From contig NW_025767308.1 of the NCBI RefSeq assembly GCF_003918875.1, positions 62,001 to 126,000 on the forward strand: a DNA stretch of 64,000 nt. Direction: 5' to 3'. A program made the position numbers and the translations under genes. Of the stretch, positions 1-64,000 are shown in pieces; positions within the stretch are counted from its first letter, which is position 1; every line of letters begins with the position of its first letter. Under the pieces are notes generated by a model. The model was not told the origin of the DNA, did not search any database, and saw only the letters and a program-made list of their open reading frames with translations. This DNA is from Haliotis rubra (lineage: Eukaryota).

Positions 1-98
1 TACATTGAATGACACTGTTACTGTGTAATCTAAACATAATCCTCGCTTGTATCATGTAATGTAAGTAGTTCGTTGTCCTTATTATATTGTGTGACAGA

Positions 99-437
99 CA
101 AATGACTGACACTGTTGGTAACATGTCCTCACACACCCTTACCTACAACCACCAGCTTCTGTCCACATTGAGGTATGATGTCAGATACTCCATTATTCCC
201 ACAGGTGTACGTCAAATGACTGACACTGTGGGTAACATTTCCTCACATACTCTTACCTAGAACAACCAGCTTCTGTCCACATTGAGGTATGATGTCAGAT
301 ACTCCATTCCTCCCACAGGTGTAGGTCAAATGACTGACACTGTGGGTAACATTTCCTCACATACTCTTACCTAGAACAACCAGCTTCTGTCCACATTGAG
401 GTATGATGTCAGATACTCCATTATTCCCACAGGTGTA
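99..437 (-). repeat. 114-bp tandem repeat x3 spanning the 3' end and donor of the gene A V exon
   Basis: Units start at 99, 213 and 327; donor boundaries at 143, 257 and 371. Confidence 0.95.
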
Positions 438-706
438 GTTCCCAGCATCAGATTGGACAACACTACGGAGGTCAAAGGCCATGACCTTTGGGTCAGCAGT
501 TAGATTCCCGGTGTAGGTGACACGAGCTGTGTAGTTCCCTGCTACTTGGTGGTTATTGGCTATGTTGGCCCCTATTACTGCAGCTCCAGATGGACTGATG
601 ACAAACAGGGAAATGAATCCCTCTGGTACAGCTGGTACCTGCCACCTGAAGCTGGCTGTCTCAGACTCCCTCACTAACACAGGCCTGGCCAGCTGGGACT
701 GTACAC
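371..706 (-). CDS. Gene A V-like Ig exon (gene continues beyond left end of window)
   Basis: Acceptor tttccacag|GT at 706, donor CTAG|gtaag at 371; 336 nt, phase 1-1; D-x-G-x-Y-x-C motif (SDAGNYTCG), ends CGQKLVVL. Confidence 0.9.
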
Positions 707-1683
707 CTGTGGAAACATTGTCTTATATGCTCATGTGCGCAGTGATGACTTAACGCCCAGTCTACGATGATTTTAAAGAGTGTCACGCAGTGTGTCAAAC
801 TTAGTTTAAATGAGGTTCCGATAATCAAGGAGGATATTTCAAGCATCAGTTACAAAACTTAAGTTGTGATAACGACCATAAACTAATTTGCAGTTTGTGT
901 ATTCAGACTTATATATTGTTAACAAACGCACTTATACCGACATCAGAGCAGAGATATATCATGAAGATCCCATTATAGATGCTTTAGTTTTACATATAGC
1001 AGCCTTGTACACCAAAGACAGTGAGAAATGACAATGTATCTTTTATAAAGAAGTATCTCCAGCATCACGACCAGTTTGACCCATTACATCCTACAGTGTT
1101 TTCTGACCCGTTCGACAATTTCTGCAACTACAATGCATTCATTCTGATATATCCCTACTATACAGGAAGAAACAATCCACAAACACGAACCTAAATGGTT
1201 TACAATTTAACACTTAAAAATATATATTTCTCTATAGACACTTCGCAAAGCATATGGAAAGATTAGCCATAAACTAAAACAGACCTTTTTACAATGGCCG
1301 TACATTAGTTTTAAACCCGAACTAAGATCCAAACACGGATTGCACATTAAGTCAGTACTAATGCCAGCGCCAGTTTACATTCAAATGCCTCCTCTTCGGT
1401 TGCTAGTGACATGATACCCCAGATATTATTTCACTGATTTCTACGGACGCAAAGGACTTCTAAGGAGGTGCACTGTTTCACCGAATCCTCTCGGACAATG
1501 GAGAAAACACAACACAGGGTAGAGATTGTTCATTTTTTGCATTTGGCTAAATGTATTAGAAATGTAAAAACGGATATTGTATTGGATCTGACCCGAACAC
1601 ATCGAGGAAAGTGGAAGTTAGTTAATAAGGTAAAATCTCACCTATGTGTGTGTAAGAGTATTACAAAAATAGAATAAACCTAC

Positions 1684-1762
1684 CAGTGATGACAATTCCG
1701 ATAACATACATCATCAAACCCGCATGCAAAGTTTCCATGAAAAAACTGGTCGGATTGGTCAT
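1684..1762 (-). CDS. Gene A signal-peptide exon
   Basis: MTNPTSFFMETLHAGLMMYVIGIVIT+G; 79 nt, phase 1; donor gtaggt; upstream acceptor ctttacag implies a non-coding first exon. Confidence 0.7.
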
Positions 1763-3392
1763 GTCTCTGTAAAGAAAATGATTTCTGGTTGAATTTAACA
1801 ATCAGTATCATTGTCACATGTCTGGTTTAGTAGGGATTTCGATATATGTTGTCTCTCTTATTGGTTTCCCATAAAACCAATTCTTTATTTATTCATTCTT
1901 CTGTATTCTTCATTCTCTAAGCATGTGCAAAATGACGTTAAGCCAAACTCACTCTCTTATCCAAAGGTAACACGACAAGTCATCTACCTTTGGTCTGTCG
2001 AAACTTACAGGTCAGCTTCCAAATTCAATGCACCTAATTCGATTCATCGAGTTTGAAACGTGGCCAGTTGTAAACACATCGACTCCATGCTGTCACTTTT
2101 CCAAATGTATTCCTTTCATGCGCAATAATGGTATCGACACCAGATTGCTTGTTGTTCGTAAGGACATTTCAAAGTCCACTATCTGCGCCCCTGGTTTGTC
2201 ATTGGAAAGTGCCTCGTAGGAAGCAATATCATTATACTTGACTTGTACACTTGAGTAGTACACTGAGTTGTATCAATCTTCCAGTAGTATCTACCGTGAG
2301 ACGCCCTTGCCAACCATGTCAGGAATCGAACCGGGCATATGTCATATTGTCATGACACATTGATATTTGTTCTGGAACGATAACTGAAATATGTTGTCAA
2401 TCCGTAATTGGAACTCCACCACTTGTAGCAGTCATTATATTCGTGAGCGACCTAAACGAAATCCGTTGCCCTGAACTGGCAGGATATGCTGGTGATATTT
2501 CCGTGGTAAAATGCAGATTAATCTCACCAGGCCGCCTTTGTGTGTGTAGTACAACGTTCCTGTGGGCCGTCTGTTTGCGTAAAGCTTTCAACGGTGAGTG
2601 CTGACAAGTCATGCAGCACTCATAATCCATATGTACATGTAACTGGTGGTCACCTGTGTACACATACAGGTAGGAGGACCCTCGCTGGCGTATTGCCAAA
2701 TGTGTTTCTGCTAGAAGTAATGGAGGTTATCGTAGAGTGTAATATAGATACCTACACCTCTTGTTGTTTCATAACTCCCTGAAAGAGAACGCCAGCACCT
2801 GAAAATACGTACACTTAATATCCCATCCTAAACGTATCAAACCCTCTTGGATTCACTGTGTCCGACTACTGCGCTGTCTTTGCCTGGGTCTCCGTTTGGG
2901 CCACGGGTCAAAAGTACCCGGATGATTGTTGCATTGCCTAAAATCAACACTCACCTGGATTCAGCTGGTATGGTCTTCTAATTTGTATCTTATCCATGAA
3001 GCATCCTATCTACGTCTGGTGGAAACCTGAATACAGTGCACTAATAATATCACACATCATACTTCCTCATTGCTGTCGGGTAGGACGGGCTATATTTAGA
3101 TCACATATGTGGTAGCTCAGTGGGGACACATTCGTTCTATATTGATGTCATGCTCTAGTGATCCTTCAATAACAGAACATTTGCCTTATATACGAATGCA
3201 TTGTGTGGAGAAATGAGATTGCAAAGTCACCAACCAGTCTATATTGTAAATTCCTATTCATAATTAACTGGGTGAGTTTGCAACCAATCAACCCATGTCA
3301 AGGATTATCGGATGCACATTTCACGGTTGATATGTCTCATTGTATTTCAGCCATATCCATTTATTACTACAAGAAAGCATCCAGCACCGTTG

Positions 3393-4092
3393 GATGTGGA
3401 ATAACACTACGTTTCCCTAATGGCGGACCCCTCTTGACTATTGAATAGTGTCTCCTAGTGTTGAATGTTTACTTGATGTCTTTACAAACTTCAAGACCCG
3501 ACACTGACGATGTGGAATACCTCTACGTCTCCCGAATGGCGGGTCCCTCTTGACTATTGAATAGTATCTCCAAGTTTGGTATGTTTACTTGATGTCTTTA
3601 CAAACTTCAAGACCCGACACTGACGATGTGGAATACCTCTAAGTCTCCCGAATGGCGGGTCCCTCTTGACTATTGAACAGTGTCTCCTAGTGTGGTATGT
3701 TTACTTGATGTCTCTACAAACTTCAAGACCCGACATTGACGATGTGGAATACCTCTACGTTTCCCTAATGGCGGGTCCCTCTTGACTATTGAATAGTGTC
3801 TCCTAGTTTGGTATGTTTACTTGATGTCTTTACAAACTTCAAGACCCGACACTGACGATGTGGAATACCTCTACGTTTTCCGAATGGCGGACCCTCTTGA
3901 CTATTGAATATTGTCTCCTAGTTTGGTATGTTTACTTGATGTCTTTACAAACTTCAAGACCCGACTCTGACGATGTGGAATACCTCTACGTTTCCCTAAT
4001 GGCGGATCCCTCTTGACTATTGAATAGTGTCTCCTAGTTTGGTATGTTTACTTGATGTCTTTACAAACTTCAAGACCCGACACTGACGATGT
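3393..4092. repeat. ~116-bp tandem repeat, 6 copies
   Basis: tgtggaata recurs at 3395, 3511, 3627, 3743, 3859 and 3974. Confidence 0.95.
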
Positions 4093-4879
4093 TCGTATGT
4101 GTACTACAATAGGTAGAGGTTTGCCCTGAACCTGTAACGTTGAAATACGGAGTGTTAGTCGTAACCTCTCCTCTGAATAGGTTTCGTCCGATTTTTTTAA
4201 ATACTTAATCAGCGGAAAATTGCAATGTTATTTTCTGTAATGTTTAACATGCATCAACATGTAGGCTCATTTTTAAGAAAAGTGTGTATGTTACAGCTCA
4301 GAGCCGTTTTCATATTATGCCCAGGCTGAGGTAAGAATATAAACTAGCGCTCATAAGAAAGCATACAGTTTTGAAAAGAAAAGAAAAACATATATAAGGC
4401 GTTTTCTTTATATAAAAATGTTATCAAATGATGAATCGATAGTGAGTGTGGCCAACATTGGCTTCAATACACGCCAAAAACACGTCGACGCAATGCTGAA
4501 GTAAGGCGACGAATGACGTTAGGCGTACTCCGTTGCCACAGTTCTTTAATAGATATGGCAATAGCCTGTACTTGGCACCTTAGTGCAAAGACCTATACAA
4601 AACACACATAATATGGATCCGTGTAACTGACCTTGGCTTACAATACGCACATACAGACGACTGACTCTCGTGTTCTGAAGTAGTCCACTAGCAACAAAAA
4701 TGCTCACCATATCTGTTGACATGATATTCAAACGACTGATTAAGACACTGTAATCTCAAACCAAGCGAGTCTGTGTAGCAGTTTGCGGATTTGTTGTATT
4801 ACTTACATTATTATTTATAATATTTTATGCAGAATCTAAACACAGCAGATAATTTCCCAATATGGATGGATACATAGAG

Positions 4880-5655
4880 AATACTACACGAGGTCTCATT
4901 ACATACGAATTATACGAAACTCGTGACCTTCCTATGGTTTCCGACCTATGGTATCTGACCGAGCGAAAGCGAGGTCGGAAACCATAGGAAGGTCACAAGT
5001 TTCGTATAATTCGTATGTAATGAGACCGAGTGTGGTATTTTATTTATTACCCACGTCTTACATGCATTGAATAGACAAAATAGCGTATTTTTCTTATTGA
5101 TATGGTTTCAAACCGAAACCGGTTTCATAAAGAGGTTGCGGAACAATTTTGTTCTGAAGTACACTTTTGCATGACGTCACACTGTATTGACGTCACTACG
5201 CCATTCTCGTCTGTCCCCTTGGTAACCGACGTCACTATGCATGTCAGTTGGCATCACCTCTCGTACAGCCTCCTACAGTAAACTACTCCGTAGCACCCCG
5301 TTTCTTTGTTTGCAACTGCTTCACTCGGCTAACATCACTGGTGGAAACATTGCGTTTATGTTTTTCGACGGATATATTGTCTCAGTTCGACTCACAATCA
5401 AATAGCAACACGGCAACATTCGCAATGTTTACATTCCTACAATGCATCTAAGTTGTAGAATGAATGAATTCACGTGTTTGTTATCAATGAACAAGCAGTT
5501 CCGTCACAGCTGACCTAACTGAGAGGTCATCGGTTATCCAATCAAATCGTTAGAATCTCAGGTCAAGTCGTTACGACACAGGTCAACGCGTCAACACTCG
5601 TGTGACGTACGATATTAGTATGCAACTACCCATACGTTGACCACGTGGGTAATAA
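4880..5655. mobile_element. Non-autonomous element with long terminal palindrome and short inverted repeats
   Basis: Palindrome arms ~4880-4947 / 4972-5039; ttattacccacgt (5044-5056) is inverted relative to acgtgggtaataa (5643-5655). Confidence 0.6.
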
Positions 5656-6195
5656 GTGTGTATTTGGTGCAGTGGGTATGGGAGGAACCTTTCCAGTTCA
5701 ATAAGACAGTAAATAAGCAATAATACTTTAGAAAATGTTGTCTAAATACGAAAGTGTCGATGGTAATACGAGTGCAGTATATATTCAGTGCTTATTTCCG
5801 ATATAACTCGTAATCTTTAAAAATAAATTTGATACCAAAAAGACAATGAACACCATTCATCCTTCATTATTACATATCTTCTCATGAACTCATCTACTAT
5901 GATAGAAAAAAAACATACGCAATAAACATGTTAATGTGTGCACCGTCAATGTGGATAAAAGGCAGTGCAAGAAATTCTACCAGTCGGATTCCATGCAAGT
6001 AACATAAGCGACTGTTATGTTCTGGGTTTATTTACTATAATGTACATACTACTGGGAAATAACATAGGGGAATACTATGAGGTAACGAGCAAATGATGAC
6101 ATTAAAACACACTACATGAGAGCTAAGAAACCTATCAGTTCACAGGCTGTGTATTACTATCCCGTGACATAGTGTCCGTCACCTTTGGTGTTTCT

Positions 6196-7060
6196 TCACG
6201 CATTCCTATAGTGAGGATCTGAAAACAGAAGATCAGTTAAATGTGTCACATTATTATCGTACACAATATGCCCAAAATAAAAATATTGCATTCTACACTA
6301 GAACAGAATCTCAGGTATCTGTTGGAAACTAACACTGCTTCTTGTGTACAATTTATTATTGTAACTTTCCTCTCATTCAATACGATAGATCACCTCAGTT
6401 GTGGGTACCTTGAGGTTGAGAGCCGCTGTTCTGGTATGGAGAAGCGCTGATGGACTCGTATGGTATAGGAGGCGTCTCTGTCATGTCTTCGTAGGTACTT
6501 GTTTCTGGTTTTGCATCGACTAACAAAAATATATACACATTATTATATACCCTTCCAAACGTAAACACAACGATACATATAATACCTGCATTATGGCATG
6601 CCCTTATTACACTTATGACTGAGTCCTATAGTAATGTAAGAAATTGTATCTATCTACCGCTTGTATTCTCATACACCTTCAGCTGTGTGTAATGTTGTCT
6701 TTCCGACCCCTCCGTATCCATGGCTGGGGATTCAGCTGGACTATTGATGTGATCTGCAACAAATCAACATGAACATATATTAACGGTATTAGTACATCTC
6801 GCTATCAGTGATCATCTCGACTAGAAATGTTTAACCTACCAAGGGATGAATATCCTGTGTTTTCCATTTCTTCAATTTTCGGATTTCTGGTGCTTCAAAG
6901 GCAAGTAAGGTCGGTTTATTGAACTTTTAATGGACATAAACACATTAAAATAGTTGATGTTGAGATCTTAGTAGAAATATCATTTTACTTTATTTCAAAG
7001 CAGATTATTTCAAAACGTTTTATTTACATGCTTAACCTACCTTTTTTGCTGAAGCAGATC
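6196..7060 (-). CDS. Gene B cytoplasmic exons
   Basis: In the paralog frame they encode GYSSL, HYTQLKVYEN, STYEDM, IPYESI, PYQN and DPHYRNA*; exon sizes 53 and 111 nt match paralogs. Confidence 0.8.
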
Positions 7061-10000
7061 CTGAAAGAAGAGAATACATATATAGTGCCCTGTAAAATAA
7101 ATATCACAAATGACGAATATGGCATTTGGGAAATGTTGCAAACGAATAATGAGATATGCGAAGGAGAAAGATCCAATAAACAACACACTGCATATAAGCA
7201 GCAATTGGTGATACACTTTTCGTGCCATTATGGATTGTGTATACATTCAAACTACATGATGAGTTCATTATGTTCTTTTTAATTCACAATGTCACTCATC
7301 TTTATCAGTTAAAGTCTGAACTGAAACATCGCGTCTGTAAATATCTCCACAACGCTTGTTGAATCTACTTCCAATGCTACTGAGATTTACCTTTCATGAC
7401 GTTTCCACACCTGAGCCCCTTTCTGTAGAGTACCGTTAGAACTAGTCCTTCAATCAGCAAGGTAAGAAATAGGGTTCCTATTGCGGTTCCAGCTATTACA
7501 CCTGTCACGTTATAGTGGTCTTTAAGTGGTTCCGTGCTAGTGGGACCTGAAGTATAAATGTTAATTACGTGGTATTACAAATGATTGTATGTTTACTGAT
7601 TATATTCTAAAGAGCTGACATGTATGTCAAGCTGTGTGTTCTGTTCTTGACAAAGGTGCCATCTATCTCTAAACTGCTGCGTCTAAAATATCCCCACAAA
7701 TAACATGTATACATACCGTATTAACAGTAATTCATCTTACAATTGAAAGTGCAACATTAACTATATAGAGAAAGGATAGCTTGCGGTTAAAATCCCTAGT
7801 TACATGTACTATATCCCAAGCGAGGAGAGGAGATCGTACAGCTGAAGATAGGAAACAAAGGGATCTCAACCAATACTGATCTACAATTCAATGGAACAAA
7901 GGAACGGAATACAGCAAAAAGTGTAAATTGTATTTGGAATCCGTGGTATTCCTGTAAATCCATGGCCTGGCCAAAACCTGAAGGGTCCATTATATACGTC
8001 AGGTTTTGTCCTTGATACGTGTCGCTGTTGGTAGAATGACTCTTTGTACCTGTCAGTCCATTCAGAAACAGTTAATGATACTCACAGCTGACGTTGAATG
8101 TCCTGACATCAGTGTAGTTGTATCCTCCATACTGCCACGTCCCCAGACACTGACACTGTTGACCATGTTGACTCCTGCTGACAGTAAAGGAGAGAGTAGA
8201 TGTCCTGGTTTGACCACTGTCACTGACCAATGCAGATCCAGTGCCAGGACAGGACCACGTGATTGTAGCTAGAGGATTTCCTCCTGTCACCGAGCAGCTG
8301 ATTGTCTGTGGGTCTCCTTCAAACATCACATCCGGAAACTGTGTGATGGAAGGAGGGACAGGCGGGGGGTCTGAAACAGAAACAACCAAGACAGCAACTA
8401 TGATCAAAGTACAGATGTAACAGCAGAGCCCATGACCAAAATGATCTCAATACAATTAGCTCAGTATTTCCTCACCCAATGAAATCCGTTCATCCGATAG
8501 TATACACAATGTATCCAAGAGTGATAATCTCCTCTGTATATCACTCTCCTAGGCAACACTGTTTACATTTATATGCAAATTCCATATGGTTTTCCGATGC
8601 ACATCAACACAACGCGAATATACAAAAGATTGCACAAGCGCATACCAAATACTGAACATCATCATCATGTTGAGTCGTTATTCTTTAAAGGGAATACTGA
8701 GAATACTTAAGAATACTCACATTTGACATCCAGTGACACAGAACCAGTCTTAGTTGTCAAAGTCCTTGTGTTTCTGACCTGACATCTCACGGTTGTCTTG
8801 TCTTTTTTTTGCATGAAGGTGAGAGTCTGGTACCACCAGGTAGAAGATCCTGTCACTGACCCCCTGCTGCCATCTACAGGTGTTCCATCACTGTAGTCCC
8901 AGGTGAAGGACACGTTGGGATAAGCGGAGGCAGTACAGGTCAATGTCAGGTTTCTGTTCTCTACAGCTACAGAGTTGTCTGGTTTTGTCACATCAACCTG
9001 TTCTGGACCGACTGTAATACAGAGCAATAATCCGTGGCAGCGGTGATATCTGGACCTCTTACTGTATTGACAGTCTGTTATATGTCTACATGCTCGTCGA
9101 CATAAGGTAAATATATATCTTAACGACTCTCATCTTAACGAAAACTTATTTGATCTTCTTAATTTATCATCTGTGTCATGTTATTCAACTAGGTTACTCT
9201 ATTCACTCAGTGTGGCAATTAGACAAGTATTGATTGGCTGACATGAGAACTAAACTACTACTTAATATACAACTCACACCACACTCCTATCCGGGCGCTG
9301 TCAGACTGCACTGGGGAGGGGTTGTGGATGTTGGTGGCGCGACAGTAGACTGTATGACCAAGGTCACCTCTGACAGGAGTGAAGGTCATTGTACTTGTGG
9401 TCTGGACAACGCCTGATTGTGGTCTATGATCAATGGATATCCCACTTGCCACCAGGACACTGTTCTTGAACCACGTGATTGTGGCAGCAGGGTAACTGTC
9501 AGATGCCACACAGGTCAAGGTCAAGGGTTGACCTTCAGCAGCTCCCACTTCCTGATTGGCTGACGTGATGTTTGTTAGTGACACACTGTTGACAGCAACT
9601 GGATAGAAAGGGAAAAGGAAAGGAAATAACGTATATAACGGTCATACCCGACATGTCAATATCTTAGGGATAGAAAAAGTATCTCAACAGCATGAATGAC
9701 ATTTCAGGATACATCAATACATGTGCTTACTGTCAGGAAAGGAATAAGTAGAGTTGACTCTACACTGTGTTTTGGAAGCCTGGCAGTAGTACAGGAACAG
9801 GAAGTACCTGCTGTTGGATATCACACACGTATCTACACATACATTCGCATTACTTACTGTCAGGATAGGAATACGTAGAGTTGACTGTAGACTGCGTGTT
9901 GGATGCCTGGCAATAGTACAGAGAGTTTCTACTGATGGAAATCAAACTGTTATCTAAAGAAACATCCACATTACTTACTGTCAGGAAAAGAATAGGTAGA

Positions 10001-12576
10001 GTTGACGATAGACTGTGTGTTGGTTGCCTGGCAATAGTACGGTGAGTTCGTATTGTTGGATATCAAACTGTTATCTAAACAGACATTACTTACTGTCAGG
10101 AAAGGAATATGATGAGTTCACTCTCGTCTCTGTATTTGATGCCTGACAGTAGTACAGGGAGTTCCTACTGTTGTCTGTCAGCTGGTAGTTGATGGTGGCT
10201 GTCAAGCCAGTGTATCCCTCTACTGCTGCTGGGCTGGTGGCCACTCTGGTTCCGTCTCTGTACAGCGTCACTGACGGCGGTGGATTGGAGACAGCGGCGC
10301 AGGTGACAGATGTAGTAGTTCTAGTAAGGCTAACACTGTTCAGAGGAACTGAAATAATAACACAGCTTTATGAAGTATGCTGTCTCCGAGTTGAGTGGTG
10401 GTGGGGGTGAAAGATACAGGCGATAGATGAAATAGTTTCAAGGGATGGTATGACTGGTCAGAAAAACAGAACTAAATATCTTCATAAAGTACAGTGTATC
10501 TGTGTAGGACGGCAGTCTTTTGGAGACACAGACGATAGATGCAGTAGTTCTGGAGATGGTAACGTTGGTCAGAGGAAGTTACAATAATAACACAGCTGCA
10601 GTACGACACTACAGATTTGAACAATTGAGTGTTGAGGTTTGAAAACACAGGTGATGTGACATCCATCTCACATACACCGCACTTTAGCCAAATGTCAACA
10701 TGGCAAACGTACCTAGTACATCCATCTGTATCTGATTACTCTCTCTGCCTCCAAACTGATAGTCACACCTCCAGCCGAGTCTATCCCTGCCGTACACGAC
10801 GTTGTTGATGGTGAGGGTGTAGTTGGTGGAGCTGGGGCAGGAGGTGGTGTAGTCAGCTGGGAGGTAGGGGGAGGTGGAGCTGCAGCTACCCTGGTTTACG
10901 CTGTATAATAAAGTTCCATTCTGCCACTGTATAGTTGTATGTGAAGCGTCTCCTGTGTAACACATCAGGGTACAGCTCCCTCCTGCCTGTACAGAACCTC
11001 CACATGATGACGTCAGCTGATAGCTCTGGGCAGAAACTGAAATTCACAGAACGATGACAACAGCATGTACATACTCTTTACGGAAATCAAAGACTTCAGA
11101 ATCAGAATAACAACACATGACTATATATTATAGACAAAATCTTCTCCTTCCGGTAAACAACTTATCCGACTTATTCAGCACTGTTGTTGTCATTGACGTC
11201 ATTTCTTGTGTCATATTGTTTCACGATGCAGAGGAACATGTGTCCCAGTCATCCACGATACCAGAATTCGCTTTGCGGAGTTGAGTCCCTTTTCGGTGTG
11301 CTGGAAAAATTCCTGAGGGTTCAAACACCAGCGGTTTACCGCATTATGTGTCTTGGTATGTCAGCACCAAACCTGTTTTTAACCAAGCTAAATGTCCACG
11401 CTGTGCATACATCCTGTCATTCCACCTTCATCAACATGACACACCAGGCCGTGACTCACTTACTGTTTAAACCAGTTTTAAACCCACACTCATCTACTTA
11501 AACATTATTCTTGTTATCCTAAATCTTAGGAAGCAAGGTGTTTAACTCATTCGGAAGTTTGAAACTAAATCTTTCTTCGGTTTGTCTGAAAGTATAGGAA
11601 ATTGATTATTTCTTCGATTTTGCTTTATGTTCCTAGCTATTACACTCTCTGTTTAGGCCACTTTGTCTGTTATCAACGCTGCAGGCCACTATATAGCTGT
11701 CTGCTCTGTCCTACCGGTCGTTATCAACGGTACATGTATACATACAATCTACTTCGTACAATCTACTTCCTGGTTTTATTTTAGGTGACTGTATATGTGG
11801 GACCTGAGGTGTGAGATCCGTTGCGTTACCCCTAATGCATTTACAACTTAAACATGTTATAGACATACGTGTACCTACCCCGTTGTTTGTGAGGAATGTC
11901 CACCAGTAGAGTCCCAACTGTGAAGATAAGACGGAGGTACAGTACAGACATGTTGGTGGTGTGTGAAACTAGATACTAGCACTGGTGAACAGTGTATGTA
12001 ATTATACTTCCGGTTGTGTTGATATGCTAACTGGATATGTACAGCTTGATGTGTGTCATTCAGACGGGTATTCAGAGAAGTAGGTCGTATGTCACACATA
12101 CATTTAGCAGGTTGTGGAGTTGGGTGACAGTGTAGCTTTGTCGATTGTAATCTGTGTAGACATGGCATTCAGAACACCTGGATATTCACTACAGGTTACA
12201 TGTTGCTCAAATCAACTAGGTTGTGAGTCATATATAGTGTTGGGCGACAGGGTATATGTGCACTTACTATTTGTCTGAGTGTCTGTATATGTGCTTTAAA
12301 ATGTGGCTGTGTAGACGCTATATACCCATTGATGTAATTACCAAGAGTCGGTATACATTCATACAGAATACCTGCAGATTTAATGTGTGACTTGAACTAG
12401 TGTCTAAGACTAGTCTCTAAACAAACTTGTAGAAGTCTTCAATATGCCAGTCTCCAATGTTGAAGCACTAGAGAGGGATTTCTCGAGTTTCACAACATAT
12501 CACAACATGATAATGAATAAATGAAACACTTACATATACATTTGCGTATAGCAAACAACAAAAGTATCAAATCCAT
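6196..12576 (-). CDS. Gene B: IgSF receptor (leader, 5 Ig domains, TM, tyrosine-motif tail); possible +1 frameshift in tail micro-exon
   Basis: Exons 12534-12576, 10713-11036, 10094-10348, 9278-9598, 8721-9011, 8086-8370, 7391-7546, 7041-7060, 6840-6892, 6658-6753, 6409-6519, 6196-6218; all GT-AG; domain exons are multiples of 3, phase 1. Confidence 0.85.
7391..7546 (-). CDS. Gene B transmembrane exon
   Basis: 156 nt; GVIAGTAIGTLFLTLLIEGLVLTVLYRKG. Confidence 0.9.
8086..8370 (-). CDS. Gene B Ig domain 5 exon
   Basis: 285 nt; ISCSVTGGNPLATITW...CQC. Confidence 0.9.
8721..9011 (-). CDS. Gene B Ig domain 4 exon
   Basis: 291 nt; LTCTASAYPNVSFTW...VRCQVRN. Confidence 0.9.
9278..9598 (-). CDS. 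Gene B Ig domain 3 exon (C2-like)
   Basis: 321 nt; LTCVASDSYPAATITW...VYCRATN. Confidence 0.9.
9731..10075 (-). repeat. Three diverged copies of the 3' third and donor of the gene B Ig2 exon
   Basis: CCTGACA|gtaag boundaries at 9979, 9858 and 9731, each preceded by an open YYCQA...S[FY]PD frame. Confidence 0.9.
10094..10348 (-). CDS. Gene B Ig domain 2 exon
   Basis: 255 nt; VTCAAVSNPPPSVTLY...YYCQASN. Confidence 0.9.
10713..11036 (-). CDS. Gene B N-terminal Cys-rich V-like exon
   Basis: 324 nt; CTLMC..IQW..YTLTINNV..DRLGWRC; six Cys. Confidence 0.88.
12534..12576 (-). CDS. Gene B signal-peptide exon
   Basis: MDLILLLFAIRKCI; 43 nt, phase 1; donor gtaagt. Confidence 0.75.
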
Positions 12577-12858
12577 GGAGTTCAGTCTTTCTGTCACTAC
12601 ATATGTGAAATCCTTGGTTTCTTTTCTATTAACATATTCTGGGGCAATATGATACACGCAAAACATGTGAAAAGAAAACATGGAAAAGAAACGATATAAG
12701 AATGATGTGAATATTCGAGACCAACAGCATGGTTTTGATGAAACACAGTTGGGTGTTTGAAGTTACATTACATGTGGACAAACCTAACACAAGCTAACAA
12801 ATGACACAAGTCACACAATGAACCATCACTTAGTATCCTGCAGTCGGACTTCTAGGCT

Positions 12859-14647
12859 ATTCTACCATGACTTCAGTAAACACTGGATTGTGATTGGTTA
12901 ATTAAAGTCATTCAGAGGTATATAATCACGTTATACTGGTCTCTGATTTTCCGTGCGCAATTATACATGGTTTACGGTAATGCACTATTTTTGTCTGCCC
13001 ACCAACATGGCGGACACCAAACAACCTACCGATGCATCGATAAATTACGGCGATTTTGCTGTCGGAAATTACACATATGTCTTTAAAGATGGATTTAGCG
13101 ATGACGGGCTCGACTCACTACTTGCGTAAATCACAGCAATAGGTGTTTATACATACAAAAGTACTTCGAAAGCATGGAAACAAATATTCAGTCGAACAAG
13201 ATCAAAACATCGTCTGCTTTCCGAATAAAAAATCAGCAAGAACAAATATGTTTACGTTGATTCTATGTTATGTCAGAATAGATCCAGCAATAGACTGCTA
13301 CATAATTTCCGTGTTAAATTTATTATCAGCTTTCGTCAACGATATCGCCACTGATCTTGATCCGGTAACGGAGGATGCATTAACATCGAACGCCGAAGAA
13401 ATTTGAATCCCTTCCGTCCACATAAATAAACAGTTGGGTTATCAGTTCAAACAAAATGATATTTTGAAATTTGTACTGTTTCAAATTTAGCGGTAGTAAT
13501 TACAGAATCTGCAAACCGTTCTGTTTAGCCCAACATATTTTTTTCTAAAAGTATAATATCGTTGAAAAAGTTATTTAGCTTAGTCATGATCCCTCTTATC
13601 CATTACACTGCTTGATCTAAAGTAGTCTATTAAAGTATAATTAATTACCTTACCGTGTTTATGCCAGAGGTACACCCTCATGTCCTGTTCCATCCTTTCG
13701 GAAATATCACCACAAATCTGGCTCTTTGTCAACAGCCTCGCGAACATGCCAGCGAATCCGATTCAATTTGAATTCACTACACTTTGAAGCCACTAGGTCA
13801 CAAAACACTTTCCAAAATGTAAAAAATAATATCCGTAGAATCGAATTTGAGCACAAAGTACACACATGAGTGTGTAAGGGTCACCACAGCTGTCGCACGC
13901 AGACGTAGAGGTGCGTGAAATCGTCAAGTTGACAGGGCGCAAAATTCAACAGTATCTAAATTCGGTACAACACGGACTTCTCGTTACAGCAAAAGCGCCT
14001 CTACTCTTAAATTTTGTACCAGTACCAGTAATTAGATATCAAAGACTATCTCAGTCATACAATCAGGTTAACCTTGCGCAAACTGTCAGAGGCTCTCCTG
14101 TCGCATCTTTCCAAATTTGCACGTAAATGTAAACAATGACTTCCGAGAAAAGGTCAAGGCCATGAGGTTGCTGCCATTATTCTGGTGGGGAAAGGGTCTA
14201 CGGTGGAATTTTCAAATGTGAACCAAGCTTTTTAAACTTATTTGATATATGTTTTCCAACTTATCAGTTAATGATCGATGATTAATGCATTGAAAAAACA
14301 AACCGTGATTTGTTATTACTGAATCTGGAGTTTGTTAGTTATTGACGGTCTGCCACCAATCACCCCGTTTCGGGCGATGCCACTTGAGATTGGAATGCGA
14401 GGCCGCTTCACGTATTGACTCATAACCAAAGAAAGAGTTCCACCTGAAATTGTTCATAAAATAGTCATGGTAGAATGGAGATAAACCTACTGTGTTGGAA
14501 AATCAGAGGTATATAACGAAATTATAATAGCTCTAAATTGTTCATTTAAAACCTCACGCTACGCGTTCGGTTTTAAATGAAATTTAGAGCTATTATAATT
14601 TCAGGTGTTATATACCTCTGATTTTCCCACACAGTAGGTTTATCTCC
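12859..14647. mobile_element. Second palindrome-ended non-autonomous element
   Basis: attctaccatgact (12859-12872) is inverted relative to 14463-14476, which is followed directly by a ~170-bp palindrome at 14477-14647. Confidence 0.6.
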
Positions 14648-15809
14648 TAATTTGTGCTAAATATAGTCTCAAAGATGCTCCCCCGTCCCACTCTGAAGAG
14701 AAAAATTGGTTTAACCGATGTCCGTTCGTGAAATCAAGTTTTGCTTTGTGGCAGTTGTACAACTGTTGGAATTAACACATACTATCTATTCAAATTAATT
14801 CAGCTGAAGTCACTTGCATATATTATTCTACTCAAAGTTTGTTGAGATTCACAGATTGAGCAATTCATATTCTGTGAGTGAGTGAGTGAGTTTAGTTTTA
14901 CCCGGATCTTCACGGGTATCACATTCTGTGCATCTGTCGAATAGCAAAGGAAAAACTTTCGTGAGATAGGTTAAAGAAACAAGGACATGTACATGTATGT
15001 TCCACAAGGACATGTACATGTAAACAATTATCACTCAGATCACCTTTAAAAGTAAACGTGTTTACTCCCACATCCTTTCATCGCCAGGAATAGGTGTCAG
15101 GAAGGATGGCTGTTCGACACGTCAGTGAGAACTTTGACGAGTTCTGGTGAAATCGTCGGATGGACAGGGCATTGTTAGAGGGTGACCTGCAGAGTATTCA
15201 ACATGTGTTCAGTAGAGCTGATGTCTGATGACAGGACTGGACACTCCATGGGGCAATGGTCTCCTGCTCTGAGTATGTATTAACGACCCTAGCACGTTCA
15301 GGTAGTTCGTTTTCGTTCGAGTGACTACACACCCAGATGTTAATTCTGTAGTGCACAGGTATCCTCGTGCCTACTGTAGAACTGGTGATCGGTTGTTCCA
15401 GCCCTACTGACACCTCACTAAATCACGACTGATACCCCAATACTGCTACCATACTATATTATGACATACTTGGTAGATCGGAGTTATACTGTTCTGTCTC
15501 TGTTTATGTACATCTGTCCACGTAATCACCAAATGGATTTGTGTGTTCATTGTGAAAATATATTGCTTATTTGCTTTGCGAAATATTCACTATTAAATAT
15601 ATATTCGACAAAGATGACAAGCGTAACCAACATGATTTGAATTCCCTTACAGTAAATGTGCATGTGGAACTTTATCTTGTGAAGTAATATGAATATAAAG
15701 CAAATAACAAGGACGCCCTGTCTCAAAGCAAAGTAATGCTCTGCCCTGAACGTCGTGTTTGTGTGTCCGCTTCTGAAACTCATGGCATGATGTTGACTTT
15801 GCGGGTATT

Positions 15810-16677
15810 TCATTCGTCAGGACCTGAAATGTACAGAAGTCAAGGTAATTAAACATACAAATATCATGTCAACTGAACATATCACATTAAGTAAACGTAT
15901 TAAACTCGAACAGAAGGGGAAGCATATGCTTTGGGTTACTACTGTTAAAACATTTAAGAGTTGATCCATGACGATGTAATGCAACTAGAATCATCAGGAG
16001 TGTTTTATGGTTTGGTTACCTCGAGAATGTGCCCCAATGTTCTGGTATGGCGATGCCCTGATGGACTCGTAGGTCACAGGGGGAGTCTCTGTCACGCCCT
16101 CATAGGTACTTGTATCTGCTGCAGCATCCACTGAAGATAAGATTAATTACATAATTCATCAACAAATACAAATTATACCTCAATTCTTTGTACTGGCTAT
16201 CCCACAAGCTGACAATACATCCATGTGAAAACATGAGATTAAACAATATGAAGCAAACTGCCCCTACCTTTTGTGTTGTCATAAATCTTCAACTGTGTGT
16301 ACTGTTGTTTTTCTGATTCCTCCTCCACATTTAAATACTGCGCTGGAGCCGTGATCAGATCTGAAACACATTGTACTGGTTTAGTGCTAACAGGTCCAGA
16401 GATGGTTGTACTATCAACTAGAGGGGAACATCCAACACCAAGTACATACCTAGAGATGAATATCCTCTGTTGTCCATTTCCACAGGTTCAGGATAGCTAG
16501 AGCTGCAAACCAGTATCAGGTCAGGTTTGAAATAAAACAATCGGGTGATAAACATCATAATATACAAAGTAATATTTTTTTTAGTTAACCTATTGTAAGT
16601 TACTACCTAATTTCGTAGTTTTACATGTAATGTTTCATCGAACTATATTGACATGGATTACCTTTTTTGTGCAGCTC
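15810..16677 (-). CDS. Gene C cytoplasmic exons
   Basis: GYSSL, YLNV-x8-YTQL, IYDN, STYEGV, VTYESI, SPYQNI, GPDE*. Confidence 0.85.
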
Positions 16678-19600
16678 CTGGAAAACAGGAATAGTAAAAA
16701 TGTCATTAGAGTGTGAAACACACTTCACAAATATCAACTTGTCACATCATCAACGAAATGGAGAGAGACAAATGCCTTTTCTGTAAATTACTGTGGATGG
16801 AAACTAGAAAAATACATACGTTGTACTTATACTGTGTACCTTTAAGAATGTTTGTAACTCTGTACCCCTTTCGGTACAGCACAATTAGAACAATCCCTCC
16901 AATGAGCAGCGTAAAAAGAATGCCTCCTACTGTCGCTCCTGCTAATACCCCTGTACTGATACATGAAGCTTCGAGCTTTTCCTGGTCTGGTGGATCTATA
17001 ATGTAATAACAGCATAAAATATGACTGTGAATTGTGTGCATTTGTGGTTCAACTGAGCCCTGTACAATATTCTAGTGACAAGCACAAGCCCCGCACAAGT
17101 CATTAGTGTGTGTACCAAGCTAACACACAACGTTTTCTCGGCGTTTCCGGTTGTACATTGGTAACGTCATGATACAACGTTGTCGCAACATTAGTATGAC
17201 GTCATTGTATAACGTTATTTCACACCGTTACAGTACCATTACATACATACGTTGTCTAACGTTTCTGCAGACGTAAAAGAACAAGGTAGTGCATTATTTT
17301 CTATTTTCTTTCATTCCACTTTGGGATTTCCATCCCATTAATATACTAAAGTCACAGAGACGTAATTTCCATTCTTTCTGACCACGTTATTATCAAATCA
17401 CTGTGCAACCTTGTGTCACAACGTAATAACACCGTTGCAAGTTTACGTTGAGGAAACGTTATGCATTGGGCTCCTCACAAGTATGATAACAACGTTTGTT
17501 ACAACTTGGTGTCACGACAGAGTTTTCTGTAAAACCCTTAGGATAAAATTCACTTTTGAGATTCGGTCTTCACTATTCATCTGTAGATGATGCGGTGGGT
17601 TGTAATATAAATACACCTTGCAAGCGGTGGGTTGTAATATATGGACGAGACAATGACAGCATGACTTGATGGGAACCGATGACATGCATCAACCGATCCC
17701 GTTAGTCGCCTTACGACAAGCATAGTCGCCTTGTATGGCAAGCACAGAGTCTGACCACCAGAACCAGTTAGTCACCGTTTACAACAAGCAGGGGTCAATG
17801 AGGACCAGTCCTTCCCCAGTTCCCCAAGGGGTTCATTCCCAGTGTTATTCACGCCCATCCTCATCACATCAAACCCCGACATAAATGTTAACTGTAAATA
17901 CAAAGATTTGCGAAAACGTTGATTGTGCATATTCATATTTACGCCCTAATATCTGATGATGAATTGATATCTTCACACGAAAACGTTCCAAACTTTAACA
18001 TTAATTATACTTAGTGTAAATAATTATATTTATTCAGATATAGAGTCAATTACGTTCCCTTTGTGAAACACGAAGTGCATTAGCCTACAAGGACTCTGAA
18101 ATTACTCTTGTTCTTTTATCTGAATATGTACCCAAATAAGAAATTGTTCATGAAAGCTATCCATTTATTTCATTCAGATGCAGTTACCAAGTTGTCCATG
18201 AGATACTAAGAGTAACCAGTGAGTGATTCTCGCCAAGATACACTTACCACCAGCAGTCCCAGCTTCTACCAATACATTTCCATCAGAATCCCCGTAGTCA
18301 TTTCTAGCTTGTAGTCGGAATATGTAAGTCTCTCCAGGTAAAAGCCCCGTCACTTCTAACACCATCATCTCGCCCCTGTCATTATAAGATTTATACACAG
18401 TCCACGGTAGATACTCAATTAGAAACATCTGAGTGCGTCCAACATTGAACCCAGGCAGCCACGACAACCATATTGACGACGTTGTTGCATTATCCAGATA
18501 TCGAAACTGTACAGGTGTCTCTGGTGGCCCTTACAAGAAATAAACATAGAAAATGTAATTATAGAAATTGTAATTCCATTGGTTGAAAAGTTCAAATGAA
18601 AAATGAGGACAATTGTTATGTATATACAACTCATTCTTGCTTGACAACATTAGAATCTATGTCGATCATAACGCCACCTATACAGAATAAAGAAGTTGTA
18701 TATCCACAAAAAATGTCGTCATACTCTGCAACTTCTAGAGTACCAATCAAACAAGTCCAAATGAAGGTAAATGACAGAAAAAAATGAAAAAAGTGGAATC
18801 CGGTAAGCTTCAATGGTAAATCTGAAAGCATAACACCTACAGCCACTACGCTGACAATGTATGTGACTGGACTCCCCACGCCATTGCCCACTGTCAGACT
18901 GTAGTCCCCGAAGTCCTGCTGTTGGAGTTTAGTAAGGTGTAGTCTGGCAGTGACTGAGATGTCTGAGACAGGGCTGGAGGAACTAGTGAGGTCCTGGCTG
19001 GTGCTGATGGATCTACTCCAGGTGAATGTAGGAAGAAGGATGGGCCAGGACTGACACAGACACAGTCACGTCACCACCGAGTGTAGCGGCGAACTTGAGT
19101 TGCTGGGACACTGAGTCAACAAGTCGTGGAGAACCTGGTATATGTACAACAGCATAATGGCTATTCAAGACTCAGTAATGTGTCACATAGGGAAAGGCCG
19201 TACTTACAGTCGGTAATGAGTGAGTGAGTTTAGTTTTACACCGCCATTATCAATATTCCAGCAATATCACTGCGGGGGAACAATAGAAATGGGCTCCACA
19301 CATTGCAACCATGTGGGCAGTAATTCGAATGATAAAATGTCGATTTTAGAGAACTACCATAAAATAGTAACAGAAGTTCTGGTCATCCAGATTGTGGCCC
19401 TTTTTAGATTTTTAGCATGTCTGTATGCGTTTACATATAGCAGAGAGTACTACATTGCAAGATCAAAAGAATACTTGAACGAGATGTTGATTGTAATACC
19501 AAATGTAACATATTTACGCTAAATTATAACCTAAATAAACTACAATACACATACAATGGTCAAATAAATATTACATTTAACCAGCAGCTCCACCCTCTGG

Positions 19601-22600
19601 GTGGCAGGTGCCCCGATGTTGTTAGTGGCAGTACAGGAGTAGTTCCCTCTTTGTCTACAGTCTGCTGACTCCAGTCTGTATGTTGCTGTCAGGGAGTTAT
19701 CTGCCCTTGTCAGCTCCTCAGATCCATTCAGTAACCTGATGACTGACTTTGGATTACTGTCAACCTGGCAGCTCAGTGTCACTGTATCAGACTCGTTGAC
19801 TGTCACTGAGCCACTTTCAGAGTTGGCGGTAAACGTCCGTATGCTTGCTCGGTCTGAAAGAAACATCAACTGTGTGTGTGTTTATGTAATATTCATTGAT
19901 TTTCATTGACGTTGTTTGTTTATGATTTCAATAATTCCAACAATACAAAGTATGGTGTAGCCTATGACATGTAGTTTCATCGTTGATGTAAAAAAATGAT
20001 ATCTGAAGCTGTCATCTTGGCATTGCCACATTTCATCTGTGTACACGGCAGGGCATCATATGCACTCAGACATTTTTTGTAACATTCCTTCGAACATTTC
20101 TGTGACGATGTGATTACGGGAAATCCACCATGTCGACAAACTAATCCCTTCTGATAAATTATTTAGTTGCGTGATTATATAAGTGTTTCTCTGACTAAAC
20201 CGTGAAGTTTAGAGGAATGAAATACCTTCATGTTAAGCATTACTCAAGCGGCCGCATCCTTTGGTGTCATGTCACAGCTTCTGAGGTACAATCAAGCATG
20301 ACCTTTCTATAGCGACCCTTATGAGCCTCAACGTTGTTTGAACAAGGTGACAACGTTCAATGCCTTATTAAAAGTTTCTAAACGTTTTCAGGTAGGCATG
20401 TGGAGGTTTTTCCACATTTGCCGCATCTGTCGCAGATATGATGGTTAATGGCATTCCATGTTTTTTGACGGTTAACGTGTTCCCGAGCTTGTTTTCCAGC
20501 TTACACTTGGTATCGCTATTTGAGGGTGATTCATAAACGGATGATACATCCGGAATCTTACAAGCAACTCAGCTTTGAATGTGGGAAAGGTTTTTGGTTA
20601 ATTATTCATGTATGATATCACATTGCTGTCACAAATTCACACACACGCACGTTAGATATATAAAATCAAATTTGTGTTTGAAGGCCACGACGCCTAATAC
20701 AAGAAAGTGGCTTCACACGTTGCACTCGTGTGGGGAATTGAACCCGGGCATTCGACGTGACCAGCGGGGCCTTGTGCTGATAGGCTACCCAGTCACCCTG
20801 GTGGTATAAAGAAATGGTCAGCTGTATGCAACACCTCATGTACACCTTACATTAATATTTAGGGTATTCGTGTATTAGTGGATTTTGTCAATGTTAATAA
20901 ACAATAGCTCAGAGGTCAGCTGGAACACATACATACTGTTTAATTAACTTCTTTTAGAGGCTCACTTTAGAAATGCTTCACCATTCGCCGGACATATATT
21001 TACATACCAAAAAATGTCGTTTGCATGGTTGATAGCTGGGGACGATCATGACAAGATGTGAATAATTTCAATAGTGAATGAATTGTTTTGTGCCATTATA
21101 TACCGAGGTTCACTCATACGAAAAATGTGATAGAAGGCTATTCCTGGTTTTCATTGATCAATGATAGATTCAACTGTATTGACGGAACTGATAATTTATT
21201 GTAATGGGCCAACTTAACTAATATTGTCAACGTGATTGCACGTATACGTCAATAGAGCATATCTGTTTAGTAATTAACATTCAATATATATTTATATAAC
21301 ATATAACTGAAAGCAAACAATAGCATTCTTCTAAACCAGCTGCCCACACTATTCCCAGCAGTTGCAATATGGCGCGCGGCATAATGGGTAATGCAACTGG
21401 TAGCTAGGATGAGATAGATAGTGACGTCGTCGCAGTCACACCTTGCATACTGAAACTAAACATGTTCAAAGAGTTGGTGATGTTAATTGTGATACGGTCA
21501 TACCTCACAGAAGTAGACTTTGGTCCCCTGTCAAAACCCAAATACAGCTCCAGTAGAACAGTAGCTAGTCCTGTACCGCCCCAGTAGAACGGAAGATCCG
21601 CCATATGACTATAGTCTATTTTTCAAGGTAGAGAACGAATACTGTTAAGAATTGTCTAGCACCAGCTACTCACATTGCACATCTACACTGACTGAGTCTG
21701 AATCTGATCCCTGAGTGTTGCTGGCAGTACATGTGTAGTCTCCTCCCTGACTCCTGCTGATGTTTCTTCTGTCAAGTACAGACCCAGTACTGACAGGAGA
21801 TCCACCATAGGTCCATGTGTAGCTTGTTGTTGGAGGGTTGCCTGGTGTGGTGTAAGTGCTACAGTCTATCCTGAGGTTAGAGATCTCTGTGACAGTCTGT
21901 GTTGGTGGTAGTCCAGATATAGACGGTGGATTTAAAGATTACAAATCAATTTGCTAAATTCAGTTGACGATAGTTAACTTTTGTGTCTCCAGATTTTGTG
22001 GCTATATTAGATCAGAATGTGCAACATGTTACCTGTACAGAAATGTGTATATGCTGAAACTGTACAATCACAGCAACAGACAGTGTTAGATATAGGTGAA
22101 GGTATCGGGGTAACTTACATTGTACATTTACACTGACTGAGCCTGAATCTGATCCCTGACTGTTGCTGGCAGTACAGGTGTAGTCTCCTCCCTGACTCCT
22201 GCTGATGTTCCTTCTGTCAAGTACAGCCCCAGTACTGACAGTAGAACCACCATAGGTCCATGTGTAGCTTGTTGTTGGAGGGTTGCCTGGTGTGGTGTAG
22301 GTGCTACAGTCTATCCTGAGGTCAGAGAACTCTGTGACGGCCTGTGTTGGCTGTAGTCCAGATATGGAAGGAGGGTCTGAAATAAATAGTCAGTGAATTG
22401 TTGTTAAATACGTTTGTGCACTAACTGAGACTAAGCCTGATCCCCGACTGTTGATGGCAGCATAGTGGTAGCTTCCTTCTGATGTAGGTACTACTATATA
22501 TCAAGAAACGGGATGACTCAATCACTGTGTAGGTAGAAGAGTGAGGCTGTATATTGATGACAGCGCAGAGAAGCTTCCAACCTGGTGTAGGTACTAATGT

Positions 22601-25394
22601 ATATCAACAATTTACCTAAAACCTATTGTATCAAAACAAGTAAAGCAAAATTCAAATTCCTCATGTCATCATCAGATTGTAAACTTATAAATAACTTAGC
22701 TAGCTTTATCTATAATGCAATGTATCTAAGATGTTAAAAAGTATCAATCTATACTGTACACACCATGTTTTGCCATGTAAATGTAACCTATGTAGTTATG
22801 GGCCGATGACCTACACTTCTGTAATAAAGAATTGATATATCAGGGAACGGGATGACTCCTTCCTTGTGTAGGTGGAAGGGAGGTCAGATGTTTATGTGTA
22901 CAAGTATACATTCCATATGCTGTATGCTTAAATCACGTCTAGTTCAAAAGTTCACATTGATTTTAATGTTGAAGAATTATGTTTTTTTTCAAAAACATAT
23001 TAATGAAAACACAGGTCAATGCCTTATGATAAATATACATCTGACATGAGACAACGTGTGTGTAATTTCATTTTAAATTGCTTCTTAAAAATATGTGTTG
23101 ATGCACGAAAGGTGTTATAGTTTACACGTCATAAACAAACTCTGAAGCAATGCCTGTGGATTCTTAAGGGCTGATATCTATAATTCAGAAAGGTATCTAT
23201 ATGGGAGTAATTTGACTGAATCAAATCCGGTGTATAATGCTTGCTGAAGGGAAGACGTGGGGGTTCTACGTTTGAGTTCCGTAACCCGTACATGTGTCAA
23301 TTTAAATAATATTTACAACATATCTGTGTTTAATCATCTGCACTCAGTTGGTATACATAGTGTATCCATTATTTTATGGAGCTTATCATTGGATCATATT
23401 ATCAGGAAAACAAAGGAAGGTAATGAATAAAGGTATCATAATCCATCATACATTTCTGTCCAAGCAGACTGGATTGTACGGTTCCGATGATATCATGAGC
23501 ATCTGTTTATGAATCATTATCACATGTTTATGAATCATTATCAAACGTGTAGAATATATGTGTATACTTCTTAGTGTACAGCACTTGAACGTATCAGTAT
23601 ATGCCACACTGAAACGTATATGCTGGAATCAATATATTACAAAGAAATGAAGACTTTCGTTCGTGTCAAGTTGGAACTTGCTTTTTTATACATACGCACA
23701 GTGCACTGCACTTTATAAAGTGTATAGACCAAGTATTAGATTATGTCACACATTTAAAAAAAACATGTTATACTGATGAAACAGGCAATCATTTTATAAG
23801 TCATGTTGTTGGTTTGCATGCATACATACTCAACACAGAGGCAGTGACATCAGCATAACCAGACCCTGGCAGCAACAACACTTCACACCTGTAGGTCCCG
23901 GCATAGCTGGAGGTCTCGGGTTATCCTTCATTCACTAAAATGGCTGTCAAATACTTACTCAACACAGAGGCAGTGAAATCAGCATAACCAGACTCTGTCA
24001 GTCCAGTCACTGCACACCTGTAGATCCCGGCATAGCTGGAGGTCACGTGACTGGCAGGCAGCTGGATGTCGACGGAGGAGGTGTAGTCACCAACAAACAC
24101 GCCCTTGCTCTGCCAGGAGTCCAGGAACACAGCTGTCTGAGCAGTCACTGATCCACTGACTATGTTCACTGTAGAGCTGCCCTCCACCCTCCTCCATGCG
24201 AACACAATAGCAGCATCCCCAGGTGTCACAGTGTAGCTGCATCTCAATGTCAGAGCCTGCTGGTTGGGTATCCCTGTACCTCCTGACCCTGATACAGTCA
24301 CTGCTCCCTCAACACCTGGAAATAAGTAACAACATCACCAGGTGTCACAGTGTAGCTGCATCTCAGTGTCAGAGCCTGCTGGTTGGGTATCCCTGTACCT
24401 CCTGACCCTGATACAGTCACTGCTCCCCCAACACCTGGAAATAAGTAACAATATCACCAGGTGTCACAGTGTAGCTGCATCTCAGTGTCAGAGTCTGCTT
24501 GTTGGGTATCCCTGTACCTCCTGACCCTGATACAGTCACTGCTCCCCCAACACCTGGAAATAAGTAACAATATCCCCAGGTGTCACAGTGTCACAGTGTA
24601 GCTGCATCTCAGTGTCAGAGCCTGCTGGTTGGGTATCCCTGTACCTCCTGACCCTGATACAGTCACTGCTCCCCCAACACCTGGAAATAAGTAACAATAT
24701 CACCAGGTGTCACAGTGTAGCTGCATCTCAGTGTCAGAGCCTGCTGGTTGGGTATCCCTGTACCTCCTGACCCTGATACAGTCACTGCTCCCCCAACACC
24801 TGGAAATAAGTAACAATATCACCAGGTGTCACAGTGTAGCTGCATCTCAGTGTCAGAGCCTGCTGGTTGGGTATCCCTGTACCTCCTGACCCTGATACAG
24901 TCACTGCTCCCCCAACACCTGGAAATAAGTAACAATATCACCAGGTGTCGCAGTGTAGCTGCATCTCAGTGTCAGAGCCTGCTGGTTGGGTATCCCTGTA
25001 CCTCCTGACACTGATACACTCACTGCTCCCCCAACACCTGACAATGAGGAATAGGTGCCAGGTCTCTGGCGGGCACATATATCTAGCTGATAAATGAGGG
25101 ATCACAGTCTAGGCAAATCTTTATATTTTACACTTCTTTATTAAACCCCGAAAACCATTCCATCGATATCAATATCTTCCCTCACCGTTTACGTTGGTCC
25201 TGCCCTCGATACTAGTACGCACTATGTACGTCTGTGAAAATGATACATGTTGAGTAGTAGATGCAGGAAGTATTTAATTAAGAAATAGATTTTGTTTGCT
25301 AATACTCATAGATAATCTTTACTCTAAAGCCTTATTTACCTTTCAACAGGACAACTGCAAACACAGATGTTGCTATAATACGAAGGAACGCCAT
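15810..25394 (-). CDS. Gene C: IgSF receptor (leader, V, 3-4 Ig, FN3, TM, tyrosine-motif tail); one +1 frameshift
   Basis: Exons 25340-25394, 23959-24315, 22119-22376, (21674-21931), 19575-19853, 18837-19134 (298 nt), 18248-18529, 16840-16995, 16662-16677, 16450-16502, 16268-16360, 16020-16130, 15810-15823. Confidence 0.8.
16840..16995 (-). CDS. Gene C transmembrane exon
   Basis: 156 nt; GVLAGATVGGILFTLLIGGIVLIVLYRKG. Confidence 0.9.
17090..17580. repeat. Intronic repeat shared with gene D (32920-33480)
   Basis: Alignable taacacacaacgttttctc...aaattcacttt(t)gagattcggtcttcactattca in the same FN3-TM intron of C and D. Confidence 0.7.
18248..18529 (-). CDS. Gene C fibronectin type III exon
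   Basis: 282 nt; PPETP..LSWLPGFN..GLLPGETYIFRLQARNDYGDS; 15-nt in-frame deletion relative to paralogs. Confidence 0.9.
18837..19134 (-). CDS. Gene C membrane-proximal Ig exon, frameshifted
   Basis: 298 nt versus 297 in D and F; extra base near 19036. Confidence 0.8.
19218..19330 (-). mobile_element. SINE 3' fragment
   Basis: gagtgagtgagtttagtttt...ttccagcaatatcac matches the 3' end of the SINEs at 59615-59777 and 28665-28783. Confidence 0.7.
19575..19853 (-). CDS. Gene C Ig exon
   Basis: 279 nt; TLSCQVDSNP...GNYSCTATN. Confidence 0.9.
21674..21931 (-). pseudogene. Duplicate of the gene C Ig2 exon with a mutated acceptor
   Basis: 258 nt, open and closely similar to 22119-22376; preceded by ctttaa instead of ...AG; donor gtgagt intact. 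Confidence 0.75.
22119..22376 (-). CDS. Gene C Ig2 exon
   Basis: 258 nt; RIDC..PGNPPTTSYTW..GGDYTCTASN; absent from the ORF track. Confidence 0.9.
23830..23914 (-). other. Partial V cassette (F-G strands plus donor) with a different FG loop
   Basis: TSSYAGTYRCEVLLLPGSGYADVTASVL|gtatgt versus main exon TSSYAGIYRCAVTGLTESGYADFTASVL|gtaagt. Confidence 0.85.
23959..24315 (-). CDS. Gene C V-set exon (canonical Cys, Trp, Cys)
   Basis: 357 nt; LTLRCSY..FAW..YAGIYRC. Confidence 0.9.
24220..25040 (-). repeat. 119-bp tandem array of the V-exon 5' end and acceptor (7 copies)
   Basis: cag|GTGTTG at 24315, 24434, 24553, 24680, 24799, 24918 and 25037; one unit is 127 bp. Confidence 0.95.
25340..25394 (-). 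CDS. Gene C signal-peptide exon
   Basis: MAFLRIIATSVFAVVLLK+G; 55 nt, phase 1. Confidence 0.8.
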
Positions 25395-28199
25395 TGACAG
25401 CAGTGTCCTGAAAAGGTAACATATCAATAAACATACCCATTCTCATATTCAGTTGTGGTCTGCGATATTTAAAAAAAAACGTCACCATGAAAGATATGAG
25501 ACATGTAGTGTGTCCAGTATTGAATTATGATAATATTCTATGTGTTGATACGGTCTCGTTGCCCAGTCACTAACGCACGTCTGCGCCCTCTGATTGTAGT
25601 TTATCGGCTTCCCACAACCATGTATGTACTCGTGGGTTTGAAGTGCTGCATACCTGACATTTACACCACTCCAACGTTTACTACCACTCTGAGTTTACTT
25701 GACCTGATTTATGTGGAATACTGTTTATAGCGACGTTAACCAAACACTCGAACTCAATACAGGTTGTACAGACCACTCTGGAGAATGTTTCAGTCTGGCG
25801 CCCATCTTAAAAATGATCTCTCTAATTGATATGCAATATGCCATATATCACTGAACTGACTACCGTTTACGAGTAACTGGTCATGATTAGACGATGAAAC
25901 TTTTTCGAAAAGGAATACCGACATATTTATCTTTGTGTAAACAACACTAATAGGTTCCTTTCGACAGATCCTCTAATTTCTCAATATTTTCACCTCATCA
26001 CTTCACGAGAATCTATGCACATGTTCTATGTACAGGCTACATTGTGATTTAACCAGACCTCCGAAAACCAAACATTTCAATGTGTGACCAGGTGAACCTG
26101 ATCACCAAGCTAAACTTCCCAAAACAATATACAGATGTGACAGAGCGGGTGTCCGCGCCTGTTACGTAGGGCCTTGTATACGGTATGTTACGTGTTATCA
26201 TAACTCGTAGTATATCGACCTATTTGTTGGAGTTTGTCCTGACTGATCTACCAATGGAGGTTTTGACTTATGTGGCAGATCACACGGTGTGGTTGTTAGC
26301 TTATCAGTTCAGTGCATGCTGAATATCGATGTCAGCAGATGACAGTTGGAAACTAGATATATATGTAAACAGGAATAGTTGTATAAAATAGTCCAGATAT
26401 TGTTGAAGACTAGGTAATTATCAGGAACGTTTTCTGTTTAAATCATGAGTCAGTAGATTGTCTCACCTTTGTATCTGGGCTAGTGGATGATAGTTTTCCT
26501 CTGTCTGTGTTGTCAGGTCAGACCATGTTATGTGACGTTTACTTCCTGGTTGGTAAACATACCCGAGTCACTTCAGTATGCCAGCCTGACAAAGGAACAG
26601 TTCACTGCGTGGCCCGCACGAAGCCTTATGTTGACAAGACGGACAGAACAATACATTTACGACTACTCCGATTTCACTCGTCAATCATTCGTCACCTACT
26701 ACAGCAGTTTGAGGGAATAGGTAGCACTACATGTATAGCATGATTCATTGTGACTTCACATTTGGGATCACTAGTAATTCACATTTGAAACATAGTACTT
26801 AGTGAATTAAGCATACTTGAATGCTTTCATATTCTGATTTCACATTTGAACCATAATCAGCTGTCCGAGTAAATAAATCACCTTGTAAAAATCACCTCTC
26901 TTTCTGATATTTGCCATGCTTCTGTATGTGTAAAATGCAATATATACGTTTAACGGATAACACTCTATCTGGCCTTGTTATAGAAGTTATTGTCTTCGAT
27001 GGTAATTTGAACTAACGATGATTATACGATATACACGCTAATCGAAACAAGTGTAAAAAAGCAGAACAACAAAGCTGCTACGCTTGTGTCCATCTTGATA
27101 GAGTGGACAAATTCAAGATACACAACAGATGACACGTTCAGAAACAAGACTATATTTTGTGTCCCTTTATGGGTATTGGTAGTTACAATTTCGCCTCAAC
27201 GCTTCAGATAATTTCAAATCACACGCTTGGCGATGGAATGTTATATGATACATTCTGCCCAATGCCACCTGGTTTACCCTGCATTCTTGTCTGTCTTTGT
27301 CTGGTGAGATGTGTACGGGGATATTACCCCTTCAGTCGTCGAACTCAGATTGTACGTCTCTCCTATAACATTGACTAAAGCTTCCTTCACATCGTTGTCG
27401 AATAATGTACTAATTGTCAGCCCGGTAGAGTTGTATGACTACATGCATGCCACTCGTTTTGAGTCATAACACATATTCATACATATGGCCGACTTACCCT
27501 CGAGAAGTAAATCCTACCAAATAGCCTCTGATAATGCGTTTAATATCACTGACAAACGTTTCGTCAAATTATCTTAAAGGTTTTAATCAGCATTATTAGA
27601 GAACAGTTTCCTGTACTTGTTCATAGTCTGCAAACGATTTCCAGTGCGTATCAGCTTTCAGGGTGAAAATGCAACCACCGTTTCTATTTGCCATGTACAT
27701 CAAAGACCTGGAAGAGTTTGTACGTGACAACCAGGTATACGGTATATAGACTGTCAATGTAGGGTCTACTACACTAAATCAGAATCGCTTGCTCGCCAGC
27801 GTCGTGTGTTAACTTCTGGCCAGATAGAGACATGTGACAGCTGTGATTGGATGAAATAGTGTAAGAGTTTTATGTTTTTAAAAGCACATCCTACCAGTAA
27901 TTAAATAAAAACTGTCCACCATTTTAAGTATTTAGGGCAGTCATCTTTAACACCATCACTTATGCTTAATGTGTGTATAGGTATTTTCAAGTTGGTGACA
28001 TTTGGTGCGGGACTGGGGTTGATGTGTTCAGCTCCATGTGCTTGGAAAATCGACATGATAAGCTAGCCAGAATGTGTGTTTTTATTGTAGTTTATAGGCC
28101 AGACTGTACCCATGTGTACATGGAATCGCTGTTTTAAAGACAAATTATAACGTTACTATAGAAGTCTATGTGAAACATTTGGTTTTGGGTAACATGTAC

Positions 28200-28970
28200 T
28201 GATTGCCAGACACTTGATACTATTTGTTAAACCCATGCTACTTCAGTACGCTAACGACACCGTCCTCTTGTCAGAAACTGCAGAACATCTACAAAACACT
28301 TCAGATGTGTTCGCACTTATAGTAACACATATACAATTCAGATATTTTAACACTTTCCAAGGGACATGTCCAGAAAGATCATAATTTTATTCGGGGCGGT
28401 GGGGTAGCTTAGTGGTTAAAGCGTCTGCTCTTCATGCCGAGACCCATGAAGCTTCGGGTTAGAATTCACCTTCAGTATCATGTTGTAAGAGGCGACTAGC
28501 GGGGTCGGGTGGTCATCGTATCCCAATTGCGTAGGTCGATGTTCATGCTGTTGATCATTGCATTGTCTGGTCCAGACTCGATTATTTACAGACCGCCGCA
28601 ATATAGCTGGAATATTGCTGAGTGCGGCGTGAAAACTAAACTCACTCACTTACTCTTTATGCCGGAGAGCCGTGTTCGATTCACCACACGAGTACAATAT
28701 GTGAAGCCCGTTTCTGGTGTCCCCCCGCCATGATATTGCTGGAATATTGCTACAAGCGGCGTAAAACTAAACGCACTCACTCAGTGTAATTTTATTCTGT
28801 TTGCGGAGGATATCGTAATTGTTACGGAATATGTTCATTTTGGAGTATTAATTAGTTTGAATGGGACACTGTGTAAAGCAATTAAGCAAATCGCAAATCA
28901 AGCTAATAGAGCAATGTTTCCTGTATTAAAATAATGATTCAAGTAGATGTATCTGTTGAATGCGAATTGT
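28200..28970 (+). mobile_element. Degenerate non-LTR RT fragment interrupted by nested SINEs
   Basis: LLQYANDTVLLSETAEHLQ (YADD-like) at ~28235-28295; EYVHFGVLIS..KQIANQANRAMF at ~28825-28920. Confidence 0.65.
28393..28786 (+). mobile_element. tRNA-derived SINE with a second SINE inserted (28440-28652)
   Basis: A box (tagcttagtgg) and B box (gttcgattc) are separated by the insert; outer TSD taattttattc at 28382-28392 / 28787-28797; inner TSD ctctt[c/t]atgccg at 28428-28439 / 28653-28664. Confidence 0.85.
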
Positions 28971-29017
28971 TCAAATTGATCAGCTTATACAGCAAACAAT
29001 GTTAGTTGAAACAGTAA

Positions 29018-29620
29018 GTGAGTGAGTTAATATTTAACGTCACACAGGCAATATCTCAGCCATATCGTGACGAAAACAATTCATACAATTAATAAATGAA
29101 AACATTTTGAAGCGTAAAATCTGTCGACGATGGACAGTAAAAACACTAGAGTATCACAGATATGAATATAAAACTAAAGAAGTCAATACAATATAAAACA
29201 CGGGTTATAGATCGCCAACAATTGAAAGTAGATCACCATACTAGGAACCATGGGGACTTACAATAAGTGTTTGATGGGCATTCTAGAAGTTGGTGACTCA
29301 AAAATGAAACATACAACTTTATGGATGACAACTTCTTATTTATTGCATAGAAAGACGTTTCGGTGTGGATCCTTACATCGTTATCAAGCTAAAACTGATA
29401 ACGATGTAAGGATCTACATCGAAACGTCGCTCTATGCAATAAATAAGAAGTTGTCATCCATAAAGTTGTATGTTTTTTGGGGGGGACTTACAATACTTTT
29501 GCTACCTGCATGGACCCTAGCTGGATTTACATCATCTCTTCAGCCGCTGGCGATGTAGGAGGATTTGGCCCAAATTTTAAAAAGACAAAAATAATACATT
29601 AAAAAGTATGGTTGAGCGTT
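29018..29620 (-). mobile_element. Dispersed repeat (other copies 48583-49040, degenerate ~62240-62700) carrying an insertion at 29266-29481
   Basis: Alignable by eye with 48583-49040; has a (GAGT)n end. Confidence 0.75.
29266..29481. mobile_element. Palindromic insertion, probably an inverted Penelope pLTR pair
   Basis: Palindrome ~29308-29477 containing gacgtttcg / cgaaacgtc; 14-bp TSD ggggacttacaata; empty site at ~48843. Confidence 0.7.
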
Positions 29621-31531
29621 AGTTGAAACAGAAACAGCATACGTCATAGGCTGAGTGAATCTCGATAGCCATAGAGACGATGGAAAGGTTTAATCAGTTT
29701 ATCCACGTTCCTACAGAAGCATGTAACGGTTCAGTTGCACGCTTTTAAGTTCGGTTAATTTCGCTGAACTGCATGTGACAGTGTTCCGTTTCTACATATC
29801 ATTGTGTTCGTATTGGTAAGAATCTATGTTATTGTTCATATGACGTCTAATGCTGATGTCCATGTATCAGGTCTGTCTCACACCATGGCGTAAACACCAT
29901 CGCGAAATGTAAACTCGAGTTCATAACTGTGAATCCGAAAGACACGATACGAGCTAAATAACCTTCACTCATTTATATACTGGTGCAACGAGGAAAACTA
30001 GGCATAATGCTGTAAATTTTTCCTATGTCCTCCAATGGGTTTGCCATCAGTGCCTATTAATAGAAACGAAAACAAAAAACACGCCATAGTGTGAGTGAAT
30101 CTTTATAGCCAGAGATATGACAGAACAGTTTGATCCGTTTATCTGGATACTTATCTATATGCAAACAAAAATGCAAAGCAGGTTACGGTAAAACCTGAAA
30201 ACACACATCCTGGCCCATACACTTGGCATGTATAGTCGTTGTGGCGGATCGTGTGTAATAACGATTAATACTGAACGAGTTCCAGGTTGATATTATTTTA
30301 TTGACGAGAATATTTCAATATACATGCGCTGACATAAAAGTGATATCTCACAAGGACGAGTGTAGTACTGTCTGTATGACTCAACTAGAGATTGCAAATT
30401 ATTGATGTCCAACACTATAGAGGAAGCTGCTGGTACAGGGGAGGTGCATGGATATATCATTAGACATTGATCATTCAACCATAGAATGAGATCTCAAGGT
30501 GCAAGTAGGCAATGAAGTGAAAATGTTCATCAATTGCAAGAAACGATAAGATGATGATGATTATACTAGTCACAGTCACAGCAGTATTAATACACACATA
30601 CATCATCAAGTTACAAGTTATAGGCATTCAACACAATTGTTTTATCTATTCTAATCTAATCTATTCAATCTACTCCCATTTACGAAGATCAAGATCGTAT
30701 ACGATGATGAATGCTGCAATGGTCCTTGGACAAATGTTTTGTTCACTGGTGATGCTCTGGAGCTTAATAACAGCTCGATACATAATCGTTTACGTTCTGT
30801 AATTCAAACGTCCCTAGATCATAGGTAGTTACAAAACTGACTAACAAACACATGACCGAGGAGATGACAACTGACGATTCCCGCTTGTATCTCTATGGTC
30901 ACGACTGTAAAATGGTTGCCCGGTAACTAAATACCTAGTAGGTCCTTTTTTTTGGTTAGTATCAAAAGCTTCGGGAGGGAAGCAACACTGCAGGGCTGTC
31001 CACATGCTCTGACTGAAGCTAATGACTGGACTGGCTACACCATGGCACCATGGTCTCCTGCTCGTGGCAAGTATCAACGATCCTCGCACAATGAGCTCTC
31101 ACATACTCACCCAGAACGCCATTCCTCTGGCCCACGCCTATCATTGCGCCTGCTGTAGGACTGGAGCTCTTGTTATTCCAGCTCTACTCATTCTTTCCCG
31201 AATCATGACTAATATTATAAATTGTAGATCAGATTTCTTGAGCTCCGCTCCTATTTATGATGCATCTATTTGCATAATCACCAAGTGAATTACTTTGTGC
31301 ATCTATCCAATGTTACATATTTGACAAAGATGACATACACCCATCTTGTTGGTCAAGATAGATGATTTGGTTTCTAACAGTAAATGTGTATGCATCATTA
31401 TGTACCAACACAAAGTACGGGTGAATAAACAGACAAATAACTAAGACGTGCTGTCTCAAAGCAAGCTAATGACGTGGTGGTTCTTTATCCACAGCAGAAA
31501 CTTATGTAATGGTATCTATCCTTGTGCTTCG

Positions 31532-32412
31532 TTAGGCATTTCCATGCTCAGGATCTGAAAAGTAGAGAACCAAGGGTAATGAAACGTACAAATATGATAT
31601 TAAGTGAACTTTTGACATGATACAAACGTATCATACTGGACCCAAAGAGAGGCATATATATGTTGTTGAAGGATTCAAGGAAACAGTTGATCGTTGAGGA
31701 TGTTTAAGATTTCAATCTCCAGTAGTGTCCCATGGTTTGTTTACCTTGAGAATGTGCCCCAGTGTTCTGGTATGTCGATGCCCTCAGAGATTCATAGGTC
31801 ACAGGGGGAGTTTTTGTCACGCCTTCATAGGTGCTTGTATCTGCTGCAGTATCCGCTGAAGATAGAATTCATTACATATTTAACAGCAAATACACATAAA
31901 AGCTTCCTTCGTTTCACTAGCACTATAGAGAGCTGACAGTAAATCCATGTATAAATTTGAGATTCCTCAATGCTGAGCATAAAACATCTACCTTTTGTAT
32001 TCTCATAAATCTTCAACTGTGTGTACTGTTGTTTTTCTGATTCCTCCCCCAAATTTGAATACTGCGCTGGAGCCGTGATCTGATCTGAAACACATTGTAT
32101 TGGCTTAGTGCAAACAGATCCAGAGATGGTTGTAATATCAACTAGAGTGAAACATCAAACAACCAGTACATACCTAGAGATGAGTATCCTTTGTTGTCCA
32201 TTTCCACAGGTTCAGGGTGGCTAGAACTACAAACAGCATCAGGTCAGTTTCGAATAATTGAAATAAAACAATCGAGCGATAAACCTTAGAATGAAATGTA
32301 ATACATGTATATTTTAGTTAACCTATTGTAAGTTACTACCTAGTCTCGTACTTTTACATGCAATATTTCATTGAACTATATTGACATATGGATTACCTTT
32401 TTCGTGCAGCTC
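31532..32412 (-). CDS. Gene D cytoplasmic exons
   Basis: GYSSL, YSNL-x8-YTQL, IYEN, STYEGV, VTYESL, DPEHGNA*. Confidence 0.8.
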
Positions 32413-32705
32413 CTGGAAAACACGAATAGTAAAAATGTCATGGAGTGTGAAAGACACAACAATCAAAAACGAAATGGAGAGAGAGAGACGGATAACTGTT
32501 TCTGTAAATTATTGTGGATCGAAGCTATAACCATGCATACATTAAATCACATTAACAGTGTAAATGTATTTACATCAATCAACATATGAAATTTTGAAAA
32601 AATAATAATTATCTTCGGCAGTGTCAAGGAACTTACATCTGGCATAACACCTACTGCCTTCCAAATAGTGTCCAATGATAAAACAACAGGAAATGAAGTA
32701 TGTAC

Positions 32706-32861
32706 CTTTTAGAATGTTTCCAACTCTGTACCCCTTTCTGTACAGCACCATTAGAACAATCCCTCCAATGAGCAGGGTAAGAAGAAAGGTTCCTACTGTC
32801 GCTCCTGCTGTTACCCCGGTACAATTACATGAAGCTCCAAGCCTTTGCTGGTCTGTTGGAT
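32706..32861 (-). CDS. Gene D transmembrane exon
   Basis: 156 nt; GVTAGATVGTFLLTLLIGGIVLMVLYRKG. Confidence 0.85.
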
Positions 32862-33888
32862 CTAAAATGTAATTTAAAAGATCATACAGACTGCTGCTGC
32901 AAAATCATTTGTCTGTGTGCCCAGGTAACACACAACGTTTTCTCAACGTTTTCGGAAGATTGGACATTTGTAACGTCATGATGTAACGTCATTTTATAAC
33001 GTTAATTCACACCGTTACAGCAACATTACATACATACGTTGACAAAACGTCTTGTATCGACTGTTACATCCCGTTATGATTCATCGTTTCTGAAACAGTT
33101 ATGCGACGTAAACTGTCTCTTTCCCGAAAATCGCAAGAACAAGAGCGTACATCGAATTATTCGTAATTTCTGCAGAAAACAAGACTGTAGTGCATTATTT
33201 ACCTATAAAACTTTGGGATTTCCATCCCATTAATATACTGAACGCACAGAAACGTAATTTCTTTCTGACAACCTTAATATGACGTCATGTGCAACGTTAT
33301 GGTATTTACACCGTTGTACATTTAAGATGAGGAACGATATGCATCGGGCTCCTCTTTACTTTATGATAACAACGTTTCTTACCACTTGGTGTCACGATAG
33401 AGTTTCTCGAAACCCGAAGGAACAAAGGTGTTCACTCGAAATTCACTTTGAGATTCGGTCTTCACTATTCAGCTATACAGTGCTACTCTTGCTACAGTAC
33501 AAACGGCGCAGGCTAAATTCCTAAGATGAGTACAGACTATAATACTCATTTTCAGTTTGCTGTCTGCAATATGCCAGTGACTTTGTCAATATTCGACCAA
33601 GCAATGCATTGACAAGATAAACAAGTCAAGCAAGTTCATCCAGTTCTCCAAGGGCTTCATTCCCAGCCTCATCACATCAAACCTCCACATAAATGTTTAC
33701 TGTAAATCCGAAGATTTGCGAAAAGATTCGTTTTAATATACGTTGATGGGCATACTAGTATTTACCCCTAATATCTGATAATGAAATTATGTTTACACTC
33801 AAATCGTTTCACGCTTTACATCAACTATACTACATAATTGTTTTTATTCAGCTATGTGGCCATTTAGGGTTCCCTTTGTTCTTCTTAC

Positions 33889-34183
33889 CACCAGCAGTCA
33901 CAGCTTCTGTCAATACATATCCATCAGAATCCCCGTAGTCATTTCTAGCTTGTAGTCGGAATATGTAAATCTCCTGGTGTAAGCCCGGTCACTTCAACAA
34001 CCATCATCTCGCCGGTGTCATCATAGGATTTATACACAGTCCACGTTCTTGTAGCAAACTGGAGATACTCAATGAGAAACGTCTGAGTGCGTCCACCATT
34101 AAACCCAGGCAGCCACGACAACCATACCGAGGACGTTGTTGCATTATCCAGATCTTGAAACTGTGTAGGTGTCTGTGGTGGTC
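33889..34183 (-). CDS. Gene D FN3 exon (2-nt deletion near 33971)
   Basis: 295 nt; WLPGFNGGRTQTF; frame shifts after GLTPG. Confidence 0.8.
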
Positions 34184-34363
34184 CTTGCAACAAAGTAAGA
34201 TAAAATAAGTAATGATTGCTATCATAAGTTGATGGGTTAAAAACCTCAAATGAAGGTTAAATGAAAACAAAACAGAAATAGAATGTCACCAGAGGAATAT
34301 GGTAAGCTTCACAGTAAATCTGAAATCATAACACACCAAGTTGTAATTCCAAAAGTAACACAC

Positions 34364-34660
34364 CTGCAGGCACAACACTGACTGTGTATGTCACTGAACT
34401 GCCCACACCATTGTCCACTGTCAGACTGTAGTCCCCGAAGTCTTGCTGTTGGAGGTTAGTAAGGTGTAGTCTGGCAGTGACTGAGATGTCTGAGACAGGG
34501 CTGGAGGAACCAGTGAGGTCCTGACTGGTGCTGATGGATCTACTCCAGGTGAATGTAGGAAGGGGGTAGGCCAGGACTGACACAGACACAGCCACGTCAC
34601 CACCCAGTCTAGAGGCGAACTTGAGTTGTTGGGACACTGAGTCATCAAGTCGAGGTGAAC
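34364..34660 (-). CDS. Gene D membrane-proximal Ig exon (lacks the B- and F-strand Cys)
   Basis: 297 nt; VSVLAYPLPTFTW...QDFGDYSLTVDN. Confidence 0.88.
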
Positions 34661-35108
34661 CTGGTTAAATGTAGAAAACAACATCCATAATGGCTCGGGG
34701 ACAGATACTAACCTGGTGACACAGGTTGAGAAAATGAACAAATTGACAGCTGACAATGTGACTGATTCAGTAGGTCAAGTAGCAATGTTAATTACGTACT
34801 AAGAAAACAAACAAGAACAGTGGACAGCTGGAAGTTATGCTTCTAAGATTTTCTGTTGAATTGTTTTTCATGAGCTTCTACTTTTCAGAAATAGCACATT
34901 ACATAGCAACTCCTTTATGAGAAGGATACCCGATGCATTTCATATTGCTCAATATAAATACGGAAGCATCTCCTTGTTGGATACAAACCAGATACAGACA
35001 AAGCAATTTAAACTATAAAACAACCATCACAGGACAACCATGCGAACGTATTTTCCAAACACAAACGTGTATCTGTACACATATTACATTTGTTGAAAAC
35101 CTACTCAC

Positions 35109-35383
35109 ATTTGACCACCTCCACGTCTGGGTGACAGGTGCCCCGATGTTGTTGGTGGCAGTACAGGAGTAGTTCCCTCTTTGTCTACAGTCTGCTGACT
35201 CCAGTCTGTATGTTGCTGACAGGGAGTTATCTGTCCTTGTCAGCTCCTCAGTGCCATTCAGGAGTGTGATTACTGACCTTGGATTACTGTCAATCTGACA
35301 TCTCAAGGTCACTGTATCAGACTCGTTAACTGTCACTGAGCCACTGTGAGAGTTGGCGGTAAACATGCTTATGTTAGCTGGGT
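35109..35383 (-). CDS. Gene D Ig exon (4 nt shorter than the gene C paralog)
   Basis: 275 nt versus 279; TLRCQIDSNP..GNYSC. Confidence 0.8.
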
Positions 35384-35564
35384 CTGAAAATAAGAACCAT
35401 TGCATCATTGATATGGTATTGGCTAAAATAAATGTCAACTGAACACTGAATTCAATGTGAAGTTATATGTTGAAAAGAAAACACATTAATTATCTAATCA
35501 GTGTACATGTATTATGGGTCATTGAAGCATCACTGTGCAACACGTCTATAATACACTGAATATC

Positions 35565-36335
35565 GACATTGACTTGTAACTGAACTGTCACCAGTGTAGA
35601 CTATATACTTACACTGAACATCAAACTGACTGTAACAACACTGTACTGTAACACTGTCACCAGTGTAGACTATATAGACTTACACTGAACATCACTGACT
35701 GTAACACTGTCACCAGCCAGACTATATACTTACACTGAACATCAACACTGACTGTACAGACTATATACTTACACTGAACATCAACACTGACTGTAACACT
35801 GTCACCAGATACTTACACTGAACATCAACACTGACTGTAACACTGTCACCAGTGTAGACTATATACTTACACTGAACATCAACACTGACTGTAACACTGT
35901 CACCAGTGTAGACTATATACTTACACTGAACATCAACACTGACTGTAACACTGTCACCAGTGTAGACTATATACTTACACTGAACATCAACACTGACTGT
36001 AACACTGTCACCAGTGTAGACTATATACTTACACTGAACATCAACACTGACTGTAACACTGTCACCAGTGTAGACTATATACTTACACTGAACATCAACA
36101 CTGACTGTAACACTGTCACCAGTGTAGACTATATACTTACACTGAACATCAACACTGACTGTAACACTGTCACCAGTGTAGACTATATACTTACACTGAA
36201 CATCAACACTGACTGTAACACTGTCACCAGTGTAGACTATATACTTACACTGAACATCAACACTGACTGTAACACTGTCACCAGTGTAGACTATATACTT
36301 ACACTGAACATCAACACTGACTGTAACACTGTCAC
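35565..36335 (-). repeat. 54-bp tandem repeat containing exon end and GTAAGT donor (10 regular plus ~4 degenerate copies)
   Basis: Donor boundaries every 54 nt from 36303 to 35817; further ones at 35773, 35734, 35684 and 35613. Confidence 0.95.
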
Positions 36336-36573
36336 TACTTCCGTGTGCATTATAAGGCTGACATCTGTAGGAGCCTGTCTTGGATCTGTCAGCTTGTCCC
36401 TGGAGCACGGCTCCACTGCTGAAAGCTGTTCCATTGTGTAACCACCTGTAGCTACATGCCGGTCTACAGAGGGCGGAGCACCTGATTGATGGAAGAGCCT
36501 GGTGTTCTGTCACAGTGTAGGAGGAGGAGGGAGGGCGGAGTCTGGAATTGGCGTGAGATCTGATAGGGGCCGT
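36303..36573 (-). CDS. Gene D Ig3 exon (frameshift in a C/T run near 36520-36540)
   Basis: YGP...IRCSALCRPACSYRW...GSYRC; 271 nt. Confidence 0.75.
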
Positions 36574-36930
36574 CTGGAATCAATGGTAATGTGGCACGCA
36601 TGATATGTGTTCGGTCGATAAAGTAGTTTAAGAGAAGATAAGACGTGATAATAAAGGTAACTGATGCTGCAGGGCTATCGACGACCCATTTACATGACCA
36701 GCTGACGATCATGATCGGTCGCACATGTCACACGTTTCATTGGGTGAGTACAAATTTTAGTATATTCCTAAACCACCGACAACAACGAAGATAAATACCA
36801 GTAACTCCTGTCAGCGTTTGACGCTTTCTTTCAAGGTTTTCATATATTGGGTCTTATGATTGTACAATTGCTGCCCATGTTAACTAATGATGGGTTTTAT
36901 ATGAATCAGTAATGCCCATGCTCTACTCAC

Positions 36931-37212
36931 ACTGAGGCTCCATGTGGTACACCTGGCTCCACTCGGACTCCAGACCCCGACTTTCTCTCGCTCTACATCT
37001 GTAGCTGTGACTGTCCAGGGAACTCACTGTGAAGGTGTAGGGGGAACCAGGAGAGGTAACTGTGATGTCAGTGTTGTCACGCTGCCAGGTGTAGGTCAAG
37101 GTCAGACCATGATCAGCTGGGACAGAGGTAGAGGTGGAGCTGCAGGTCAAGGTCATTTGCTGGTTGTAGACAGGTGTTGTTGACACTGGACGACCAGGTG
37201 TTGTTGGTTTAC
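36931..37212 (-). CDS. Gene D Ig2 exon
   Basis: 282 nt; closely similar to gene E exon 53869-54150. Confidence 0.9.
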
Positions 37213-38054
37213 CTGTGAAAATACATTTGCATTTCACACTGAAATATGTCCGATTGGACTTTAATCCAATTTGTTTTGATTTTCCAAAATATGTTTCTTG
37301 AGTTATTTCGAAACGTATATCTGTAACTTGTACATTTGCAGATGTTAAGCAACATTAAATTCGAGTCCCTGATGCCATGCATGAAACAATATGCAGTTTC
37401 CGGGAAATACACAAGGACAAAGTAGAATAATATTAGTTTCGTTGGTGGTATGTGTGGTTCATAAGTAAATGGAAGCGACGGAACCCGTTCTACATCCACA
37501 CAACATATTTGCTAATACCAGAGTCCATTGTACAATTATGACTATATCACGTGCATGTATTTATTTCATTCAGTAACGAATGTTTAGTTACAGGTTGTTT
37601 TCTGATTCTAACTGCATCACTTGACGATGCTAAATGGTCAGATTGGTTAGATAAAGCTTGAAATATAAAATTGGTGAATGAAAGAAAAGTAAATACACTG
37701 TACAAACATGTAGTATGAAAATTATGCGATGTAGTGCGATTACTAATGCTTGTCTGCAGCAGAAATACATGAGCGTAAATTTGCAGCAGATTACATTGCA
37801 GAAAGTACAAACAGTTACTTAAACTGTCAACTCCTTGAACAAGACCCACATTAGAAACATTAGCGTGACTACAAATTATTTTCTACTGAGGGTTCTAATC
37901 CACTCGTGGAACCTCTATGGGCTCGCCATATTGACAAAAACTTCATCAGCACACCTTTGTCAAGACCTTCCAAAGTTCAAGCAACCAGAGGAACGAAGCA
38001 GACAATGACACTAACAGGACATATGATTCCTCTTCAAACGGGACAAATAACAAA

Positions 38055-38056
<2 letters not shown>

Positions 38057-38115
<59 letters not shown>
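38057..38115. repeat. (CA)n(TA)n microsatellite
   Basis: Seen directly. Confidence 0.95.
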
Positions 38116-38149
38116 CTTAGGATATCTGGAGGAAAATTTCAAACATAAA

Positions 38150-40500
38150 ATCAGTCAAATTCTTGGGGAGGATGTTGCCCATTATTTCATGGATAACTGG
38201 AAAATATTTCTAGTCGACTTCTTCATGATTTGGCCATTTCTTTAGTAGAAACTAAATACATTTTACGAACTTTTAAATAGCATGGACGAAAATCTTGTTT
38301 TCACTATGGAGGCAGATGAAATGAAAACAGCTTTCTTGGACACAATAATCATCTAATTGGGGCGGAATTGGACACAGGTATCTTCTACAAACTTACTGAT
38401 ACGAAACAATATTAAAACTTCATATTTTGTCATCCGAGCCACACTAAAAGAAGTCTTCCATATAACCTGGCACAAAGAATATGTACAATGGATTCAAACC
38501 AGGACTCCAGCAATCAAAGGCTGAACTTAGGATGTTTTACTATTACGGGAATATCCAAAATCTCTTGTTGAAGAGGGAACCAATAAAGCGTTACAGCTTA
38601 ATAGACAATATCTTTTGGCAGGAGCGATGAAACAAACCAATGAGGAAAGAGTAATAGCTTTTGTATCTACTTAAAATCCGTTGAACCCAAATGTGTTCCA
38701 GAACAGTAAAACAAATATGTACATCTTAGAACAAGATGAAAAACTGAAATCAATGCTGAAATCTAGAAAATAATAAATATAGCAAAAGACAAAATCAGAA
38801 CTTGGAAAGATCCTAACAGAAGCCAAATTTATTTTTTAGAAACCCAGAATGTATCAAATCCTACTGTATCCAACAGAAGTAACTGTGGAACGTGTCGACA
38901 TATTGTTGAAGGACACTCTGTAACCAGATGTAACACGAGACACAGAGAATTTTATGCAAAACCGAATTTTGACTCTTCTTCCAAAAATATTATATATGTC
39001 ATAACATGCACACGGACTGTACTGAACAGCATACTGGCCAATCAGAAAATTTAAGAGCCCGGGTTCGTGTCTGTCAAGATCACAATTAGTGTAATATGTT
39101 TTGTTCTTTGTCTGAGGTGTGAGAAATTGGGAGTGAAAAGAGGCTAGCTGGAGCAGTGATGTAAGCGTTAAGCGAGTGTTGGGGTGTGCAGTATGAGAGC
39201 CATTGTATGTATCTGGGTAGTAAGCTTGGGGTTAATCAAGTAGCTTGGGGGCTATATAAGGACTGATTTGAAAGTTGTGAGTTGGCAGCCAGTTGGAATG
39301 TATGTGCGTGTCAGGTTGGCTGGTTTTCCTGGTTTTTCCTGAATCCTGGTGTGAGTATGATAATGTTATGTTATGTTTCAGTCAGAATATGACTATGAAT
39401 TATATATAGTAAAATTATTGCTATTTCACCTTAAAGCATGTAACTATAACTAAGGTGAAATATAGGTAATATTATTGCTGTGGTTAGTAATATGATGGAA
39501 TTGTGATCAGTATGTGACATTTTGAGAATGTCTCTAAGTTAGTATACTGGGGTAATGATGATACTCATTCAGCAGGTCACGTGTAATGTATAGTGGTAGT
39601 GTTGTGTATTAAGTGACTGTAAAACAGCCCTGTAAACATATCCTGTGTATGTGATCTATATATATATGTATATATATAGAAATATAGATAGTGTACATGT
39701 AAAGTCACCAAGTAAAGGGTGTGCTTTTTGTATCCAGTGTCGACCCTGACATGCCGCCCGTGGATGTGAAGTAACATCTGTGTATCTGGGGAGAGTGACG
39801 TGCCCCGTCAGTAAGGCTGTACCAACTGATCAACAGGAATCATATGGACATGCCGCCAAAGTATGTAGAGACTTACATGCAGGGGAAGGACCCCTAACCT
39901 ACCACCAAAGACCTGAACTGTCTGGAATCCCCACATGTGGTGACAAGAACATCGTCAGTGATTTATATAGCATGCAACTGATTTGTGCTTTTAATGAATT
40001 GCTTACATATTCCATCTTCCATGTACATGACATAATCATATGAATTGTTGTGTGTTTCTTTAAAAAGACAAGTGTGGTGTTGTGATATTTTGACTATTGA
40101 TGTGAGTATATGTGAATGGTGAAGTATGATGTGCTTGTTTGGGTGTGTAGGGGAAAGAGTGTGAGGGTGTTTGGTAGTGCGAGAATGAAGTTGTGATGCC
40201 AGCCTGTATTAACTATTGTAAATAGGGTAAATTTAGTTAATAAATTATATTAACTTTGAAATCTGGTTTTGTCTTTACTCTAGTATGTGACAGTGTCCAC
40301 AAATAACAAATTAAGTGTCCTGAAACCCGATGTATCCCACTGAGTGAACATCTATATGTCTGTGCGAAAGGAAACTATATTAAGTTTACAATATTTCCTT
40401 TTGATCAAGTTCATAATTCGGACAAAGTAAAACGAATTATAAAACAACGCTACTTCATAGATAAGTTCAAACCAATGTTAAATCATTGCAAGCTTTGACC
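38150..40500 (+). mobile_element. Degenerate Penelope-like retroelement (RT C-terminus plus GIY-YIG endonuclease)
   Basis: FTME..AFLD, FYKLTDTKQY..CHPSHTKRSLPYNLAQRIC, NCGTCRH, SKNIIYVITC..TGQSENLRARVRV|H; contains stops and frameshifts. Confidence 0.8.
39072..40292 (+). mobile_element. Solo LTR inserted in the Penelope relic
   Basis: TGTCA...TGACA termini; 5-bp TSD GTGTC (39067-39071 / 40293-40297); TATA-like ~39253 and AATAAA ~40239. Confidence 0.8.
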
Positions 40501-41161
40501 TTGTCACTCTAGAATGTGGTCCTCATTTTGATGTCACAATATATTTGTAATGATGTCATACTGTAACTGCTTCAATGAAACATGTTGGAGGAAACATCAT
40601 TCTGCTCTGAGAGCGTCTGTATTTTCCACACTACTTGCCTTGTTGTGTTTCTTTGCATCTCATAAATATAAGCCAACACTTCATTCAGATGCATCAATAT
40701 TCTAAAAGTCTGAATTCTCCTCTTTACCTCCCATGTAGCCAATCGGTAATATAGCGGGATTGTTTATAGTCGTATGTTGCTTATGTAAACTGTTTAATCA
40801 TCTATATATTAATTGCAGCACCACTGTACCCAAAGATCCCCATTTAGGCAAAATAATCAAGATCAACAATAATAATGAATGCATCAAGTGCTGAAACTAT
40901 TAATCTGTAGTACATTCTGCTCTTTGGTCCATGCATTGCGTGAACATGGATATGTGAAGTTCGGAGCAAAGTATACATGTGATCAATTAGACCAGGAGTG
41001 AAAGGTCATATCGAATTCTAGCACACGATGTTTACATTTTGAGCATATCCACGACATGAAACACTTACTTACTGCATTAGTATAGTTTTATCTGAATATG
41101 CATATTGAATATATAAAGGTCAGTCCACACATCCATAAACAACAACTAAACAGCCACTCAC

Positions 41162-41506
41162 CCAGGACAACAAGTTTCTGTCCACAGTTCTGTATCACAT
41201 CAGTGGCGGTCCCTCCTCCATTCCCACACGTGTATGTCCCTGCATCAGATGTCTGGATGTTGCTGAGGGTGAAGGTGACGTTCCTGACTGCTATGTTCCC
41301 CTGGTACACCAGTCTACCGCTGTAGCCTGGGAGTGGGATGAAATTCCCAGAACCTGTCACTATGAACACAGTGCCACCAGCAGGACTGACAACATAGAAA
41401 CTGGCTCCTGTCCCCAGACCTCCCTGTGGAATCTCCCAGTTGAACCTGGCTGTGTCAGACACTGCAGACAACACTGGACTGGCACTAGTTGCACCTGATA
41501 CAACAC
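41162..41506 (-). CDS. Gene D V-like exon
   Basis: 345 nt; ARFNWEIP...SDAGTYTCG...CGQKLVVL. Confidence 0.9.
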
Positions 41507-42288
41507 CTGTAGAGACAAGATATGTGGTTATTTAGAATATCATTCATGAAGCAGGACGGTTATCTTACCTCCATGTGAAACACTTTAATTTTATTGATCA
41601 CTGACGCTTTAACAAGTTTCCGTGTCACCCCTCCCAAGAGGGTGACAACTGGGAAAAGTATTACCCGCAGCCACGGTAACTGCTAAACTCTCCGCCGAGA
41701 AGCTGTATCGCTTACAATCGCATGACGTCGTGATATGACGCATGCAGTGTCCGGTTACTTTGGCCGTTCGATTACTTGTTTTTGAGTTTACTATGTACAT
41801 TTATTTTACCGTCTTTTTAAACTACTTTATACATTGAATCGTTTGCCCTCAACTTAAACATAATTAATCATGTTTATAGCAGTGTTAACCTTGTCAGAAT
41901 ATGTTCCACTGATTTAAAAAATCCAGTCGAGGGGTAGACGCCATTTTGTTTACATGTCATATAGTCGGTAGCGATCTTAAAACTAGAATAAAATGATATT
42001 TTGTACATATAACATGGCGGTAAGATAAAAACATTGTATGCTTCTCCATCGAGTAATACAGTCTGATGTACGCTTCTTTGTACAGTGTCATCTCTCGCCT
42101 ACCGGCTCGGGTGACACTGCTACAAACAGGCGTCCATCAGACCGTATTACCCTCGAGAGAAGCATACAACTTATAGTATTATACCAAGTAGAAACCTGCT
42201 GTCTTTGACTTGTATCGATGTTGAGGTAGTGTTTTACTTCATTAGCATATGCAGACATTACTGGACATGACTGATATAAGAAACGCAC

Positions 42289-42331
42289 CTGCTATCACAT
42301 ATAATATTGCCGCTTGGGCGGTCTTCGTCAT
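42289..42331 (-). CDS. Gene D signal-peptide exon
   Basis: MTKTAQAAILYVIA+G; 43 nt, phase 1; upstream acceptor context resembles that of the gene E leader. Confidence 0.65.
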
Positions 42332-45300
42332 GCCTTTTGTCCAGCACCTCCGTGACAATCTGAAATAAAGGTACAACATGTATCATTTATATCGATACTG
42401 TTTTGAGTATCAACGAGATATGCAGATGGGTGAAGGTTCACTGTTACCGTCTGATTGCTGTTACAATGCCCTGATGATAATGTGTGTGTGTGTGTGTGTG
42501 TGTGTGTCTTTGATGCGTAAAACTCTCATTATAACATACCAGCAATAATGTTTTCCCTGAAAGGTAAGGATTGAAATAGTGGTCTGCCGTCCCTTCTTCA
42601 TGATGATGGATCACTGGTGATCATATCGATTCCTTCACTCAAACAAAGACAGAATAGTTTAAAATATGAACTGTGCCAACAAGACATATTTTATTATCAC
42701 TGTGCATAAACTCCTACAATCACTGGCTAGGAATCCCAAGTTTTATAGGTTTACTACTCCACGAGCAGGGTGCTTACAAGAAGGTATACTGATGAAGTGG
42801 TAGCATTTCGCGATCCACGATCACTGGATTCTGGAACACCTGAAGGAGTACGTGTCACCTGGGTTGTGAAAGTAGTCGCCTGTCTGTAAGGAAGGGAATC
42901 AACCGGAACCCAGAAATTGTTGTATAAAATACACTTGTGAAACATAATGAGATAGGGGATATTTTCATGTACACAATGTGCGTTTACGACTTCAAATGAA
43001 ACTTAATTCTCTTGCCTGTTAGCATTTACTGCATTTCCACTGAAGTAAGATGTGGACATATTCACACTATAAACATCAACAACTAAACACTGCATCGCAT
43101 TGTGCATTAGTATGTCCCGCGTTGACATAGCACGCGTGTATAGTGAATTACTTGTGTGACAGTAGCTTTGGCAAAGGGAAACAAATCTGCTTATCCCTAC
43201 ATAGACGTCGGACACAGGGTGAGACTTTGTCAGTGACAATAGACATTTTGATGCCAGAGTTTGGAGCCACAAGTCCGTTGAGAAAGAGGTAAACATGCAA
43301 ACAATGCAAACAAGAGAAATACATAATGTGTACATACCGACTGAAACTTGCGGTTGTCATGTATAAACCGTCACTGCAGTCTCTGTGTGTAGCTGGTTAG
43401 ATCAACACGGAAGTAATGTGTAGGTCTGCCTGCATATCACTCGTTTCTAACAGGTTTCTAAATATAGCTGACTCAAATGTTAGTCACATGAATGCAGGTT
43501 TAGTGTAATGCGAATGAAAATACTTTCAGAACAGATTTGGGTTACGCCTTGTCAGCTTGCTAGCCCGGAACTATGTAAGTCTCTGACGTTTACCATTCTG
43601 GGGAATCACACGTGCTGACAAACATGGACAGATAATCGTGAACCTGACGCGAACCGACGATCGTAGTTTTCGGACACGAATATGAAAGGCTCTATTCACG
43701 ACTTATTGAAGTGATAACCAGCTCGTGCCTCTTCAGACGAGAGCCGCGGTGGGGTCAAGACCTGACACTATCGCGGGTGTCGGCTAGTGTCTCTTTAAAT
43801 CAGTGGCGTTGTGCAATGTTTTTTTCACGGAGTTATATGTGCAAATAATGTGATTGAATTAACAGTTCTTTTCCCAAAGAATGATTATAAATCACTACAA
43901 AAGAATCATGCTATTTCAAGAAAGGGTAAAATCCTTGACAGTACAAATAGTATGATTATAGTAATTTTTACGCGAGTGTGTTTTTTTTGTAATTTGTATT
44001 AACATTGATTAGGTGATAGTTATTATGGGTCACAATGTTCAAAGTTTTGAGTGAGGGTTGTGGGTCACATTTCGCCTCATATATGTTCAATGGCAATAGT
44101 ATTTTTAGCGATAGGCCTTTTTGATGACGCTCCAGAGTAAACTGCCCTTGACAATGTTTTGATTAACTGGTTTACTTCCGCTTCTTGCGAGTTCTGAGAG
44201 AATAATGATACAGCCACGCTTTGTTCGAATGTTCAAGAATCTGTGTCAGTATATCTAAAGGCTGGTTGTTGTGTTGTGCCTCACAGATTAACACACACGG
44301 ACTGTCACTATGTTAACATATCAATGGAGTTACATCTGTCTGCCTTCGTCGAGCTGACCTACATTCACGATTGACTGCCTGACTATTGCTCTCATTATAA
44401 GCAAGCTTCATTTAGAATATCTGCTCTCACTGTAAATACCAAGGCTCCTGGTGAGTTGATATCTTATATTTGTGACTCAATTCTTTAGATTTGTGACTCA
44501 ATTGCATTGTACTAGAAATCTGTATTGTGATTCATTGTAGCTTGCTCATTGGTTGCTGAATATATTATTGAATATGTTAGACTTGTCTGTGTTATATTTT
44601 GCTGGTTCAAGGGGATTCTTATACCTTTTGTCATGGCAGTTTTTTAACCGTAAAATAATACAGATTGTGATGGAAAAATTCACCTCGCTGCCACAGTGGT
44701 CAAGATTCCAAAATTTACCAACGGTGAGAACTGCTGGAAAGTGACCTCCACATAACATAATATACAATGTGAGTTGACCAAGGCAAGAGGTTTTGCCCTA
44801 TATAGTTTAGTTTCTGTTCTGTGTCTGTAAATTTCTCCAACTCGCTGGGTCCTACTTTACTGCGATATTCTGGATGCTCTAGATCCTTCTAGACCATTGT
44901 TACTCCCAGTCTAAACACTATATCTATCATACCACTACCCTCTACTGGAGGATAACAGAAACAGAGGAACTCAACTATAAAACTATTCCACAACGACCAG
45001 CACTACCAGAGAACACACGTTATACAGCCATGTATATTTACGTCTATTTCGTCCTAAACATAGCTTGTGTGCAGCCCACATATTACATCCAAATAGACCC
45101 TTAATATAGATACACCTATTTAATCTTGTAACATAAGAAATGAGTAATGACAAGCTATAAAAACAGTACCCAACTGTAACATGCTCACTCCAAGCACAGA
45201 CTGGGCTTTTACTGAGTTACTTAACAAGAACGAAATTGGACAAGGTTGAGCATGTACAATAGACGAGTGTCCCGCTCGGAAGTTGCAAACTAAATTTCTC

Positions 45301-47458
45301 TATCGTTTTGCCCATTTATTTTGGAGAAGATAAGCAAAAATCTGCAAGCTGATAATGTATAAAGAATTATCTAAGTGGATAATCAATTGATCTAATACAG
45401 TTCAAGGAAGACTGAAAAGTAATAAATATACTCTGTGTCTACATGTACTATCTTCCCTACATATACCACAGTTTTCTTTAGCAGGATGTTCATTCATGAG
45501 AAAGTCACTTTGTCTCATATATAAATTACTGCTTCTTTTCAAGAGTTATTTAAGATTAAATGGGATTGCGCACATGGATTGAAATCAGGAACAGCATTTG
45601 CAAATATCCTTGTATACGTTCGTAAGGAATATTTATTCAAGCTTTCACTAGCTCAATCCCGGTGACAGATAAGTTAAGATATTGCGAAATATATAAAATA
45701 ACTGTAATGACTCTGATTAGCAAGACATACACGATGCTTAGGATAGATATATGGGCAAGCCATAGTTCAATACACACAATATCGTTCTATTTTGTTCCCA
45801 TGTGTATGACTCGATCACCAACGTTAAAAACAACAAGAAACTGGTTTGGTGACTGTGCATGCATGTTTTGATAGACTCTGATAGGAAAATATACCAACGG
45901 GACCTTTTGAGATTATCAGCAAGTTATACATTATGTATATGGATGTCAGTTGACCAGAACTGTAATGGGCTAAATGTCTGGTCTTCGATATTGAAGGATA
46001 GATTTCGTCTGTAAACAACGAAACATTAATACCATTGACAGTTTGTCCCACTGGTATGTTGTAAGCTCCATGTTTCTAATGTGCGTACGGTCGTGCTGGA
46101 AATGAAACCCGTAAAGAAAGGAACCCACAGGAATCCACCATATTGCTGTCTTCAGAGCAATAACGTCATCTGTCAGTATGTACAGTTCTGTTGCCCAATG
46201 TAGAGCCCTGTTTGAATGCTATATTATCTGAATATCATACAATATTACACACGATTTGACTTTACTGTTACCTCTATCCATTACATTAGCACCTAATCTA
46301 AAAAATCCCGATTGCGCTCTTTCAACTGAAGAACCATGCACAAGCAGTCTCTTAACTAAAGCGTTATTATCAACCCACGAAGTTTTTTGTCAGAAATAAG
46401 AACGAAACAAGATACATGCATGCACGAAAAGAGGTGAAAGTTTTATTTGAGCTTGCCTAATTTGCACTTAGTTTCAGCATTAACTGAAATATACATGATA
46501 TAACATACATGTAGATATATACATTTGTATAGCACAAGTTTGTTTACAAAAAGTGCCTACAAACACTGCCACGTTCAACTCAATGAGGTCTACGCTCCAC
46601 TCTGTGCCCACACAACTGCATATACAACACATAAATGACCAAGGTACACATTGACGTGTTATGTCTGGAGCTGAAACTGGTGTCGAACCAATAAGAACAT
46701 AGTGCAATAACATGTTTTTTCTAACATATATCCAGTGTTTAGGACACATTAAGATCGTACGACTGCGGCATCTAAGACACCTGCAAATCAAACATGTCTC
46801 TTTTATGTTACTTAAGTATCTAACACAAGTTCAAAAGGAGTCTGAATAACTGACAATGCACATATTTTCTATTCGCTTACTCATTACTTGTCTAGTAAAT
46901 GCACTTGTTCATCATTAGTTCTTACCTGGTGTATATCCATAAACATACACGAGGAACGTTGAGAATGTATTCAGTGTCCATTTAAACAAACTTAGGTACT
47001 GAAGCAACACCCTCCTTTATAGAGAACGTCAGATGTGCACCCTCATTAAGTGCGTAAAGTACATCACGTTTTATTCGTGTCAGCAATTTCGATCAGTTCC
47101 GTATGTAGTCATAAGTCAAATCTGAAACAAAAGTAGCACTATATTCATACACAGCACGGGACTCTATCCTGATAATGGCTGAATGGTTTACATCAAAAGT
47201 GTTCTAGCTTCCAGTTTTCTCACTATGGTTTATGTGAAGCATTTAGTCTGGTTAAGGATATGTCTTCAGGGTGTGACGACAGGACATAAGACAGTGTCCA
47301 CCAGGCTGTGATAAGAGGCAGCAGCATATTGTCACTAATAGTGTTACGCTAACGCAGAACTGAGGACAGAGGGAACCTATTCAGTTTAGGATTTCTACTG
47401 TGAGAAGTTCATGTTTTGTATTTTGTTGCTCTTGTACACGATTCTGCATTAGCCATAC

Positions 47459-47822
47459 CTCTGCCATCAGCATCCACATACATGCCAAGTTGGTGAAGTC
47501 TGTAGGGTCTTGATCTCTCTGCAATCTCGTCGTAGGTGTTGCCAATGTCTGGAAAGTATAATAACTTTTCAAAGACAATCGAGGGTGAGCAGTGTCGAAG
47601 AACATCAACAATGTTTACTTCCAGCAATAAACATAGAAGAGAATCATGGTAAAAGTTCAGCCGTTAGGTTTAGAGAGCTAGTTCATGTTTTGTATTTTGT
47701 TGTTCTTGTAAACGATTCTGCATTAGCCATACCTCTGCCATGAGCATTCACATACATGCCAAGTTGGTGAAGTCTGTAGGGTCTTGATCTGTCCGCAATC
47801 TCGTCGTAGGTGTTGTCAATGT
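47459..47822 (-). CDS. Gene E tandemly duplicated 90-nt cytoplasmic exon
   Basis: DIDNTYDEIADRSRPYRLHQLGMYVNAHGR and DIGNTYDEIAERSRPYRLHQLGMYVDADGR; both tttccag|...|gtatgg. Confidence 0.75.
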
Positions 47823-50800
47823 CTGGAAAGTGTAATAACGTTTACATAGTGAATGCAGGACTGCAGATAAACAATCAGAGACAATCGAGGCATCAAGGGT
47901 GAGCAGTGTCGACGAACATCAACAATGTATACTTCCAGCAATAAACATAGAAGATAATCCCAACTAAACAGGCATTTTCTTTAGAAATTCGACAAAGATA
48001 GAGCTTATGGGAGACATCAATATCACATTATCTGACATTGAAGATGCAAATCTCTGAGCTCGCAATCTTTTCTCTTTATCATATGCTTTATTTGGAAAAC
48101 TCATGTACCTTGGTAATACGGCTCTTGGTCTCGCTTATCTTGGATCCGCGACCTTCAGCAGAAACGTCAATAATGTCAAGAGGGCATGCAATTCACACAC
48201 ACATACGCTTGCAGTCGCAAAAAGTGTCACACACAAGCATACACGCACACACACACACATGTGTGCATATAAGGAGACAGAGAATTAGGTTAAATGGCAA
48301 AAGCTGTGTTTAGCTATAACCGCTTACAAGTACAACTATGAAAGGAAACTTACGTATTCGGCATGTCTGTTGTGCCTGTGGAGATACCAAAGATGACGTC
48401 ATGTCAAACTTTGTCGATAGAAGTTAAATATCTTAGCAGTGCAAGTTTGCTGTTTACTCACGTATAGTGCCTAACAAAAAAGTACACCAGTACGTTACTG
48501 TTACCGTATCGCGAAGAGGCAACATTGCTGCATAACGTGCTGAATTACATTGCTGTGCATAATTATGTTGCCTTTTGCACAGTGAGTGAGTGAGTGAGTT
48601 AGAATTTAACGTCACCTCGGCAATATTTCAGCCATATTGTGACGAGAAATGTTTTACATAAACAATAATTAAAGTTGCTAAATAATCAGTCATCGAAGGA
48701 CTGTAAAATAACTAGAGTATCACAGATGAAGTCTAAAACTAGCATGAACATGTAAAACTATTTTATTTACGAAGACAATACAATATAAAAACAGGCTATA
48801 GATCGCCAACAACTGAAGGTAGATCACCATACTAGGAACCATGGGGACTTACATTACTTTTTCTCCCTGCATGGACCCTAGCTGGATTTACACCATCCCT
48901 TCAGCTGTTGGCGATTGTAGGAAAATTTAGCCACAAATTAAAATGACAAGAATACTACGTTTAAAAACACAGGACGTAAAAAAATTACTTTGAAAGGTTT
49001 TGGGACTTACGTACCCTCTCAGGAGGACAATAATTTTACGCTAGCCTTTTGCACAGCATACATTATACCTACCTGTACTCTGCAATGCACATGCACATTC
49101 GCATCTCGTCTTCATCAATACGACAACGACGACCACAACAACGACAACCACAAACAACACACCACCTGCCACTTCAGCGATAAATCCAGTTTGTGAAGGG
49201 GGCGACCGAGCTAAAACAGAAATACCTCACGTTTCCACAACGTTACACAACAAGGAGTGCGTAATGCACACAGACATCGTTTGGAGTAAAAGAAAATATA
49301 GTAGGGTGTTTGAAAAGTACACTCTTTACTCTAAATATCTGCTCGCACAATGTATGGGTCGAACGTATTGGGCTTCAATGGTCGTATTTTCATGCGTATC
49401 ATTTACATTCTGTTGTGTGGCAAATTCAGTTAGGAACTACTTCTCCATAACCGGCCTGATGACATCAAGATGCAATTAAGGTGAATGGCCAATTGTTCAT
49501 GTTGTCGTACTCAGCAATATTCCATCTACAGTTGGATCTATATCAGAAAGTAAATAATGTCTTGTCTTCAATTAAGTCACCTCACTCAACATGCTTGAGA
49601 TGCTTGGCACCTGTGGCATATTCTCAAGTGTTCTCGAGGTTTCGTGATTTGTTAGCTGCCCCGCCATGGTGACATCAGTGACAACTATAAAGCCAAGGGA
49701 GGTTTTACACACATTCCTTATTGTCCAAAGGTCAAAATCCTGCTTTTGGCATCCAAAGCCAGTAAGCAAAACGATTTTATGATAACATCCATGCCGAACG
49801 TTCTGAGAGGTTAACTTTCAGTGTCATAGTGTATGTCAGTAAGCATAAAATGAAAACCATTTCACACCACAGCTAGCTGCAAGATTGTTGATGCAATGTT
49901 AACACATTCACTTAGGTATGGTTATATTAGGTTAAATTAGATTTAGTTTTAATTAGCTAATATCTGTCGACGCTTGATGATTTCTACACCAAATGTGTTT
50001 AAACACATTTTGACAGCTGACACTTTCATTTAGTCATCGAAGGTAAGAGCACAAAAACACAATTGCATTTCTCTGAAGTTACACCTCCACAACACTATAT
50101 GTCACCACAGATGTCCCCACACAAGGACTGAAGGTGTCGATAGCTGTACACACATCCAGTATTTTAACAATGATACTTACACTGTACATCCACTGTCACC
50201 TGCACAGCGTCAGATATCTACACACACAAGGACTGAAGTTGTCGATAGCTGTACACACATAAGTCCAGTATGCTACCAATATGGTACTTACACTGTACAT
50301 CCACTGTCACATGCACAGAGTCAGATATCTACACACACAAGGACTGAAGTTGTCAATAGCTGTACACACACCCAGTATTCTAACAATGATACTTACACTG
50401 TACATCCACTGACACCTCCATAGAGGCAGATCTCACTACAGATGTCCCCACACAAGGACTGAAGTTGTCGATAGCTGTACACACATAAGTCCAGTATTCT
50501 AACAATATGGTATTTACATTGTACAACCACTGTCGTCTTTACAGAGTCAGATCTCACTACAGATGTCCCCAAACAAGGACTGAAGCTGTCAATAGCTGTA
50601 CACACATAAGTCCAGTATGCTACCAATATGGTACTTACACTGTACATCCACTGTCGTCTCTACAGAGGAAGATGTCACTACAGCTGTCCCTACTTTAGGA
50701 CCGAGGGTGTTAGTGGCCGCAACAGACACAGAAGTACCGTCTGGCATACAAAAAATATGCATTGACCTTTCCTTTGCTTGCTACACTGAAGGAACAACCT

Positions 50801-53800
50801 AATATGGCTTTTCTGTGACTATTCTCACCGCGACTCGCTGCAAAATTGTTCATCCGGTGTTCAGCAATAGTTATTCAACGTATGGTGTCCGTGCACGGCA
50901 GCAATATTAAGTGAAATTAGATATAGGTAATATCTGGCGAAGTTTGATAATCTTTACTCCAAATGTGTTTAACCACATTTTTACAGTTGACCTTTAAATT
51001 TAGTCATCAATGGTAACAGCACAAAGACACTATTGCAGTTTCGTGAATTACATACCGCCCATTTTCTATAAAATGACACCTCCGCAAAAAATGTATCTCA
51101 GATCTCAACACAGATGTCCCCAAACAAGGACTGAGGTTGGTAGCTGTACACACATATGTCCAGAATATTAATAATGATACTTACACTGTACATCCACTGT
51201 CGTCTCTACAGACCTCGATACAGGTATCCCCGCACCTGGATTGAGGGTGTTGGTAGCAGCAGATACAGAAGGGCCGTCTGACATAAAAACAATTACGCTC
51301 TAAGCTATACTTTGCTTGCTACACAGAGGGGGAAATCTAAAATGACGTTCATGACACTTCTCACCGCGGCTAGCTGCAAATTTGATGATACGGCGTTCAG
51401 CAATAGTAAGTCATTCACGTAGGTATGGTATCAGTACACGGCAGCGATATTAAGTTAAAACACCTTGAGACAGTATCTGGAGAAGTTAATGTCTAATGCA
51501 GTCATCACAGGAAGCAGTAAATGCACCACTATTACAATTTCGTGTCTGACACATCTCATGTTGTTTTATTAAAATGACACCTCCTCAGAGCCACTATGTC
51601 TCACCGCAGATGTCCCACCACACTGATGGTGTACAGCTGTAGCTGTTGTACTTTAAAGACAAGACACTATTCAACCATCCACAAGGCACGAGGATTTAGA
51701 GGAGGACAGCTGATCAGGAGTGCAACCACCAACACGTGTATTCACGAGGCACGGGGACTTAAAAAAGGACAGCCAGCAGTGAGTGCAACCACCCACACGT
51801 GTATTCACATGGCACGAGGACTTAAAGGAGGACAGGTCAGCAGTGAGTGCAACCACCCACACGTGTAGGTGTGATAAATATGAGCTACCACACAGCGTTC
51901 ACTACCATGATATAACTACGGCAGTATTGGCACATATGTAATTCTCTTTTGAAACCAAACCATATACCTACTAGGAGTAATAGTGCCTCTAACCAAATAC
52001 AACGATTGAAGTGAAAACTTGAAATGTCCTTGATAACATTTGTCAAAACTTTCATCAAGAAACAAGTGTGGTATTCATATTGATTTGTCAGCCTCACCTA
52101 GAAAATGATACAAATGCAGCTGTTTTTATGTTTTATTTTTCTACGTCCTATGTTCCAGCCTCATGATCCCATTTTAGTTGACTTTTTTATCTTGGTACCC
52201 CCCCAAAACGCAACATCTACAATAAATGCATCACAAACTTCAGGAAACAAATATGCAAGAAACATTTTGTGTGTTTGAGATAGGCAGAAGTCCACTAGAA
52301 TCAAACTTAGAGTTTTTAAGAGAAGCAATTTGAAGCTTAACAATCGCTTGTTGAAGTGACTCCCTCCTTCATGTTTACTGAGAAATTACTTGTTTTAGAG
52401 ACACTACCAACCCATCCCCCTTTCAGATGACGTAATCACAAGGCCATACCTTATTCTAATGTTTTCACTTATTCATAAATGATTCCAAAGGTTCATACTA
52501 AATGCTGAATGGTCACACAAGTGTCAGCTCTCAATATGTTGTAAACACAAACAGTGCCATCTTGAATATTTGGAGAGAATGTTTTTGAATGATTAAATTT
52601 GGCGTGTCCTATACAAAGATAAAAAAAACAAACAAACCAGTCCCAGTCTAAATATATATCAAGCAATCCAAATCTTTGAATGTTGATTATGACGGATAGT
52701 ACTATACTGAACATATTTCATATGATATTATCTGAGGGGATACCATCATCCAAGTGGTACCACACAGATCGATTTTCATTTTCTGCATTTGTATAAAGAA
52801 GTATTATACCTCAATATGTTGTGATGACTAATATCTCGTTATCCACATTACTCACAAATGTGAAATGTTGGATATGGCTTTGCTAATGATTTCCTTCAAA
52901 ATATAGTGGAAGCTTTTCAAACATCCGACTTTGAGAATATACTTTTTGAACGCCCCTCGTATTCCTTTATTTGTCCAGCATGAAACTAGCTTTGCTATTG
53001 CTCATGCATGTAACCTGTATACATATACATCCAAGAGAGATTGCAGCGGACAGTCAGGACTGTGAAGTGTAACTTGTACAATATTAGACGAAAGGCGGTG
53101 AGGATAGCTAGTGCAAGATGAATGCTTTTATGTGTTCCATGCCCTAATCAACAGAAATAGTAGCTCATTTGCCTTTGGATGATCGGTCTGCGACGTAAAT
53201 GCATTTTTAAATATATCATTAACATATATTTCTTATTACATTTAATACGTTTAAAGAATGCAACCCCGACTTTACACATTTACACATCTCAGAGTGTTTG
53301 TAAGTTGTTCTTTCCATACCCAACCGATCTGATGTAGTTGGAAAATGAACTGGAATTGAAAACACAAACACTTTGGAAACTTGGTCCGCTACTATTTGTA
53401 GATGTTAGATTCAGTTACTTTCAGGGGCTTTCTCCTCTGTGACCTACATGTATTAGAGTGAAGGTGTCAAGCTATCCTGCCAGACGATGATTTGTCAAAC
53501 ATAAATAATTTCAAAGAAGATTCGAAAATAGAAATAAATAAATTCATTCGTTTTGTCCACACGTCATTTACAGTCAGCATCCGATTTGCACTTTTCTGCT
53601 TTGTACAGATTGTTAAATAGATACTTCTGATCATATCCGAGCATTATCCTCCATCAAAGATAAAACCAGTAAAAGGGAATAATTCAAACTAGGTACTTCA
53701 CGTCATTGTAACAGGAAGCTCGTGGTGACATGTCAAGTCATCATTATTTGGTACTGATTTCCCATCTGATATATACATTCTTTTTGACAGTTACATACGC

Positions 53801-55949
53801 GTCTGTTCAAACTGACTGGAGATTTAGATGAGTATGGTAGGAATGAGACTTGTGCTTCCAGTACTCACACTGAGGCTCCATGTTGTACATCTGGCTCCAA
53901 TCTGACTCCAGGCCCTGACTTTCTCTCGCTCTACATCTGTAGTTGTGACTGTCCCGGGAACTCACGGTGAATGTATAGGTTGGACCAATGGTATTAACTG
54001 TGATGCTATCGTTGTCACGCTGCCAAGTGTAAGTCAAGACCAGACCATGGTCAGCTGGGACAGAGGTAGAGGTGGAGTTGCAGGTCAAGGTCACTTGCTG
54101 GTTGTAGACAGGTGTTGTTGACACTGGACGACCAGGTGTTGTGGGTTTACCTTTTACAGCGATAAATGTCTTTGAGTTTAACGTCTCCAGTCTATGTGGG
54201 GACGGTCACCATAACCATGTTAACAAGTGCAGATCCCCTATGTACTACGAATTCCAAACAACCCTCACATTACAACGACTGTAAATATATTCAATGAGAA
54301 CTCAGCTTAATTGTAACTTCGTGTTTTCAGGGTTCCTTGATAACTGTTCTTTGACCTTATTTGTTTGCATCATCGTTATCGCCTTAACCTGCTCAGAATT
54401 CACTGCCACTTTTTGAACTGCCACACCACGTATGAATAGAAATCAGTAAGCTGAGTGACGTTGTATTATGCATCAATGCGCCTCTGCGATACGAAAACAC
54501 GAAATATGCAGTGATTTGTTTCTAACGTGGAGCAGACACCATGTATATTACAACTCGTTGTCTTAAAATGTATCCAATTTGCTTTCTTATCTTTGTAAGG
54601 TAAATGGTATTTGATTGACACTCATGTGGTAATCACTGTCTAAAAATCCCAGTACATGACTGCCAGGAGCTACATCCGAATCATTCAGTTAGAATGCAGA
54701 AATACATGACGCCCAAATAGGCAACACGATAAAAGTATTTGTTCCCCACTGTAATCAAATTGAAGATTAAGCTAAATATGCCTGAATCAAACAGACCCAA
54801 TTTCCGCATTCCCTTTGGTTCCCAAAATGTCAATGTCAATCTCAAGTATGTCACTAATATGCCTACGAGCATCAGTTTGGCTACTGAGTGGCCGGCTTCT
54901 CGTCTGATGGAAAATACCAGTATAGTTTCACCTTCAATTTTCAAAAACTAACAAATGATGAACACAAAACTCTCTGATGAACAGTGAAGTATAGTTCCAT
55001 TACTTCATTATCAACACCAAGGACGTAATTCACTTCAAAAAATTCCTTTTCGTGTCCACGAGGAAATATATTCTTCCGCGAGACAGTTAGCAGCTGCCTC
55101 TGTGTGTGACCAGATTCACATTAGGTTACACATGCTGAATGATAGGTCATACATCATATATATTGTACTGAAATAGTGATTTATTCATAGTAATGTCAAC
55201 AATATGGAGAGAAGTAATATACATGTCTCTCCATAATATTTATTGACTCTGACATCCATACATGCACATACGTAACTAACCTTTATGTATCGAATTGCTA
55301 TCTGGGTTGAGTACATACCGACAGTTGGTGCTGCTTAAATATAATCTATATAAATTCAATATCGACTTACCCAGTACAACAAGTTTCTGTCCACAGTTGT
55401 GTATAACATTGTATACAGCCCCAGCCCCACACGTGTATGTCCCTGCATCAGATGTCTGGATGTTGCTCATGGTGAAGGTGACGTTCCTAGATGTTCTGTT
55501 TCCCTGAAACCCCAGTCTATTGCCGTAAGATTCATATGGGATTAACAGGCCAGAACTCGTCAATATGAAAACACCAATCCCAGCAGGATTGACGGTGAAG
55601 TAAACAGTCCCAGGCCCCAGACTTCCGGGTGGAATCTCCCAGCTGAACCTGGCAGTCTCCGACACCTTAGTCAGCACTGGCCTGACAACTGGTCCACCTG
55701 AAGAACCACCTGCAACATATGTGTCTCCAACATCATGCCATTCCATGCCACCTTGCCCGATGTAATGTAAATCTCAACACCAAAATAGTTGTCTTGCCTG
55801 ATGTAATGTAATCTCAACACCAAAATAGATGTCCAGTAATATGTTATGTGTAATTGTTTTCAAAGAGATGTTGATTCAAATGCGACAGGTTTCTCCTTCT
55901 TTGCAGACTTACTTGCAATCACAGACAGGATGACAGCATAATACAACAT
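47459..55949 (-). CDS. Gene E: short IgSF receptor (leader, V, Ig, Thr/Ser/Val stalk mini-exons, TM, distinct tail); last exon unresolved
   Basis: Exons 55913-55949, 55371-55709, 53869-54150, 51185-51277, 50639-50740, 49073-49210, 48462-48470, 48354-48375, 48109-48152, 47733-47822, 47459-47548; all phases join in frame. Confidence 0.72.
48583..49040 (-). mobile_element. Dispersed repeat copy (uninterrupted version of 29018-29620)
   Basis: Direct similarity to 29018-29620. Confidence 0.75.
49073..49210 (-). CDS. Gene E transmembrane exon
   Basis: 138 nt; GFIAEVAGGVLFVVVVVVVVVVVLMKTR; acceptor ttctgttttag, donor gtaggt. Confidence 0.75.
49860..51640 (-). repeat. ~540-bp segmental repeat with nested ~105-121-bp exon-end repeats; contains stalk mini-exons 51185-51277 and 50639-50740
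   Basis: Similar intron blocks at ~49860, ~50820 and ~51360; extra donor boundaries at 50518, 50397, 50292 and 50181. Confidence 0.8.
51672..51866. repeat. ~62-bp tandem repeat x3
   Basis: ggcacg..ga.tta.a..aggacag...gagtgcaaccacc recurs three times. Confidence 0.85.
53869..54150 (-). CDS. Gene E Ig2 exon
   Basis: 282 nt; VTLTCNSTS..YTW..NYRCRARE. Confidence 0.9.
55371..55709 (-). CDS. Gene E V-like exon
   Basis: 339 nt; ARFSWEIP...SDAGTYTCG...CGQKLVVL. Confidence 0.9.
55913..55949 (-). CDS. Gene E signal-peptide exon
   Basis: MLYYAVILSVIA; 37 nt, phase 1; donor gtaagt. Confidence 0.75.
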
Positions 55950-58900
55950 GTTTGTTACGAGGCCCGTCCGTGATATCTGAAATCAAGTTCAATGGAAGAG
56001 ATCACGTTCATATTTAGATAGGAGAGTAATCATGAGTAATGACTGAATTATCAGAATCATAACACCCCCTTCACAACTACAACTATATTCTAACTTTCTG
56101 TCACTTTCGTCAGCCTCTGTTAGTTGCAGACACAGGTTAAGTCAAATTGTCAGCTTCCATTCTGTCTAAATATCATCATCAATGGTCCAACATGGATGGC
56201 GTCGAGAGGCCATCAAACAAAGAGGAAGCATAGTTTATATCCGATATGCACTTACGCTGACCTCAACTGCTGCACTAACAACTCTTGGTGAATAGAGCTG
56301 TTAGAGGCGTGAAGCGCACGGCGACTTGTGTGACATGTGATGAAGTGATGAGGTTCATAACACTATGGCAATACTGTGACATAATGCGTGCACCCCCTGA
56401 ATGTATTCCAGATAATGTCATGATGGTATGGCTGGATGAATCGTGGGTTATTGCAGCATTTAGTTCATGGTCAAAGACGCAGGATACACATTAGTGGAAA
56501 GGTGGCGTCTTATCATGCAGCATGCTGGATCAAATCTAGGCTCGGATTTCCATGACTATCATTCTGAGAGGAACCCTGCTGTATTTATGGAAAACGTTAG
56601 GAATAGCTTATCCCAGCATAGCCTAGCAAATCTGTGATCGTTGAATTCACGTCTATTCTGTAATAATTTATTGTATTAAACCAAAGTTAAACTAGGTCCA
56701 CATATCAACAGACTTACCGCCATCCGATTTCACAGGAAGATCAATATAGGAGATGACAAAACCACATGTTTTTGGTTTGCTCAAAAGTCAGGTGTCTGCT
56801 ATCGAGGTTATATGCTTCTATTCTTTCTTCATTGTCATGCCGCTATTGCACTGTGTGTACGTTATCAACGTTCAGAGGTGTCTAGCTACTGACCTGTCCT
56901 ACCCACCCACAGATACGCGTTATCTACTTCCTGGTTCTATTTTAGGTGGTTATATCTGTTGGGAGTGGGTCGAGAAGCTATCAGACGTGTTGCGTTATTA
57001 CAACAGCAACCAGAGCCTTTAAAGGTCCTGCATGTACGAGGTACGTACCAACGACTTGCTTCTAAGAAATGTCCCAACTGTGAAGATAACACGAGGCTGC
57101 AGTGTGGACATGTTGATATTATTAGTAATGGGTATTTATAAAGCGCACATATCCACGCAACTAGTACATGCTCAAGGCGACGGAGTGTTCCCTTAATCAA
57201 CGGATGTCGATTTTTATGGTATTCCTTTTTTTCAACCAACTCAACTCCATGGGGAGCATTCGACTTATGCAGCCAGTTAAACGAAGCGGGTTATCACTCA
57301 GCCTCGTCCTCACAAGGCACCTATTTGTAGCTAGGTGAACTGGGACACGTAGTCACGGTATTTTGTTCAATGATACGTTACTATAACTGCAACTAGGTGT
57401 CCACAAGTGTCACAATTGTCACAAGTGGGGATCGATGCAGGCACCTTTCTTTTACTAGCGCTGCGCCTTAGACAGCCCTGGTAGTGTGTGGAACTACATG
57501 TGTGTGTGGAACTACAGGTATGTCACACGTAATATATATTGGTGCTTGAGTACAGTGTAAATATACTTCAGGCGACTATGAACATGATTTAAATGAAAAA
57601 AACAAATCTGGATTTTCCGTGCATGATTCGTTTATATCCGACGGGAAGCCAAAACGCTGGGGCATGTCATGCATATATTCAGCTGATATTGATTGACAAT
57701 TGTGTATTTGTCCAAGAGCCTGTTTTTGCACCTGCTGGTGGTAGTTGAGGGACGTACGGGAGGATATACTTCAGGGATGAAGTATAAGATGACAGATGCA
57801 GTGGATATTGATGAGAAATTGCCGTTGGAAAGATAAATGTTGTTGAACACTTGACAGAGCGCACACCGGTTCTGAGTGCCCAATTTTCCCAGAGTGGACA
57901 CCCGCTCCTTGTCACTTAGAATAAGCCGGAAGTCGATTTTTCATCGTCGACGAAGTCGTTGGTGAGACGACGGCCTTAGTCAACGCCACGACTCACCGCC
58001 CTATCCGTCAGCGTTGTCGATAGCTATCGCTGGGAAGTAATAGTCCCAACCCAGCGGTCTGTTTGTGGTGAAAAGGGAATACAGCGAATGTCAACTGATT
58101 CAGACAAAGAACATAGAATTTCGATGCATTTTCACTTGAACACATTTGTTTGTGATCAACACTATAGCCTTACTGGGGACAAATCATTTCTGACACCACA
58201 ACAAGCTATAGTACACGCCAACCTGACTAGCAGATAACAGAGTAGACAGGACGTGAGTTATCCTGAGCAATGCCATCTGTATTGTACTGTTATCTGCAGA
58301 TTTGCTTTGCTATGATCAGATACCAGTCGTTGAAGCTGTTATCACATCAAAACTCGGGGACTCCAGATGACCATCAGAATAATCGACCCAATTCAAGCGA
58401 GCATACATTTGTCAAAATACTGTTTTATTTGCTATGGAGATTGGCATGCACACCTTCATCTTTGTGTTTGTTTAGGTTGATATTTGTGGAGTTTTCCAAA
58501 TGCATTGAATGGAAGAATACTTCACACAATCTCCTGATTCTAAAGCTTCTGCTTGACCAGTACAAACTGGCAAACTGTGTTTGTGGTCGTGTATGTAACA
58601 TGTTTCCTGCGCTTGGGTTTTTAATAACCTTTTAAGTGGTAAGAAATAACTACTTGGGTCGGTATTGTAGAAAAGTGTTATTGTTCTTTATGTGTGTATC
58701 ACGCCATGATGGTATTTATTTTTATTGGTCAAATGATGTTTTTTTTTTTAATGAACATCTGTTGAAATAAACAGGCTTCATAGCCTTGGCTACTTTCTTG
58801 ATATCATTCCCGAAAATGGATCAGGCATATAAGGTGATTGATATCAGTGTGAGCAGTGGAAGAAGGTTATGGATTTGTGATGGTACACCTGTTAAATTTG

Positions 58901-59614
58901 ATAACCCCTGTGTATTCATTTCAGGGCAGTTGCATATACTTCTTAAAGAAATATTGCTGATGACTAAATGTAATGCAATGAAGTATGTGCATCAGTTCAA
59001 AAAACCCGAGATCTGTTCTTCAAGCTCTCCTTATTTTGCCCCAAATCATCCTTGAGGTACCTTCATAATGGTCATGTTAATTACGTTTGAATCATGAAAT
59101 ATTGAACCTTTGGAGCGACTCTCGCAGGGCGACCACTGAAGTCTAGACAACATCTTGATTCATTGGTGGAAAGTACTGGAGGTCAAACGATGTTAGCAGA
59201 TGGTACTTGTTTATACACCTCTTGGTCAGCGGCTTTAGTGCCACATGGCAAAGGCCGGTTGTTCGACCTACAGGGGGAATAATTTTGTATGCAACGTGAA
59301 ATACCTTTTCACCTCGCATCTCAGTCTGATCTCTGACTAGCTATGAGTTATAGTCACAGTCGTTGCATATGGTTAAGTTGGAACCTTGCCGCCATCATGT
59401 ATACACGATCACAAAAAAAGGTCTGAATATTGTTTCTGAAAATTATATTTTAATTTTTGGTATGTAAACTATGAAAACAGACATGAACATAACCAACATG
59501 ATTTCACCTCTGCGACTGTTTGGGTGTCTAACAGTGATTGTGTATGTATGCATCGCTTGATTACTATGTCTGGCAAGCATAAGCTAAGGTGAATAAAACA
59601 TGATGACTGACTGA

Positions 59615-59777
59615 CTGAGTGAGTTTGGTTTTACGCCGCTTTTTGCAATATTCCAGCAACATCACGGCGGGGGACACCAGAAATGGGCTTCACACATTGT
59701 ACCCATGTAGGGATTCGAACCCGGGTCTTCGGCGTGAAAAGCCAACGCTTTAACCACTAGGCTACCCCACCGCCCCC
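59615..59777 (-). mobile_element. Full-length tRNA-derived SINE
   Basis: Minus strand reads ggggcggtggggtagcctagtggttaaagcg...ggttcgaatccc...gctggaatattgc..(actc)n. Confidence 0.88.
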
Positions 59778-61842
59778 AAAAAGATGAAAGTAATAAAGAC
59801 GTTATGAGCAGAGCAAAGACATATAATGCTCTGAAAATGTCTCTTGGTCTGTGACTGAAACTGATGACACGATAACTACCCATCTTTAGTTATTTTGATT
59901 GTCAGGACCTGAAAAGTACAAAAGTAGATGTCATTAAACATAGCAATGTGATCAGAATAATGAAAAATGTATTCCAACGGAACAGGAGATAAAGGATATG
60001 TTTTAGTTAGATGTTATCGAACTATACTCTGACCTAGTTCATCCATGACGGTGTAACGCGATTAGAATCACCAGGAGTGGTTCATGGTTTGGTTACCTTG
60101 GGAATGTGCCCCAGTGTTCTGGTATGGCAATGCAGTGTTGGACTCAAATGTCACAGGGGGAGTCTCTGTCACGCCTTCATAGGTACTTGCATCTGCTGCA
60201 GCATCTGCTGAGAAGATGTTCATTACATATTTTCAAGAACGAATTTGAACTACAAATCCATTTTACTGTTACGTGGGAGCGGGGATCTCATCATTAACTG
60301 TTTAAAAGAAACAGGACTGTATAATAAATTGTATCTTTGCATGTCTATAAACAAATATGTATGTATATGAAGAAAGTGCTTTTAACCTTGCATTTAGAAA
60401 CTTGTCTACGTGTGTTTACTTGGTCTGATCACAATATGGCTGAAATAATGCCAATGCAACGTTACATGTGACGCCATTCATACTCACTTGTAATGTTTTG
60501 AGGGAAATACCAACATCTACAAATACCTTTTGTATTCGCATAGATCTTCAACCGTGTGTATTGTTGATCTTCTGATTCCTCTTCCAAACTGGGATACCGA
60601 GCTGGGCCATGATGTCGATCTGAAGCAAACGCATATGAAAACATTATAATTGTCTCAGCGCTGAACAGATAATTCGATATTGGCGATATCAACAAAACGA
60701 AAACCACATACTTACTTAATGATGAATATTCTCTGTTTTCCATTTCCACAGTTTCAGAATTCCTGGTGGTAAAACAATTACAAGATCGGTTTCTGACAGA
60801 CCATGATGGATAAACGTGCGACAAACATCATTATGTAATACGTATATATCCCTTTATCTTATTTAAAGTTGTCCATACATTGTATTTGATATTGAAATAT
60901 TGACTACCTTATTTCCGTTGTTCCAGTTCCTGTAAAACAAAGATCGTGTACAACACACATCACAAATGGAGACAGTCACGTCAATCGTAAATGAAATCCA
61001 CAGAGAATTGGTAACGTTTAACATACTTTCTGTTGGTGCAATATATGTCCATTTCTGGAAACATAATGGTGGTAACATCCTAATAAGAAATCGTTCTCTC
61101 AAACACATCACTCAATAAAATATATTATTATTGACTCGAAATAATATTCGATCCTTTGACAACGGAAATGTATCTATTATACCTTTGGGTTGTTTTCCGA
61201 ATCTCTACCCGATTCTGTGGAGTACCATGAGAACAATTCCCACGATGACCAGGGTGAGGAGTATGCCGCCTCCTGCCGTTACTGCTGTCACTTCAGTACT
61301 AAAAGTTGGAACTTGGAGCCGGTGCTGGGTTGGTGGATCTACAATATAACAGGGACATCATAACGGAACAGTGCTTACCGTACGTCACTGTACACTGGTG
61401 ACACCCAGTTACTACTTATTACTTCTGTCGAATCACCAATATAACATGTATTCAACGAGTAAAGCTGTGTCTTGGTTTTAGTCAAACTGATAATGCTAAT
61501 CCATTGATATGGTCTCCTAGAACATAGCATTAGATACAGTAATAGGTTTCGACTATTTATACACAGACCTATAATCACCACATGATACACGATGCTGTGT
61601 TGCACCAAGATATGTAAAATCAGTTCCGTTTAGTATTAATTAAAATACACTGACTATACTAGTTAGTCGAAATTACTCTGATATAAATGAGATGGCTTAT
61701 CAGTGTGAGGATATGGCGTAGTATCGACCCAGAGAGAACATGCGTTGTTGTAAGACATCAGTTTGGTGCTGGAGCGGACAAGTTTGATCTGACTGACAAC
61801 TAGATGAAGTAATTTGTTGGGTTCTTTTTGAGTGACACATAC

Positions 61843-62140
61843 CCCCTGCAGTCGTAGTTTCTACAAGGACATATCTGTCAGAATCCCCAAAGTCATTCTT
61901 AGAAAGTAGTCGGAATGTGTAAATCTTTCCTGGTGTAAGCCCGGTCACTTCCACGACCATCATCTCGCCTAGGTCATCATACGATTTATTAACAGTCCAC
62001 GTTCTTGTAGCAAACTGACGATACTCAATTAGAAACGTCTGAGTGCGTCCACCATTGAACCCAGGCAGCCACGACAACCACACCGACGACGTTGTTGCAT
62101 TATCCAGATCTCGAAAATTGTGTAGGCATCATCGGTGGCC
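61843..62140 (-). CDS. Gene F FN3 exon (+1 in the A-run at 62114-62117)
   Basis: WLPGFNGGRTQTF..GLTPGKIYTFRL. Confidence 0.75.
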
Positions 62141-62996
62141 CTTACAACAAATCAATAACAAATCGAATGTTATAATCTGAGAATGTTTTTATTTTCATGT
62201 TAAGTTTAATGGATATAATGAACAAAATAGGTGATTCCTAAATGAATGACTGAGTTTTAAATTGCAGTCACATCGGCAGTATTTAAGTCACATCGTGACT
62301 CAAACATTGCCAGTTCAAAAAACGTACATTATGAAACCTCTGGACAAACGATAGTAACACGACAGGACTATCACGGATATAGATTTAACACTAGCAGTGA
62401 AGCCGCTTTTAGCACTAATCCAGCATTATCAAGACGGGACAACAAATATGGTATTCCGTCAATATACTTCAAATCGCTATTCAAACCAATGCATAATGCA
62501 TACGGGCAGCAGTCCACCAGAAAGTGGAGTTAGGACATCACAAAAGGAACTATGAGGACTTAAGAATACTTTAGCCATTTTGATGGTACTCTAACTTCAG
62601 GATTTACACCATCCCTCTTGCACTGATGGGTGTTAAACTTATGCGAGTAGCTAACATGAACACAAATACTACAACTGAAAAATAATGGACGCTGAAAAAA
62701 GAAAATGGAGGCTGAGAGGGACACATAATTAAAGCTACAACATCGCTTGAAGGTACAGCCATTAGCAACTAATTAACTAAATAACTAATGTTCACATGCA
62801 TAGTACATGGATATATTTGAATGCATTATCAATTGCTGAAACAGTTACCAGAATCTTGCTTTTGAAAACTATCGAACATTATCGTATTTAAGTAGCATGA
62901 TGCTATCATACCAAAAACTGAACGAAACTATACCTATCCTTCGCATTATGGACCACTTTCATCAGCAAGCTGCATGTACAAAACAGTGGAATGCAT

Positions 62997-63154
62997 NNNN
63001 NNNNNNNNNNNNNNNNNNNNNNNNNNNNNNNNNNNNNNNNNNNNNNNNNNNNNNNNNNNNNNNNNNNNNNNNNNNNNNNNNNNNNNNNNNNNNNNNNNNN
63101 NNNNNNNNNNNNNNNNNNNNNNNNNNNNNNNNNNNNNNNNNNNNNNNNNNNNNN
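62997..63154. other. Assembly gap
   Basis: Run of N. Confidence 1.
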
Positions 63155-63451
63155 ATTCAGTTTTTAGTTAATTTATGTGGAGAGTTTAATATATGTTTGG
63201 TTATGCTCCCATCTTACTTCCATCTTGGTGATGAAGAGACAACAGTGTTCGAACAGATGCAAAATCACTTTCACGTCATCATGCACTATCCAGCTCTAAA
63301 ATTAATTCAGTGCCAGTATCTTCCCTTACTGTATTGCCCCAAAGTGGCCTATGCTTTTATATATCAATATATCACCCCGAATGACGCAAGGCTGGGGAAG
63401 TTGGTTGTAAAGGGTGAATCGTTAAAGCGGTATCACATGTAAGCCACTCAC

Positions 63452-63748
63452 CTGCTCGCACTACGCTGACTCCGTATGTCACTAACCCGCCCACTCCATT
63501 GTCAACTGTCAGACTGTAGTCCCCGAAGTCCTGCTGCTGGAGGTTAGTAAGGTGTAGTCTGGCAGTGACTGAGATGTCTGAGACAGGGCTGGAGGAACCA
63601 GTGAGGTCCTGGCTGGTGCTGATGGATCTCCTCCAGGTGAATGTAGGAAGGGGGTAGGCTAGGACTGACACAGACACAGACACGTCACCACCCAGTGTAG
63701 CAGCGAACTTGAGTGGCTGGGACTCTGAGACATCAAGTCGTGGAGAAC
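63452..63748 (-). CDS. Gene F membrane-proximal Ig exon
   Basis: 297 nt; near-identical to the D and C paralog exons. Confidence 0.88.
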
Positions 63749-64000
63749 CTAACGAAGTGAATGGAAATTCATTATAAATGTGTTGAGAGCTCACCTTGTC
63801 AAGGAGAACCTTATGCAAAACATTAGGCAATGACTCAAAGAATGAAAACCAAGGATCCATTGAGTCACATGTGTTAATCGTCTTCTGTGGTTGGTCAAGA
63901 ACTGTGTTTAAATAATAAATGAAAAAAAGACGTTGACTTAGTAAGTGTTACAATAGTAATATGAGGATGAAAGAGTAAAGTATCTTACAATAGCATGTAC

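Follow-up and report, generated by a model that had tools for sequence, protein, structure and literature searches.

Our analysis suggests that abalones possess a large family of single-pass Ig-superfamily (IgSF) recognition receptors working like the vertebrate paired receptors (KIR/LILR, SIRP, CEACAM) and having an independent origin; we would give this reading a probability of about 0.55. The starting point is a window of 64,000 nucleotides from Haliotis rubra scaffold QXJH01000605.1, which carries six minus-strand Ig-superfamily receptor genes, two of the six being truncated by the window ends. As the preliminary description had claimed, all six are co-oriented; their Ig exons are AG/GT-bounded and phase-1, and Pfam returned Ig, V-set or fn3 matches for most exons, missing the V of gene F. 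Searches were run exon by exon, with RefSeq proteins serving as full-length stand-ins, and no tRNA genes were found in the window. Judged from the genomic data, the cluster is real, and its receptor function is putative. The genes, labelled A to F from high to low coordinate, and their main features are as follows.

59886-63748, minus strand: gene A, 3' part only (I-set Ig exon 63748-63452; FN3 62140-61843 with a +1 frameshift near 62117; TM 61338-61183, with TAG at 61205-61207 immediately past the helix; five tail exons)
62997-63154, no strand: assembly gap (N), intronic in putative gene A
47093-55949, minus strand: gene B, intact, corresponding to RefSeq XP_046545512.1 (LOC124255658) (leader 55949-55913; V 55709-55371; Ig2 54150-53869; short Ig-remnant exons 51277-51185 and 50740-50639; class-2 TM 49210-49073; class-2 ITAM exon absent from the tail, and a tail exon duplicated, 47822-47683 and 47548-47409)
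55371-55709, minus strand: V exon of B, Trp23/Cys93/Cys107 class
31532-42331, minus strand: gene C (leader, V, Ig2, Ig3, Ig4, Ig5, FN3, TM 32861-32706, tail)
41162-41506, minus strand: V exon of C, predicted V-set fold, reference for positively selected sites
35552-36335, minus strand: in C, the 3' end of Ig3 with its splice donor, repeated as a 54-bp tandem ladder
31745-32226, minus strand: tail exons of C, with YSSL-x8-YSNL-x8-YTQL (ITAMs) and with STYEGV and VTYESL (ITIM consensus)
15810-25394, minus strand: gene D (leader, V, Ig2, Ig3, Ig4, Ig5, FN3, TM, tail; second-class V 24315-23959, canonical C-W-C)
24215-25040, minus strand: tandem array in D of six additional copies of the V-exon acceptor and 5' end
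23829-23918, minus strand: a spare F-G cassette located behind the V exon of D
6196-11951, minus strand: gene E (leader 11951-11879, third-class N-terminal Ig 11036-10713, four C2/I-type Ig exons)
371-1762, minus strand: gene F, 5' part (leader 1762-1684; V 706-371, Trp/Cys/Cys class)

Gene A may be a single gene across the gap at 62997-63154. The gap is crossed by no reading frame because it is intronic, with the Ig exon donor after 63452 and the FN3 acceptor before 62140, and on both sides exon order and phases agree with the paralogs. As assembled, the intron that bears it measures 1311 nt, versus 180 nt for its counterpart in C and 307 nt for that in D, and no intron of a paralog could be aligned to either flank of the gap. 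An ORF at 62897-63442 on the plus strand was rejected as an artefact reading through the Ns. At the other end of the window, gene F is represented by leader and V only, its Ig2 lying 3 kb past the window start and its Ig3-to-tail module 25-31 kb past. None of the six extra copies in gene D reads on into V, and one RefSeq model uses the spare cassette instead of the main exon end; RefSeq P0199 was rejected as gene D, as it joins 5' exons of D to a module 28-31 kb past the window. For gene E, a leader at 12730 was dropped for the one at 11951, which agrees with relatives and RefSeq, and the first tail micro-exon (7060-7041) has 20 nt (16 or 19 in relatives), leaving the frame shifted unless the acceptor at 7089 is used. 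Stutters at exon boundaries are frequent in the cluster, and relatives from H. rufescens and H. cracherodii also have the 54-bp Ig3 donor ladder of gene C.

Recent duplication, proposed earlier, is well supported: A, C and D are 90-91% identical in nucleotides over Ig5 and 83-89% over FN3, and identity reaches 89% for Ig2 of B and C and for Ig4 of C and D. Other statements about the domains stood in part. A V-like N-terminus, ascribed to all six genes, was recovered in B, C, D and F, and E begins with a third-class Ig domain; gene A shows no V inside the window. The N-terminal domains are divergent in that they form three classes without useful alignment (B/C/F, D and E), but within a class the whole V, at an identity of 0.79-0.81, is no more divergent than the proximal domains (0.77-0.84 for Ig4, Ig5 and FN3). 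Membrane-proximal similarity holds for Ig5 and FN3 of A, C and D, the only genes with FN3. B and E lack this domain; B represents another TM/tail class, and E has only TM and tail in common with C and D, its Ig domains being unrelated to theirs (56-60% nucleotide identity, equal to background). Five Ig domains are present in each of C, D, E and the intact relatives, and two in gene B.

The family extends far beyond the window. About 60 relatives were found in four Haliotis species, mostly on one contig per species, and five sampled H. cracherodii members are spread over 14.2-17.5 Mb. Many paralogs per species and mixed trees bear out the suggested birth-and-death cluster of recognition-type receptors; instead of one-to-one orthologs with V under purifying selection, we observed paralog-rich species and positively selected sites in V only. 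The stalk shows greater homogenisation within lineages (the Ig5 tree was built by a quick method), while variants of V are intermixed among species. Through tandem duplication and the shuffling of exon modules, a common stalk has come to bear different heads, and one and the same head different TM/tail modules.

The expectation that automatic pipelines would mislabel these genes was correct, since the names given are turtle-, nephrin- or hemicentin-like. Matches outside molluscs reach 22-28% identity only. Turtle/IgSF9 has five Ig and two FN3 domains and is a single conserved ortholog. The multi-Ig and FN3 layout that the abalone proteins have in common with Turtle/IgSF9, nephrin and hemicentin is the source of the BLAST labels; unlike them, the abalone proteins have one FN3, a non-canonical V and dozens of paralogs. 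Identity with Turtle/IgSF9 was rejected on the FN3 and paralog counts and on the lack of an IgSF9 ortholog among the non-mollusc matches. Such names are best-hit artefacts.

The V domain of gene C is predicted to adopt a V-set fold (pLDDT 78), with Z scores of 12.5 to VHH, 12.3 to TCR V-delta and 12.0 to nectin-1 D1; further structural neighbours are nectin-3, CAR, P0 and CD2-family domains. In V of the B/C/F class, a Trp replaces the B-strand Cys in 54 of 57 sequences, and an F-strand Cys and a G-strand Cys are present in all 57. The heads of D and E have canonical cysteines, and the single-sequence fold of D's V is of low confidence (pLDDT 52) and too poor to interpret. Site tests, run with our own codon code uncalibrated by simulation, favoured M2a over M1a in B/C/F-class V (2dL 41.7, ω ~3 on 20% of sites), with no positively selected class in Ig2, Ig5 or FN3 (2dL 0, 4.6 (not significant) and 0). 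The signal survives removal of the window genes (2dL 25.7), as well as giving the variable patch its own tree and branch lengths (2dL 16-22). In pairwise counts, dS in this patch is 0.33-0.47 versus about 0.2, and the patch-average ω is 0.74-0.96, not above 1. Because synonymous change is elevated in the same patch, support for diversifying selection on the V tip domain is only moderate. About 15 selected sites lie on one V face, comprising the C-C'-C'' face and the F-G loop. We prefer this description to one in terms of antibody CDR1-3, which was rejected because pairwise dN/dS over the structure-defined CDR-like loops is not significantly above 1.

Gene conversion can inflate site tests. One might ask whether turnover in the family is mostly neutral, a few functional receptors being accompanied by many redundant or decaying copies and the patch reflecting gene-conversion escape and relaxed constraint. 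A patch ω near 1, elevated dS, the many H. rubra lesions and the exon-boundary stutters would all fit. We nevertheless hold this to be improbable, given that ω is 0.3-0.4 in all domains other than the V patch, that the ω>1 class is still recovered when the patch is given its own tree and that frameshifts or stops affect 6 of 22 exons in H. rubra versus 0 of 71 in three other species. The lesions also bear on the "disabled copies" of the preliminary description, which we could not confirm as biology, as they are concentrated in one Nanopore assembly, that of H. rubra, and part of them may be assembly errors. As assembled, gene B alone is lesion-free; A, C, D and E show frameshifts, a stop or a lost acceptor. 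Gene C has a frameshift in Ig3, another at the 3' end of Ig4 and a -2 in FN3, all avoided by a RefSeq 604-aa model that splices around them, and in gene D the Ig3 acceptor is AA, Ig5 carries a +1 and FN3 has a 15-bp in-frame deletion. Gene counts and "pseudogenes" at the H. rubra locus, as well as several RefSeq models, are unreliable. It is also to be noted, against the paired-receptor reading, that five of the six window genes are broken or cut.

Motifs were counted on joined tail exons with stops left in place, a strict ITAM being Yxx[LI]x6-9Yxx[LI]. The announced ITAM/ITIM tails were found in so far as the tails are tyrosine-rich and contain an ITIM consensus in A, C, D, E and B, but a strict ITAM is present only in C and, behind a stop, in A. 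The tail of C bears two overlapping strict ITAMs (shuffle P 0.0004) and two ITIMs, and that of A two overlapping ITAMs and one ITIM in five exons behind the TAG at 61205-61207. Gene D has ITIMs and no strict ITAM; gene E, with a Glu in its TM, has one ITIM, and the ITIM consensus of gene B is in the last RefSeq exon. Among 42 class-1 tails, seven tyrosines are 80-100% conserved, 25 tails combine ITAM with ITIM and 16 have ITIM only (by motif consensus only); ω of the tail exons is 0.35-0.40. None of the 42 class-1 TMs has a basic residue, and 12 have an acidic one. The second tail class possesses an ITAM and no ITIM. The same ectodomain occurs with dual, ITIM-only or ITAM-only tails, even in adjacent genes: in H. 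cracherodii, P0007, which has a dual tail, is immediately followed by P0178 (class 2, ITAM only), a single gene and not a chimera, the two being 81% identical in V and 87-96% in Ig2-5.

With two tail classes on one ectodomain, the comparison with paired receptors gains strength. Like the KIR/LILR, SIRP, CEACAM and CD300 families, the abalone genes form a tandem birth-and-death cluster with near-identical ectodomains under opposite tails, diversified on a membrane-distal Ig face. In activating KIR/LILR, a basic TM residue couples to an ITAM adaptor. The abalone family, unlike these, has no homology to them, no basic TM residue and an ITAM in its own tail instead of an adaptor, and most members bear both motif types. 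We infer that the V face would bind a variable ligand, either a microbial surface or a polymorphic cell-surface protein. The tail would be phosphorylated by a Src-family kinase, with Syk/Shark recruited by the YxxL pairs and SHP/SHIP phosphatases by the VTYESI-type motif; whether a copy activates, inhibits or does both, most likely in haemocytes, might then depend on whether it has gained or lost the middle tyrosine or the complete tail module. It is tempting, although at somewhat less than even odds, to see here a multi-megabase paired-receptor complex on immune cells, evolved independently, with selected exchangeable heads, a homogenised stalk and modular activating, inhibitory or dual tails, in effect an analogue, among lophotrochozoans, of the leukocyte receptor complex of vertebrates.

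The YxxL/I motif is an endocytic motif too. The paralogs might instead form an adhesion or wiring code, as do nectins and fly Beat/Side and Dpr/DIP, binding one another via the V face on cells such as neurons, epithelia or gametes, with tyrosines used for trafficking or generic SH2 scaffolding; diversification could then be driven by a pathogen that exploits the receptor or by recognition between gametes. The architecture recalls turtle, nephrin and contactin, the structural neighbours of V include nectin-1 and -3, CAR, P0 and CD2-family domains, and the variable face is the one these neighbours use for adhesion. However, two distinct tail classes both keep their YxxL pairs 8-9 residues apart, fast copy turnover with tail swapping is unusual for wiring molecules, and the tail search found no orthologous tail outside Haliotis; we consider an adhesion code rather unlikely.

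The preliminary description also invoked Hydractinia Alr and allorecognition. Alr genes are clustered single-pass V, I-set, FN3(-like) and TM genes with pseudogenes, one domain per exon and ITAM or ITIM tails; their domain 1 lacks both pin cysteines, with an aromatic residue for the B-strand Cys, six cysteines are invariant in the last I-set and Fn3-like domain, and one to three Ig domains precede the Fn3-like region (PMC9546547). Part order, clustering, exon organisation, pseudogenes, the predicted V-set fold of domain 1 (gene C) and the aromatic residue are similar in the abalone family (PMC9546547). Unlike Alr, abalone V keeps the F-strand Cys and has a new G-strand Cys, FN3 is canonical, the intact relative P0007 is free of Cys in both Ig5 and FN3, there are five Ig domains, paralogs are 75-95% alike and one conserved tail often unites ITAM and ITIM. 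Among the named matches there was no cnidarian protein, most profile-search matches being unnamed. Membership in or homology to Alr was not upheld, as its defining features fail. Allorecognition specifically, in which allele-specific homophilic binding by a polymorphic V and an ITAM/ITIM balance would set acceptance or rejection of non-self abalone cells, is unsupported and seems very doubtful to us: abalones are not colonial and are not known to fuse as colonies.

Whether invertebrates possess diversified Ig-type immune receptors with ITAM/ITIM signalling is a long-standing question, for which the examples found were Hydractinia Alr, Botryllus fester receptors and one oyster gene. The latter, CgIgR, has five Ig domains, a TM and an ITAM; it recruits CgSyk and drives phagocytosis by haemocytes (PMC6994640). 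Like the abalone proteins, it is a single-pass receptor of a mollusc with five Ig domains and an ITAM in its tail, and the tails also resemble each other in a short ETP-x-YE-like stretch; unlike the large abalone cluster with its several tail classes, it is described as a single gene with FN3 unreported, and the tail search found no oyster proteins. The abalone family, for which literature searches found no published description, would be a large testable molluscan case hidden by automatic names, in animals that are farmed and suffer from serious infectious diseases; the 15 or so sites on one V face and the tail variants are named targets for assays.

An older V-(Ig)4-FN3 receptor of gastropods may have given rise to the family. 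The polymorphic transmembrane clusters described in Biomphalaria and Bulinus (GRC, PTC2, Ig/FN3; PMC7494358, PMC10875847) likewise consist of fast-evolving single-pass gastropod genes, although PTC2 genes have no known domains and the abalone tail is not common to these clusters. The Trp/Cys/Cys V type, together with the ectodomain, does occur at ~25% identity in unstudied Bulinus and Biomphalaria proteins.

All six receptor genes (A to F, from high to low coordinate) lie on the minus strand, in agreement with the co-orientation claimed in the preliminary description. Their content is as follows.

Receptor genes and the assembly gap (minus strand for all genes)
Gene A: 3' part only, with Ig, FN3, TM and tail
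62997-63154: N gap, in the intron between the Ig and FN3 exons of gene A
Gene B: leader, V and Ig2 followed by two short Ig remnants, with a TM and tail of its own
Gene C: leader, V, four further Ig, FN3, TM and tail
Gene D: stalk like that of C from Ig4 onward, under another head (canonical C-W-C V and a duplicated Ig)
Gene E: unrelated ectodomain of a third kind, with five Ig and no FN3, on the shared TM/tail
Gene F: leader and V, with matching exons past the window edge

A RefSeq H. rubra protein is identical to our model of gene B. The locus is thus modular, with three head classes, one shared stalk (the membrane-proximal ectodomain) and two TM/tail classes. Relatives of the D- and E-class heads, 72-86% identical, occur in H. 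rufescens and H. cracherodii, so these head classes are older than those species. Upstream of B (56900-57115), two pieces resemble the leader exon and first intron of gene E (82-85% over 41-45 nt) and are probably what is left of an E-type 5' end.

The two internally deleted Ig exons of gene B (50639-50740 and 51185-51277) persist as open spacer exons of 31-34 codons, and RefSeq isoform X3 uses one of them. The Ig3 exon of gene C is followed by a 54-bp in-frame ladder (35552-36335) with at least 10 identical splice donors. Relatives from H. rufescens and H. cracherodii have it too (7-9 copies), but none of the H. asinina copies seen does; past Ig3, the frame stays open for 174, 125 and 34 codons in relatives from these three species, respectively. 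In gene D (23829-24020), RefSeq model P0199 splices a GT within the V exon to an AG within a spare cassette, swapping the F-G loop, which might reflect either genuine alternative splicing or an artefact of read mapping. Genes B, D, E and F repeatedly show tandem duplications across exon ends (99-438, 9726-10173, 24215-25040, 47409-47822, 50117-50690), copying donors, acceptors or F-G ends with periods of 105-121 bp in arrays and ~270 bp in the gene B tail exon.

The modelled V domain of gene C (pLDDT 78) matches V-set folds, with Z 12.5 to a VHH, 12.3 to TCR V-delta and 12.0-12.1 to nectin D1 and P0. Among 57 domains of its class (B/C/F), the B-strand pin position is Trp in 54 and Phe in 3, and Cys93 and Cys107 are invariant, presumably forming an F-G disulfide. 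Residues 32-38, 44-45, 48-63 and 95-102 hold most of the variation, the others being nearly invariant. Site models (our own GY94 code; 11 V exons, four species) favoured M2a over M1a by 2dL 41.7, with ω 3.1 on 20% of sites (34, 35, 38, 44, 45, 50-52, 54, 56, 58, 59, 73, 101, 102); the same comparison gave 0 for Ig2 and FN3 and 4.6 for Ig5. The V signal was 39.2 without gene B and 25.7 without H. rubra sequences. The variable patch alone (C-C'-C'' face and F-G loop), on its own tree and lengths, gave 16-18 with ω 2.2-2.9 under models assuming no recombination inside it. However, the patch-average ω of 0.74-0.96 counts against selection, and so does pairwise dS, which in the patch is about twice that of the framework, a sign of conversion homogenising the latter. 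Overall, the selection signal in V is moderate, and neutral turnover of the cluster, to which such averages would be congenial, seems to us improbable.

Within the B/C/F class, whole-domain V identity equals that of Ig4, Ig5 and FN3. Sequences cluster by lineage more in the Ig5 tree, with 11 species-label changes and an H. rubra and H. asinina clade (SH-aLRT 95), than in the V tree, with 20 such changes, where gene C V pairs with one from H. asinina (98/89). Such topologies, from short alignments, fit a stalk evolving in concert beneath V lineages of greater age.

ITAM and ITIM were defined after PMC9546547. Across 42 class-1 tails (the type of A, C, D and E), seven tyrosines are conserved in 100, 80, 100, 95, 93, 98 and 98%; 25 tails combine ITAM and ITIM and 16 have ITIM only, the switch being mostly the middle YxxL. 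Tail exons show ω 0.35-0.40. In the window, C carries both motif types and D and E the ITIM consensus only; in A both types lie behind its stop. Basic residues are absent from the class-1 TMs (0/42), and 12/42, gene E included, have an acidic one. Tails of the second class have an ITAM (YSGL-x9-YTEL type) but lack an ITIM, and this class sits under the same ectodomain as dual tails: its H. cracherodii member P0178, a single, non-chimeric gene, immediately follows dual-tail P0007, with 81% identity in V and 87-96% in Ig2-5. The gene B TM/tail belongs to this class (E 1e-14 to 1e-21 with most members), without the ITAM exon. A distant third tail type with ITIM consensus (P0011, P0211-P0213) occurs on the same kind of ectodomain; its terminal TYEKL/AYEKL resembles that of oyster CgIgR.

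The analysis shows the cluster, its modular shuffling, the V fold, motif conservation and tail classes. Given ITAM/ITIM biology and the recruitment of Syk by oyster CgIgR (PMC6994640), we propose, with a probability of about 0.55, that ligand would be bound on the V face, tail tyrosines phosphorylated and Syk/Shark or SHP/SHIP recruited, so that haemocytes would be activated or restrained. A role in adhesion, or in a gamete or neural code, is an unlikely though serious alternative to haemocyte signalling.

The preliminary description had likened the layout to Hydractinia Alr genes and vertebrate paired receptors. That likeness stands, but membership of Alr fails (the pin Cys is kept, the six cysteines are absent and there are five Ig), and we give Alr-like allorecognition little credence; turtle membership also fails. 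The V exon at 41162-41506 matched Haliotis proteins only, and a V-exon profile together with a full-length-relative search yielded ~60 Haliotis proteins, most of which share a single contig within each species (in H. cracherodii, five sampled members fall at 14.2-17.5 Mb), and which are automatically labelled turtle-, nephrin-, hemicentin-, contactin-, CEACAM- or CD22-like. Several RefSeq models here are chimeric, extending over 57-277 kb and leaving out the genes in between. Our literature search found no paper describing this family. Since the V type and ectodomain recur in Bulinus and Biomphalaria at ~25% identity, and the TM and tail only in Haliotis (42 proteins, within that search's length limits), the scaffold is an old gastropod one, with abalone-specific expansion and tail. 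The unstudied snail proteins with the same non-canonical V are P0069, P0078, P0093, P0098 and P0111; several from Bulinus share one contig, possibly a parallel cluster in schistosome-host snails.

The window (positions 62,001-126,000 of QXJH01000605.1, GCA_003918875.1) is identical over 28,394 bases to the retrieved locus of a neighbouring RefSeq model. The assembly comes from a Nanopore/hybrid merge that was polished once with Illumina data and then scaffolded with RNA-seq pairs (PMC6774278). An intronic gap would be an expected leftover of such scaffolding. The gap being intronic, no reading frame crosses the Ns, and exon order and phases around it agree with the paralogs; its flanks matched no paralogous intron, and the intron as assembled is 4-7x longer than its counterpart in C and D. 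As paralogs are ~90% alike, an RNA-guided link could connect exons that belong to different copies, and gene A may be such a chimera.

In the assembly, gene A shows a +1 within FN3 and a TAG past the TM, gene C is frameshifted in Ig3, Ig4 and FN3, gene D lacks the Ig3 acceptor and has a +1 within Ig5, and the first tail micro-exon of gene E carries a +1. A C-like gene of H. rufescens is open at all these sites. Frame-broken exons number 6/22 in H. rubra against 0/71 across three further species (Fisher p 1e-4), in loci fetched through annotated proteins and thus biased to intact genes. The "disabled copies" noted earlier are seen in A, C, D and E, but their biological decay is not upheld: several lesions are no less likely to be assembly errors, while some, complex or substitutions, may be true decay.

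Copies of a tRNA-like short interspersed repeat lie at 59610-59775, 28394-28785 and 19217-19317 and in other abalone loci; no tRNA gene was called. Between E and F there is an apparently non-coding six-copy 116-bp tandem array (3393-4092). Inverted-repeat-like elements, possibly MITEs, occur as a palindrome between E and F (4900-5050) and as a pair upstream of E (12870-12990 and 14490-14640).

Follow-up and report, generated by a model that had tools for sequence, protein, structure and literature searches.

In the abalone Haliotis rubra, the V exon of an immunoglobulin-superfamily gene, here called gene C, is followed within its intron by a second copy of the exon's 3' end, which encodes a different hairpin. 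The question raised by this locus is whether the copy serves as a store of sequence for the V exon, as an alternative ending of the V domain, or as neither. The window, meaning the whole stretch of 64,000 nucleotides that was analyzed (contig NW_025767308.1, positions 62,001 to 126,000), provides all coordinates given below; a run of N at 62997-63154 was left out of the analysis. The initial annotation had described an open copy with its own donor 129 nt downstream of the exon and had likened it to a pseudo-V conversion donor or to a captured piece of another allele or paralog. The reading preferred here, at a probability of about 0.7, is that the copy would be an old duplication of the 3' exon boundary that was overwritten by its own exon, with the canonical donor in normal use and the copy carried along as intronic ballast.

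Gene C is an abalone-specific Ig-superfamily receptor with the order V, Ig, Ig, Ig, Ig, FN3, transmembrane segment, and a tail with tyrosine motifs. The parts around the V domain are as follows.

25340..25394, minus strand: leader exon of gene C, MAFLRIIATSVFAVVLLK, phase 1, donor G/GTAAAT, identical to residues 1-19 of XP_046545506.1

24316..25040, minus strand: tandem array of about 7 copies of a 119-nt unit, a 5' boundary array of the 'mirage' type

23959..24315, minus strand: V-set Ig exon of gene C, 357 nt, phase 1-1, canonical donor A/GTAAGTAT at 23958

22119..22376, minus strand: next exon (Ig2), the splice target for both the canonical donor and that of the copy; a contig from sequencing run X9 covers 22154..22338 with 1 other letter

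The AlphaFold2 model of the V exon has a pLDDT of 94.4, with strands at 35-44, 47-55, and 60-63. Its best Foldseek matches in the PDB are the V-set domains of VSIG4/CRIg, a VHH, and MPZ (TM 0.76-0.81), and C25, W40, and C100 are invariant in the family alignment. The C' and C'' strands and the Cys-Trp-Cys core of a V-set fold are found in the predicted structure and the alignment. The Pfam gathering thresholds were not reached by the exon (Ig_2, 20.1 bits with a cut-off of 27; ig, 17.5 bits with a cut-off of 21.8). A frameshift in Ig5 was considered as a sign that gene C is a pseudogene, and this was rejected as unproven because the base at 19036/19040 is absent from every contig in four sequencing runs, relative to the window; the assembly appears to be locally erroneous at this point. 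Upstream of the V exon, each unit of the 119-nt array consists of a splice acceptor and roughly the first 100 nt of the exon. The array is also present at the H. rubra paralog locus L004, and the unit is single copy in H. rufescens, H. cracherodii, and H. asinina. The window contains other boundary arrays as well.

At the 3' end of the V exon, a repeat finder identified minus-strand 23918..23822 as a direct repeat of 24047..23951, the exon end with its donor. The 2 units are 97 nt long, start 129 nt apart, and have an identity of 86.6% (87% in the repeat finder). The elements are arranged as follows.

23951..24047, minus strand: repeat unit 1, the final 88 nt of the V exon (F strand, hairpin tip, G strand) with the donor GTAAGTAT

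23919..23950, minus strand: spacer between the units, 32 nt (about 33 nt across loci), not itself repeated

23822..23918, minus strand: repeat unit 2, the 'spare F-G cassette', open from 23914 to 23830, with its own donor A/GTATGTAT and GT at 23829-23828

23864..23881, minus strand: hairpin-tip patch within unit 2, GTGTTGTTGCTGCCAGGG, encoding V-L-L-L-P-G

The open part of unit 2 spans 85 nt, is preceded by TAA, and ends at 23830, exactly 129 nt past the exon end. Its translation is TSSYAGTYRCEVLLLPGSGYADVTASVL, and that of the exon end is TSSYAGIYRCAVTGLTESGYADFTASVL. Repeat finder, blastn, and translations thus bear out the copy as it was initially described. No further copy of the V exon 3' end was found in the window by blastn of the exon. 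Minisatellite behavior, with several head-to-tail units and unstable length, was not seen, since there are 2 units and the same number in all loci that have the duplicate; in this respect the 3' duplication is unlike the 119-nt array of 7 copies, which does behave as a minisatellite.

That the second unit derives from a mis-joined haplotype or a long-read error would agree with the local error suspected at 19036/19040. Against this, a contig of run X1 covers 23496..23856 with zero differences, and a contig of run X3, from a closely related but different organism, spans 23637..23915 without gaps, differing at 13 letters. The same layout is also found in independent assemblies of 3 other species, and an assembly artifact is therefore scarcely credible.

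The age of the duplication can be read from 7 related loci of four Haliotis species (L001, L002, and L004-L008). The layout of exon end, spacer of about 33 nt, and copy was found in 6 of them, while L007 has no copy at the locus. The spacer is recognizably conserved in 6 of the 7, so the copy occupies the homologous place. The sharing of one layout at one place implies that the duplication is older than both the divergence of H. rubra, H. asinina, and the North Pacific abalones and the expansion of the paralogs. Deletions, insertions, or stops interrupt the copy in all 6 loci having it. The copies of H. rufescens (L001) and H. cracherodii (L002) share 66-69% identity with their own exons and 82% with each other, and are damaged by a 27-nt deletion or by +4/+1 insertions, and by stops. 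The H. rubra paralog L004 has lost the loop through a deletion of about 46 nt, the H. cracherodii copy at L006 carries a deletion of about 30 nt, and in H. asinina (L005 and L008) the first 15-20 nt alone remain. Decay in all 6 other loci indicates that the copy is not a conserved functional element. It is also largely the outcome that the initial annotation had named as evidence against its own proposal, namely the gathering of stops and indels in copies of the cassette, here across species and paralogs.

In gene C itself, exon and copy differ at 13 of 97 nt. Eight of these differences fall inside one 15-nt window (P=0.0014) and in the hairpin-tip patch, and 6 are consecutive (P=0.00015; 200,000 random placements for each value). 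The concentration of divergence at the F-G loop, which had been noticed at the outset, therefore exceeds chance. The further statement that this is not expected from neutral decay is weaker than it sounds: 6 of the 8 loop differences form one consecutive run, which fits a single complex event. The counts of 1.3 synonymous differences per 22.8 sites and 10.7 non-synonymous differences per 64.2 sites are too few for significance. In the protein, L-L-L-P of the copy replaces a Gly that is kept in 12 of 17 aligned family members, the two versions of gene C being excluded.

Polarity divides the differences between the two units. The loop changes arose on the branch of the copy, where every change is at the hairpin tip and none occurs in the other ~74 nt of the converted tract. 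Two framework changes (I and A) arose on the real exon, and judged from the alignment the third (F) probably did likewise: T97, E101, and V113 are the common states of the family, and the exon of gene C is the outlier. The E codon at 24012 is also carried by nearly all other contigs in four runs. The argument against neutral decay is weakened further by this, as I and A, and probably F, are not changes of the copy. Both halves of this pattern can be read in more than one way. A change restricted to the tip is what selection on an expressed loop would also give, and the three replacements at conserved sites could just as well be a sign that the real exon end is out of use.

The near-identical framework would be explained if the exon had overwritten the copy. 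The copy of gene C shares 86.6% identity with its own exon and 61.5% with the copies of other species. At three silent sites (TCC, AxC, and TCT) it agrees with the gene C exon and not with the nearest paralog, L004. Its G strand and the shared SGYAD codons are of exon type, and the GTATGT of the old copy is kept only in the donor. In a maximum likelihood tree, the North Pacific copies form a clade (100%) within the North Pacific exon group (94%), whereas the H. rubra copy is placed among the exons of H. rubra and H. asinina. From the closeness of the copy to its own exon and from the shared silent states, we infer that it was overwritten by gene conversion. Conversion between the two units, as initially suggested, is therefore supported by identity, silent sites, and tree; the suggestion of a captured piece of a paralog is contradicted by the silent sites.

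The direction of transfer bears on the proposal that the copy is a template, similar to a pseudo-V, whose sequence would pass into the V exon, either in the germ line or somatically, and vary the hairpin tip. Sequence has passed between exon and copy at least once, their differences are concentrated at the tip, and somatic diversification including gene conversion is reported for snail FREP genes (e.g., PMC3313920). The transfer deduced here runs from exon to copy, though, and comparison with the other loci revealed no exon patch that matches the copy and no exon segment with copy-specific states. One candidate for the opposite direction, at GACCTCC, was rejected because exons of both H. rubra and H. 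asinina commonly have ACC, the change being to ACA in the North Pacific group. Additionally, there is one 85-nt template and not a bank, the homologous copies have decayed in six other loci, and the loop is absent from the other V exons and proteins searched, except for a model built from this DNA. A role as conversion donor is thus very improbable, and the part of the initial annotation that proposed it is not supported.

The source of the loop is a narrower matter. Loop patch or copy may have been converted from another V exon similar to that of gene C and carrying L-L-L-P-G, or from a gene C allele; such an import would bear on where the loop came from and on nothing else, and is compatible with an old duplication. 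Several results from the runs point in this direction. Depth over the exon end is ~879, compared with ~150 per single-copy contig, and the variant with the E codon at 24012 amounts to 1158 of 1317 depth units in X1. Excess depth and E-codon share together suggest several similar V exons in addition to the four H. rubra loci compared. One X1 contig has yet another loop variant at 24000-24006, and six consecutive changed bases are more easily produced by templated replacement than by point mutations. The searches did not yield a source, however. With up to 3 mismatches, the 26-nt and 18-nt loop patches occur in the window only in the copy itself, and a search of ~230 kb of related loci for any 10-12-mer of the patch gave only scattered chance 10-11-mers. 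When the first 223 residues of XP_046545506.1 were used in a word search, annotated genome proteins alone were returned and no open reading frames of the run assemblies. Among 12 annotated proteins of the V-region family, the loop is found only in XP_046545506.1, which was built from this DNA, so that the search for CEVLLLPGSGY in other V exons, proposed at the outset, found it in none of the related loci or other family proteins. The silent sites outside the loop also link the copy to the gene C exon. An outside source for the loop is accordingly possible but rather doubtful.

Whether the copy is ever expressed depends on splicing. TACAG/GTGTG is present in both units, which makes the following in-frame intron possible.

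23889..24017, minus strand: potential 129-nt GT-AG intron, with GT from TACAG/GTGTGC (unit 1, after 24018) and AG from CCTACAG/G (unit 2, before 23888)

Joining 24315..24018 to 23888..23830 gives an open stretch of 357 nt that corresponds exactly to residues 20-137 of XP_046545506.1. This computed RefSeq model takes the 129-nt route and reads CEVLLLPGSGY. An in-frame route of another kind had been pointed out in the initial annotation (GT at 24046-45, AG at 23916-15); it exists, removes 132 nt, and has weak signals, but the 129-nt route, overlooked at the time, is the better one. The loop is thus found in a complete V domain, as had been looked for, although by a different splice route and in a model that is chimeric and only computed.

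Under a reading in which this duplication-born intron is really spliced, the V domain would end in the hairpin of the copy, CEVLLLPGSGYADVTASVL, alongside or instead of its own end, as a form of two-choice, half-exon mutually exclusive splicing. XP_046545506.1 has exactly this structure, with canonical GT-AG, the frame kept, and the GTATGT donor of the copy. It is not obvious why an ab initio predictor should prefer an additional intron with weaker signals, so that RNA-seq junctions may underlie the model. The copy framework also retains the consensus T, E, and V, all three of which were lost by the exon's own end, the changes on the copy branch are confined to the hairpin tip, and the copy is free of indels in the second, related organism. 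The model itself is unreliable, though: it joins the 5' exons of gene C to the 3' exons of another gene, which lies 29-31 kb beyond the window, and at Ig3 its donor is an internal one and its acceptor is not AG. The signals of the intron are weak, with GTGTGC as the donor against GTAAGT at the canonical site, and an acceptor with ~52% pyrimidines and two competing AGs upstream. In contrast to the RefSeq model with its use of the copy, two RNA-like contigs from the small run X9 (a close relative; the RNA status of the run is a guess) end exactly at the canonical exon end, 23959, as would fit splicing at the authentic donor; X9 has no depth at 23632-23813. The replaced Gly also weighs against an expressed loop, and the breakage of the homologous copy in six loci means that any use in splicing would be private to gene C. 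Real splicing of this intron is therefore considered unlikely. The same low expectation applies to its consequence, that the boundary duplication gave gene C a second F-G hairpin and one V exon two variants of the binding face.

The preferred history of the locus, with the copy as ballast, would be the following. A tandem duplication of 2 units arose long ago across the 3' exon-intron boundary of the V exon, and the copy is its second unit. In gene C, the copy would then have been overwritten by its own exon through gene conversion, which is usual between tandem repeats. After this, the real exon would have changed T to I, E to A, and probably V to F at positions conserved in the family, and the copy would have gained a compact change at the hairpin tip, one six-base run and two more bases. 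The tip change may have come from one complex mutation, from an island missed by conversion, or by import from an unseen paralog. Our best guess is that the canonical donor is normally used and that the copy is spliced in occasionally or never.

If the copy is ballast, it shows that a boundary duplication can persist through speciation and gene duplication, and that the duplicate can be refreshed by the neighboring exon through gene conversion. Such a duplicate can also mislead gene prediction, and the hairpin in the RefSeq protein is possibly never made. If the copy is spliced in, this would be a rare natural example of a duplication-born intron through which part of an Ig domain is swapped in an immune-type receptor of an invertebrate. 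The other exon-end ladders of the cluster would then become worth testing, as raw material for the same trick.

Chicken pseudo-V donors form an upstream bank of promoterless V fragments. Gene C is similar in that a promoterless V fragment lies beside a functional V and sequence appears to have been exchanged by conversion. It is unlike in having one short fragment, placed in the downstream intron, with the inferred transfer running the opposite way and with homologues that decay in related loci. Transfer from donor to expressed V was not observed, as shared derived states and silent sites indicate exon to copy, and templates maintained across related loci were not found, as 6 of 6 are broken. 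The pseudo-V analogy is not supported whichever way the copy is used. Dscam-type clusters of mutually exclusive exons encode half Ig domains in dozens of alternatives. If the RefSeq route is real, gene C would likewise offer two tandem alternatives for one part of an Ig domain, one chosen per transcript. It differs in having only two, in the incompleteness of its exons, and in an alternative that is unconserved across species; no set of complete, conserved alternative exons was seen, since the copy is partial and has decayed in H. asinina, H. rufescens, H. cracherodii, and the H. rubra paralog.

A closer likeness exists to the creation of introns by tandem duplication of a coding segment containing AGGT (Rogers model; Hellsten et al. 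2011, PMC3265369). Such a segment is duplicated in tandem here, AG/GT is present in each unit, and the 129 nt from GT of unit 1 to AG of unit 2 exceed a minimal intron and keep the frame. Removal of this stretch gives a full-length V exon, as in the computed RefSeq model. In contrast to the Rogers model, the duplication includes the real donor of the exon, so that gene C works without a new intron, and the putative splicing would swap in a diverged F-G end instead of restoring the original protein.

The 'mirage' repeats of PMC3087553 evolve in concert, have units of 10-160 bp, and can affect 5' as well as 3' boundaries. In gene C both boundaries are affected, and the 129-nt unit lies within this range. 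Each unit of the direct tandem duplicate spans the boundary (88 nt of exon and 8-9 nt of intron) and holds the exon end together with its splice signal, GTAAGTAT in the first and GTATGTAT in the second. The units appear to evolve in concert, and the authentic site may still be in use. Unlike mirage repeats, the 3' duplication of gene C has two units and an unrepeated 32-nt spacer, occurs in a mollusc, and has a copy that differs from the exon mainly at a surface hairpin. It is also old, being common to four species and several paralogs, and not a young array of unstable length. With these differences, the copy in gene C is, judged by its sequence, a boundary duplication of the mirage kind, which is common in this gene cluster.

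Every gene in the window is carried by the minus strand, among them gene C, an abalone Ig-superfamily receptor gene in which the 3' end of the V exon occurs in two versions. The exon and its second version, here called the copy, are arranged as follows.

25394..25340, minus strand: leader exon of gene C
24315..23959, minus strand: V exon of gene C, 357 nt, phase 1-1, ends A|GTAAGTAT
23822-23918, minus strand: unit 2 (the copy), 85 nt open after TAA, ends A|GTATGTAT
3' of the V exon, minus strand: Ig, FN3, transmembrane and tail exons of gene C

A 97-nt direct repeat (23951-24047 and 23822-23918; 129 nt apart, 87% identity) was detected by the repeat finder, in agreement with the initial annotation of an open 85-nt copy with its own donor, 129 nt past the exon end. 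The translations offered there for the exon end and the copy were reproduced exactly. No third copy of the V-exon 3' end was found within the window by blastn. Exon and copy differ at 13 of 97 nt; 8 of these differences fall inside one 15-nt window (P=0.0014) and 6 are consecutive (P=0.00015), and the concentration of divergence at the loop noticed earlier is therefore above chance. In the AlphaFold2 model (pLDDT 94.4) the V-exon product has a V-set fold, with VSIG4/CRIg, VHHs and MPZ as best PDB matches (TM about 0.8). The modelled F strand runs over residues 96-104 and the G strand over 108-117, with the turn at 105-107; residues 103-107, the variable patch, are thus predicted to form the tip of a short F-G hairpin, CDR3-like by position only. 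In the protein search, family relatives among the matches listed were confined to Haliotis species.

Seven related loci were compared: H. rufescens L001, H. cracherodii L002 and L006, H. asinina L005 and L008, and the H. rubra paralogs L004 and L007. In 6 of the 7 the exon end is followed by a homologous spacer of ~33 nt and a copy starting (N)TGACCTCCAG, and this common layout makes the duplication older than the compared species and than the paralogs. The copy is damaged in all 6 loci having one.

L001 copy (H. rufescens): 27-nt deletion
L002 copy (H. cracherodii): +4 and +1 insertions, stops
L006 copy (H. cracherodii): ~30-nt deletion
L004 copy (H. rubra paralog): ~46-nt deletion taking out the loop
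L005 and L008 copies (H. asinina): first 15-20 nt alone remain

Random stops and indels, one of two observations that the initial annotation had said would count against its proposal of a spare cassette, are seen across species and paralogs (6/6 loci). In H. rufescens (167 aa, L001 6001-6641) and H. cracherodii (154 aa, L002 6001-7005) the short annotated protein comprises leader and V domain, then continues past the V-exon donor through the spacer and into the decayed copy; each is either a prediction artefact or a V-only isoform with a retained intron.

The copy of gene C matches its own exon at 86.6% identity and the copies of H. rufescens and H. cracherodii at only 61.5%; identity between those two copies is 82%. 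Copy and exon have in common derived SGYAD codons and a G strand of exon type, and the GTATGT donor is retained from the old copy. At 3 silent sites the copy matches the gene C exon and differs from L004; synonymous difference is about 0.06 between copy and exon versus 0.14 between gene C and L004. In the ML tree, the copies from North Pacific species group as one clade (100%) within the North Pacific exon group (94%), and the H. rubra copy falls among exons of H. rubra and H. asinina. From these patterns we infer concerted evolution, in which the exon overwrote the copy lineage by lineage. A contig of organism B, a close relative, spans the copy without gaps (run X3), which probably places the refreshing of the copy before the two lineages separated.

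The copy is thus best explained as an old duplicate of the exon boundary, renewed from the exon by conversion, with a probability of about 0.7. The V-exon boundary was duplicated before the species split and paralog expansion; exon sequence would then have overwritten the gene C copy, and the copy would afterwards have changed at the hairpin tip. The pseudo-V conversion donor proposed earlier is unsupported, as transfer would have run from exon to copy and the homologous copies decayed in 6 loci. Capture of a paralog piece, also suggested there, is unsupported for the framework, whose silent sites match its own exon and not L004, but may still apply to the tip.

With exons of other species as outgroups, polarity was assigned to the differences. 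The real exon changed at I97 and A101, and probably at F113 too: there the two-outgroup test was ambiguous, but V occupies the position in most family members and in the paralog exon. The copy retains T, E and V at 97, 101 and 113, the common family states. Exon codons I97 (24024-24022), A101 (24013-24011) and F113 (23977-23975) replace T, E/Q and V of nearly all family members, and nearly all other contigs of four runs have an E codon at 24012. The copy side accounts for the six-base run (ACTGGA to TTGTTG) and for the donor +4 difference. Post-conversion changes lie at the hairpin tip only in the copy, and mainly in the framework in the exon. No source of the tip patch was found in the window or ~230 kb of related loci. 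One complex mutation could account for it, as could an island that conversion skipped or an import from a further paralog; read depth implies several further paralogs.

Another explanation, that the copy is a real alternative F-G module, spliced via a predicted 129-nt intron, is considered unlikely. TACAG|GTGTG occurs in both units, and GT 24017-16 and AG 23890-89 flank an in-frame 129-nt stretch, a route overlooked by the initial annotation. Joining 24315..24018 to 23888..23830 yields exactly residues 20-137 of XP_046545506.1, 'hemicentin-2-like [Haliotis rubra]' (...AGIYRCEVLLLPGSGYADVTASVL|NPPS), to which the V exon is 95% identical. The loop variant thus occurs in one annotated full V domain, weak support coming from a computed model. 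That model was computed from the same DNA as the window (its contig is 100% identical across 28,394 bases). It is chimeric, spanning 56.8 kb (3001-59836 of its locus, L003; window 25394 to ~31 kb beyond window position 1), and the coding sequence for residues 358-703 lies 29-31 kb outside the window, past its start; the leader, V, Ig2, half Ig3 and Ig4 of gene C are fused to Ig5-FN3-TM-tail exons of another cluster gene. At Ig3 an internal donor and a non-AG acceptor are used. The Ig3 exon (start 21932-21940), about 445 nt downstream of Ig2, is a copy of it (~90%) and is preceded by AA, not AG; the model takes its first half and exits via TATG|GTGGAT. Signals of the 129-nt route are weaker than canonical GTAAGT: the donor is GTGTGC, and the acceptor has competing AGs and a pyrimidine content of about one half. 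Two small RNA-like contigs of organism B end precisely at the canonical exon end, 23959; its RNA-like run has no depth at 23632-23813, in the intron just past the copy.

Other irregularities exist in the window. The Ig5 exon of gene C (~19132-18835) is split across two frames, and one base at 19036 or 19040 (within 19030-19045) is absent from every contig of four runs, the RNA-like one included; this frameshift may reflect an error of assembly, or paralogs may be the source of the contigs. A very high-copy interspersed repeat lies in the introns flanking the Ig4 exon (19854..19573), with contig depth of 0.1 to 2.9 million in DNA runs at 19082-19445 and 20720-20901, and hundreds of loose contig ends at 19217-19279. 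At 24316-25040 (minus strand) a 119-nt unit, comprising the V-exon acceptor and first ~100 nt of the exon, is repeated ~7 times (96 nt before GTGATA and 23 nt after; 96 nt would stay in frame). The same array occurs at L004 9526-10231, and the unit is single-copy in H. asinina, H. rufescens and H. cracherodii. Ig-exon ends in the window carry at least four further tandem arrays, each repeating a 3' end and donor.

99-438: 114-nt unit
9726-10173: 121-nt unit
35636-36335: 54-nt unit
50117-50690: 121-nt unit

Of the window's arrays with units of at least 50 nt, 5/7 lie on Ig-exon boundaries. Among boundary duplications, a class common in the H. rubra genome, the gene C duplicate is unusually old. 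The same kind of concerted evolution has been described for the mirage repeats of amphioxus, tandem duplications across exon-intron boundaries (PMC3087553). In the Rogers/Hellsten route, an intron arises from an AGGT-bearing duplication (PMC3265369); the gene C pair likewise supplies GT and AG, although the intron here is a predicted one.

What the first reader, a model, noticed from the sequence alone, without database searches (positions are those of the whole stretch)
41162..41506. Non-canonical V domain: B-strand Cys replaced by Trp, with a likely F-G disulfide closing a variable loop (genes A, D, E)
All three domains read AxFxWxxP where LxC is expected and show no C-strand Trp. They keep DAGxYTC and add a conserved G-strand Cys (CGQKLVVL); these are their only two Cys. 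The enclosed loop varies in sequence and length: NNGVSDIIPQ, NGGGTATDVIQN, AGAVYNVIHN. Inference: an F-G disulfide replaces the canonical B-F bond and presents a CDR3-like loop.
Basis: partly seen in the sequence, partly recalled or inferred. Interest (0 to 1): 0.7.

Follow-up and report, generated by a model that had tools for sequence, protein, structure and literature searches.

The report
Abalone V domain with rewired core
Three abalone receptor genes start with an antibody-like V domain that has a tryptophan in place of one of the two usual core cysteines and a new cysteine on the last strand, and this undescribed variant is conserved across snails.

Summary
Window 41162-41506 (minus strand) is a complete phase-1/phase-1 exon of a Haliotis gene. 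It has two paralogues in the window, at 371-706 and 55371-55709.

- **Motif:** each copy has one Trp at the B-strand Cys position, no C-strand Trp, and exactly two Cys, in DAGxYTC and CGQKLVVL.
- **Fold:** AlphaFold2 with a 42-sequence alignment gives pLDDT 88.7 and a nine-strand V-set fold. The best structural matches are nectin-1, CD200 and Necl-4 at Z about 12.
- **Distribution:** this is a molluscan domain family, not a quirk of three genes. Of 48 full-length domains, 41 are W/C/C and 4 (Bulinus) are F/C/C. Three bivalve domains lack both Cys, and none has only one. This co-occurrence supports an F-G disulfide.
- **Limit:** the Cys-Cys distance could not be measured because the tools return no model coordinates.
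- **Loop:** the "CDR3-like" claim holds only in part. The loop varies (9-14 residues between the Cys, dN/dS about 1.0), but no more than the C'C''/C''D and DE loops.
- **Context:** gene D continues as four Ig exons, FN3, a transmembrane segment and a tail with ITAM-like and ITIM motifs.
- **Expression:** RNA-seq of related abalones covers only the exons and shows the V-to-Ig2 splice.

The closest precedent is domain 1 of Hydractinia Alr proteins. The scan holds only sibling notes on this same window, nothing on other DNA.

The parts
41162..41506 (-). Gene D V exon (the finding): 345 nt, phase 1/1, encoding the W-type V-set domain
   Evidence: Translation, splice sites, length and Cys/Trp counts. 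RNA-seq depth is confined to the exon and the V-to-Ig2 joint is seen.
41436..41438 (-). Codon TGG = Trp23, at the position of the canonical B-strand Cys
   Evidence: Read directly. The profile aligned to pIgR D1 places W on the B-strand Cys. AF2 strand B is residues 19-24.
41226..41228 (-). Codon TGT = Cys93, the retained canonical F-strand Cys in DAGTYTC
   Evidence: Nearly invariant in alignment A2.
41187..41225 (-). F-G loop between the two Cys (GNGGGTATDVIQN), variable at its tip
41184..41186 (-). Codon TGT = Cys107, the extra G-strand Cys in CGQKLVVL
   Evidence: Nearly invariant, and lost together with Cys93 in the bivalve relatives.
42289..42331 (-). Gene D leader exon (MTKTAQAAILYVIA, then a split Gly codon)
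   Evidence: Similar to the leaders of P0001, P0003 and P0007. RNA reads carry loose ends at about 41509 that lead into a leader-like sequence.
31725..37212 (-). Rest of gene D: Ig2 (about 36932-37212), Ig3 (about 36300-36513), Ig4 (35124-35381), Ig5 (34371-34658), FN3 (33872-34193), transmembrane exon (32707-32862), and tail exons with YSSL-x8-YSNL-x8-YTQL and VTYESL
   Evidence: tblastn of P0152 and P0007, translations, Ig2 exon start.
55371..55709 (-). Gene E V exon, a W-type paralogue 61% identical to D, loop GAGAVYNVIHN
   Evidence: It is 92% identical to H. rubra XP_046545512 (P0006).
55913..55949 (-). Gene E leader exon (MLYYAVILSVIA)
371..706 (-). Gene A V exon, a W-type paralogue 41% identical to D, loop GNNGVSDIIPQ; the rest of the gene lies off the window

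Best explanation
The exon encodes the membrane-distal domain of a type I receptor in an abalone multigene cluster. The receptor layout is leader, W-type V domain, four Ig domains, FN3, a transmembrane segment and a tail with ITAM-like and ITIM motifs. The domain is a true V-set Ig fold whose core 'pin' (Cys23-Trp41-Cys104) has been rewired. A Trp on strand B replaces Cys23, and the C-strand Trp is gone; I infer the B-strand Trp fills the space Trp41 normally occupies. The retained F-strand Cys pairs with a new Cys at the start of the G strand, where ordinary V domains have the FGXG bulge. This gives a within-sheet staple at the base of the F-G hairpin. The salt bridge (Arg64-Asp87) and the tyrosine corner (D-x-G-x-Y-x-C) are kept. 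The membrane-distal loops BC, C'C'', DE and FG change fastest between paralogues, so the tip is the likely ligand-contact surface, and the tail motifs suggest tyrosine-based signalling. Shown: the sequence motif, exon structure, splicing in close relatives, the predicted fold, and family-wide conservation with joint loss of the two Cys. Inferred: the disulfide itself, the packing role of the Trp, ligand binding and signalling.
For: Exon and motif. V-set fold: AF2 pLDDT 75 with 5 sequences and 88.7 (pTM 0.82) with 42 sequences, nine strands including C' and C''. Foldseek gives antibody V domains at TM 0.65-0.7 and E about 1e-6. VIA-align gives nectin-1 3alp Z 12.2, CD200 4bfi Z 12.2, Necl-4 Z 12.1, MPZ, TCR delta, CD48 and CD58. 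W on the B-strand Cys. Family: 426 hits at E<=1e-3; 48 domains span both positions, of which 41 are W/C/C, 4 are F/C/C, 3 have neither Cys and 0 have one Cys. Taxa: four Haliotis species, Nucella lapillus and Bulinus truncatus; the Cys-less forms are in the bivalves Tegillarca and Sinanodonta. R64, D87, G89, Y91, W23, C93, C107, G108 and L111 are invariant or nearly so. Selection: among six D-group exons dN/dS is 0.40 in strands against 0.84 in loops, 1.0 in the FG loop and 0.93 in C'C''/C''D. Expression: two RNA-seq runs cover only the exon bins, with zero depth in the 3.9-kb intron, and reads join the V exon to the Ig2 exon within 1-2 nt of the predicted sites. A 3.5-kb transcript contig encodes a full 840-aa family member. 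Tail motifs. Ig2 has only its canonical Cys pair, so no partner is left for an interdomain bond.
Against: The Cys-Cys distance was not measured, because the tools return no coordinates. The DSSP string (F 89-95, G 103-113) fits a register that puts Cys107 opposite Cys93 only if residues 105-106 form a two-residue bulge. A plain hairpin register would put the two Cys two rungs apart, which is too far to bond. The joint loss of both Cys is seen only in bivalve proteins, so it may be one or two evolutionary events rather than many. RNA reads are 90-99% identical, none at 99% or more in the two true RNA runs, so they come from related species or paralogues, not demonstrably from this copy. No functional data exist for any family member.
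Confidence: 0.75

Rival explanations
1. The fold and the Trp replacement are as described, but the two Cys do not bond each other. They stay reduced, bind something, or form intermolecular bonds that dimerise the receptor.
For: No geometry could be measured. The simplest hairpin register read from the DSSP strings places the Cys diagonally, two rungs apart.
Against: The domain has exactly two Cys in 45 of 48 cases and both are lost together in the other three. Tandem copies within one protein each carry their own pair (P0003, P0004, P0005). A conserved pair of extracellular Cys at the base of one hairpin is the normal signature of an intradomain bond (established knowledge of secreted proteins). 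Alignment of KLxVL with the canonical G strand puts Cys107 opposite Cys93 (inference).
Confidence: 0.12
2. The F-G loop is not a specialised CDR3-like recognition loop. Its variation is only the relaxed constraint usual for surface loops, and the disulfide is purely a stabiliser that compensates for the lost B-F bond.
For: Loop entropy in the D group is 0.94 bits, against 1.09-1.31 for C'C'', C'', C''D and DE. dN/dS is 1.0 in FG, 0.93 in C'C''/C''D and 3.0 in DE, the last on only 4 codons. In the A group the loop length is fixed at 11. G94 and the I/V at position 104 inside the 'loop' are conserved.
Against: Length between the Cys ranges from 9 to 14 across the family. Between neighbours D and E the loop is the most diverged segment (47.6% nt identity) and is flanked by segments of 96.5% and 91.7% identity. 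dN/dS near 1 in loops against 0.4 in strands also fits diversifying pressure averaged with constraint.
Confidence: 0.5
3. The exon is a decaying or non-functional V-like relic, and the loss of the canonical Cys and Trp is degeneration.
For: Pfam V-set scores are weak: D 24.8 bits (below the cut-off of 26), E 28.6, A no hit. Tandem duplicated exon ends and other debris occur in the cluster.
Against: The frame is open, AG/GT sites are intact and a leader exon is present. Strands evolve at dN/dS 0.40. The motif is conserved across gastropod orders. RNA-seq shows exon-only coverage and splicing. The AF2 model is confident.
Confidence: 0.03

Closest known systems
Canonical V-set Ig domain (Pfam PF07686; e.g. 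nectin, CD200, MPZ, antibody and TCR V domains)
   Same: Nine-strand A'BCC'C''DEFG sandwich. Arg-Asp salt bridge, tyrosine corner D-x-G-x-Y-x-C, retained F-strand Cys, one phase-1 exon per domain, and the G strand encoded in the same exon.
   Different: The B-strand Cys is Trp (Phe in Bulinus). The C-strand Trp is absent. The FGXG bulge motif is replaced by C-G-Q, with a conserved extra Cys. The Pfam score hovers around the cut-off.
Hydractinia Alr (allorecognition) domain 1 V-set domains (PMC9546547)
   Same: In those V-set domains the pin is also lost. Cys23 is replaced by Trp, Phe or Tyr and Trp41 is absent. The proteins have Ig domains, an Fn3-like domain, a transmembrane segment and ITAM or ITIM tails, lie in a multigene cluster, and have within-sheet disulfides predicted in other domains. 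The bivalve relatives found here (W on strand B, no Cys) have the same core state.
   Different: [quoted passage not shown] The gastropod domains keep Cys104 and add a G-strand partner. Sequence homology between the two families was not tested here.
Disulfide-less V domains of the CD2/CD58/CD48/SLAM family and CEACAM N domains
   Same: V-set fold without the B-F bond. CD48, CD58 and NTB-A appear among the structural matches at Z about 11.
   Different: Those domains lack both Cys and have no compensating F-G bond or B-strand Trp signature (from general knowledge, not tested here).
Siglec V-set domains
   Same: A V-set domain at the tip of a chain of Ig domains with ITIM tails, carrying an unconventional within-sheet disulfide (general knowledge).
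   Different: The Siglec bond links strands B and E and there is an extra interdomain bond. Here the proposed bond is F-G and Ig2 has no spare Cys.

Membership tests
V-set Ig domain (PF07686) | Nine-strand sandwich with C' and C'' strands | tested here: met
   AF2 DSSP gives strands at 11-13, 19-24, 36-39, 45-49, 55-57, 65-67/70, 75-80, 89-95 and 103-113. V domains match at Z 11-12 over about 100 residues.
V-set Ig domain (PF07686) | Pin: Cys23 (B), Trp41 (C), Cys104 (F) | tested here: not met
   Position 23 is Trp and there is no Trp in strand C (FYVV). Only the F-strand Cys is kept.
V-set Ig domain (PF07686) | Arg-Asp salt bridge and tyrosine corner (D-x-G/A-x-Y-x-C) | tested here: met
   D87 and Y91 are invariant; R64 and G89 are at least 90% conserved in 42 sequences. 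This is by sequence only.
V-set Ig domain (PF07686) | Score above the Pfam gathering threshold (26 bits) | tested here: inconclusive
   E copy 28.6 bits, D copy 24.8 bits, A copy no V-set hit.
Alr-type pin-less V-set (Hydractinia Alr domain 1) | Aromatic residue at Cys23 and no Trp41 | tested here: met
   W in 44 and F in 4 of the 48 domains; no C-strand Trp. The feature is as described in PMC9546547.
Alr-type pin-less V-set (Hydractinia Alr domain 1) | Cys104 replaced by a hydrophobic residue (no disulfide in domain 1) | tested here: not met
   Gastropod domains keep Cys at that position and add a G-strand Cys. Only the bivalve relatives (A, Y or L) fit.
Alr-type pin-less V-set (Hydractinia Alr domain 1) | Detectable sequence or profile homology to Alr domain 1 | not tested
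ITAM/ITIM immune-type receptor | Yxx[LI]-x(6-9)-Yxx[LI] and [ILVS]xYxx[ILV] motifs in a cytoplasmic tail after a transmembrane segment | tested here: met
   Gene D tail exons read YSSL-x8-YSNL-x8-YTQL and VTYESL after a hydrophobic transmembrane exon. Phosphorylation and signalling are untested.
Rearranging antigen-receptor V region | V and J encoded apart and joined by recombination | tested here: not met
   The F strand, loop and G strand lie in one germline exon with ordinary AG/GT sites.

The most novel reading that the evidence does not exclude
The B-strand aromatic, pin-less V domain is an ancient invertebrate V-set lineage shared by cnidarian Alr allorecognition receptors and molluscan V-Ig-FN3-ITAM/ITIM receptors. 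Gastropods would then have added an F-G disulfide that, together with the B-strand Trp, rebuilds a permuted Cys-Cys-Trp pin. The clustered, loop-diversifying abalone genes would act as self/non-self or pathogen-recognition receptors.
Probability: 0.2. Interest if true: 0.75.

Novelty: new variant of a known kind. Interest (0 to 1): 0.55.

Why it matters
The Cys-Trp-Cys pin is treated as the hallmark of V-type Ig domains, and annotation tools rely on it. The authors of the Hydractinia Alr study wrote that they knew of no other V-set or I-set domain lacking both the disulfide and the Trp. This molluscan family is a second case. It also points to a specific way of compensating: Trp moved to strand B and the disulfide moved to F-G. 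Because Pfam V-set scores these domains only around its cut-off, such domains can be missed or mislabelled; NCBI gives family members unrelated automatic names such as turtle-, DSCAM-, hemicentin-, CEACAM5-, sax-3- or titin-like. Recognising the signature W...DxGxYxC-x(9-14)-CGQxLxV would let a large clustered receptor family with ITAM/ITIM tails be catalogued in abalone and other gastropods, including schistosome-vector snails (Bulinus). It also gives protein engineers a natural example of a V domain stabilised without the B-F bond.

Tried and rejected
- **Cys-Cys distance:** Structure prediction returns only pLDDT and DSSP, and /data holds no model files, so the distance could not be measured. 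I argued from strand register only.
- **Solved structure with a G-strand Cys at this place:** phmmer and profile searches of the PDB align only up to the F strand and show no such case.
- **Pfam family specific to this domain:** none exists; only generic Ig, V-set and I-set hits appear.
- **Link to the Biomphalaria PTC2/GRC polymorphic transmembrane clusters:** rejected. That paper says the PTC2 genes have no known domains, whereas the Bulinus family members have clear Ig and FN3 domains.
- **Literature on abalone or mollusc receptors of this type:** three searches found nothing specific.
- **Word-based protein search:** it was limited by its length filter and found only 2 hits each time. Taxa of the Logan and ENA members (P0017, P0093, P0097, P0117 and others) remain unknown.
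- **P0003 look-up by identity:** failed, because only the longest isoform is on record; P0152 was used instead.
- **Full-length search of gene D:** Exons were compared one by one.
- **Assembly gaps:** the 158 N in the window were left untouched.
- **Pseudogene reading:** considered and rejected (see rival explanations).

Full report
**What is in the sequence.** The finding lies on the minus strand. Translating 41150-41504 in the right frame gives VVSGATSASPVLSAVSDTARFNWEIPQGGLGTGASFYVVSPAGGTVFIVTGSGNFIPLPGYSGRLVYQGNIAVRNVTFTLSNIQTSDAGTYTCGNGGGTATDVIQNCGQKLVVLG. The exon is bounded by ctacAG|GT at 41506 and CTGG|GTGAGT at 41162. tblastn finds two paralogous exons on the same strand. With their splice sites they are A = 371-706 and E = 55371-55709. 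Leader exons lie at 42289-42331 for D and 55913-55949 for E.

**Organism and gene context.** The closest database proteins are from Haliotis: P0001 from H. rufescens at 81% and P0002 from H. rubra at 76%. Gene E is 92-97% identical, exon by exon, to H. rubra XP_046545512.
- Exon-by-exon comparison with P0152 and P0007 shows that gene D continues downstream with Ig2 (about 36932-37212), Ig3, Ig4, Ig5, an FN3 domain, a transmembrane exon and three tail exons.
- The tail exons read YSSL-x8-YSNL-x8-YTQL (ITAM-like) and VTYESL (ITIM).
- Other genes of the same cluster have ordinary V exons with the Cys...Trp...Cys pin, for example 23921-24301. The Trp form is therefore a distinct domain type, not a general property of abalone Ig domains.
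All comparisons were made exon by exon.

**Fold.** Pfam sees only a weak V-set match: D 24.8 bits, E 28.6 bits, cut-off 26, and A no hit.
- AlphaFold2 with the 5-sequence alignment gave pLDDT 75.
- With a 42-sequence family alignment (A2) it gave pLDDT 88.7 and pTM 0.82, with nine strands including C' and C''.
- Foldseek matches antibody V domains at TM 0.65-0.7 and E about 1e-6.
- The Foldseek-independent VIA-align search ranks nectin-1 (3alp, Z 12.2, rmsd 2.8 A over 99 residues), CD200, Necl-4, nectin-3, MPZ, VH and TCR delta. The disulfide-less CD48, CD58 and NTB-A follow at Z about 11.
- So the refutation condition 'the fold is not Ig-like' fails.
- The family profile aligned to pIgR domain 1 puts the Trp on the B-strand Cys.

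**This is a family, not three genes.** A profile search of 1.84 billion representatives returned 426 proteins at E<=1e-3.
- Among the best 150 proteins, 48 domains span both the B-strand and the G-strand positions. Of these, 41 are W/C/C, 4 are F/C/C and 3 are W with neither Cys. None has a single Cys.
- W/C/C members come from H. rubra, H. rufescens, H. cracherodii, H. asinina and Nucella lapillus. The F/C/C members are four Bulinus truncatus proteins, three of them on one contig.
- The Cys-less forms are in the bivalves Tegillarca granosa and Sinanodonta woodiana.
- The domain often occurs twice or three times in tandem (P0003, P0004, P0005, P0012, P0032), each copy with its own Cys pair.
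- The architecture of a W-type V domain, several Ig domains, FN3 and a transmembrane segment is shared by the Haliotis, Nucella and Bulinus proteins.
- No Pfam family is specific to this domain, and three literature searches found no description of it.

**The disulfide.** Direct measurement was impossible, because the tools return no coordinates. The indirect evidence is as follows.
- The two Cys are the only ones in the domain.
- They are conserved across gastropod orders and absent together in bivalves, never singly.
- Ig2 has only its own canonical pair, so no interdomain partner is left over.

On geometry, aligning K-L-x-V-L with the canonical G strand puts Cys107 at the FGXG bulge, directly across from the F-strand Cys. 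The DSSP strings (F 89-95, G 103-113) fit this register only if residues 105-106, often Pro-x in the family, form a two-residue bulge. A plain hairpin register would put the Cys two rungs apart, which is too far to bond. I put the F-G bond at about 0.8. The joint loss may represent only one or two evolutionary events.

**Is the loop CDR3-like?** The number of residues between the Cys ranges from 9 to 14.
- In eight close paralogues and orthologues (the D group) the loop entropy is 0.94 bits, but C'C'', C'', C''D and DE reach 1.09-1.31.
- On codon alignments of six D-group exons, built from loci L001-L004 and the window, dN/dS is 0.40 in strands, 0.57 in BC, 0.93 in C'C''/C''D, 3.0 in DE (only 4 codons), 1.0 in FG and 0.84 in all loops together.
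- Between the neighbours D and E, the segment for residues 75-93 is 96.5% identical in DNA (pS 0.04). The rest is 63-73% identical and the FG loop only 47.6%.
- That mosaic suggests a short gene-conversion tract next to a replaced loop.
- The loop is therefore variable, but it is one of several variable distal loops rather than a uniquely hypervariable one.

**Expression.** Two true RNA-seq runs (X23, X24) cover only the bins that hold the Ig2 and V exons. Depth is zero across the 3.9-kb intron.
- Reads and contigs join 37210 to 41161, within 1-2 nt of the predicted 37212|41162 junction. Loose ends at about 41509 lead into a leader-like sequence.
- These reads are 90-99% identical, so they come from related species or paralogues.
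- Only one 134-nt contig of a run of uncertain type matches this copy exactly.
- A 3.5-kb transcript contig encodes a complete 840-aa family member.

**Comparison with what is known.** The nearest precedent is domain 1 of the Hydractinia Alr proteins.
- There, Cys23 is replaced by Trp, Phe or Tyr, Trp41 is lost and Cys104 becomes hydrophobic.
- Those proteins also carry Fn3-like domains and ITAM or ITIM tails in a gene cluster.
- Their authors knew of no other V-set or I-set domain lacking both the disulfide and the Trp.
- The bivalve relatives found here share that core state. The gastropod domains differ by keeping Cys104 and adding a G-strand partner.
- Whether the two families are homologous was not tested.
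- A suspected link to the Biomphalaria PTC2 transmembrane clusters was checked and dropped.

**Verdict.** The fold, the Trp replacement and the family-level Cys pairing are supported. The bond geometry is untested and the 'CDR3-like' claim is overstated. This is a new, undescribed variant of the V-set domain that is conserved in molluscs. Interest is moderate.

Noticed in passing
window 135-440 (minus strand): The last ~70 nt of the gene A V exon (TYTCG[N/R]NGVSDIIPQCGQKLVV[L/V]G) plus the first ~46 nt of its intron are tandemly triplicated. The period is about 118 nt and the copies are 96-97% identical. Each copy keeps its own GT donor, and read-through meets an in-frame stop. This looks like slippage or unequal crossing-over, not a diversity device.
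   Followed up: partly
window 35761-36300 (minus strand): After the gene D Ig3 exon, the exon end plus the intron start (DSVTVSVDVQ|CKYIVYTG) is repeated about ten times in tandem. It is the same kind of exon-boundary duplication as at gene A.
   Followed up: no
window 41226-41282 compared with 55435-55491 (V exons D and E, residues 75-93): This 57-nt stretch is 96.5% identical between D and E (pS 0.04), while the rest of the exons is 63-73% identical (pS 0.34-0.45). This suggests a short gene-conversion tract ending at the F-strand Cys.
   Followed up: partly
window 23921-24301 and 10684-10965 (minus strand): Other genes of the same cluster (C and B) carry V-like exons with the ordinary Cys...Trp...Cys pin. 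Canonical and Trp-type V domains therefore sit side by side in one receptor cluster.
   Followed up: no
window 47445-47832 (minus strand): The gene E tail, as in P0006, contains a repeated unit (DIGNTYDEIAERSRPYRLHQLGMYV...) encoded by duplicated exons. Its tyrosine motifs differ from those of gene D.
   Followed up: no
L001 10219-10560 and 11297-11635: An H. rubra paralogue (P0003/P0152) has two Trp-type V exons in tandem about 700 bp apart, both about 82% identical to D. This shows recent exon duplication inside a gene.
   Followed up: partly
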